Below are positions 1 through 22,664 of a stretch of 22,664 nucleotides of DNA, piece after piece (position 1 is the stretch's first letter; each line of letters starts with the position of its first letter). The notes under the pieces are model-generated. The model was not told where the DNA came from. It made no database searches and worked only from the letters and a program-made list of their open reading frames with translations. This DNA comes from Candidatus Woesearchaeota archaeon (GTDB lineage Archaea > Nanobdellota > Nanobdellia > Pacearchaeales > GW2011-AR1): contig CAZJEO010000009.1 of NCBI GenBank assembly GCA_964545065.1, positions 1 through 22,664 on the forward strand. Direction: 5' to 3'. The translations under genes were made by a program, and so were the position numbers.

Positions 1-1
1 A

Positions 2-400
2 TTAATCTAAAAAATCTTTAATCTTCTCTGTAATCTCTTTCATCTCGCCTTCCCCATATTCACCTTGTTTAGGGGGCTCAAAACCATCATTATCAAATCT
101 AGGAATTATATGAATATGAGCATGTTTAATTTCTTCACCAAAAACAAGCAAGTTAATCCATCGGGCATTTAATGCTTCTTTTATTTTAGGGGATAATTTT
201 TTAATTAATAAAATATATTTTGACAACAATTCATCAGGCATTACAAATAAGTTTTCATAATGTTCTTTTGGAATTACAAGAGTATGTCCTTCTCCAACAG
301 GATTAGTATCTAAAAAAGCCACAAAATCCTTACCCTCATAAATAAAATCTTCTGTGGGAATTTCCTTGTTAGCAATTTTACAAAATATACAATCTTCCAT
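2..400 (-). CDS. HIT-family (histidine triad) nucleotide hydrolase/transferase
   Basis: 132-aa ORF starting at the ATG at 398-400. It has an N-terminal CIFC motif and the histidine-triad signature HAHIHIIPR near the C-terminus. Confidence 0.85.
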   Translation of the reverse strand: MEDCIFCKIANKEIPTEDFIYEGKDFVAFLDTNPVGEGHTLVIPKEHYENLFVMPDELLSKYILLIKKLSPKIKEALNARWINLLVFGEEIKHAHIHIIPRFDNDGFEPPKQGEYGEGEMKEITEKIKDFLD

Positions 401-472
401 TTAGAATTAAATTAAAACTTCTTTAAAAATATATTTACAATTAAGAAAATAGTTCAAAATAAAAAACAAATT

Positions 473-670
473 TTATTTTCTTTTTTTAGCTGGTGCCTTT
501 CTTTTCTTTGCAGGTTTTCTTTTTTTCTTTTTTCTTGGATTCTCTATTCTAGAAACACTTGTCGTAATTTTACTAATTTTTCTTACCTCTCTCTTAAGAG
601 CTTCCAATGCAGAAATTTCTTTCCTAAGCTTCTTAATTTTTGCATCAATCTGTTTTGGTGTTTTCGCCAT
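473..670 (-). CDS. Small Lys/Arg-rich protein (coiled-coil head plus basic tail), function unknown
   Basis: 65-aa ORF with an ATG start. AGAGGT lies 8 nt upstream of the ATG (reverse complement of 675-690) and looks like a Shine-Dalgarno site. The tail reads PRKKKKRKPAKKRKAPAKKRK. No family was recognised. Confidence 0.5.
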   Translation of the reverse strand: MAKTPKQIDAKIKKLRKEISALEALKREVRKISKITTSVSRIENPRKKKKRKPAKKRKAPAKKRK

Positions 671-756
671 TTAATTACCTCTTTTTAATTAATGAATTCA
701 CGAAACAATTGTTTATAAACTTTTTGCAGAATTTTTTGCATTTGGCGTCGAGAAAA

Positions 757-2490
757 TCAGTGTACCAACTTCCCCGCACTTTCAAATTCAATTTCTTCGT
801 CAAATAATTTTCTCAAGATATCTTTCAATTCAGAAATTTTAACTCTAATTTGTTTTTCTGAATCTCTATCTCTCACTGTAACATCTTCCTTCTCCAGAGA
901 ATCAAAATCAACTGTAATCGCATAAGGAGTTCCTGCTGTCGCACTCCTCAAATATCTTTTACCAATACTTCCTGAAATATCATAATCTACAACAAATTCT
1001 TTTTCAAGATTTTTTTTAATCTTTTCAGCAACACCTAATAATTCTGGCTTTTTAATTAAAGGGAAAATAGAAACATCTATTGGAGCCATTGCATATGGAA
1101 TTTTGAACATAGTCTTTCCTTCTTGCTCTTCTTTCTTATCATAAAAAATATCTATCAATGCATAAGTCGGTCGGTCTGTCCCAAAAGCAATCTCCAAAAC
1201 ATGTGGAATAAATTTCTCTCCATTTTCTCTAACAGCTTCCAACATAACTCCAGAAAATTTCGAATGTTGTTTCAAATCATAATCTGTTCTATCATGAACA
1301 CCACAAACTTCTGTCCACCCATAATTATTTAATTTAATTTCAATGTCCCATGCATCATCTGCATAAAATGCTTTCTCATCTTCATGATGCTGACGTAATC
1401 GTATCCTATCTTTTGAAATCCCAAAATTTCTAAACTGCATATAAGCTAACCAGATACACCACCCATATACTTGCGTCTTAATTAATTTTTTCTTCAAAGC
1501 ATCTTCAATACTAATTTCTTTTATAACAAGATTTTTAGTCTGACTTTCAGAATCCCAAAAAGGGAGTTTCTCATTTTTAATCTTCTCATATTTTTCCCAA
1601 TTATTTTTCTCCAAAGGATCTACAAATAACTGCCCTTCAGCTTGGGTGAATTCTCTTCCCCTCAAAACACTTTGCCTAGGAGAAATTTCATTTCGATAAG
1701 CTTTCCCAATTTGAAAAACTCCCAAAGGAAGTTTTTTCCTAAAATAATTATAAAATCTATTAAAAGGTAAATAGGTCACTGTAGCGGTCTCAGGCCTAAG
1801 TGAAGCATCTTGTCCTGCAACTTTAGTCTTCATCATCAGACTTTGCGATTCAATATATTTTTCAAAACCTCCCTTACAACTAGGACATTTAATTCCTTTC
1901 TTTTCAATAAAATCCAAAATCTTCTTATCTGAAAAAGAATCTGCAGGCACATCATATTTCTCTTCAATAATTTTATCCGCTCTGAAAACAGCATCACATT
2001 TTGAACATTTAATTATCCTATCACTAAAAGTTTCCAAATGCCCTGAAGCTTTCCACACCTCATCTGGAAGAACTGTAGGACCCTCTAATTCTCTTAAACC
2101 TTCTGCATTAAAAACTTTTCTTACAGAATTTTCAACTTTATTCTTCAAAAGTTTTCCTAAAGGCCCATAAGTATAAAATCCTGCCAACCCTCCATAAATT
2201 TCTGGACTCGGCCCCCAAATAAAACCTGCCTCTTGTACAAAACTCAAAAAATCTTTTCCCTCTTTTGAAATACTTTTCTCAACTTGAACTTGCTCTGGTT
2301 TCTGCTCTTCTTCCATAACTTTACCACCTTCCCTTGTCTTTTTAATTATTTCTGCTTTTTTCTCAGCGTCTTTTTTTGTTTTGCCAAGATATGCAATTGT
2401 CTTTGTCTTCACCTTGCCATCAACTCTCTTATTTTCATTAAGATAATAATATTCATTTCCATGAATTGTTTTCTTTACGATAAAAGCCAT
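757..2490 (-). CDS. glyS: Glycyl-tRNA synthetase, archaeal/eukaryotic alpha2 type, with an N-terminal extension of about 70 aa
   Basis: 577 aa. It contains EIYGGLAGFYTYGPLG and class II motif 2 YRNEISPRQSVLRGREFTQAEGQLF. A CxxC...CxxC zinc-ribbon insertion and a C-terminal anticodon-binding region are present. A TATA box lies 19-35 nt upstream of the ATG at 2490. Confidence 0.92.
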   Translation of the reverse strand: MAFIVKKTIHGNEYYYLNENKRVDGKVKTKTIAYLGKTKKDAEKKAEIIKKTREGGKVMEEEQKPEQVQVEKSISKEGKDFLSFVQEAGFIWGPSPEIYGGLAGFYTYGPLGKLLKNKVENSVRKVFNAEGLRELEGPTVLPDEVWKASGHLETFSDRIIKCSKCDAVFRADKIIEEKYDVPADSFSDKKILDFIEKKGIKCPSCKGGFEKYIESQSLMMKTKVAGQDASLRPETATVTYLPFNRFYNYFRKKLPLGVFQIGKAYRNEISPRQSVLRGREFTQAEGQLFVDPLEKNNWEKYEKIKNEKLPFWDSESQTKNLVIKEISIEDALKKKLIKTQVYGWCIWLAYMQFRNFGISKDRIRLRQHHEDEKAFYADDAWDIEIKLNNYGWTEVCGVHDRTDYDLKQHSKFSGVMLEAVRENGEKFIPHVLEIAFGTDRPTYALIDIFYDKKEEQEGKTMFKIPYAMAPIDVSIFPLIKKPELLGVAEKIKKNLEKEFVVDYDISGSIGKRYLRSATAGTPYAITVDFDSLEKEDVTVRDRDSEKQIRVKISELKDILRKLFDEEIEFESAGKLVH

Positions 2491-2494
2491 GTGT

Positions 2495-2538
2495 TAGGCA
2501 CTACAAATAACTATTTAAATATTTCGGTAGGCACTACA
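2495..2538. promoter_or_regulatory. 11-nt direct repeat taggcactaca (2495-2505 and 2528-2538) bracketing the glyS TATA box
   Basis: The two copies are exact and 33 nt apart. One lies just upstream of the TATA box and the other covers the predicted transcription start. Confidence 0.35.
2509..2525 (-). promoter_or_regulatory. A/T-box (TATA) promoter core of glyS, implying a leaderless mRNA
   Basis: aactatttaaatatttc lies 19 nt upstream of the ATG at 2490. The identical 17-mer occurs at 20811-20827 with the same spacing to another minus-strand ATG. Confidence 0.55.
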
Positions 2539-2557
2539 CACCCCCAAATTTGCTTAG

Positions 2558-2635
2558 GCGGAGGGCGAAGTCATTGGAAAGCGACAAAATTAGAAATTAA
2601 TAACGACTTTCCAAGGGCTGAAGCAGGGACTCGAA
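2558..2635 (-). pseudogene. Partial copy of the tRNA-Cys 3' end (T-loop plus acceptor 3' strand) split by a 60-nt hairpin insert
   Basis: gcggaggg (2558-2565) matches 2668-2675 of tRNA-Cys and gggactcgaa (2626-2635) matches 2677-2686. In the real gene these two blocks are separated by 1 nt, here by 60 nt. No 5' half is present. Confidence 0.45.
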
Positions 2636-2666
2636 GCATCACATCCCCTTATAACTTCTGTTACTA

Positions 2667-2739
2667 AGCGGAGGGTGGGACTCGAACCCACGAAAAATCG
2701 GGCTGCAACCGATTGCAGTAGCCGCTGTGCCACCTCCGC
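2667..2739 (-). tRNA. tRNA-Cys (anticodon GCA)
   Basis: Hand-folded cloverleaf from the reverse complement. The acceptor is GCGGAGG/CCTCCGC and the anticodon arm is ATCGG-TTGCAGC-CCGAT. The T arm is GTGGG-TTCGAGT-CCCAC and the discriminator is U73, as expected for Cys. CCA is not encoded. Confidence 0.88.
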
Positions 2740-2741
2740 AA

Positions 2742-2816
2742 TGCCCTGGACAGGATTCGAACCTGCGACCTACTGCTTAGAAGGCAGTCGCTCTATCCAG
2801 GCTGAGCTACCAGGGC
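2742..2816 (-). tRNA. tRNA-Arg (anticodon TCT)
   Basis: Hand-folded cloverleaf. The acceptor is GCCCTGG/CCAGGGC and the D arm is GCTC-AGCCTGGATA-GAGC. The anticodon arm is ACTGC-CTTCTAA-GCAGT and the T arm is GCAGG-TTCGAAT-CCTGT. Discriminator is A. Confidence 0.92.
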
Positions 2817-2833
2817 ATAATATTTGTAAGAGA

Positions 2834-2847
2834 TATTTATATTTAAA
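2834..2847 (-). promoter_or_regulatory. A/T-box promoter for the tRNA-Arg/tRNA-Cys transcript
   Basis: On the minus strand TTTAAATATAAATA lies 18-31 nt upstream of the tRNA-Arg 5' end at 2816. Confidence 0.5.
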
Positions 2848-2853
2848 ATGTTT

Positions 2854-3165
2854 CTATTTACTTATCTCTTTAAGGATACCTTGATATTCTAAAGGACTCT
2901 CCTCAAATTTAGAAATAATAAAATCAAATTCCTTAGGTTCTTTCAAACTATTAACAACCTCTTCTGTAGAAAGTTTTGTACAGCTCTTCTTAAACTTATC
3001 CCAATCCACCCCCATCCTTCCTCCTCCATTCTCAATACAATTTCGCTTCATAGAATAATAATAAAGTTGATTATTATCGTCATCTAAATAAAATACTCCT
3101 GGAAGAGAGCCAACAATCTTCGTGAGATCCTTACGATATATTTCTATCTTCGCAACAAATCCCAT
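2854..3165 (-). CDS. Hypothetical protein (103 aa from the first ATG)
   Basis: Intact ORF starting 35 nt downstream of the rnz stop and probably co-transcribed with it. The track start at 3174 is a TTG, and the first ATG is at 3163-3165. No family was recognised. Confidence 0.5.
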   Translation of the reverse strand: MGFVAKIEIYRKDLTKIVGSLPGVFYLDDDNNQLYYYSMKRNCIENGGGRMGVDWDKFKKSCTKLSTEEVVNSLKEPKEFDFIISKFEESPLEYQGILKEISK

Positions 3166-3199
3166 AAAATTCAAAGCACCCAGAACTATTTATTCTTTA

Positions 3200-4093
3200 C
3201 TAAATTTCAACAACATCTAAATCTTTAACAATAATAGAATTCTTGAAAACTTTTTTAGCATCATCCAAAATTTTCTTCGGCTCTTTTCCATATCTCTGAC
3301 TTATGTGAGTCAAGATAAGTTTCTTAGATTTAGATTTTTTAGCAATCTCTGCAGCTTGTTTCGCTGTCAAATGATTATGCATTTTTGCTTTTTCTTCAAG
3401 CTCTGAATTAAATGTAGATTCAGAAATAAGCAAATCAGAATTCTTCACAAATGGAACAATAGATTTATTTACTGAAGTATCAAAAACAAAAGAAATTTTC
3501 TTTCCACCTTCTTGAAAAGTCAAATTCTTTGCTAAATATTTTTTGCCTTTGTAAATTATATTTTTTCCTTCTTTCAATTTTTTCAAAAGCGGTCCTGAAG
3601 GAAGTTTAGATTTTTTCAATTTAACCCTATCTATTCTCAATTTTCCCTTTTTAACAAAAACATATGCATTACAAGGAACGCCATGAGTCATTTTTTTAGC
3701 TTCAATATAAAAATCATCTGTCTCAAAAAATTTCCCCTCAACTTCCTCAACTTCAATTTTTCCTCTCCTCTTAAAAACAAATGTTTTGAGAAGATTTTTC
3801 ATAAATTGTTTTGTTCCCTTAGGACCATAAATAACAAGAGTTTTATTATAACCACTCAACGCCATTGTTTGGAGTAAACCTGGAAGCCCTAAAACATGGT
3901 CTCCATGCCAATGAGTAATTAAAACTCGTGTAATTTTACAAGGATTAATTTTCGCTTTTCGAATTTGTCTTTGAGTTCCTTCTCCGCAATCCAAAAGAAT
4001 ATTCTCTCCCAAGTAAGTAAGCAAAATAGAGGTTGGATTTCTTTCAGCACTCGGTATTGAATCAGATGTTCCTAAAAAAGTTATCTTTACCAT
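3200..4093 (-). CDS. rnz: Ribonuclease Z (tRNA 3' endonuclease, metallo-beta-lactamase fold)
   Basis: 297 aa with the HxHxDH motif THWHGDHVLGLPGLL. The N-terminus is MVKITFLGTSDSIPS and the C-terminus contains LILTHIS. Length is typical of short-form RNase Z. Confidence 0.9.
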   Translation of the reverse strand: MVKITFLGTSDSIPSAERNPTSILLTYLGENILLDCGEGTQRQIRKAKINPCKITRVLITHWHGDHVLGLPGLLQTMALSGYNKTLVIYGPKGTKQFMKNLLKTFVFKRRGKIEVEEVEGKFFETDDFYIEAKKMTHGVPCNAYVFVKKGKLRIDRVKLKKSKLPSGPLLKKLKEGKNIIYKGKKYLAKNLTFQEGGKKISFVFDTSVNKSIVPFVKNSDLLISESTFNSELEEKAKMHNHLTAKQAAEIAKKSKSKKLILTHISQRYGKEPKKILDDAKKVFKNSIIVKDLDVVEI

Positions 4094-4127
4094 AACTAAA
4101 AGAACAGAAAATCGTTTATATAATTTC

Positions 4128-4379
4128 TTACTCTTTTTTCAAAACAGTTGAAGCTGGAGAAATAAAAATTATCGTGTCTCCTCTCAAGAAACCAAGACCA
4201 AGATTTCTCTTTACCTCGTTGTCTTGCATTTCTTTGATATTATCTAACACAAGGTTAATATGTATATCAAACGCTAATAGGGTTCCTACAAAGATTTTAT
4301 CTCCTTTCAAATGCACTAAAACTTCTTTTCCCTTCGAATTGTTCAACAAATCCAAGGGTCTTTCAATTCCGTTAACCAT
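4128..4379 (-). CDS. Sm-like archaeal protein (LSm/SmAP)
   Basis: The Sm1/Sm2 pattern is present: VLVHLKGDKIFVGTLLAFDIHINLVLDN...LGFLRGDTIIFISP. The track start at 4436 is a TTG. The ATG at 4377-4379 has a TTTATAAA box 22-29 nt upstream. Confidence 0.85.
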   Translation of the reverse strand: MVNGIERPLDLLNNSKGKEVLVHLKGDKIFVGTLLAFDIHINLVLDNIKEMQDNEVKRNLGLGFLRGDTIIFISPASTVLKKE

Positions 4380-4400
4380 ATTCAATTCATCATAATCTCG

Positions 4401-4408
4401 TTTATAAA
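4401..4408 (-). promoter_or_regulatory. TATA box for the LSm gene
   Basis: tttataaa lies 22-29 nt upstream of the ATG at 4379. Confidence 0.45.
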
Positions 4409-4440
4409 AGTTTCCCCAGCAAAATGACCCAAACAAAAAG

Positions 4441-4450
4441 ATATTTAAAT
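4441..4450 (+). promoter_or_regulatory. TATA box for the S8e/ppa transcript
   Basis: atatttaaat lies 21-30 nt upstream of the ATG at 4471. Confidence 0.5.
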
Positions 4451-4470
4451 CAATTTTATTGCATTCTAAT

Positions 4471-4824
4471 ATGAAGCAAGGAAAAAAAATATCAGGAGGA
4501 AGATATGTTGCAAATAGAAAAAAGAAATCTTATGAGATAGCTGGGCAAAGAAGAGTTATCAAAATTGGAGAAGAAAAAAGAAAAGCACAAAGAGAAAAAG
4601 GTGGAAAAAAGAAAATTGTTTTACTTAAGGCAAAATTTGTAAATATCAAAGGAAAAGACAAAAAAGCAGAAATAAAAAATGTCTTGGAAACTCCCTCAAA
4701 CAGATTCCTCGCCAGACAAAATATATTAACAAAAGGAACAATTTTAGAAACAGATCAAGGAAAGGTAAAAATAACAAATAGACCAACACAAGAAGGCATA
4801 GTGAACGGAATTTTAGTTGAATAA
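4471..4824 (+). CDS. rps8e: 30S ribosomal protein S8e
   Basis: 117 aa from the ATG at 4471 (the track start at 4459 is a TTG). It contains GGRY...RKKKSYE, ETPSNRFLARQNILTKGTILETDQGKVKITNRPTQEGIVNGILV, which matches the archaeal S8e pattern. Confidence 0.88.
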   Translation: MKQGKKISGGRYVANRKKKSYEIAGQRRVIKIGEEKRKAQREKGGKKKIVLLKAKFVNIKGKDKKAEIKNVLETPSNRFLARQNILTKGTILETDQGKVKITNRPTQEGIVNGILVE

Positions 4825-4845
4825 ATTTTCTTGAAAATTTTAAAA

Positions 4846-5367
4846 ATGATAAACAAAATAACACAACCAAAAGAATTTCCAGAAAAGGCATATGCAATAA
4901 TTGAAATTCCAAAAGGCTCAGAAAATAAATATGAAGTAGATAAAGAAAGTGGCTTACTCAAATTAGACAGACCACTTTTTTCTTGTGTCCATTATCCCGG
5001 AGACTATGGATACATCCCAGAAACTCTTTGGGAAGATAATGACCCAATTGACATCTTAGTCTTAACTTCACATCCAGTTTATCCATTAACACTTGCAAAA
5101 GTAAGAATAATCGGAATGCTCGATATGAAAGATGATAAAGAATCTGATGTAAAATTAATTGCAGTATACGACAGCGATCCAAGATACCATGAACATCTAG
5201 ACATACAGGATATTCCATCACATAAACTAAAAGAGATTGTTCATTTCTTCGAAAGCTACAAACAACTCCAAGGAAAAAAGGTCAAAATAAAATCTGTAAA
5301 AGGGAAAAGAGAAGCAATGATAGATCTAAAGAAAGCCAAAGAAATGTATTTAAGAAATAATCAATAA
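4846..5367 (+). CDS. ppa: Inorganic pyrophosphatase, family I
   Basis: It contains IIEIPKGSENKYEVDKESG, YPGDYGYIPETL and DNDPIDILVL. The track start at 4831 is a TTG. The first ATG at 4846 gives 173 aa. Confidence 0.9.
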   Translation: MINKITQPKEFPEKAYAIIEIPKGSENKYEVDKESGLLKLDRPLFSCVHYPGDYGYIPETLWEDNDPIDILVLTSHPVYPLTLAKVRIIGMLDMKDDKESDVKLIAVYDSDPRYHEHLDIQDIPSHKLKEIVHFFESYKQLQGKKVKIKSVKGKREAMIDLKKAKEMYLRNNQ

Positions 5368-5409
5368 ATAATCTTCTGCTTTTTACTTCTGAATCATAAC
5401 TATAAAAAA

Positions 5410-5441
5410 CAAAAGCTTTATATAAGCAAAAGCTTTATAAA
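5410..5441 (+). promoter_or_regulatory. Tandemly duplicated BRE/TATA module upstream of tfb
   Basis: caaaagctttata occurs at 5410-5422 and again at 5427-5439. The proximal TTTATAAA lies 25-32 nt upstream of the ATG at 5466. Confidence 0.5.
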
Positions 5442-5465
5442 CCTTGCGGAAACCCCTAATCCAAA

Positions 5466-6383
5466 ATGAATTTTGTTAAAAAATGCCCAGAATGTGGAAG
5501 TATTAATATTACTTCTGATGAATATTTAGGAGAAGTTACTTGTAATGACTGTGGTCTTGTAATCGAAGAAAAAATGGCTGACACAGGAATAGACCTCCAA
5601 GGAAAATTTGATAAAAGCGAAAAAAAAGGTCGTGGTGGAGCTCCAATCAGCATGCAGAAATTTGATAAAGGTCTAACAACAAATGTAGGAGAAATTTCAG
5701 ATATCTACAAACTAAAACCAGGTCAAACCCGTAAATTTCTAAGATTAAAAAAATGGCAGGAAAGAGTATCTACAAGTATTGAGAGAAACCTAAGACTAGC
5801 CATGGCAGAATTAAGGGTGATTGCCTCTTATCTAAATCTTCCAAATGTTGTGCGTGACGAAGCAGCAAGAATTTACAATTATGTTCTCCAAAGGGGATTA
5901 GTACGAGGAAGAAGTATGGAATCTGTAATTGCTGCCTGTTTATACGCTGCTTGCAGAAGCTACAATATTCCAAGGACATTAGATGAAATGGCGACTGCCT
6001 CAGATGTCGAAAGAAAAGAAATCGGAAGAACATACAGATTCATCATCAGAAAATTAGGAATTAAAGTAAAACAAAGCTCTCCCAAAGATTACATTTCAAG
6101 ATTTTCATCTGTCCTAAAACTTTCACCAAAAACACAAAATGATGCTTTAGATGTATTAAGACAAGCAGAAAAAGTTGAGCTCACTTCTGGAAGAGGCCCT
6201 GCTGGAATTGCTGCTGCAGCCCTTTATGTCGCAGCTTTGATGAATGACGAAAAGAAAACTCAAAGAGAAGTAGCAGATATTGCTGGAATAACAGAAGTAA
6301 CAATTAGAAATCGTTACAAAGAATTAATTGAAAAATTAAAACTTAGTGAAAAAATAAAAGAAAAAGAAGTTCAAAAAAGATAA
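5466..6383 (+). CDS. tfb: Transcription initiation factor IIB (TFB)
   Basis: 305 aa. It has an N-terminal Zn ribbon (CPECGS...CNDCG), two cyclin-like repeats and a C-terminal HTH (QREVADIAGITEVTIRNRYKEL). Confidence 0.93.
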   Translation: MNFVKKCPECGSINITSDEYLGEVTCNDCGLVIEEKMADTGIDLQGKFDKSEKKGRGGAPISMQKFDKGLTTNVGEISDIYKLKPGQTRKFLRLKKWQERVSTSIERNLRLAMAELRVIASYLNLPNVVRDEAARIYNYVLQRGLVRGRSMESVIAACLYAACRSYNIPRTLDEMATASDVERKEIGRTYRFIIRKLGIKVKQSSPKDYISRFSSVLKLSPKTQNDALDVLRQAEKVELTSGRGPAGIAAAALYVAALMNDEKKTQREVADIAGITEVTIRNRYKELIEKLKLSEKIKEKEVQKR

Positions 6384-6423
6384 TTCTAAAGTTTTTTATA
6401 TCATTAATTTCTCGTATCTTTAT

Positions 6424-6507
6424 GCGGGGATGCCGGAGTGGTCAAACGGGACAGGTTTAGGACCTGTTAGCTTAGTGCTTACCAAGGTTCGAATCCTTGT
6501 TCCCGCA
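6424..6507 (+). tRNA. tRNA-Leu (anticodon TAG), class II with a long variable arm
   Basis: The acceptor is GCGGGGA/TTCCCGC and the anticodon arm is ACAGG-TTTAGGA-CCTGT. The variable arm is TAGCTTAGTGCTTAC and the T arm is CAAGG-TTCGAAT-CCTTG. Discriminator is A. A TTTTATAT box lies about 20-27 nt upstream. Confidence 0.9.
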
Positions 6508-6508
6508 T

Positions 6509-6529
6509 ATGCTATCTTTAAGATAGCAT
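6509..6529 (+). terminator. Hairpin plus T-run directly after tRNA-Leu
   Basis: atgctatct-tta-agatagcat forms a 9-bp stem and is followed by tttta. A second hairpin (aagatattta-cagg-taaatatctt, 6633-6656) follows the next copy of the tRNA 3' end. Confidence 0.35.
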
Positions 6530-6550
6530 TTTATGATTCTGAACCGTAAA

Positions 6551-6629
6551 GGTTCGACGAGCTTTTAGAGAAGTGACAAATTTAATATCAATAACAACTT
6601 TTCTGGGAGCGAGCTTCCTTGTTCCCGCA
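6551..6629 (+). repeat. tRNA-Leu 3'-end pseudo-copy 1, split by a 58-nt hairpin insert
   Basis: ggttcga (the T-stem/T-loop junction) is followed by an insert at 6558-6615. Then comes tccttgttcccgca (6616-6629), identical to 6494-6507 of the tRNA. Confidence 0.6.
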
Positions 6630-6697
6630 TTTAAGATATTTACAGGTAAATATCTTGGTGATTGCTTAAATTCAAAAATATTTCAGTGCTTGCCTTT

Positions 6698-6779
6698 GGT
6701 TCGACGAACAACTTTGCGAGCATTTATTTGTTTACGTAACTTATCGCGAGCAAGGTTGGAAGCTTTCCTTGTTCCCGCA
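6698..6779 (+). repeat. tRNA-Leu 3'-end pseudo-copy 2, split by a 61-nt insert
   Basis: ggttcgacga at 6698-6707 is identical to 6551-6560. tccttgttcccgca at 6766-6779 is the third exact copy. caagg-ttggaagcttt-ccttg mimics the T arm with an enlarged loop. Confidence 0.6.
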
Positions 6780-6794
6780 TTTTATTATTAAATA

Positions 6795-9700
6795 TTAAGA
6801 ACCAAAATACTCTTCCACAAATTCCATTATTTCTATAGTTTCTTTAGCATGAGTTTTTCCAGATTTAGATTCATCTCCAGTATAATAAACACTTAAAACA
6901 CATTTCAGGTGATTGTTTGGAGCAGCAACAGGTAAATCTATTTTGTTATTACACTCATTATAATTTGTTATCTTTAATTTATTCAATGCAAGTTTCAATA
7001 TACTTGAAGCATCCCTTATTTGAACTCCTGCACATCTAAGCATCTCCTCTTCACTTACTACTTCTCCTTCACTACATTTATATTTATCTATTAGCTCTGC
7101 TCCAGACCAACCATATTGCATAATCCATCTTGGGTCATATTCTCCTCCAGGATAACCCAAATTACTCTGCCTTATTGCAATTGCAACTAATAATGCTTTA
7201 AATCTATTTACACTCCATCCATCAGGCAAATAATTCTCACTAGTATACTTTTCAAATAGATTAACACCATTAATATCCTTAAGTTTATCATACTTGTCAA
7301 GATATTCAATAAATTCATTCTCACCAACTTCAAGATCTGTACATTGATCAGCACATTGCTGGCACTGCCATTCTTCATCAACACATGTACAATCAACAAA
7401 TTCCCCTGGACACACAGATGTACATTTATGCGTTGTTGACTCCCCAGAAACACATCCTCCAGCTGTCTTTATTTTTTCCAATTCTTCTTTTATCACAATT
7501 CTTGCAATATCAGCATAAGCATTCCCCCTCAACAAAAACAAATAAGCCTTCTCATTATTAAAAAACACTTTGTCAAAAATCTTTTCTATCAACCTCAACT
7601 GTTCAGCCGGTTGTCCTTTCTTATCATTAATCTCCTTAACTTTTGAAGTAAATTCATCATCCTGAAGATAACCTTCCTTATCTATCAAAATATCCAAATA
7701 ATTTCCTGTGACATCTTCTAAAGCCTCTTCTGCAATTCCCTTGCCTTCAATTAAATCCCCTACACTTTCTGTATCAAGCCAACATCCAATATTCTCAGAA
7801 CCACAATAACCAACTTCAACCCATCTTGAATTCTCTGTCTCCACATAAGGATCACTTCCTTCCCCCGGATTCCTTGTAGCACATGTCCTCACAATTCCAT
7901 AATTATAAGCTCCTGGAGTAACAACATCTTGATCAAAAATTGTTCCAGAAACACAGCCATTTACTGTCTTAATATCTCCGTCTTTTATTTGACTCGCAAC
8001 AAATTCATCAGTAATATAGTCCACTGCAAATGAAGTTGAAACTTCCTTAAATCCGCACTCTTCTTGTCCATTAACATTTATGCATAATTGCCTATAACCA
8101 GCAGACTCAGTCAAATCTCTTGTTTCAGAAGCATATTCTCCAATGCCAATATAACCAGAGGCTATCATCAACGTCGAAGAAACATCCTGATAATATGAGC
8201 TTTCAGGAACTCCGCTAAGATAAACCTGATAATACGCTCCCTGATTTTCTCCAGCATAAATATGGTAAAACACCTTGTAATGTGAAATAGGTGGAACAGT
8301 CACAGTTGTAAAAGGAATTTCATCAAATCTTCCATGAAACTGTGCAGGTGAATTCGGTTCTGTTAGCGAGTCAAGCAAATCCCCTCCGCTAGGATAAACC
8401 GCTGAAATAGAATTCTTACATACTAAATCTATTCCTACTTGCTCCATTGACCTGGCATTAAAGGCCCTGTTTGAACTTGTTCCATAATAATTAGTAAAAT
8501 AATTCACAGACTCCTTTGCTGTATTCCATGCACTCACAACAGTCATATACTCTCCTCCGCCTCGAGCATTTTGTCCAAGCAACATTCCTATAGCCTTTGG
8601 TATTGTGATATCTACCAAAGGCAACGCCTGCCTCCAAAAAAACTCACACAGGTAAACACTATGAATCTCGTCACAAATTCCAACCATCTCACCTGTATCC
8701 AATGACTCCTGCAAACAATCCCTGTAAGAATTTTTTACAGAAAGCCAACCATCAATTCCCGCCTTAACTCCAGTAAGACAAACAGGAATTGCAATTCCTT
8801 CTCTTATATTCGGAAAACACAAAGCCAAACTTCCGATTATTCCTGATTGAACAACATCTCTCACAGGATATGCCCCTCCTAAATCACACCTACTTGAAGG
8901 ACAAACAACAGGATCACAAACATTAAATAAAAGATTACAATCCTTTGGAGACATGAAATCCTGGCATTCTATCCCTGGAACATCCACTGCTGGAGCCCCC
9001 ACCTTAATATTCCGTCCTAAAATATTGACAGTCCCTGAAATCCCTGATCCATATGCCCCCTGCGCCTGTTTAAGTGCATCTAAAGCATTACCCACTATCT
9101 TTGCTGATTCTATCTTACTCAGTCCAGAAATCTGGTTTTCAGGTGTTCCTGCTCTCCTATCAATCAAAGTGCAATCATCTTCTGAAATACTTTCCTGCAA
9201 CCCATTTTTCCCAACATTGCAAACCCAAAAACTTGCAACAGCCCCAGATTCGTCATATGCTCCTCTATTCCCTAAGATAGGTAATGTCTGCCTTATCGCA
9301 GCATACCAACCATTATCCAAATCAAAAGGAACAATTGCAGGCATCCCTTTGTAAGGATCCGTTTCATAATATTTAAGTTCAGGATACTTATACTTATTCT
9401 CATAAGATGATTTGTCATATCTTTGGAAATAAATATCTTTCAATCCAGATACATATTCCTCAGGTTCTTCAACAAAATTTCCATTCATATCATATATCAA
9501 AAAGTCACCATTAGCATTTGTTTTAATTGGGAGATTAGGTCCTACTTCATCATTTAAAACAAGTATATATGCTCCTTCTCGATACTGCATAACCTGAATA
9601 GGGGTATCTGGATCTAATCCCAAGCCTACATCCTTAATCTCTCCATAAGTTAATTCATCATAAGGAATTTTTTCAGTATCATCAGTCTCATAAGCTCTTA

Positions 9701-12455
9701 TCTTATCAAGAGGAATTCCTAATCCTCCTGCCCACTCCTTCATCACAGCATAATTACCAGCATTCGTCTTAACATCTAATAATACAGAATAAAGTCTTTT
9801 CTCAGCTACAATTGTCAAATTTTTACTTGTACCATCATCAATCGAAACACTTGTCCAAAATTCAATCTCCCTCATCTGCTCTTGCTTATAACTCCTATCT
9901 TCCCAGCCAGCCAAAATTTTTCTCATATCCTCCATATCAATATCTTCTCCCTCTCCACTAGGATCTGCAAAACTTTCCCCAAGATTATCATCTAAATAAT
10001 TTGTAACATGAATTGAATACTTCTCCATAAACTTATTTGTGTTAACAACACTTGTTCCAAAAATATCTGGTTCTGTAATTCCTTCTCCCAATTCTTTTAT
10101 CCTCTTATTTTGTTTCTCAATCAATTCTGCAAGCTTATCAACATCCTCCTCAATATCCTCAGATTTATCCAACAAGCATTTATCAACTGAAACAAGAGAG
10201 TTAGCGCTTGCGATGTCCGCGCATTTTTCATACCATCCTCCATCTCCCCTCATCACATAATTCCTTGCAATTCCTGCCCCTCCAGCATTCTCCAAAAGAT
10301 TCTTCAAAACCAAACCTGCTCCAGTTGCAAGACACGCCTTATTCAAGCTCTCAGTAACTATTCCCATTACATTGGAAATATTCTGCCATTTCCCTATCTG
10401 ATTTCCTAATAAGTCAATCTTTTCCCTAATCTTCTCAGGAGGCAATTCAAAATTCCTCTTCTCAATATTAATTTTAAATCCAAATTCTGTATCTGTTCCC
10501 ACATCATCAACTCCAGAAATAATAGAAACCCTCGCTACATTATTAAGGTATATTTCAGATAATGTGAAAACAAATCCATTAGAACTTTCTGAAATACTTT
10601 CTTCTAGATTTAAACTTTCACTCTCGCCATTAATAGTAATCTTAATCCTTGCTGAATCTTGTTCAAGAGAAACCAACTGCATTGTACTCTCCTCGCTAAT
10701 ATAAACTGGTTTGTTCTTCCTCAATTCATATGGCTCTAATCCTTCAGGGCTCTCAACAAGAACCGCTGCTCCATAATCCTTAAAGCCAGGTTCATAAATT
10801 CCCCTAAAAGCAATCTTCTTTGTCTGCCCATTAATAGTAATATAATTTATTGCTGATTCTTGATTTGAAAGTCCATAATCATTATCACAAAACTCATCCA
10901 GAATTTTTTCTGAATTAGGATACAAATTTTCAAACTCCCCGCACAACTCAACAACTGTCGCCTTTTGCTCAGTCCCCCAAGCAAGAAAAATCTTTCTGTA
11001 CAACGCCTCTTCGCCAAAACTCCCTGCACTTTTATCAACATAAGATTCTGAAGCAAAACTATCTTCGATCTTTTGATAATCTTCCATAGCATTTTCATAA
11101 TTTTCATTACCCCCTATAACATCGCTATTAATCGGTATTCCAAAACCATTCAAAACAATTTCACTTCCTCCAAATGTTCTTACAAGTCCTTCGCCATAAT
11201 CAATCCACATACGTTGTTCATCTTCTTCAGTATCTACAATTCCTCCCTCAAAATCTTCATCCAAGAGTTCCCCAACAATTGTATTATAATAACTCAATTC
11301 ACTATTGCTCAAACTCTCCCCCTCATCACTTGGCTTTGAAACAAGGAAAACAAACAAATCTTCAGATTTTCTTGGATCTTCTCTAGTTCCAACATGTGCA
11401 AGATAAATATATTTATTATTCTCTTCGTAAAGAAAGTTCCCGACTTCCTTCTCCATTTCCTCTTCGTCAATACTCAAATTCACACGTGGATTAAGCATTA
11501 AATCAAATCCGCTGATTTTTCCATCTTCATTACAATTTATAGATACCTCTTGTTTCAACCCTTCTTTCTCTATTTTAACAACTTCACATTTATTCTCCAG
11601 AAATTTCTCTCCCCTCACAACCTCAACAAGATTATTATTAATCTTTAACAACGCTCTTGAATCAGAATTATCTAAACTATTAAGTTTTAATTTAAAATTA
11701 GCCAGGCACTCAAATCCTGGAAAAGATATCTCCTTAGATTCCTCTTCCTTATTCAGAGAAACACTTGCAACACGTTTATTTTCAGAATAAATAGAAATTC
11801 TTGCACTATCCCCTTCAATATTCTCAGCTCTCAAATATCCTCTTCCATCCCAAAAACTATATCTATATTTATTCGCCTCCCATTCAGCATCATTAAGTTC
11901 AGGAAGGTAAAAATTCACATCACCAACACCAAATGCATTCTTAACATCATACCTTACCCTTGCTGTAAGATTCCCAGAAACAAAATCAGGCATTGCCGAA
12001 GCATTTGCTTGCTTTTTCAAAACAATCACGGTATAACCAATATTATTCAAAAAAGGACTATTCAAATTATCCTCAACACTCAACGCAGCACGCGCAGGGT
12101 GAAAAGCAATTCCCTCTACTTCTGGAGGAACTTCTTGTGAAAATTCTATTCCCTCAATTGCTTCAACATCTATTAAAGGATTAATTTGCGTTGCTCCAAG
12201 CTGACAAAAAACAGGAACATTTTGCTCTTCAAGCAAATCACTCCTCACAATCATAGGTGTGCATCCAAAAGGAGCAATCTGAATCAGAAAATCTGTGCCT
12301 TGTTCACACATTGAATCACCCGAAACTTCAACAGGACTACTCATAAATTGAGTATACTGAACATTTGAACGAGTATAAACGGCAGAAATAAAAGATAAAG
12401 TTAAAACTAAGAGCACAAAAACAATTCCGATTTTTAATGTATTATTTTCTCTCAT
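6795..12455 (-). CDS. Giant secreted protein (1886 aa), family unknown, with Cys-rich regions
   Basis: Uninterrupted 5.66-kb ORF with a Sec-type signal peptide (MRENNTLKIGIVFVLLVLTLSFISAVYT). It has several Cys clusters, for example CQDFMSPKDCNLLFNVCDPVVCPSSRCD and CTSVCPGEFVDCTCVDEEWQCQQCADQC. Its ATG overlaps the upstream stop as TAATG. Confidence 0.8.
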   Translation of the reverse strand: MRENNTLKIGIVFVLLVLTLSFISAVYTRSNVQYTQFMSSPVEVSGDSMCEQGTDFLIQIAPFGCTPMIVRSDLLEEQNVPVFCQLGATQINPLIDVEAIEGIEFSQEVPPEVEGIAFHPARAALSVEDNLNSPFLNNIGYTVIVLKKQANASAMPDFVSGNLTARVRYDVKNAFGVGDVNFYLPELNDAEWEANKYRYSFWDGRGYLRAENIEGDSARISIYSENKRVASVSLNKEEESKEISFPGFECLANFKLKLNSLDNSDSRALLKINNNLVEVVRGEKFLENKCEVVKIEKEGLKQEVSINCNEDGKISGFDLMLNPRVNLSIDEEEMEKEVGNFLYEENNKYIYLAHVGTREDPRKSEDLFVFLVSKPSDEGESLSNSELSYYNTIVGELLDEDFEGGIVDTEEDEQRMWIDYGEGLVRTFGGSEIVLNGFGIPINSDVIGGNENYENAMEDYQKIEDSFASESYVDKSAGSFGEEALYRKIFLAWGTEQKATVVELCGEFENLYPNSEKILDEFCDNDYGLSNQESAINYITINGQTKKIAFRGIYEPGFKDYGAAVLVESPEGLEPYELRKNKPVYISEESTMQLVSLEQDSARIKITINGESESLNLEESISESSNGFVFTLSEIYLNNVARVSIISGVDDVGTDTEFGFKINIEKRNFELPPEKIREKIDLLGNQIGKWQNISNVMGIVTESLNKACLATGAGLVLKNLLENAGGAGIARNYVMRGDGGWYEKCADIASANSLVSVDKCLLDKSEDIEEDVDKLAELIEKQNKRIKELGEGITEPDIFGTSVVNTNKFMEKYSIHVTNYLDDNLGESFADPSGEGEDIDMEDMRKILAGWEDRSYKQEQMREIEFWTSVSIDDGTSKNLTIVAEKRLYSVLLDVKTNAGNYAVMKEWAGGLGIPLDKIRAYETDDTEKIPYDELTYGEIKDVGLGLDPDTPIQVMQYREGAYILVLNDEVGPNLPIKTNANGDFLIYDMNGNFVEEPEEYVSGLKDIYFQRYDKSSYENKYKYPELKYYETDPYKGMPAIVPFDLDNGWYAAIRQTLPILGNRGAYDESGAVASFWVCNVGKNGLQESISEDDCTLIDRRAGTPENQISGLSKIESAKIVGNALDALKQAQGAYGSGISGTVNILGRNIKVGAPAVDVPGIECQDFMSPKDCNLLFNVCDPVVCPSSRCDLGGAYPVRDVVQSGIIGSLALCFPNIREGIAIPVCLTGVKAGIDGWLSVKNSYRDCLQESLDTGEMVGICDEIHSVYLCEFFWRQALPLVDITIPKAIGMLLGQNARGGGEYMTVVSAWNTAKESVNYFTNYYGTSSNRAFNARSMEQVGIDLVCKNSISAVYPSGGDLLDSLTEPNSPAQFHGRFDEIPFTTVTVPPISHYKVFYHIYAGENQGAYYQVYLSGVPESSYYQDVSSTLMIASGYIGIGEYASETRDLTESAGYRQLCINVNGQEECGFKEVSTSFAVDYITDEFVASQIKDGDIKTVNGCVSGTIFDQDVVTPGAYNYGIVRTCATRNPGEGSDPYVETENSRWVEVGYCGSENIGCWLDTESVGDLIEGKGIAEEALEDVTGNYLDILIDKEGYLQDDEFTSKVKEINDKKGQPAEQLRLIEKIFDKVFFNNEKAYLFLLRGNAYADIARIVIKEELEKIKTAGGCVSGESTTHKCTSVCPGEFVDCTCVDEEWQCQQCADQCTDLEVGENEFIEYLDKYDKLKDINGVNLFEKYTSENYLPDGWSVNRFKALLVAIAIRQSNLGYPGGEYDPRWIMQYGWSGAELIDKYKCSEGEVVSEEEMLRCAGVQIRDASSILKLALNKLKITNYNECNNKIDLPVAAPNNHLKCVLSVYYTGDESKSGKTHAKETIEIMEFVEEYFGS

Positions 12456-14308
12456 TAAAAACTAACCTCCAAGTTTTTACCCTCAAACAAAAGATGGTTA
12501 TTCTGAAGTTCCTCAAGAGTTTTCGGAATAGGCAAACTATCTGCATCTATTTCAATTCTTCCAACTCCTGCTAACTGCGATTCCAAAATATAATATTCCT
12601 GTTTTCCGCCTCCTGAAAGAACATTTGAAATAATTTGGTCAGGAATTTCAATATCAAAACATTCTGTCTCTTTCAAACCAAGCAAACCCTTTAAACCAGT
12701 TCCCATAACCTCAACACATTGCTCTGTCGTCGTTGATTCAAACTCCAGAGAAGAATCTTCATAAATATAAACCTGAATTTCATATCCTCCTTCTGCCAAC
12801 TCCACACTATTCTGCTCAGGATAAACAACAGTCTTTGTTCCTTTACCAAAAGTCTCGTCAGGGTCATCCGCCTGGGAAATAAAGTAAATTATTGCGTCAC
12901 CACCATAATCCACTCCATCAAGTTTCAAGTCCACATCAACTTCATAAAGCTTGTTCAAAATAACATCAACACTTCCCCCATTTATTGTAGAAACCTCATA
13001 TTTTGTCTCTTCATATCCTTCTGCTCTCGCAATCACCTCTCCATTCGCGCATTGCGGAAATTTCCCCTCTAACAAACCTCCAGAGCTAGTTCCAATATTA
13101 CATTTCTCCCCAAAACATTCATAAGAAATCTGTGCATCAACAGAATTCAAAGAAGTATCATATGTTCTTACCAAGATTTCAGTGTTCATATATTCACAAA
13201 GTTCCACCTCTATTTTTCCTGCCCCCACATCCAAAGCCTCTCGCGGGTTATTCCCTTGAATCACAACAGCCATTGGGAATTGAAATGTTTCACTTCCACT
13301 TGATACTTGAATTAAAACAGGATATTTTACATTGTAGACAAAATGATACGGAACATAACAAAATCCAAGGACTCCCAACCCTGGCTGATTTCCAACAGGA
13401 TTTGCCAATAATAAATTTCCTTCTGACGGAAGAACTTCAAAAGAACTCGGCCAATTCTGAGAATTAATAAAACGTACCTCTTCATTAACATTTAAATCCA
13501 CAACAAAATATTTATCTTCGCCAGAACCTCTTCCTGTTCGCATAGCAAAAGTGTTTATTTCAATTGCTTCTTCAAGTGAATCAAAAACTTCATCAGCATT
13601 CCAGATCTTTGGTGAGCAGGTAATCTCAACACCATCAACAGGAGCATACAATCTCAAAAAGTCAACAGCATATTCCTCCAAGAACAAATCTTTCTGCTCT
13701 TTAGAATAAATCTCTTTCGCAGAATCATATAATGCTCCAAGTTTTGATTTAACAGAAACTTTGTGGTTGCTGATAGCAGCATGGTCTTCCCCTTTCTGTA
13801 TATTCATTCTCATATCCACCTTAACATCAACAGCATTATCTCTTATGTTCACATCTGCCCTTGGTTCTCCAAATTCAATTTCAAATCCTTCATCGTAATA
13901 GCTTTCAAGATTACAATTTCTCGCTCTTTCTTCTATAAAATTCCTCATCTGCTCTTCCATTTCTTTTTTAGATACAACTTGTTCTTTCTCAATACCATTT
14001 CCTGAAACATAATACCAATAAGGAATCGGGTTTCCTAAAAAATTTAATTGTGATGAAAAAGGCATATGACTACTTCCGGGTTCAAAATCCGGCAACTCAA
14101 TATAACCGCCCTGACTTTCCAAAATGCTAATCCCAACTTCAATATCTTCTTCCAAGCAAACTAAAAAAGCATTATATGCTGGCTCAATATTAGCAGGAAG
14201 CCCACGGAAAATAATCCCTTCCCTAATCATAAAAAAGACAGCAATCCCCGCAACTAAAATTATTGCAATTATAATAAACAAGGTAACTTGTCCTCGCTTT
14301 GATTTCAT
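12455..14308 (-). CDS. Exported protein (617 aa) with a class III (prepilin-like) signal peptide
   Basis: From the ATG at 14308 the sequence begins MKSKRGQVTLFIIIAIILVAGIAVFFMI. This is a KRG/Q cleavage-type motif followed by a hydrophobic helix. The 38 codons upstream in the track ORF use codons that are otherwise rare here. Confidence 0.7.
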   Translation of the reverse strand: MKSKRGQVTLFIIIAIILVAGIAVFFMIREGIIFRGLPANIEPAYNAFLVCLEEDIEVGISILESQGGYIELPDFEPGSSHMPFSSQLNFLGNPIPYWYYVSGNGIEKEQVVSKKEMEEQMRNFIEERARNCNLESYYDEGFEIEFGEPRADVNIRDNAVDVKVDMRMNIQKGEDHAAISNHKVSVKSKLGALYDSAKEIYSKEQKDLFLEEYAVDFLRLYAPVDGVEITCSPKIWNADEVFDSLEEAIEINTFAMRTGRGSGEDKYFVVDLNVNEEVRFINSQNWPSSFEVLPSEGNLLLANPVGNQPGLGVLGFCYVPYHFVYNVKYPVLIQVSSGSETFQFPMAVVIQGNNPREALDVGAGKIEVELCEYMNTEILVRTYDTSLNSVDAQISYECFGEKCNIGTSSGGLLEGKFPQCANGEVIARAEGYEETKYEVSTINGGSVDVILNKLYEVDVDLKLDGVDYGGDAIIYFISQADDPDETFGKGTKTVVYPEQNSVELAEGGYEIQVYIYEDSSLEFESTTTEQCVEVMGTGLKGLLGLKETECFDIEIPDQIISNVLSGGGKQEYYILESQLAGVGRIEIDADSLPIPKTLEELQNNHLLFEGKNLEVSF

Positions 14309-14418
14309 TAAGGTAGGCGAACTCTGCACTTTTGGGGTGGACGAGCGATTTCGCGAGACTTTCTGTAGCCCCTGATTTCGAGCGAGGTCGCGAGTTGGGA
14401 GGGCACAATCTCTACTTC
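14309..14418 (-). promoter_or_regulatory. GC-rich spacer with two CGAGCGAnnTCGCGAG repeats (candidate operator, leader or ncRNA)
   Basis: Hand count gives 46 G+C in the 80 nt at 14331-14410, against a much more AT-rich background. The repeats are at 14342-14357 (cgagcgatttcgcgag) and 14379-14394 (cgagcgaggtcgcgag). Confidence 0.45.
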
Positions 14419-14553
14419 TCATTCTTTCTTCACCTCCAAACCAAGTTTTTTTCTTATCAAATCTAAAATTTCTGTATTAATATCTTTGTTAATAATCTCT
14501 TTAAACTTACTCCAAAGTTTCTCATCCTCTATAAGAAGCAAATACTTTTTCAT
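14419..14553 (-). CDS. Small 44-aa protein, possible ribbon-helix-helix regulator (paralog 1)
   Basis: Not in the ORF track. My translation is MKKYLLLIEDEKLWSKFKEIINKDINTEILDLIRKKLGLEVKKE. A TATA box (atttatatat on the minus strand) lies about 29-38 nt upstream. A paralog is present at 17394-17522. Confidence 0.6.
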   Translation of the reverse strand: MKKYLLLIEDEKLWSKFKEIINKDINTEILDLIRKKLGLEVKKE

Positions 14554-14701
14554 ACAACCTCAGCATCATAAGAAAATTTCAATATATAAATGTTTCTTAA
14601 TAAATAAGTTAGTTACTTAGTAAGTTAGTAAGTAAAATAAAAAAGGGTATAAATCTTATTGAGAAAAAAACTAACTAAATACTTACTGAATTAGTTTCTT
14701 A

Positions 14702-15319
14702 TTATTTTCCTCCAAATAAAAAACGATAACCTCCAGTTAGAGTAATCATACCTCTTACATTTTCACTTGCTGGTAATACTGTATAACTAAGTCTTCCATG
14801 AACTCCATCGAATATAGTTGCACCTATGCCAAATTCTAATCCAAATGTTGAATTTGATACTTCCTCATGAACATCAAATTCTGGGATATCTATTGTTGAA
14901 AATTCACCTAATACATTTACACCAGCCATTAAATATGGTTTTACTTTTGCTGTTGGTTTTAATGGACTAAAACTTGCATTAACCCTTGGTAAGATACTCT
15001 TTGTTTCTATGTATTCTCCAGATGAATGAAAATAATCTAAACCAGCTTCAAGTCCGACTTTTCCTATATTAATACCATAAGCCCCACCAATTAGAAAAGA
15101 AGGATCATAGACTTGTTCTTCTGCTACTACTGGAACTATTACTCCAAGTTTTGGTTCAACATAATGCTTTAAGGATGCACAGGCAACAGTAGTAGCTAAA
15201 AAAGTAACCAAAGTTGCACCTGCAATTACCTTTTCAACTCCATGTTTAAATCTCTGGAAAAATGCTGTTTCTTCGTTAATCTTTGATTCTAGTTTTGATT
15301 TAGTTTCTTTTTGTTTCAT
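14702..15319 (-). CDS. OMP-like 8-stranded beta-barrel protein with an N-terminal signal/anchor
   Basis: 205 aa with a TM/signal segment VIAGATLVTFLATTVACA. This is followed by about 8 amphipathic strands with alternating hydrophobic residues and Gly/aromatic girdles, and the protein ends GGYRFLFGGK. It resembles the bacterial OmpX/OmpW/OMP_b-brl type. Confidence 0.55.
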   Translation of the reverse strand: MKQKETKSKLESKINEETAFFQRFKHGVEKVIAGATLVTFLATTVACASLKHYVEPKLGVIVPVVAEEQVYDPSFLIGGAYGINIGKVGLEAGLDYFHSSGEYIETKSILPRVNASFSPLKPTAKVKPYLMAGVNVLGEFSTIDIPEFDVHEEVSNSTFGLEFGIGATIFDGVHGRLSYTVLPASENVRGMITLTGGYRFLFGGK

Positions 15320-15427
15320 TTTTTATTCGCACAATATTCATAATTTTATTTTTTATATTTAAACATTCTTATAATTTAATAACTATATTCAACTACTTCA
15401 TTCCCACTTACAATATTCATAACTTTT

Positions 15428-17263
15428 TTAAACATAGTAACATCTTCCAAGATTACATATCTCTACCTTACATCTTCCTTCAGTACATCCACCTGGGCAT
15501 ACTTCTATTAATTTAGGAGCAGTTGAAACTGAGCAATATGAATCACATTCATATGTTTTATAGTCTTGCCAAACATCATTACTTTGACAAAAAGGATTTC
15601 CTATATAGCCATCAGTTCCACAACCTAAATCAGAAAAACATTCTATACCTAGAGCTGCTAAAATGTCTATCCTTGGAAAGCTCAAACCATTATCAGGATC
15701 AACAATTGGAATTCCAGTATCCTTCAACCTATCGCTTATTTCATCAGGTGTTAATGATGGTGAAGCTTGTTTTAACAAAGCTATAACACCAGCAACATGA
15801 GGTGTTGCCATAGATGTTCCTGATTTGAATCCATAATTGCCATTAAGTACTGTAGAAAAAATACCCCCACCAGGAGCGAGAACATCAAGCAAACTACCTG
15901 TATTAGTAAAATAAGATATAACATCTGCTTTTGTTGTTGAGCCGACTGAAATTGCATTTGGTGAGCAAGCCGGATATGAAATACCATTAGAATGCCCTTC
16001 ATTACCAGATGCAACTGTTACTGCTATCCCTAAATCATGTGCTGTATCAATAACTTCATCCATCCAAATTGGACATGTTTTTTCATTATATTTTCCTTCG
16101 CCAATACTCATTGTTATTGCTACAATATTATACTCACTACTCTTATTATTACACCAATCAACACCTGCAATCATCGCAGATCCTGAACATCCCTCAGAGC
16201 TCGAACATACTTTCAATGCGAATAATTTAGCATCAGGAGCGACTCCTCTTAGAACACCATTTGCAGCAACGATTCCTGTGACATGTGTTCCATGTCCATG
16301 GTCATCCATAGGGTCAGCATCATTATTAACAAAATCCCACCCCCCAGCAACCTTACAACCCTCACCAAAACAACCTCCCAAATCTCCATGAGTATAATCA
16401 ATTCCTGTATCAAGAACACAAACAAAAGTTCCATTACCAGTCATACCTAAATCCCATACCTTATCTGCATTTATTAACGGAACAGATCCAAAAAGGGTTA
16501 TATTTAATATTAGATCTTCATAAATTGCTTTTACATTTGGGTCTTGTTCTAATTCATCTAAACCTTCTTGTGTAATTTTTCCTGCAAATCCGCTAATAGT
16601 ATTATATCTATATTTAAGATGGAATTCATCTGGATCAAGCTTTAATAATGCCTTATCTTGTTTTGTCTTTACTATTGATTTTATTCCTAATAAACTATTA
16701 TCAGCTATTCTAAGAGTTTCATCGTCTTTTAACATAACAATTATATCTATGAAATCTTCATTCTCATTATTAATCATACTTTTTTTGTCATCAGAACTTT
16801 GAGAATTACTATCATCTACATCAGCTTCGTTATCTGTAGAATCAGAATTATCTGGAGGATTAGTTTCTGAATCTTCACTTTCATCACTAACCGAATCTGT
16901 TTCTTCATTATTTGAATCAGTAGTAGAATCTTCAGGATTATCTAAACCATCTAATTCACTTAAATCAGACTCTTGTGAATTTGAATCTGCATCAGAATTT
17001 GAATTACTTCGTGAGGAGCTTCCACCACCCCCCAAAAAAAGAATATTCTCAGGGTCGTCGTCATCTTCAATATAATTCCCATTTAAATTAAAATTTGACA
17101 AAGGCATTTCATTGTTAATGCCAGATTGTTCTATAACTGACTTTTCTTGTTTAGAATTCTCAAAGTTATGCATGATTACTGAATTAGATAATATTATTAA
17201 ACCTAAAAAAACAACTAAAATAGAAATAATTAAAATAGACATAGCAATATTTCTTTTCTCCAT
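15428..17263 (-). CDS. Membrane-anchored subtilisin-like serine protease (peptidase S8) with an I9-like propeptide and a C-terminal Cys-rich module
   Basis: The catalytic triad contexts are VCVLDTGIDYTHGDL (D), HGHGTHVTGIVAANG (H) and SGTSMATPHVAGVIALL (S). There is an N-terminal anchor IAMSILIISILVVFLGLIIL. A long Ser/Asp/Asn/Glu linker follows it. Confidence 0.9.
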   Translation of the reverse strand: MEKRNIAMSILIISILVVFLGLIILSNSVIMHNFENSKQEKSVIEQSGINNEMPLSNFNLNGNYIEDDDDPENILFLGGGGSSSRSNSNSDADSNSQESDLSELDGLDNPEDSTTDSNNEETDSVSDESEDSETNPPDNSDSTDNEADVDDSNSQSSDDKKSMINNENEDFIDIIVMLKDDETLRIADNSLLGIKSIVKTKQDKALLKLDPDEFHLKYRYNTISGFAGKITQEGLDELEQDPNVKAIYEDLILNITLFGSVPLINADKVWDLGMTGNGTFVCVLDTGIDYTHGDLGGCFGEGCKVAGGWDFVNNDADPMDDHGHGTHVTGIVAANGVLRGVAPDAKLFALKVCSSSEGCSGSAMIAGVDWCNNKSSEYNIVAITMSIGEGKYNEKTCPIWMDEVIDTAHDLGIAVTVASGNEGHSNGISYPACSPNAISVGSTTKADVISYFTNTGSLLDVLAPGGGIFSTVLNGNYGFKSGTSMATPHVAGVIALLKQASPSLTPDEISDRLKDTGIPIVDPDNGLSFPRIDILAALGIECFSDLGCGTDGYIGNPFCQSNDVWQDYKTYECDSYCSVSTAPKLIEVCPGGCTEGRCKVEICNLGRCYYV

Positions 17264-17393
17264 TGCGATATACTTTATCTCAATCTTATAAAGATTTATA
17301 TAAATTAGAATAACAATTCCAAGTTTATCTAAAAACCTGACTTAACCCGAGATTTTCTGTTTGCTCTAAAATAATTAATTCCTCCAATAAGAA

Positions 17394-17522
17394 TTAAAAT
17401 TCCTCCAAACCAAGTTTTTTCCGTATCAAATTTAAAATTTCTGTATTAAGATCTTTCTTAATAACCTCTTTAAACTTACTCCAAAGTTTCTCATCCTCTA
17501 TAAGAAGCAAATATTTTTTCAT
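17394..17522 (-). CDS. Small 42-aa protein, possible ribbon-helix-helix regulator (paralog 2)
   Basis: Not in the ORF track. My translation is MKKYLLLIEDEKLWSKFKEVIKKDLNTEILNLIRKKLGLEEF. It lies in a 121-nt repeat (17402-17522 versus 14433-14553) with 7 mismatches and no indels. Confidence 0.6.
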   Translation of the reverse strand: MKKYLLLIEDEKLWSKFKEVIKKDLNTEILNLIRKKLGLEEF

Positions 17523-17548
17523 CCAAACCTCTAAAATTGTAAGAAAAT

Positions 17549-19930
17549 TTACACAGTAATAAAAATAGAATTTTCGTTATTATTTTCATCTGTTTCAGAA
17601 ACAATATTATCTTGGTCCACTATTACTTTTGGGAAATAAGTTCCCGGATGGAGATAAACAATTTTCATAAATGCTCTTGTCCATTCTCCAGTATCAAGAT
17701 TTATAGGAGAAGTCCTTTTTGGATTTTCATCATCTGAATCAGTATCAATCATCCAATAAACTTCGTCTGCAGGAACTTCTCCAATGTTCTTGATTGTAAA
17801 TGAAACAAAAACTTCTTTATCTCTTATAAGATAATTCTTAAAATCTGTTACAGTTAAATCTGGCATTAAATATGGTTGATCTAAACATTCTGCATTTTCA
17901 CAACCATAAAGACAATCTTCTCTCGGTTGATTAGCATCTTGTTTTTCACAATATGAACTTATCGTACCAGGATTATGACAAATATATTGCGTATATGTCT
18001 GCCAAACATCTCCCAAAAAACAATCTCTATCGTCTGCCCATCCATCTGCCCCGCATTCTGCATTTGAAGAACAGTTTATTATAGAAGGTTCTTCTACACA
18101 TTCTCCATTTGAACAAATTTCTCCACTAGGACAAACATCACAATCCAAAGTTCCCCCACAACCATCATCCTGAGTTCCACATTCATACCCCAATGAAGCA
18201 CAAGTCTCAGCAACACAAACACCGATACAAGCTCCATCAGAACAAATATTTCCTCCAGGACAAGTATATCTCAAATAAACTACTCTTTCATCCAGACTAC
18301 AAAAAAATTCCCTCAACACAGAACCTCCCTCTTCAACACAGGAATCTGTAAAAACCCCATTAGGTCCACGAGCAGTCCCCTTCACATAATATACCAGCCC
18401 ACCATCAGAATCAGTACAAGTAATAGATGGCTGGCATTTCCCTCCAACACAATTCAAAGAACCACATTCTTCTCTTTTACTTTCTCGAACATTACAAGAA
18501 TCATACCAATAAACATCTCCTCCATAACATTTTGAAGAATCATGCGAACTACAAGATGAAACACAATTCCCATTTCCATCACACTCCACGTTTATCCCAC
18601 ATGAAACTCCCTCAGCATAATTCCTACAACTCCCCAAGATAGTTCCAGTACAAACCTCAGTACGTATATATTTACAAATTCCACAAGAATATTTTAATTG
18701 GTCATTAGACTGGCTACTACAATCAGCGGTATTAGAATCTTTACAATTACCAAAAGCTTCACATCTATTTGAAGTTATATCTTTTTTATTATAACAATAT
18801 TCTGTTGAAGTTGGACGTTGTGTTCCTGTTTGAATATACCATCTACTACAATCTATTGTTTCGCAAGAAGTATCATCCCCTGAAGTTAAACAACTTCCCT
18901 TTGAGTTACATTCCCCACATAATGCACAAGAAGTACCTAATGATTCAAATTCATATGGCCTACTTGAAGTATCACAGCAAGAACCAGAAAAACATTCGCA
19001 ATCAGATTCTTTATAAACATCATATTCAGAGGTGGAATATTCAAGATTATGGGTATAATCACTTGTCAATTTAACTAAAGCATAAATTTCAATTTTTCCT
19101 GTATCATGGGGACTAACAAATTGAGAACTCAAATCAATATTTTCAAAAACATATGAATAATCAACATGCAAATCATCACAATCAATAGAAATATAAGAAG
19201 TTTTTGATGCTATTAAATCATCTTTCAAATAATCAGATTCCATGATTTCTAATTCCATGTCTGCCCTAAAAGAATCCGCAAAAAGACAGGCAACACGCCC
19301 ATTATAATTAAGAGAAGGATATAAATCTCCAAGAACCCTCATATCTATCTCTTCATTTCCGCTACTGCCAACACAAACACTAGAAAGTAATGGTGGAGAA
19401 AAACGTATCCTATCAGGATCCACAATAATCATAATCTGCATATTAGAATCGCTACTCTTAACTTCAAATGAAGCTTCTGCACTATCATCTAAACCAGTCG
19501 TATCAACCACAGAACTAATCTCTAAATTTTCATTCTCCTCCACCACAACATCCCTAGAATCAGAATTTTCAGAACTACTACTCGCTCTTGAAGAACTAGA
19601 ACTACTTTTTCTAGAACTTCTTGAACTACTAGATTTGGTATTCAAAGAATTTATTCTTAGAATCTCCTCAACGTTATTGTCATTTTCTGTATTTAAAAAA
19701 TCTAAATCAGCTTGTTCTTTCTTATCCAGTAAAACAAGTTCTGCTCTTGGTTTCTTCCATATCTTAAACAAGTTCCTAAAAAAATCAAATAAATTAAAAC
19801 GTTCAGGATTAGAATTTAAAGTAATAACATCTGAATTTTGATTTAAATTAATAACCTCTTCTGCTAAAATTGGCAAGATTGACAATATCAAAACCATTAC
19901 AAAAAACAAACACAAAAATTTAGTTTTCAT
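17549..19930 (-). CDS. Secreted Cys-rich mosaic protein (793 aa) with a C-terminal CARDB-like domain
   Basis: It has a signal peptide (MKTKFLCLFFVMVLILSILPILAEE) and a poly-Ser linker. Multiple Cys-rich modules follow. The C-terminus reads PDLTVTDF...FTIKNIGEVPA...VDQDNIVSETDENNN, which matches the CARDB pattern. Confidence 0.8.
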   Translation of the reverse strand: MKTKFLCLFFVMVLILSILPILAEEVINLNQNSDVITLNSNPERFNLFDFFRNLFKIWKKPRAELVLLDKKEQADLDFLNTENDNNVEEILRINSLNTKSSSSRSSRKSSSSSSRASSSSENSDSRDVVVEENENLEISSVVDTTGLDDSAEASFEVKSSDSNMQIMIIVDPDRIRFSPPLLSSVCVGSSGNEEIDMRVLGDLYPSLNYNGRVACLFADSFRADMELEIMESDYLKDDLIASKTSYISIDCDDLHVDYSYVFENIDLSSQFVSPHDTGKIEIYALVKLTSDYTHNLEYSTSEYDVYKESDCECFSGSCCDTSSRPYEFESLGTSCALCGECNSKGSCLTSGDDTSCETIDCSRWYIQTGTQRPTSTEYCYNKKDITSNRCEAFGNCKDSNTADCSSQSNDQLKYSCGICKYIRTEVCTGTILGSCRNYAEGVSCGINVECDGNGNCVSSCSSHDSSKCYGGDVYWYDSCNVRESKREECGSLNCVGGKCQPSITCTDSDGGLVYYVKGTARGPNGVFTDSCVEEGGSVLREFFCSLDERVVYLRYTCPGGNICSDGACIGVCVAETCASLGYECGTQDDGCGGTLDCDVCPSGEICSNGECVEEPSIINCSSNAECGADGWADDRDCFLGDVWQTYTQYICHNPGTISSYCEKQDANQPREDCLYGCENAECLDQPYLMPDLTVTDFKNYLIRDKEVFVSFTIKNIGEVPADEVYWMIDTDSDDENPKRTSPINLDTGEWTRAFMKIVYLHPGTYFPKVIVDQDNIVSETDENNNENSIFITV

Positions 19931-20546
19931 TTTGAGTCAAAAATGTTTCAAGCCTACTTTTAATCTCTTCTTCTGGAAACCCATATAAAAATAAATTAGG
20001 AAATCCATATTCATTCAAAATAGATTGTGCACGAATTGTTTTTTCCCGATCATCTTCTGGTCCGACATAGTTGATTACAAAATCTCTAAGTCCCCTCCCC
20101 CAATAATCAAAAATAAAATCATCTTCTGCTCCAAAAGAAAACCGAACATCCCCTCTAAAAGATTTGTCAACAAGACTCTCCCCCTTCTCTAAAAACTGAT
20201 AACCTCTCCCAGCAAAAACCCCCTCCATAATTTCTCTAGCTTCTTCTTCATTAGGAGAATAAAAAGAATCTTCTGAAGGGGTTTTATCTTCTCCCCATTG
20301 ATTATAAGCCGTCGCCTCAATAGAATTAACTCCCTCCACGATAGGAATAAAAACTTCCTCACCTTCAAACTTCCTACCATTAGCATCAACGCGGACACCA
20401 TCAGAATTAATTGTAGTAAAAAGATATCTAACATTTCCATTATTATAAAAATTCCTTGCTACACCAATTATATCAGGTTGACAAGATAAAAAGACAGTGG
20501 CTAAGGAAAACAAAACTAAACGTCTCAATCCAGAGTAATAACTCAT
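19920..20546 (-). CDS. Putative lipoprotein (208 aa), possibly Tat-exported, function unknown
   Basis: From the ATG at 20546 the sequence begins MSYYSGLRRLVLFSLATVFLSCQPD, with an RR motif and an LSC lipobox-like site. The track start at 20564 is a TTG. A TATA box (ctttataatt on the minus strand) lies about 26 nt upstream. Its 3' end overlaps the next gene's start by 11 nt. Confidence 0.65.
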   Translation of the reverse strand: MSYYSGLRRLVLFSLATVFLSCQPDIIGVARNFYNNGNVRYLFTTINSDGVRVDANGRKFEGEEVFIPIVEGVNSIEATAYNQWGEDKTPSEDSFYSPNEEEAREIMEGVFAGRGYQFLEKGESLVDKSFRGDVRFSFGAEDDFIFDYWGRGLRDFVINYVGPEDDREKTIRAQSILNEYGFPNLFLYGFPEEEIKSRLETFLTQNEN

Positions 20547-20588
20547 AAAATTTAGAAGTGTCAATTAATTATAAAGATTTCTATACTT

Positions 20589-20792
20589 TCAAAACTCTCT
20601 CTTTTCTCTTTTTCCTTTCTTTATCAAATGAGTCATACCTGCAAGAATAATAAAAGCTCCTCCCACAAAAATTATCCATTTCTCAATCTCCAATATCAGT
20701 GCAGGCATTGTTATAAAAGCAAAAGCAAAATTAATAAAATATAATCCTAAAACCATGTGAATCGCAAATCCAATTGTTCCCCACTTTTTCAT
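20589..20792 (-). CDS. Small membrane protein (67 aa, 2 predicted TM helices)
   Basis: The sequence begins MKKWGTIGFAIHMVLGLYFINFAFAFI and continues with IIFVGGAFIILAGMTHLI before a basic tail. A promoter 17-mer lies 19 nt upstream of the ATG at 20792. Confidence 0.55.
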   Translation of the reverse strand: MKKWGTIGFAIHMVLGLYFINFAFAFITMPALILEIEKWIIFVGGAFIILAGMTHLIKKGKREKREF

Positions 20793-20810
20793 AAACAAAA
20801 TTAGAAGATA

Positions 20811-20827
20811 AACTATTTAAATATTTC
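20811..20827 (-). promoter_or_regulatory. A/T-box promoter core identical to the glyS core
   Basis: aactatttaaatatttc is identical to 2509-2525 and has the same 19-nt distance to the downstream minus-strand ATG. Confidence 0.5.
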
Positions 20828-20843
20828 TTAAGCCAATTGATTA

Positions 20844-20853
20844 ACTTTAAAAA
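20844..20853 (+). promoter_or_regulatory. TATA box for rpl44e
   Basis: actttaaaaa lies 22-31 nt upstream of the ATG at 20875. Confidence 0.45.
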
Positions 20854-20874
20854 CCCAAATCCTCTTTTTCAAAT

Positions 20875-21186
20875 ATGAAAATTCCGAAAGTTACAAACAG
20901 ATACTGTCCGTATTGTAAGAAAAAAACAGAACAAAAGATCAAAGTAGTCGGTACAGGTTTTCAAAGAGGAACTTTAACAAGAGGTTCAATATCACGTGCG
21001 AAATTAAGGGGCCTTGGAAGAGGAATTGGTAACAAAGGAAAATGGGGTTCAAAACCAGCCATATCCAAAAACAAAAGAAAAAGTAAAACAACTAAGAAAA
21101 CTAATTTCATGTATACATGTAACGAATGCGGAAAATCAAAGTATCAGAAAAAAGGTCAAAGAGCCGGGAAGGTAATGCAAGAATGA
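20875..21186 (+). CDS. rpl44e: 50S ribosomal protein L44e (eL42)
   Basis: 103 aa. It has the Zn-ribbon pairs CPYC and CNEC and is basic throughout. The N-terminus MKIPKVTNRYCPYCKKKTEQ is typical of L44e. Confidence 0.88.
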   Translation: MKIPKVTNRYCPYCKKKTEQKIKVVGTGFQRGTLTRGSISRAKLRGLGRGIGNKGKWGSKPAISKNKRKSKTTKKTNFMYTCNECGKSKYQKKGQRAGKVMQE

Positions 21187-21293
21187 TAACTAAGTTGTAT
21201 CCGTCGAATTGCACGAAAAGATGCCACCCTCTCGTGCCCTTTAGGGTATCAGCGCTTCGAGGAAAATCCAAAAAAACCAGGGGGTTGTTTTAA

Positions 21294-21821
21294 ATGGCAC
21301 AAGCAAAACGAAAAAAAAGATTTTTTGATGTAAAGATTCCTTTAATTGGAAAAACAACACACTTACAAGCTTATGAAATTAAAGAACTCGAAGGAAGATT
21401 TGTAAAATATGATTTAACAAGATTACTCAAAGGAAAGAGCATGTTGCTAACTTCAAAAGTAAAAATTGAAAATGATGAAGCAACAACTTATCCAAAAAAA
21501 ATAATGTTGATGGCTTACTTCCTTAAAAGAATGGTAAGAAAAGGAACAAACTATGTTGAAGATTCTTTCTCTACTCCTTGCGCAGATGGTGAATTAAGAA
21601 TCAAACCATTCCTTGTGACAAGAAGAAAAGTTTCAAGAGCTGTAAGAAAAGCATTACGAGAAAAAGCACGAGAAGAATTAATAGATTATGTTAAAGATAA
21701 ACCATCTGACTATTTATTTAACGAAATAATCAAAAACCAATTGCAAAAATATTTGAGTGTACGACTTAAAAAAATCTACCCTCTTTCTCTTTGTGAAATT
21801 AGAGTTCTAGAATTTAAATAA
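21294..21821 (+). CDS. rps3ae: 30S ribosomal protein S3Ae (eS1)
   Basis: 175 aa. It contains KKRFFDVKIPLIG, LEGRFVKYDLTRLL and DGELRIKPFLVTRRKV, and ends KKIYPLSLCEIRVLEF. A G-rich SD-like cagggggt lies 9-16 nt upstream. Confidence 0.88.
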   Translation: MAQAKRKKRFFDVKIPLIGKTTHLQAYEIKELEGRFVKYDLTRLLKGKSMLLTSKVKIENDEATTYPKKIMLMAYFLKRMVRKGTNYVEDSFSTPCADGELRIKPFLVTRRKVSRAVRKALREKAREELIDYVKDKPSDYLFNEIIKNQLQKYLSVRLKKIYPLSLCEIRVLEFK

Positions 21822-21860
21822 TAATAAATCTTTTAAACTAACCTATTCTAAATGTTTTAT

Positions 21861-21932
21861 GCCTGTGTAGCTCAGTGGTAGAGCGTTTGCCTTGTAAGCA
21901 AAGGGTCGGGGGTTCAACTCCCTCCGCAGGCT
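21861..21932 (+). tRNA. tRNA-Thr (anticodon TGT)
   Basis: The acceptor is GCCTGTG/CGCAGGC and the D arm is GCTC-AGTGGTA-GAGC. The anticodon arm is TTTGC-CTTGTAA-GCAAA and the T arm is GGGGG-TTCAACT-CCCTC. Discriminator is U. Confidence 0.9.
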
Positions 21933-21936
21933 TTTA

Positions 21937-22440
21937 TTATCTTCTTCTCCCCTTACCTGCTAATCTATGAAGCTCCCAAGCAATTAATCCCCCAATAATA
22001 ACAATTGCTCCTATTAAAATTATCAGGTATATTTTTATCTGAGCCATCTCAGAACTTTTAACATTAAAATTCGTACTAACTTCTTCTTTTTCATTTATTA
22101 TTACTTCTATTGTGTATATTCCTGCAGGCGTTTCTTCTGGAACTTTAATCGACGACAAAAAAGAAGCCTGAGTTTCAACAGCTTTCAACTCCCTTCTAGA
22201 ATTCAAAATTATACTCCCTTTTTTAAGTTGATAATCTAATCGAATGTCATGCCGTCCCGCTTTCTCAATGTTCTTAATCGCAATTTGGAATTGCAATGTG
22301 TCTCCTGCTTGTACTTCTTGATATTTATCTGGAATAGTCACAGAGAGTTCAAATGCAGAGATAAATTGTGAAGTTAAAAGAATTGCAATAAAGACAGAAA
22401 ATATAATTTTTCTTTTTCTCGTAACCTTTAGGTTATTCAT
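21937..22440 (-). CDS. Surface protein with a signal peptide, an Ig/CARDB-like beta domain and a C-terminal TM anchor with an Arg-rich tail
   Basis: 167 aa. The signal is IIFSVFIAILLTSQFISAFE. The middle section (GDTLQFQIAIKNIEKAG...PAGIYTIEVIIN) looks like a beta-sandwich. The C-terminus is IYLIILIGAIVIIGGLIAWELHRLAGKGRRR. Confidence 0.6.
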   Translation of the reverse strand: MNNLKVTRKRKIIFSVFIAILLTSQFISAFELSVTIPDKYQEVQAGDTLQFQIAIKNIEKAGRHDIRLDYQLKKGSIILNSRRELKAVETQASFLSSIKVPEETPAGIYTIEVIINEKEEVSTNFNVKSSEMAQIKIYLIILIGAIVIIGGLIAWELHRLAGKGRRR

Positions 22441-22664
22441 TTTCCACCTCTTCTAAGTCTTTTAGAAATTAAAATAAAGAAACCAATAAAAGCTAAACCC
22501 ACAATAAACATAGTAGAAAGAATAATTAATAAAAATTCACTTCCTAATCTATCTTCCGGAGAAAACACATCTTCTCTTGGTTCAATATTAACCAACACCC
22601 AAAAATTATCCTCTTCTGTTTCCTTTACAGTTCCTCTAAGTATCCCTTCTTCAACTCCTTCTTC
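22437..22664 (-). CDS. 3' end of a truncated CDS (75 aa seen) encoding a C-terminally anchored protein
   Basis: My translation ends ...EDRLGSEFLLIILSTMFIVGLAFIGFFILISKRLRRGGK. The TGA stop overlaps the next ATG as ATGA (22437-22440). The ORF runs off the window edge. Confidence 0.55.
   Translation of the reverse strand, partial: EEGVEEGILRGTVKETEEDNFWVLVNIEPREDVFSPEDRLGSEFLLIILSTMFIVGLAFIGFFILISKRLRRGGK

What the first reader, a model, noticed from the sequence alone, without database searches (positions are those of the whole stretch)
6795..20546. 13.7-kb single-strand cluster of exported proteins: candidate cell-surface or host-interaction module
All CDSs between tRNA-Leu and the L44e operon lie on the minus strand. 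Every large product carries an export signal.

In transcription order they are:
- Tat-like lipoprotein
- 793-aa Cys-rich/CARDB protein
- 42-aa RHH-like ORF
- anchored S8 protease
- OMP-like beta-barrel protein
- 44-aa RHH-like ORF
- 617-aa prepilin-signal protein
- 1886-aa giant protein

The genes are tightly coupled: an 11-nt overlap at 19920-19930 and a TAATG overlap at 12453-12457. The cluster interrupts otherwise housekeeping DNA. Its 3' end lies 15 nt from an array of tRNA-Leu 3'-end copies.

Adhesin-like domains, a protease, a possible pore-former and dedicated small regulators occur together. That combination is what one might expect of an attachment or envelope-attack apparatus in an episymbiotic archaeon. 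I recognise no described system with this composition.
Basis: partly seen in the sequence, partly recalled or inferred. Interest (0 to 1): 0.75.

Follow-up and report, generated by a model that had tools for sequence, protein, structure and literature searches.

The report
Conserved giant surface-protein operon plus variable island
The 13.7-kb run is not one machine: its last genes are an operon conserved across Pacearchaeota/Woesearchaeota, encoding a pilin-signal protein and a giant secreted protein tipped with a bacterial-cell-wall-type module, and the other five genes are a variable insert of secreted proteins.

Summary
The sequence-level observation holds: nine minus-strand genes, N-terminal export signals, and the stated overlaps.

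The interpretation of one apparatus does not hold. In 87 related loci the 617-aa/1886-aa pair is always adjacent and usually translationally coupled. It sits in the same housekeeping synteny (L44e/S3Ae ... tRNA-Leu/TFB/S8e). It is therefore core genome, not an interruption.

A 67-aa two-TM protein accompanies the pair in 63 loci. A highly conserved 44-aa protein with a palindromic operator accompanies it in about 45% of loci.

The lipoprotein, CARDB protein, S8 protease and barrel protein occupy a variable slot. They are absent from nearly all relatives.

[quoted passage not shown] Its roughly 1600-aa body has no Pfam, PDB or Foldseek relative.

The window's C-terminal domain belongs to a small lysozyme-like family that co-occurs with peptidoglycan hydrolase and binding domains. 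Here the conserved Glu is Gln.

Most likely function (inferred): a surface-displayed complex that binds bacterial cell wall. An S-layer-like structural role is the main rival.

Unexpected side result: a bacterial-type OMP beta-barrel lipoprotein always follows a secreted protein carrying a shared Cys-rich C-terminal tail.

The parts
6795..12455 (-). Giant secreted protein, 1886 aa. Layout: Sec-type signal (aa 1-~27), conserved Cys-rich body (aa ~45-1650), Cys-rich linker (aa ~1667-1705), C-terminal lysozyme-like module.
   Evidence: More than 841 homologs at about 45% identity over about 88% of the length. Relatives in 464 GTDB species genomes. No Pfam, NCBIfam, PDB or PHROG hit. AF2 halves have mean pLDDT 77 and 67, with no Foldseek match at E<=1e-3.
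6798..7313 (-). C-terminal domain of the giant (aa 1715-1886). All-alpha, with lysozyme-like 'ES-motif' features. Gln1763 (codon 7167-7169) sits where the domain family has Glu.
   Evidence: Alignment A3. An exhaustive profile search returns 86 representative clusters. Partner domains elsewhere are M23, PG_binding_1, Phage_lysozyme2, VanY/M15, Amidase_2, LysM and DUF1615/SLT. The motif column holds Glu 55, Gln 23, Asn 4. AF2 pLDDT is about 64-94 here, mostly above 80. The link to Pfam SLT is only weak.
12455..14308 (-). 617-aa protein with an archaeal class III (prepilin-type) signal, MKSKRGQ|VTLFIIIAIILVAG. Translationally coupled to the giant by a TAATG overlap.
   Evidence: A homolog lies immediately upstream on the same strand in 84 of 87 loci. 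The N-terminal motif [KR][GAS]Q[VIL]T[IVL]F[IV]I is shared by nearly all of about 80 species. The stop/start overlap is 4 nt in 36 of 58 loci. No Pfam or PDB hit.
14309..14422 (-). GC-rich (about 51%) 114-nt in-frame insertion that extends the 617-aa ORF to 655 aa.
   Evidence: Absent from L005 and L006. It carries a two-block motif shared with tRNA-adjacent sites in four other genomes. No Rfam family.
14419..14553 (-). 44-aa cytoplasmic protein, MKKYLLLIEDEKLW.KFK..I.KDINTEI..LI.KK. Candidate autoregulator. Its stop overlaps the downstream ORF's start (ATGA).
   Evidence: Median 78% identity across 34 loci, where the giant has a median of 41%. No Pfam or PDB-profile hit.
14581..14623 (-). Promoter region of the core operon: BRE/TATA-like AAGAAACATTTATATAT (about 14582-14598) and palindrome TTACTWAGTAA (14613-14623).
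   Evidence: Conserved in most loci that carry the 44-aa gene. Palindrome density is 2.1/kb here against 0.017/kb elsewhere. It is present in 31/32 loci with the 44-aa gene and 0/40 without it. It is the only such site in the window.
14702..15319 (-). 205-aa bacterial-type OMP beta-barrel-like protein with a hydrophobic, lipobox-like N-terminus. Accessory gene.
   Evidence: PF13505 at 25 bits for the window protein; 28/32 family members match, best E 3.4e-10. 58 homologs. Most homologs have an LAIGC-type lipobox. It always lies downstream of a protein carrying the Cys-rich tail.
15428..17263 (-). 611-aa subtilisin-family (S8) protease with an I9 propeptide, an acidic low-complexity linker and a Cys-rich C-terminal tail (…GRCKVEICNLGRCYYV, nt 15431-15487). 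Accessory gene.
   Evidence: Pfam S8 E 7.8e-54 and I9 E 2.8e-7. The DTG/HGTH/SGN/GTSMA catalytic motifs are present. The catalytic part was found in none of the 87 related loci. The tail is shared with proteins upstream of barrel genes elsewhere.
17394..17522 (-). 42-aa duplicate of the 44-aa gene. It is the left arm of a 125-nt direct repeat (17402-17526 / 14433-14557) that brackets the protease-barrel cassette.
   Evidence: No palindrome lies upstream of this copy.
17549..19930 (-). 793-aa Cys-rich secreted protein with a C-terminal CARDB domain. Accessory gene.
   Evidence: Pfam CARDB E 1.4e-9. An ortholog occupies the same slot in L005. The body (aa 174-673) is homologous to the Cys-tail proteins that precede barrel genes in L090 and L093 (33% identity, E 6e-64).
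19920..20564 (-). 214-aa (or 208-aa from the ATG at 20546) putative lipoprotein with N-terminal …GLRRLVLFSLATVFLSC. Accessory gene.
   Evidence: The only homolog among the loci is in L005. No Pfam hit. Tat and lipobox assignment rests on sequence pattern only.
20589..20798 (-). 67-aa two-TM membrane protein.
   Evidence: Homologs in 63 loci, almost always between L44e and the 617-aa gene on the operon strand. Weak match to PHROG 37400, function unknown.
6423..6779 (+). tRNA-Leu(TAG) (6423-6508) and two extra copies of its 3' 14-mer (6616-6629, 6766-6779). These are conserved neighbours, not a boundary of a mobile island.
   Evidence: tRNA-Leu is at the same position in six relatives. L005 and L006 each have one extra copy.

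Best explanation
The region has two layers.

**(1) Core locus, vertically inherited (Pacearchaeota/Woesearchaeota-type DPANN)**
- A 67-aa two-TM protein.
- In about 45% of species, a 44-aa small protein behind a palindromic operator and a TATA box.
- A ~615-aa protein with a prepilin-type (class III) signal.
- A translationally coupled ~1900-2900-aa Sec-exported, disulfide-rich giant protein.

Proposed mechanism (inferred):
- The 617-aa protein is cleaved by the prepilin peptidase. Its hydrophobic N-terminal helix keeps it in the membrane or in a short pilus-like stalk.
- The giant protein docks on it and projects a swappable C-terminal 'warhead' away from the cell.
- Across the family that warhead is built from peptidoglycan-directed modules: SLT, DUF1615, glucosaminidase, LysM and the ES-motif domain.
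- The complex therefore engages bacterial cell wall, for attachment and/or local lysis.
- In this window the single warhead domain has Gln in place of the family's Glu. It is more likely a wall-binding than a wall-cutting version.
- The 44-aa protein probably autoregulates the operon through TTACTWAGTAA.

**(2) Variable slot between the 67-aa and 44-aa genes**
- The slot has collected accessory secreted proteins.
- A lipoprotein plus a Cys-rich/CARDB protein are shared only with the closest relative compared.
- A protease-plus-OMP-like-barrel cassette was added by recombination through the 44-aa gene.
For: **Shown**
- The pair is linked in 84/87 loci. Synteny holds with L44e (61 loci), S3Ae (60), TFB (59) and S8e (52).
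- The family occurs in at least 464 GTDB species.
- A 4-nt stop/start overlap occurs in 36/58 loci.
- The class III signal motif is shared by nearly all of about 80 species.
- The giant has a single N-terminal hydrophobic segment and 42 Cys, many of them invariant.
- Of the 12 top homologs with any precomputed Pfam hit, 10 are lysozyme-type: 7 SLT, 1 glucosaminidase, 2 DUF1615.
- The window's C-terminal domain family co-occurs with M23, PG_binding_1, Phage_lysozyme2, VanY, Amidase_2 and LysM.
- The motif column is Glu 55 / Gln 23.
- Palindrome and 44-aa gene co-occur in 31/32 loci against 0/40, Fisher p 1.4e-19.
- The L44e-to-617 spacer has a median of 787 nt in 60 loci and is 6567 nt here.
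- A 125-nt direct repeat brackets the protease and barrel genes.

**Literature**
- Castelle et al. 2021 proposed attachment to bacterial walls for a family matching this description.
Against: - Nothing here demonstrates function, surface location or a physical 617-giant interaction.
- The ~1600-aa conserved body has no recognisable fold relative. Its most conserved stretch (aa ~1158-1370) is modelled with pLDDT below 50.
- About three quarters of the top 120 homologs have C-terminal regions with no recognised PG module.
- The link between the window's C-terminal domain and SLT is weak: hhalign P 0.03, no Pfam hit, no bridge by iterated HMM.
- No pilus-assembly genes lie within 10 kb in six genomes.
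- Class III signals also occur on non-pilus surface proteins (my own knowledge).
- Universal presence next to ribosomal genes fits a structural envelope role at least as well.
- The palindrome/44-aa association is confounded by adjacency and by shared ancestry.
Confidence: 0.5

Rival explanations
1. The 617-aa and giant proteins are the main structural envelope (S-layer-like) of these archaea: a membrane-anchored stalk plus a large canopy protein, analogous to SlaB/SlaA. The variable C-terminal modules are decorations.
For: - Near-universal, vertically inherited and syntenic with ribosomal and TFB genes.
- A strong, conserved TATA promoter.
- A two-gene translationally coupled arrangement.
- Both proteins are exported and acidic.
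- No other function is assignable.
Against: - No Foldseek or sequence similarity to any solved S-layer protein. The best such hit is the Methanosarcina DUF1608 domain at E 0.36.
- Median identity of 41% over about 1600 aa, with dozens of invariant Cys, is unusually conservative for S-layer proteins (the comparison is my own knowledge).
- N-glycosylation sequons are depleted: 6 observed against 13.4 expected, and 0 against 3.4.
- Enzymatic PG-hydrolase and LysM modules are not expected on a self-envelope protein of a wall-less archaeon.
Confidence: 0.25
2. One reading: all eight or nine genes form one co-functional attachment or envelope-attack apparatus made of adhesins, a protease, a pore-former and regulators.
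For: - Same strand, close packing, all products exported.
- The barrel and a Cys-rich tail protein recur directly upstream of the core operon in three other lineages: L068, L090-92 and L093-95.
- This suggests the slot preferentially hosts surface proteins that may cooperate with the core.
Against: - The S8 catalytic domain is in none of the 87 related loci. The 214-aa and CARDB genes are in one. The barrel is in 1 of 87 giant-centred loci.
- 47 of 60 loci have no room for any insert.
- The core has its own conserved promoter downstream of the island.
- Barrel genes also occur away from the core, in L088 and L089.
Confidence: 0.1
3. The cluster is a mobile or horizontally acquired island integrated at tRNA-Leu.
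For: - Repeated copies of the tRNA-Leu 3' end lie next to the cluster's 3' end.
- GC is slightly higher in the giant and 617-aa genes.
Against: - The repeats enclose only 122 and 150 nt.
- There is no integrase or transposase ORF in the window.
- The pair occupies the same position next to tRNA-Leu and TFB in distant relatives.
- Tetranucleotide correlation with the flanks is 0.84-0.90, which is explainable by protein composition.
Confidence: 0.03

Closest known systems
[quoted passage not shown] 2021, PMC8204110; earlier noted by Rinke 2013 and Castelle 2015)
   Same: - Same taxa, size range (up to about 3000 aa) and predicted extracellular location.
- Several close homologs of the window protein carry PF01464 SLT.
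- This is very probably the same family.
   Different: - The identity with fam00969 is inferred from the published description, not from sequences.
- The window protein has no Pfam SLT domain. It has a divergent ES-motif domain with Glu replaced by Gln.
- I found no mention in the papers read of the operon partners, the conserved synteny, the operator or the absence of any fold relative for the 1600-aa body.
Bacterial type IV pilus minor-pilin plus large tip adhesin sets (PilY1/PilC type)
   Same: A prepilin-signal protein is encoded directly upstream of, and coupled to, a very large secreted protein thought to contact other cells. This is a functional analogy.
   Different: - No sequence or fold similarity was detected.
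- The partner is 617 aa rather than a ~150-aa pilin.
- No pilus ATPase or platform genes are nearby.
- The comparison rests on my own knowledge of PilY1 systems.
Sulfolobales S-layer pair SlaA/SlaB
   Same: A two-gene unit encoding a membrane-anchored smaller protein and a very large exported protein, which is core to the lineage.
   Different: - No similarity was detected.
- The anchor is N-terminal and of class III type, not a C-terminal TM.
- Sequons are depleted.
- The C-terminal modules are PG-directed.
Modular peptidoglycan hydrolases and endolysins (SLT/GH23, GH73 glucosaminidase, LysM, M23, Amidase_2 combinations)
   Same: The variable C-terminal end of the giant family uses the same module repertoire. 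The window's domain family is found fused to these modules.
   Different: - Here the modules cap a ~1600-aa body of unknown fold in an archaeon.
- The window's copy lacks the conserved Glu.
SPEARE giant surface proteins of Ca. Nanohaloarchaeum antarcticum (Hamm et al. 2019; my own knowledge)
   Same: Giant multidomain secreted proteins of a DPANN archaeon, proposed to mediate host contact.
   Different: - Different lineage and domain content (protease, adhesion and endonuclease domains).
- No homology was tested or seen here.
Bacterial 8-10-stranded outer-membrane beta-barrels (Pfam PF13505 OMP_b-brl; OmpX/OmpA-N type)
   Same: - The 205-aa protein's family matches PF13505 in 28/32 members, best E 3.4e-10.
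- Members end in a GGYRF-type aromatic C-terminus.
   Different: - It is encoded in archaeal contigs next to L44e/S3Ae.
- It carries a lipoprotein-type signal.
- It is always paired with a Cys-rich-tail protein.
- The window copy scores below Pfam's cut-off.
- No PDB sequence relative was found.

Membership tests
Pace/Woesearchaeota giant LT-domain protein family (fam00969-like) | Full-length homology to the ~2000-3000-aa family restricted to Pacearchaeota/Woesearchaeota | tested here: met
   More than 841 hits. The top 120 have 42-79% identity over 50-100% of the query length. All named hits but one (labelled Patescibacteria) are labelled Pacearchaeota, Nanoarchaeota/Nanoarchaeia or simply 'archaeon'.
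Pace/Woesearchaeota giant LT-domain protein family (fam00969-like) | Predicted extracellular (N-terminal signal, no other TM) | tested here: met
   One hydrophobic segment at aa 4-30. No other 19-residue window exceeds KD 1.3.
Pace/Woesearchaeota giant LT-domain protein family (fam00969-like) | Pfam SLT (PF01464) lytic transglycosylase domain | tested here: not met
   No Pfam hit for the whole protein or its C-terminus at E<=1. Homologs such as P0113 do have it.
SLT/GH23 lysozyme-like domain (for aa 1715-1886) | Significant profile similarity to SLT | tested here: inconclusive
   hhalign places all four motifs in register, but P is only 0.03 and probability 1.6%. An iterated HMM does not reach SLT-positive members. 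The only fold-level hint is an LT_GEWL phage protein at E 0.26.
SLT/GH23 lysozyme-like domain (for aa 1715-1886) | Catalytic Glu in the E-S/T motif at the end of the first core helix | tested here: not met
   The window has R-Q1763-S. The domain family has Glu in 55 and Gln in 23 of 85 aligned sequences.
SLT/GH23 lysozyme-like domain (for aa 1715-1886) | Association with peptidoglycan-directed modules | tested here: met
   M23, PG_binding_1, Phage_lysozyme2, VanY/M15, Amidase_2, LysM and DUF1615/SLT occur in proteins sharing the domain.
Archaeal type IV pilin-like (class III signal) proteins (for the 617-aa protein) | Short basic leader, [KR][GAS] cleavage motif, then a ~20-residue hydrophobic helix | tested here: met
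   MKSKRGQ-VTLFIIIAIILVAGIAVFF. The motif is shared by nearly all of about 80 orthologs.
Archaeal type IV pilin-like (class III signal) proteins (for the 617-aa protein) | Prepilin peptidase and pilus assembly ATPase/platform present, often nearby | tested here: not met
   None in the window or within 10 kb in six related genomes. The rest of the genome is not available.
Archaeal type IV pilin-like (class III signal) proteins (for the 617-aa protein) | Assembly into a filament | not testable with these tools
   Needs microscopy or biochemistry.
Archaeal S-layer proteins | Sequence or fold similarity to known S-layer proteins | tested here: not met
   No PDB sequence or profile hit. Foldseek best S-layer hit is E 0.36.
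Archaeal S-layer proteins | High abundance, lattice formation, glycosylation | tested here: inconclusive
   Sequons are depleted rather than enriched. Abundance and lattice formation are not testable here. The one metaproteome paper read gives no information.
Ribbon-helix-helix regulators (for the 44-aa and 42-aa ORFs) | Homology to RHH families | tested here: not met
   No Pfam hit at E<=0.1. A family profile against the PDB finds no RHH protein.
Ribbon-helix-helix regulators (for the 44-aa and 42-aa ORFs) | Small dimeric DNA binder acting on a repeat or palindrome at its own promoter | tested here: inconclusive
   The palindrome TTACTWAGTAA upstream of the TATA box co-occurs with the gene in 31/32 loci against 0/40. 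Binding is untested.
Pfam OMP_b-brl (PF13505) (for the 205-aa protein) | Match above Pfam's gathering score | tested here: inconclusive
   The window protein scores 25 bits against a cut-off of 28.7. 28/32 family members match at E<=0.01, best 3.4e-10.
Pfam OMP_b-brl (PF13505) (for the 205-aa protein) | Resides in an outer membrane, inserted by BAM | not testable with these tools
   The host organism is an archaeon, as shown by L44e/S3Ae neighbours. No outer membrane is known for this lineage (my own knowledge).
Peptidase S8 (subtilase) | Pfam match, Asp-His-Ser triad, I9 propeptide | tested here: met
   PF00082 E 7.8e-54 and PF05922 E 2.8e-7. DTG285, HGTH324, SGN419 and GTSMA482 are present.
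tRNA-integrated genomic island | Integrase, att repeats bracketing the island, and absence from relatives | tested here: not met
   There is no integrase. The repeats bracket only 122 and 150 nt. The pair is present at the same site in all relatives examined.

The most novel reading that the evidence does not exclude
These wall-less DPANN archaea carry a dedicated cross-domain contact kit for bacterial hosts.
- A pilin-anchored giant protein with an otherwise unknown ~1600-aa fold presents interchangeable murein-binding or murein-cutting heads.
- Next to it, in some lineages, a bacterial-type OMP beta-barrel lipoprotein is paired with cargo proteins through a shared Cys-rich C-terminal tail. 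The barrel would either tether that cargo to the archaeal surface or insert into a Gram-negative host's outer membrane.

This would be an undescribed protein-sorting or anchoring system in archaea. It would also be direct genetic evidence that many Pacearchaeota and Woesearchaeota live on bacteria.
Probability: 0.12. Interest if true: 0.85.

Novelty: new variant of a known kind. Interest (0 to 1): 0.6.

Why it matters
Pacearchaeota and Woesearchaeota are among the most widespread uncultured archaea, and their hosts and mode of attachment are unknown.

This analysis turns a one-line literature note ("large LT-domain proteins") into a defined, lineage-wide locus:
- fixed genomic position;
- a prepilin-signal partner;
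- a small membrane protein;
- a candidate regulator with its operator;
- a swappable peptidoglycan-directed tip.

That yields concrete reagents and tests for whether these archaea attach to bacteria:
- peptidoglycan binding or lysis by the Glu-type and Gln-type domains;
- antibodies for cryo-ET;
- EMSA with the palindrome.

The recurrent pairing of an OMP-like barrel with a Cys-tail protein in archaeal genomes is a separate, apparently undescribed association that deserves its own study.

Tried and rejected
**Searches that found nothing useful**
- PDB sequence and profile searches for the giant, the 617-aa protein, the C-terminal domain, the 44-aa family and the barrel family.
- Foldseek of both AF2 halves against the PDB, and of the C-half against BFVD. 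Nothing at E<=1e-3, only generic Ig/FnIII-like sandwiches.
- Pfam on the 14 C-terminal domain sequences: no SLT.
- Iterated HMM search among 91 C-terminal regions: converged on 18 members without reaching SLT-positive ones.
- PHROGs: nothing for the core proteins.
- Rfam on the GC-rich insertion and on the tRNA-Leu repeat region: no family.
- The metaproteome paper on Pacearchaeota: no information on these proteins.
- The 2026 complete-genome preprint: no mention.
- Cluster look-up for organism names: none.

**Hypotheses rejected**
- Island hypothesis. GC and tetranucleotide profiles show no foreign signal beyond protein-composition effects. Synteny contradicts integration.
- Internal transmembrane or pore-forming helices in the giant's most conserved, low-pLDDT region. 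Maximum 19-residue KD hydropathy is 1.3.
- The protease-barrel pair as a conserved unit. The barrel pairs with any protein bearing the Cys-rich tail, not specifically with a protease.

**Not attempted**
- A structure model of the 617-aa protein, because both prediction jobs went to the giant protein.

Full report
**1. What is in the sequence**

The window has about 33% GC and carries archaeal housekeeping genes. On one side are a HIT protein, a class II aminoacyl-tRNA synthetase, RNase Z, LSM, S8e, pyrophosphatase, TFB and tRNA-Leu. On the other are L44e, S3Ae and tRNA-Thr.

Between tRNA-Leu and L44e, every credible ORF lies on the minus strand. In transcription order they are:

| Coordinates | Product |
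|---|---|
| 19920-20564 | 214-aa putative lipoprotein |
| 17549-19930 | 793-aa Cys-rich protein with CARDB |
| 17394-17522 | 42-aa ORF |
| 15428-17263 | 611-aa S8 protease with I9 propeptide |
| 14702-15319 | 205-aa OMP_b-brl-like protein |
| 14419-14553 | 44-aa ORF |
| 12455-14422 | 655-aa ORF whose conserved start gives 617 aa |
| 6795-12455 | 1886-aa giant protein |

- Each large product has a single hydrophobic segment, at its N-terminus.
- The stated overlaps are real.
- The S8 protease has its catalytic motifs.
- The tRNA-Leu 3' 14-mer is repeated twice downstream. The last copy ends 15 nt from the giant's stop codon.

**2. The cluster is two things, not one**

The giant protein has more than 841 homologs. 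The best 120 are 42-79% identical over most of their length. All named hits but one (labelled Patescibacteria) are labelled Pacearchaeota, Nanoarchaeota/Nanoarchaeia or simply 'archaeon'. A scan of one genome per GTDB species found relatives in 464 genomes.

I compared the window's proteins with 87 fetched loci.

- A homolog of the 617-aa protein lies immediately upstream on the same strand in 84 loci. In the other three, the giant gene starts at the contig edge.
- L44e, S3Ae, TFB and S8e flank the pair in 61, 60, 59 and 52 loci. This is the same arrangement as in the window.
- tRNA-Leu sits between the giant gene and TFB in six relatives checked.

So the pair does not interrupt housekeeping DNA. 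It belongs to that conserved block.

The other genes behave differently.

- The S8 catalytic domain was found in none of these loci.
- The 214-aa and CARDB genes were found only in the closest relative compared, L005 (77% identical giant).
- The barrel was found in one locus, L068.
- The distance from L44e to the 617-aa gene has a median of 787 nt in 60 loci, and 47 of them are at or below 1200 nt. In the window it is 6567 nt, the largest seen.

The 42-aa ORF is a 94%-identical copy of the 44-aa ORF. The two copies form a 125-nt direct repeat that brackets exactly the protease and barrel genes. That cassette was therefore added by recombination through the small gene.

GC content and tetranucleotide usage give no sign of foreign origin. 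There is no integrase.

**3. The conserved core**

*The pair.* The stop of the 617-aa gene overlaps the giant's start by 4 nt in 36 of 58 loci and lies within a few nt in several others. The window has the 1-nt TAATG form.

*The 617-aa protein.* The family begins with [KR][GAS]-Q-[VIL]-T-[IVL]-F-[IV]-I followed by a hydrophobic helix, in nearly all of about 80 orthologs. This is the archaeal class III (prepilin-type) signal pattern; that assignment rests on my own knowledge of PibD/EppA substrates. In the window, a GC-rich 114-nt in-frame insertion precedes this start.

*The 67-aa protein.* A two-TM protein lies between L44e and the pair in 63 loci.

*The 44-aa protein.*
- It is present in 34-36 loci and is very highly conserved, with median identity 78% against 41% for the giant and 64% for S3Ae.
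- It has no signal peptide and no Pfam or PDB-profile relative. 'RHH-like' is therefore unproven.
- Its upstream region holds a conserved AAGAAACATTTATATAT box. About 30-40 nt further upstream is the palindrome TTACTWAGTAA.
- Allowing one mismatch, the palindrome occurs at 2.1 per kb there against 0.017 per kb in 1.1 Mb of other locus DNA.
- It is found in 31 of 32 loci that have the 44-aa gene and in none of 40 that lack it (Fisher p 1.4e-19).
- Adjacency and shared ancestry inflate this statistic. Even so, conservation of an 11-nt palindrome in AT-rich spacer DNA, across genomes whose giant proteins are about 40% identical, points to an operator.
- The duplicate 42-aa copy has no such site.

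**4. The giant protein**

- The body (aa ~45-1650) is conserved throughout, with dozens of invariant Cys, Gly and Pro. Everything after about aa 1650 is hypervariable.
- Pfam, NCBIfam, PHROGs, PDB sequence search and a family-profile search against the PDB all found nothing.
- I modelled it in two halves with a 51-sequence alignment.
  - The N-half (mean pLDDT 77) is beta-rich, with a helical domain around aa 670-915.
  - The C-half (mean pLDDT 67) has confident beta domains and a confident all-alpha C-terminal domain.
  - The most conserved stretch of the whole protein (aa ~1158-1370, containing FNVCDPVVCPSSRCDLGG) is modelled as long helices with pLDDT below 50.
- Foldseek against the PDB and BFVD gave no match at E<=1e-3, only generic Ig/FnIII-type sandwiches.
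- No internal segment is hydrophobic enough for a transmembrane helix.

**5. The variable tip points at peptidoglycan**

Twelve of the top 120 homologs have a precomputed Pfam hit. Seven are SLT, one is glucosaminidase, two are DUF1615, one is trypsin-like and one is TPM (positions checked).

The window's own tip (aa 1715-1886) has no Pfam hit. It carries the motif series …LLVAIAIRQSNLG…WIMQYG…SVYYTG…HAKETI.

- A profile-profile comparison lines these motifs up with the E-S, GLMQ and YNG motifs of SLT-positive relatives. Statistical support is weak (P 0.03).
- An iterated HMM search does not bridge the two groups.

Stronger evidence comes from context.

- An exhaustive profile search of 1.84 billion representative proteins finds only 86 clusters with this domain.
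- In shorter proteins it is fused to Peptidase_M23, PG_binding_1, Phage_lysozyme2, VanY/M15 and Amidase_2.
- In longer giants it is followed by LysM and DUF1615/SLT.
- At the motif position, 55 family members have Glu, 23 have Gln and 4 have Asn. The window and its clade have Gln (Q1763).
- Glu-to-Gln at the catalytic Glu is the classic inactivating change in lytic transglycosylases (my own knowledge). The window's version is therefore more likely a wall-binding module than an enzyme.

**6. Comparison with the literature**

Castelle et al. 2021 (PMC8204110) describe fam00969. [quoted passage not shown] This is very probably the same family.

A 2024 paper repeats the GH23 observation.

I found no description of the operon partners, the fixed synteny, the operator, the missing Glu or the lack of any fold relative. 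The library searched is limited to open-access papers and preprints.

**7. Most likely mechanism**

*Shown:* a vertically inherited, translationally coupled operon encoding exported proteins; a prepilin-type signal on one of them; peptidoglycan-type modules at the variable tip of the other.

*Inferred:*
- The 617-aa protein anchors or stalks the complex through its processed N-terminal helix.
- The giant protein docks on it and presents its tip to bacterial cell wall.
- The 44-aa protein autoregulates the operon.

I put this model at about 0.5.

The main rival, at about 0.25, is an S-layer-like structural pair.
- For it: universality, and position among ribosomal genes.
- Against it: no similarity to any S-layer protein, unusually high conservation, depleted N-glycosylation sequons (6 observed against 13.4 expected in the giant; 0 against 3.4 in the partner), and enzyme or LysM modules.

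**8. The accessory slot and a side finding**

The 205-aa protein belongs to a tight family of 58 proteins. Twenty-eight of 32 members match Pfam OMP_b-brl, with a best E of 3.4e-10. Most have a lipobox, and members end in …GGYRF.

I examined six independent genomic contexts.

- In four, the barrel gene lies directly upstream of the 44-aa/617-aa/giant unit: the window, L068, L090-92 and L093-95.
- In two, it lies elsewhere, in L088 and L089.
- In all six, a secreted protein upstream on the same strand ends in a shared Cys-rich tail. Examples are …GRCKVEICNLGRCYYV in the window's protease and …CKVEECEEVCSPTKCYEYCVWQ in L093.
- In L090 and L093 the tail-bearing protein is a homolog of the body of the window's 793-aa protein (E 6e-64).

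The barrel therefore pairs with the tail, not with the protease as such. Whether it tethers that cargo or does something else is unknown.

A bacterial-type OMP barrel in archaeal genomes appears not to have been discussed for this lineage.

**9. Verdict**

- The single-apparatus interpretation is not supported.
- The core pair is a real and interesting conserved system of unknown structure. Its giant component has already been noted in the literature.

Interest 0.6.

Noticed in passing
window 14702-15319 and 15431-15487; L068 165-3324; L088 267-8603; L089 3256-8561; L090 2602-5245; L093 3498-6570: A bacterial-type OMP beta-barrel lipoprotein (about 190 aa) follows a secreted protein ending in a shared Cys-rich tail (C.VE.C…C.Y.YC) in 6 of 6 independent archaeal contexts. 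It is directly adjacent in 5 of them. This may be an undescribed sorting or anchoring pair.
   Followed up: partly
window 14309-14422 (minus strand); L079 13788-13839; L035 14907-14965; L060 11679-11732; L015 150-203: A GC-rich 114-nt in-frame insertion sits at the 5' end of the 617-aa gene. It carries a two-block motif (AACTCGCGACCTCGCTCG … TCGCGAAATCGCTCGG) that is nearly invariant in four other genomes (one substitution per block in one or two of them). In three of them (L079, L035, L060) it lies 30-60 nt from a long-arm tRNA gene. There is no Rfam match. It may be a small tRNA-linked mobile element.
   Followed up: partly
window 6616-6629 and 6766-6779; L005 15632-15645; L006 7795-7808: Extra copies of the tRNA-Leu(TAG) 3' 14-mer lie downstream of the tRNA: two in the window and one in each of two close relatives, with different spacings. 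They look like scars of repeated integration and excision, but no cargo remains.
   Followed up: partly
window 20589-20798 (minus strand): A 67-aa two-TM membrane protein is conserved in 63 related loci between L44e and the 617-aa gene.
   Followed up: partly
window 6795-20564, secreted proteins: N-X-S/T sequons are strongly depleted in the exported proteins (observed/expected): giant 6/13.4, 617-aa protein 0/3.4, protease 3/7.1, CARDB protein 1/8.9. This suggests selection against N-glycosylation.
   Followed up: no
window 8346-8984 (giant protein aa ~1158-1370): The most conserved stretch of the giant protein has ten Cys, nine of them invariant and one nearly so, and includes FNVCDPVVCPSSRCDLGG. 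It is the least confidently modelled part (pLDDT below 50, long helices). It may be a partner-binding or conformationally mobile region.
   Followed up: no
window 21937-22440 (minus strand): A 167-aa protein has an N-terminal signal, a weak MG2/NPCBM-like beta-sandwich match and a C-terminal TM anchor. Weak homologs occur near the core locus in L003, L020 and L055.
   Followed up: no
L068 165-2747; L090 2602-4674; L093 3498-5984: The Cys-tail proteins of other lineages start with K[KR]AS[VF]T[LI]VFL[IV]VS. This resembles the class III signal of the 617-aa family, so prepilin-type export may be shared by core and accessory proteins.
   Followed up: no

What the first reader, a model, noticed from the sequence alone, without database searches (positions are those of the whole stretch)
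14702..15319. Bacterial-OMP-like 8-strand beta-barrel protein encoded in an archaeal genome
After a signal/anchor segment the 205-aa product has about 8 amphipathic segments:
- FLIGGAYGINIG
- VGLEAGLDYFH
- ILPRVNASFSP
- KPYLMAGVNVLGEF
- TFGLEFGIGATIF
- HGRLSYTVLP
- MITLTGGYRFLF

It ends in an aromatic-rich terminal strand, GGYRFLF(GGK). This is the hallmark of small outer-membrane barrels such as OmpX and OmpW.

Nearly all archaea lack an outer membrane and the BAM machinery. A protein like this could be a horizontal acquisition, a self-inserting pore aimed at another cell's membrane, or a soluble lipocalin-like barrel. It sits directly downstream of the secreted protease.
Basis: partly seen in the sequence, partly recalled or inferred. 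Interest (0 to 1): 0.65.

Follow-up and report, generated by a model that had tools for sequence, protein, structure and literature searches.

The report
Bacterial-type membrane barrel in DPANN archaeon
A small archaeon of the Woesearchaeota group carries a conserved gene for a bacterial-style eight-stranded membrane barrel, a kind of protein I found no report of in archaea, and it is almost always paired with a secreted enzyme that carries one particular cysteine-rich tail, so it probably anchors that enzyme to the cell surface.

Summary
Window 14702-15319 (-) is a 205-aa ORF with a signal peptide, a lipobox Cys47 and an eight-stranded beta-barrel. The AlphaFold2 barrel has pLDDT above 90. 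All top Foldseek hits are bacterial OmpA, OmpW, OprF, Ail, NspA and OmpX. The Pfam PF13505 match is E=2.4e-5, just under the curated cut-off.

The contig is truly archaeal (TFIIB, eS8, S3Ae, L44e). The gene belongs to a small family of 58 close homologues, and all three named genomes that carry it are Candidatus Woesearchaeota MAGs.

One face of every strand is hydrophobic and variable (0.8% polar). The other face is polar or Gly-rich and conserved. That is the signature of a lipid-embedded barrel, not a lipocalin.

The nearest outgroup, probably myxobacterial, keeps a C-terminal Phe in 21 of 22 members. The archaeal clade keeps it in 5 of 34.

The new finding concerns the neighbour. In 16 of 20 distinct loci the gene immediately upstream ends in the same undescribed Cys-rich C-terminal domain (…GRCKVEVC…CYYV or …YCVWQ), whatever enzyme it carries. 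Here that enzyme is the S8 protease.

My best reading is a horizontally acquired barrel that docks these tagged exoproteins. Which membrane holds it is unknown, and that is the interesting part.

The parts
14702..15319 (-). Gene for the 205-aa OMP-like beta-barrel lipoprotein (the finding)
   Evidence: ORF. PF13505 E=2.4e-5. 58 homologues. AF2 model. Foldseek hits to OmpA, OmpW, OprF, Ail, NspA and OmpX.
15179..15319 (-). Signal peptide (aa 1-46) plus lipobox Cys47 (TVAC). The n-region MKQKETKSKLES is the family-wide MKQKLESI motif, here with a 17-aa insertion.
   Evidence: Alignment A1. A lipobox is present in 36 of 54 full-length members, with a fixed 6-residue Cys-to-Tyr53 spacing. The same signal peptide occurs on unrelated neighbouring lipoproteins.
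14714..15169 (-). Eight-stranded barrel domain (aa 51-202). It carries a conserved polar crown (DYFHSSGEYIET, STIDIPEFDVHE, PASENVRG) and a beta-signal-like TGGYRFLF.
   Evidence: DSSP strands 51-65, 74-85, 88-100, 104-117, 126-145, 150-169, 173-181 and 188-202. Dyad hydrophobicity and conservation analysis.
15428..17263 (-). Upstream partner ('cargo'): a secreted S8 subtilase with an I9 propeptide
   Evidence: PF00082 E=7.8e-54 and PF05922 E=2.8e-7. It lies 108 nt upstream of the barrel gene on the same strand.
15431..15652 (-). Cys-rich C-terminal domain (CTD) of the S8 protease, ending …GGCTEGRCKVEICNLGRCYYV*
   Evidence: Local jackhmmer domain E=8.1e-33. The tail is shared by the upstream genes of 16 of 20 distinct loci. 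No Pfam or PDB match.
17549..19930 (-). 793-aa Cys-rich secreted protein with a C-terminal CARDB domain and one internal CTD-like domain (about nt 17867-18103). Its orthologues in other loci carry the CTD tail and directly precede the barrel.
   Evidence: PF07705 E=1.4e-9. tblastn synteny. CTD hit at E=2.4e-16.
19920..20564 (-). 214-aa ORF with a lipobox-like signal (MSYYSGLRRLVLFSLATVFLSC). It overlaps the start of the 793-aa gene by 11 nt and looks like the first gene of the same unit.
   Evidence: No Pfam or NCBIfam hit.
12455..14308 (-). Conserved downstream neighbour: a 617-aa protein with a class III (type IV pilin-like) signal, MKSKRGQVTLFIIIAIIL. The listed ORF start at 14422 is probably too far upstream.
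   Evidence: 57-60% identity to the 608-aa proteins of L010 and L013, with alignments starting at M39. Present downstream of the barrel in about half of the loci.
6795..12455 (-). Conserved 1886-aa Cys-rich giant surface protein. Its start overlaps the stop of the pilin-like gene.
   Evidence: 44% identity over about 1460 aa to the L013 giant. Synteny in 10 or more loci. No Pfam or PDB hit.

Best explanation
The gene encodes a horizontally acquired member of the bacterial small-OMP (OmpA/OmpX/OmpW-like, Pfam OMP_b-brl) superfamily that has become fixed in Woesearchaeota-type DPANN archaea.

Proposed steps, each marked as shown or inferred:
1. Export (inferred). The protein leaves the cell through Sec using a lineage-specific signal peptide. 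In about two thirds of members it is lipidated at a lipobox Cys that sits four residues before strand 1. The other members have a signal-peptidase-I-like site instead.
2. Fold (shown by prediction). The mature ~150 residues form a closed eight-stranded antiparallel barrel. The interior is a conserved polar and Gly network, so there is no channel. The exterior is a roughly 25 Å hydrophobic belt with aromatic girdles.
3. Placement (inferred). The barrel sits in a lipid layer outside the cytoplasm. The termini and the variable turns lie on one side. An unusually conserved polar crown lies on the other.
4. Function (inferred from gene coupling). The barrel acts as the membrane dock for the protein encoded immediately upstream. 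It recognises that protein through a conserved ~70-90 aa Cys-rich C-terminal domain and tail. In this window the docked cargo is the S8 protease.

This makes the pair a split, two-gene version of the passenger-plus-barrel proteins seen in the bacterial relatives. Assembly is presumably BAM-independent, because the strict C-terminal Phe of the bacterial relatives has been lost.
For: Fold and homology:
- PF13505 at E=2.4e-5 covers nearly the whole profile, and most homologues carry a precomputed PF13505 hit.
- The AF2 model has eight strands with pLDDT above 90.
- The top 50 Foldseek PDB hits are all bacterial OM barrels, led by OmpA at 2.8e-8, followed by OmpW, OprF-N, Ail, NspA, OmpX and PagL.

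Membrane character:
- The 47 outward positions have mean KD +2.39, 0.8% polar or charged residues, 21% aromatic residues and entropy 1.55 bits.
- The 45 inward positions have mean KD -0.90, 31% polar residues, 23% Gly and entropy 0.85 bits.
- Members without the lipobox Cys keep the barrel unchanged.

Archaeal residence:
- The window carries TFIIB, eS8, S3Ae and L44e.
- All three GTDB genome hits are Candidatus Woesearchaeota MAGs.
- Synteny with S3Ae and L44e holds in independent assemblies.
- GC content equals that of the window.

Bacterial origin:
- hhalign of the family against 22 high-GC lipobox barrels gives probability 99.8% and E=6.5e-29.
- Some of those carry MYXO-CTERM tags above the NCBIfam cut-off.
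- 17 of 40 distant hits match PF13505, the best at 1.3e-18.
- 21 of 22 bacterial-like relatives end in Phe, against 5 of 34 archaeal members.

Docking of the CTD:
- In 16 of 20 distinct loci the same-strand ORF immediately upstream (gap -23 to +123 nt) ends in the CTD tail. Its N-terminal part may be S8, Polysacc_deac_1, Vgb_lyase, PPC or CARDB-type.
- Two further loci have the CTD protein one or two genes away.
- Every CTD hit in about 372 kb of loci lies upstream of a barrel on the same strand.
- Distant relatives fuse caspase, CARDB or BACON domains to the N-terminus of the barrel.

Lipoprotein pathway: predicted lipoproteins and AliA are prevalent in DPANN (PMC12462473).
Against: - No coordinates were available, so the in/out assignment rests on dyad periodicity and conservation rather than on measured surface exposure.
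- The window protein itself scores 25.0 bits against PF13505, below the 28.7-bit gathering cut-off.
- No physical evidence links the barrel and the CTD. No obvious covariation was seen between tail type and barrel sequence. The CTD model was unusable at pLDDT 46. Co-folding could not be run.
- No membrane suited to a bacterial-type barrel is known in Woesearchaeota, whose cell envelope has not been described in the literature I searched. The papers I read report double membranes in a few archaeal lineages only.
- No insertase is identified.
- Two loci, L015 and L028, have the barrel without a CTD neighbour.
- The taxonomy of the 'bacterial' outgroup is inferred from sorting tags and composition, not read from genomes.
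Confidence: 0.5

Rival explanations
1. It is a weapon or attachment device for the host membrane. The barrel is released, or presented at the contact site, and inserts spontaneously into the membrane of the host cell on which the DPANN archaeon lives. This would resemble Bdellovibrio PopA, which is delivered into prey membranes. There it would tether or deliver the CTD-tagged hydrolases.
For: [quoted passage not shown]
- A predator OMP that enters prey inner membranes is documented (PMC12228718).
- 13 of 54 members have a non-lipobox, signal-peptidase-like site and so could be released.
- The upstream cargoes are hydrolases: protease, deacetylase and lyase.
- Small eight-stranded OMPs fold into bilayers unaided in vitro (my own knowledge of the OmpA, OmpX and PagP folding literature).
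Against: - Two thirds of members have a lipobox Cys only four residues before strand 1. That would hold the barrel on the producer's own membrane.
- The interior is filled with conserved polar and Gly residues, so the barrel cannot form a pore by itself.
- On insertion from outside, the most conserved loops would end up on the far (host cytoplasmic) side.
- No relatives were found on viral or mobile contigs.
- The gene sits in a conserved chromosomal position next to ribosomal protein genes.
Confidence: 0.15
2. It is a genuine outer-membrane protein. On this reading these Woesearchaeota are diderm, and the barrel is a resident, perhaps major, protein of a second lipid membrane. It would be lipid-anchored in the inner leaflet like its bacterial relatives, with the crown exposed on the cell surface. 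This is a specific version of the best explanation. It is listed separately because it makes a much stronger claim.
For: - The topology matches that of the bacterial relatives: lipobox, short linker, barrel, with the termini and the lipid on the same side.
- There is a hydrophobic belt with aromatic girdles.
- Double membranes have been reported for several archaea that interact closely with other cells: Ignicoccus, ARMAN, SM1/Altiarchaeum and Methanomassiliicoccus (PMC4243693; PMC8871954).
- With the lipid anchor at the termini end, insertion into the cytoplasmic membrane would force the conserved acidic crown back across that membrane.
Against: - No ultrastructure is available for Woesearchaeota.
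- Only one barrel family was seen. No Omp85/BamA, Lpt or Lol genes appear in the roughly 372 kb of flanking DNA inspected, though that is not whole genomes.
- The family is small: 69 clusters at 50% identity among 1.84 billion representatives.
Confidence: 0.2
3. It is a soluble or peripherally anchored eight-stranded barrel of the lipocalin, YceI or avidin type. It would bind a hydrophobic ligand, for example host lipids that DPANN cannot make, and would be tethered only by its lipid anchor.
For: - DPANN archaea have reduced genomes and limited metabolic pathways and depend on their hosts (abstracts listed). A lipid-scavenging role is my own extrapolation from that.
- The protein is an eight-stranded barrel with a lipid anchor, like the bacterial lipocalin Blc (my own knowledge).
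- The polar motifs at one barrel end are highly conserved and could form a binding site.
Against: - None of the top 50 Foldseek hits is a soluble barrel.
- The hydrophobic face is the variable one and the polar/Gly face is the conserved one. This is the reverse of a barrel with a hydrophobic core.
- The sequence is homologous to OMP_b-brl.
- 23% Gly on the conserved face fits a tight, filled OmpA-like interior.
Confidence: 0.05
4. It is an artefact: a chimeric contig or bacterial contamination, so that the barrel gene is really bacterial.
For: The fold is otherwise bacterial, and the window comes from an uncultured source.
Against: - The same gene order (S3Ae, L44e, Cys-rich protein, barrel, pilin-like gene, giant gene, TFIIB) recurs in more than 10 independent assemblies from JGI, ENA, NCBI and Logan.
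- The genome hits are Woesearchaeota MAGs.
- One homologue lies on a 652-kb contig and others lie beside form-III-like RuBisCO, TYW3 and Gins51 genes.
- GC content is identical to the flanks.
Confidence: 0.01

Closest known systems
Small eight-stranded bacterial outer-membrane barrels: the OmpA N-terminal domain, OmpX/Ail, OmpW, NspA, OprF-N and PagL (Pfam clan MBB, family PF13505 OMP_b-brl)
   Same: - Same fold: Foldseek E of 3e-8 to 1e-5 and target-normalised TM-score up to 0.69.
- Sequence similarity to PF13505.
- Sec signal, dyad hydrophobic belt, aromatic girdles, polar filled interior and a GYRF-type last strand.
   Different: - It is encoded in archaeal genomes.
- The conservation pattern is inverted. 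The loops opposite the termini are short and nearly invariant, while the turns on the termini side vary and carry indels.
- The C-terminal Phe is no longer terminal.
- The lipobox sits four residues before strand 1.
- There is an obligate CTD-bearing upstream neighbour.
- The window protein scores below the Pfam gathering cut-off, with no hit to the OmpA_membrane, OmpX or OmpW models.
Uncharacterised high-GC lipoprotein barrels, some fused behind caspase, CARDB or BACON domains and MYXO-CTERM tags (P0086-P0127). They are probably from Myxococcota-like bacteria.
   Same: - Homologous across the whole barrel: hhalign 99.8%, 143 columns, 29% identity.
- They share a lipobox, the R.G..P start of strand 1, the E.G.D motif and the GSENV.G…GY.F ending.
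- They are associated with a surface-protein 'passenger'.
   Different: - The passenger is fused rather than encoded by a separate upstream gene.
- They lack the archaeal STIDIPEF crown insertion.
- They end exactly at Phe.
- The linker between the Cys and the barrel is long.
- Their taxonomy is inferred, not known.
Type V autotransporters and the T9SS CTD/PorV system (passenger or tagged cargo plus an outer-membrane barrel)
   Same: The logic is the same. Diverse secreted enzymes, including subtilases and CARDB-type proteins, share one C-terminal domain and are genetically or physically tied to a beta-barrel that holds them at the surface.
   Different: - There is no sequence or fold relationship to those systems' components.
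- This barrel has 8 strands and a filled interior, against 12 to 16 strands in autotransporters and 14 in PorV, so it cannot translocate a polypeptide.
- The CTD is Cys-rich with no Pfam or PDB match, unlike the Ig-like T9SS CTD.
- No PorU-like sortase was found. A weak hit at 21937-22440 (E=0.0087) is not significant.
Bdellovibrio PopA and the BT1926-type eight-strand oligomeric OMPs (PMC12228718)
   Same: - PopA is a precedent for a barrel protein deployed in a cell-cell predatory or episymbiotic setting.
- The BT1926 family consists of closed eight-stranded barrels without a plug.
- That paper notes a possible distant PopA relative in Altiarchaeales.
   Different: - No homology to PopA was tested or implied.
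- The oligomeric state of this family is unknown.
- PopA is a larger porin-like pentamer.
Ihomp1/Imp1227 of the Ignicoccus outer membrane, the only archaeal outer-membrane protein I know of (my own knowledge)
   Same: It would likewise be a protein of an archaeal outer lipid layer in a symbiosis-prone archaeon.
   Different: Ihomp1 is a small alpha-helical oligomer, not a beta-barrel, and is not related to bacterial OMPs.

Membership tests
Pfam PF13505 OMP_b-brl (clan MBB) | Sequence score at or above the curated gathering threshold of the family HMM | tested here: inconclusive
   The window protein scores 25.0 bits (E=2.4e-5), below the 28.7-bit cut-off, although it covers profile positions 22-175 of 175. 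Most of the 58 close homologues carry a precomputed PF13505 hit. 17 of 40 distant relatives match, the best at 1.3e-18. The family as a whole belongs to the superfamily. This one sequence is borderline.
Pfam PF13505 OMP_b-brl (clan MBB) | Closed antiparallel eight-stranded beta-barrel fold | tested here: met
   The AF2 model has eight strands with pLDDT above 90 in the barrel. Foldseek probability is 1.00 to OmpA, OmpW, OprF-N, Ail, NspA and OmpX. Barrel closure was not inspected directly because no coordinates were available.
Pfam PF13505 OMP_b-brl (clan MBB) | Lipid-facing hydrophobic belt with aromatic girdles, and a polar interior | tested here: met
   Outward face: mean KD +2.39, 0.8% polar, 21% aromatic. 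Inward face: mean KD -0.90, 31% polar, 23% Gly and more conserved. The faces were assigned from periodicity and conservation.
Pfam PF13505 OMP_b-brl (clan MBB) | C-terminal beta-signal ending in a terminal aromatic residue | tested here: not met
   The motif TxGGYRFxF is present, but only 5 of 34 archaeal members end in Phe and most are extended by GGKK. By contrast, 21 of 22 bacterial-like relatives end in Phe.
Pfam PF13505 OMP_b-brl (clan MBB) | Residence in a bacterial-type outer membrane and BAM-dependent assembly | not testable with these tools
   The host is an uncultured archaeon and whole genomes could not be scanned for Omp85/BamA. The envelope architecture of Woesearchaeota is not described in the papers found.
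OmpA_membrane (PF01389), OmpX/Ail and OmpW families specifically | A match to the specific family HMM | tested here: not met
   Only PF13505 was reported for the window protein at E<=0.01. There was no PDB sequence match at E<=1 with the family profile. The similarity to these families is at fold level only.
Prokaryotic lipoprotein (lipobox) | A signal peptide ending in [LVI][ASTVI][GAS]C, or the looser PROSITE PS51257-type pattern | tested here: met
   The window has ATTVAC, which fits the looser pattern but not the strict -3 Leu rule. 36 of 54 full-length members match, and 13 lack the Cys. Actual lipidation is not testable here. AliA-type machinery is reported in DPANN (PMC12462473).
Lipocalin, YceI or avidin-type soluble eight-strand barrels | A hydrophobic ligand-binding core with a polar, variable exterior, plus fold matches to soluble barrels | tested here: not met
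   No soluble barrel appears in the top 50 fold hits. The conserved face is the polar/Gly one and the variable face is the hydrophobic one.
Type V autotransporter or T9SS CTD cargo system | A 12-16-strand translocator barrel or PorV/PorU components, and an Ig-like CTD | tested here: not met
   The barrel has eight strands. The CTD has no Pfam or PDB match. Autotransporter barrels align only poorly, with TM-score below 0.3.

The most novel reading that the evidence does not exclude
Woesearchaeota-type DPANN archaea have a second, outer lipid layer, or use their host's membrane, that houses a bacterial-derived eight-stranded beta-barrel assembled without BAM. This barrel is the receptor of a previously undescribed protein-sorting system. 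In that system, diverse exoenzymes are addressed to the cell surface by a Cys-rich C-terminal tag (…GRCKVEVC…CYEYCVWQ). It would be the first transmembrane beta-barrel and the first barrel-based surface-display system in Archaea.
Probability: 0.2. Interest if true: 0.9.

Novelty: new variant of a known kind. Interest (0 to 1): 0.72.

Why it matters
Transmembrane beta-barrels are treated as a hallmark of diderm bacteria and their organelle descendants. Their assembly is thought to need Omp85/BAM. I found no report of a characterised archaeal one. A conserved, vertically maintained OmpA-like barrel family in DPANN archaea raises three concrete, testable questions.
- Which lipid layer holds it? 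This bears on whether some DPANN are diderm and on how they contact their hosts.
- How does a barrel fold into an archaeal ether-lipid membrane without BAM? The loss of the terminal Phe hints that the constraint was relaxed.
- Is the Cys-rich C-terminal tail a new sorting or anchoring tag?

The last point gives a handle on how these episymbionts display proteases and polysaccharide-active enzymes at the interface with other cells. It also gives annotators a rule: a CTD-tailed gene followed by a barrel gene marks surface-displayed cargo in Woesearchaeota.

Tried and rejected
- Profile search of the barrel family against PDB sequences found nothing at E<=1. Only the fold search was informative.
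- NCBIfam found no family for the barrel.
- The viral-contig scan found no relatives, so a viral or mobile origin is not supported.
- Searching the 5.8-billion-protein database with the alignment of distant hits (A2) returned only 2 proteins, because long multidomain members swamped the candidate list.
- Searching that database with the CTD profile (A3) returned nothing at E<=1e-3. The domain is too short for that database size, so the genome-wide number of CTD-tagged proteins remains unknown.
The two-sequence window-only alignment gave pLDDT 46, which is unusable.
- I looked for covariation between CTD tail type (…CYYV versus …YCVWQ) and barrel sequence and saw nothing obvious. The test is in any case confounded by phylogeny.
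- Cluster look-up of distant relatives gave no organism names, only short metagenomic contigs.
- Seven literature searches for a described archaeal, DPANN or Woesearchaeal OMP-like barrel found none.
- Conserved pairing with the S8 catalytic domain is rejected. Only the window and L006/L025 have an S8 upstream.
- The first apparent paralogue, the L001 322-aa protein (E=2e-9 to the family HMM), matches only through the shared signal peptide and has no barrel.
Full report
**1. The observation**

Every quoted peptide segment is present.

The window is unambiguously archaeal.
- It encodes TFIIB at 5466-6383 (PF00382, 2.8e-48) and ribosomal protein eS8 at 4459-4824.
- It encodes S3Ae at 21294-21821 and L44e at 20875-21186.
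- It also carries a dimeric archaeal/eukaryal-type GlyRS, RNase Z and four tRNAs.

GC content is low and uniform. The target gene is 0.330 against 0.339 for the whole window, with similar values for the neighbours. Composition therefore gives no sign of a foreign segment.

**2. What the protein is**

Pfam gives a single hit, PF13505 OMP_b-brl. It scores E=2.4e-5 and 25.0 bits, just under the 28.7-bit gathering cut-off, and spans profile positions 22-175 of 175. NCBIfam and a PDB sequence search give nothing.

The 5.8-billion-protein search returned 58 homologues. They are 48-84% identical and 172-217 aa long, and most carry a precomputed PF13505 hit.

With a 34-sequence alignment (A1), AlphaFold2 gives mean pLDDT 82.6, and above 90 throughout the barrel. 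The model has an N-terminal helix at residues 3-44, which is the signal peptide. Eight long strands follow at 51-65, 74-85, 88-100, 104-117, 126-145, 150-169, 173-181 and 188-202.

Foldseek against the PDB returns only bacterial outer-membrane barrels in the top 50.

| Hit | Foldseek result |
|---|---|
| OmpA TM domain | E=2.8e-8 |
| OmpW | E=1.3e-6 |
| OprF N-domain | E=1.8e-6; TM-score 0.69 normalised to the target |
| Ail, NspA, OmpX, PagL | E=3.9e-6 to 9.2e-4 |

No lipocalin, avidin or other soluble barrel appears.

**3. Is it membrane-embedded?**

All eight strands show strict two-residue periodicity.

| Face | Positions | Mean Kyte-Doolittle | D/E/K/R/N/Q/H | Other composition | Entropy |
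|---|---|---|---|---|---|
| Outward | 47 | +2.39 | 0.8% | 21% aromatic | 1.55 bits |
| Inward | 45 | -0.90 | 31% | 23% Gly | 0.85 bits |

A conserved polar and Gly interior with a variable hydrophobic exterior is what small OmpA/OmpX-type barrels show. It is the reverse of a soluble barrel with a hydrophobic core.

The hydrophobic run is 5-6 outward residues per strand. That is about 25 Å at the usual strand tilt, which is my own estimate. It is bounded by Tyr and Phe positions (Y81, Y96, F159 and Y179 on one side; H/F52, F/Y117, Y198, F200 and F202 on the other).

The interior carries conserved charges: E55, K57, E91, D95, R112, K127, E139, E162, R176 and R199. These fit a filled, non-conducting barrel.

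**4. The N-terminus**

Most members start MKQKLESI-KKGK-(hydrophobic)-LAIGC-AS. A PROSITE-type lipobox is present in 36 of 54 full-length members, and the Cys always lies six residues before the invariant Tyr53.

Thirteen members have no Cys. They carry …PL(T/K)LS(S/A)Q-SLKHY instead, which looks like a signal-peptidase-I site. The window protein has TVAC (Cys47) and a 17-residue insertion in the n-region.

The same signal peptide, almost residue for residue, heads two unrelated adjacent proteins in locus L001. It is therefore a lineage-specific lipoprotein leader and not part of the barrel family.

Predicted lipoproteins and the candidate lipidation enzyme AliA are reported to be prevalent in DPANN (PMC12462473). 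Lipidation here is inferred, not shown.

**5. Who has it**

All three hits among the GTDB species genomes are Candidatus Woesearchaeota MAGs. Homologues sit on long DPANN-like contigs. One contig is 652 kb. Others lie beside RuBisCO, TYW3, Gins51 and S3Ae genes.

An exhaustive HMM search of 1.84 billion cluster representatives found only 69 hits at E<=1e-3 and 19 at E<=1e-30. The family is therefore small and narrow. No relatives were found on viral contigs.

Weaker hits (E of 1e-10 to 1e-4) are Ala/Arg/Pro-rich proteins.
- They have a lipobox and then the barrel at the extreme C-terminus.
- Several are fused behind caspase, CARDB or BACON domains.
- Two carry MYXO-CTERM sorting domains above the NCBIfam cut-offs.

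A profile-profile comparison of the archaeal family with 22 of these gives probability 99.8% and E=6.5e-29 over 143 columns. Their organisms could not be read directly. A myxobacterial origin is inferred from the sorting tag and the composition.

Twenty-one of those 22 end in a C-terminal Phe (…GYxF-COOH), the classical OMP signature. Only 5 of 34 archaeal members do, and most are extended by GGKK. The simplest history is a single old bacteria-to-archaea transfer, followed by relaxation of a constraint tied to BAM recognition. That last link is an inference.

**6. Genomic context**

I gathered 40 loci, about 372 kb including redundancy, and compared them with the window by tblastn and a local jackhmmer.

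*A lineage-specific arrangement.* The window and about half of the informative loci share this order.

| Position | Gene | Conservation |
|---|---|---|
| Opposite strand | S3Ae and L44e | present in the shared order |
| 1 | CARDB-type Cys-rich protein | present in the shared order |
| 2 | Barrel | the family itself |
| Gap | 85-490 nt | variable |
| 3 | ~610-aa protein with a class III (pilin-like) signal, KRGQ(V/I)T(L/I)FII | 57-67% identical |
| 4 | Giant protein of 1400-2270 aa | 39-48% identical |
| After 4 | TFIIB | at least in the window and L037 |

This rules out a chimeric contig.

*A far more general pairing.* The same-strand ORF immediately upstream of the barrel (gap -23 to +123 nt, sometimes overlapping) ends in a conserved Cys-rich C-terminal domain of about 70-90 aa. 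The tail reads …GC(T/I)xGRCK(V/I)E(V)C…CN(F/Y)GxCY(E)YC(V)WQ* or …CNYGKCYYV*.

This holds whatever the N-terminal part of that ORF is.
- S8 protease: the window, and L006/L025 at 68% identity.
- Polysaccharide deacetylase: L008. In L001 two lipoprotein genes intervene.
- Vgb-lyase-like giant: L003.
- PPC-domain protein: L013.
- CARDB-type proteins: L010, L032, L034 and L037.

Of 20 distinct loci with upstream sequence, 16 have the tail directly adjacent. Two have it one or two genes away. Two lack it: L015, which holds a distant homologue, and L028.

Every CTD hit in all the loci lies upstream of a barrel on the same strand. The CTD has no Pfam match at E<=1 and no PDB match.

In the window the S8 protease (15428-17263) ends …GGCTEGRCKVEICNLGRCYYV*. 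The S8 domain itself is not the conserved element.

**7. How it most likely works**

The mechanism is set out step by step under 'best explanation', with each step marked as shown or inferred. In short:
- Shown by prediction and homology: an OmpA/OmpX-type eight-stranded barrel with a membrane-like exterior, preceded by a Sec and lipobox leader.
- Inferred from tight, domain-specific gene coupling, and from the fused architectures of the bacterial relatives: the barrel is the membrane dock for the CTD-tagged protein encoded upstream. Together they form a split passenger-plus-anchor pair.

The conservation pattern fits this reading. In bacterial OMPs the loops opposite the termini are long and variable. 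Here they are short and nearly invariant (DYFHSSGEYIxT, STIDIPEFxVHD, PxSENVKGM). The turns on the termini side carry the indels. This suggests that the crown contacts a conserved self partner rather than the environment.

What I cannot say is which lipid layer holds the barrel.
- With the lipid anchor at the termini end, the geometry copies that of a bacterial OM lipoprotein barrel. That points to a second, outer lipid layer.
- Insertion into the archaeon's own cytoplasmic membrane would require the acidic crown to cross back over that membrane.
- Insertion into a host membrane is conceivable for the members without a lipobox.

Double membranes are reported for some archaea: Ignicoccus, ARMAN, SM1 and Methanomassiliicoccus (PMC4243693; PMC8871954). 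I found nothing on Woesearchaeota envelopes.

**8. Comparison with known systems, and novelty**

At superfamily level this is an OMP_b-brl/MBB barrel. It is not a member of the OmpA_membrane, OmpX or OmpW families. It also fails one defining trait of bacterial OMPs, the terminal aromatic residue.

Functionally it resembles autotransporters and the T9SS CTD/PorV logic, but it shares no components with them.

Bdellovibrio PopA is a precedent for a barrel used against another cell's membrane. That paper also notes a possible distant PopA relative in Altiarchaeales (PMC12228718).

None of the seven literature searches found a description of this family, of any transmembrane beta-barrel in DPANN, or of the CTD. 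I rate it a new variant of a known kind. The fold is known. The domain of life, the conservation logic and the partner tag are new.

**9. Caveats**

- The in/out assignment is sequence-based.
- The barrel-CTD interaction is inferred from synteny only.
- The CTD structure could not be modelled, and its genome-wide abundance could not be measured.
- The taxonomy of the outgroup is indirect.
- Whole genomes could not be checked for BAM, Lol or Lpt genes.

Noticed in passing
L001:7919-8908, L001:9030-9998 and L001:10001-10603; also window 15179-15319: A nearly identical lipoprotein signal peptide (MKQKLESIxKKGKxxALAGLASLAIGC) heads three consecutive, mutually unrelated genes in L001, as well as the whole barrel family. 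This looks like a lineage-specific, unusually conserved lipoprotein leader in Woesearchaeota, and even the n-region is conserved. A related 331-aa lipoprotein sits in the same position in L033.
   Followed up: partly
window 12455-14308 (-) and 6795-12455 (-): A conserved two-gene unit lies downstream of the barrel. The first gene encodes a ~610-aa protein with a class III, type IV-pilin-like signal (MKSKRGQVTLFIIIAIIL). The second encodes a giant Cys-rich protein of 1400-2270 aa whose start overlaps the first gene's stop. Neither has a Pfam or PDB match. The pair recurs in 10 or more loci at 57-67% and 39-48% identity. It may be a host-attachment or envelope structure. The mechanical ORF start at 14422 is probably 38 codons too far upstream.
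   Followed up: partly
P0098, P0103, P0109, P0127 (distant relatives, not in the window): In the high-GC bacterial-like relatives, a MYXO-CTERM or GC_trans_RRR sorting domain is normally the extreme C-terminus of a protein. Here it is internal. It is followed in the same ORF by a second lipobox and the eight-strand barrel, after caspase or CARDB domains. This architecture is odd and, as far as I know, undescribed.
   Followed up: partly
window 15428-17263 (-), residues ~60-170: The S8 protease has a long acidic, low-complexity Asp/Ser/Asn/Glu-rich spacer between its signal anchor and the I9 propeptide. The 793-aa neighbour (17549-19930) has a similar Ser-rich spacer (…SSSSRSSRKSSSSSSRASSSS…). 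These may be glycosylated stalks.
   Followed up: no
window 19920-20564 (-): This 214-aa ORF has a lipobox-like signal (…LATVFLSC) and overlaps the start of the 793-aa gene by 11 nt. It has no family hit and no tblastn match in any of the other loci, so it appears specific to this genome.
   Followed up: partly
window 14309-14701: The non-coding gap between the barrel gene and the pilin-like gene is about 390 nt, which is long. Other loci have 85-490 nt here, and L010-L012 have a called 45-aa ORF. There is no Rfam hit. It is presumably the promoter region of the downstream unit, but it was not examined.
   Followed up: no
window 2667-2817 (-): tRNA-Cys(GCA) and tRNA-Arg(TCT) are separated by a single base and lie next to RNase Z (3200-4093).
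   Followed up: no
window 21937-22440 (-): This 167-aa ORF has only insignificant hits: the PorU2 N-terminal region at E=0.0087 and the MG2 domain at E=0.0011, both far below the cut-offs. I mention it only because a T9SS-like sortase would have been relevant. The evidence does not support one.
   Followed up: partly
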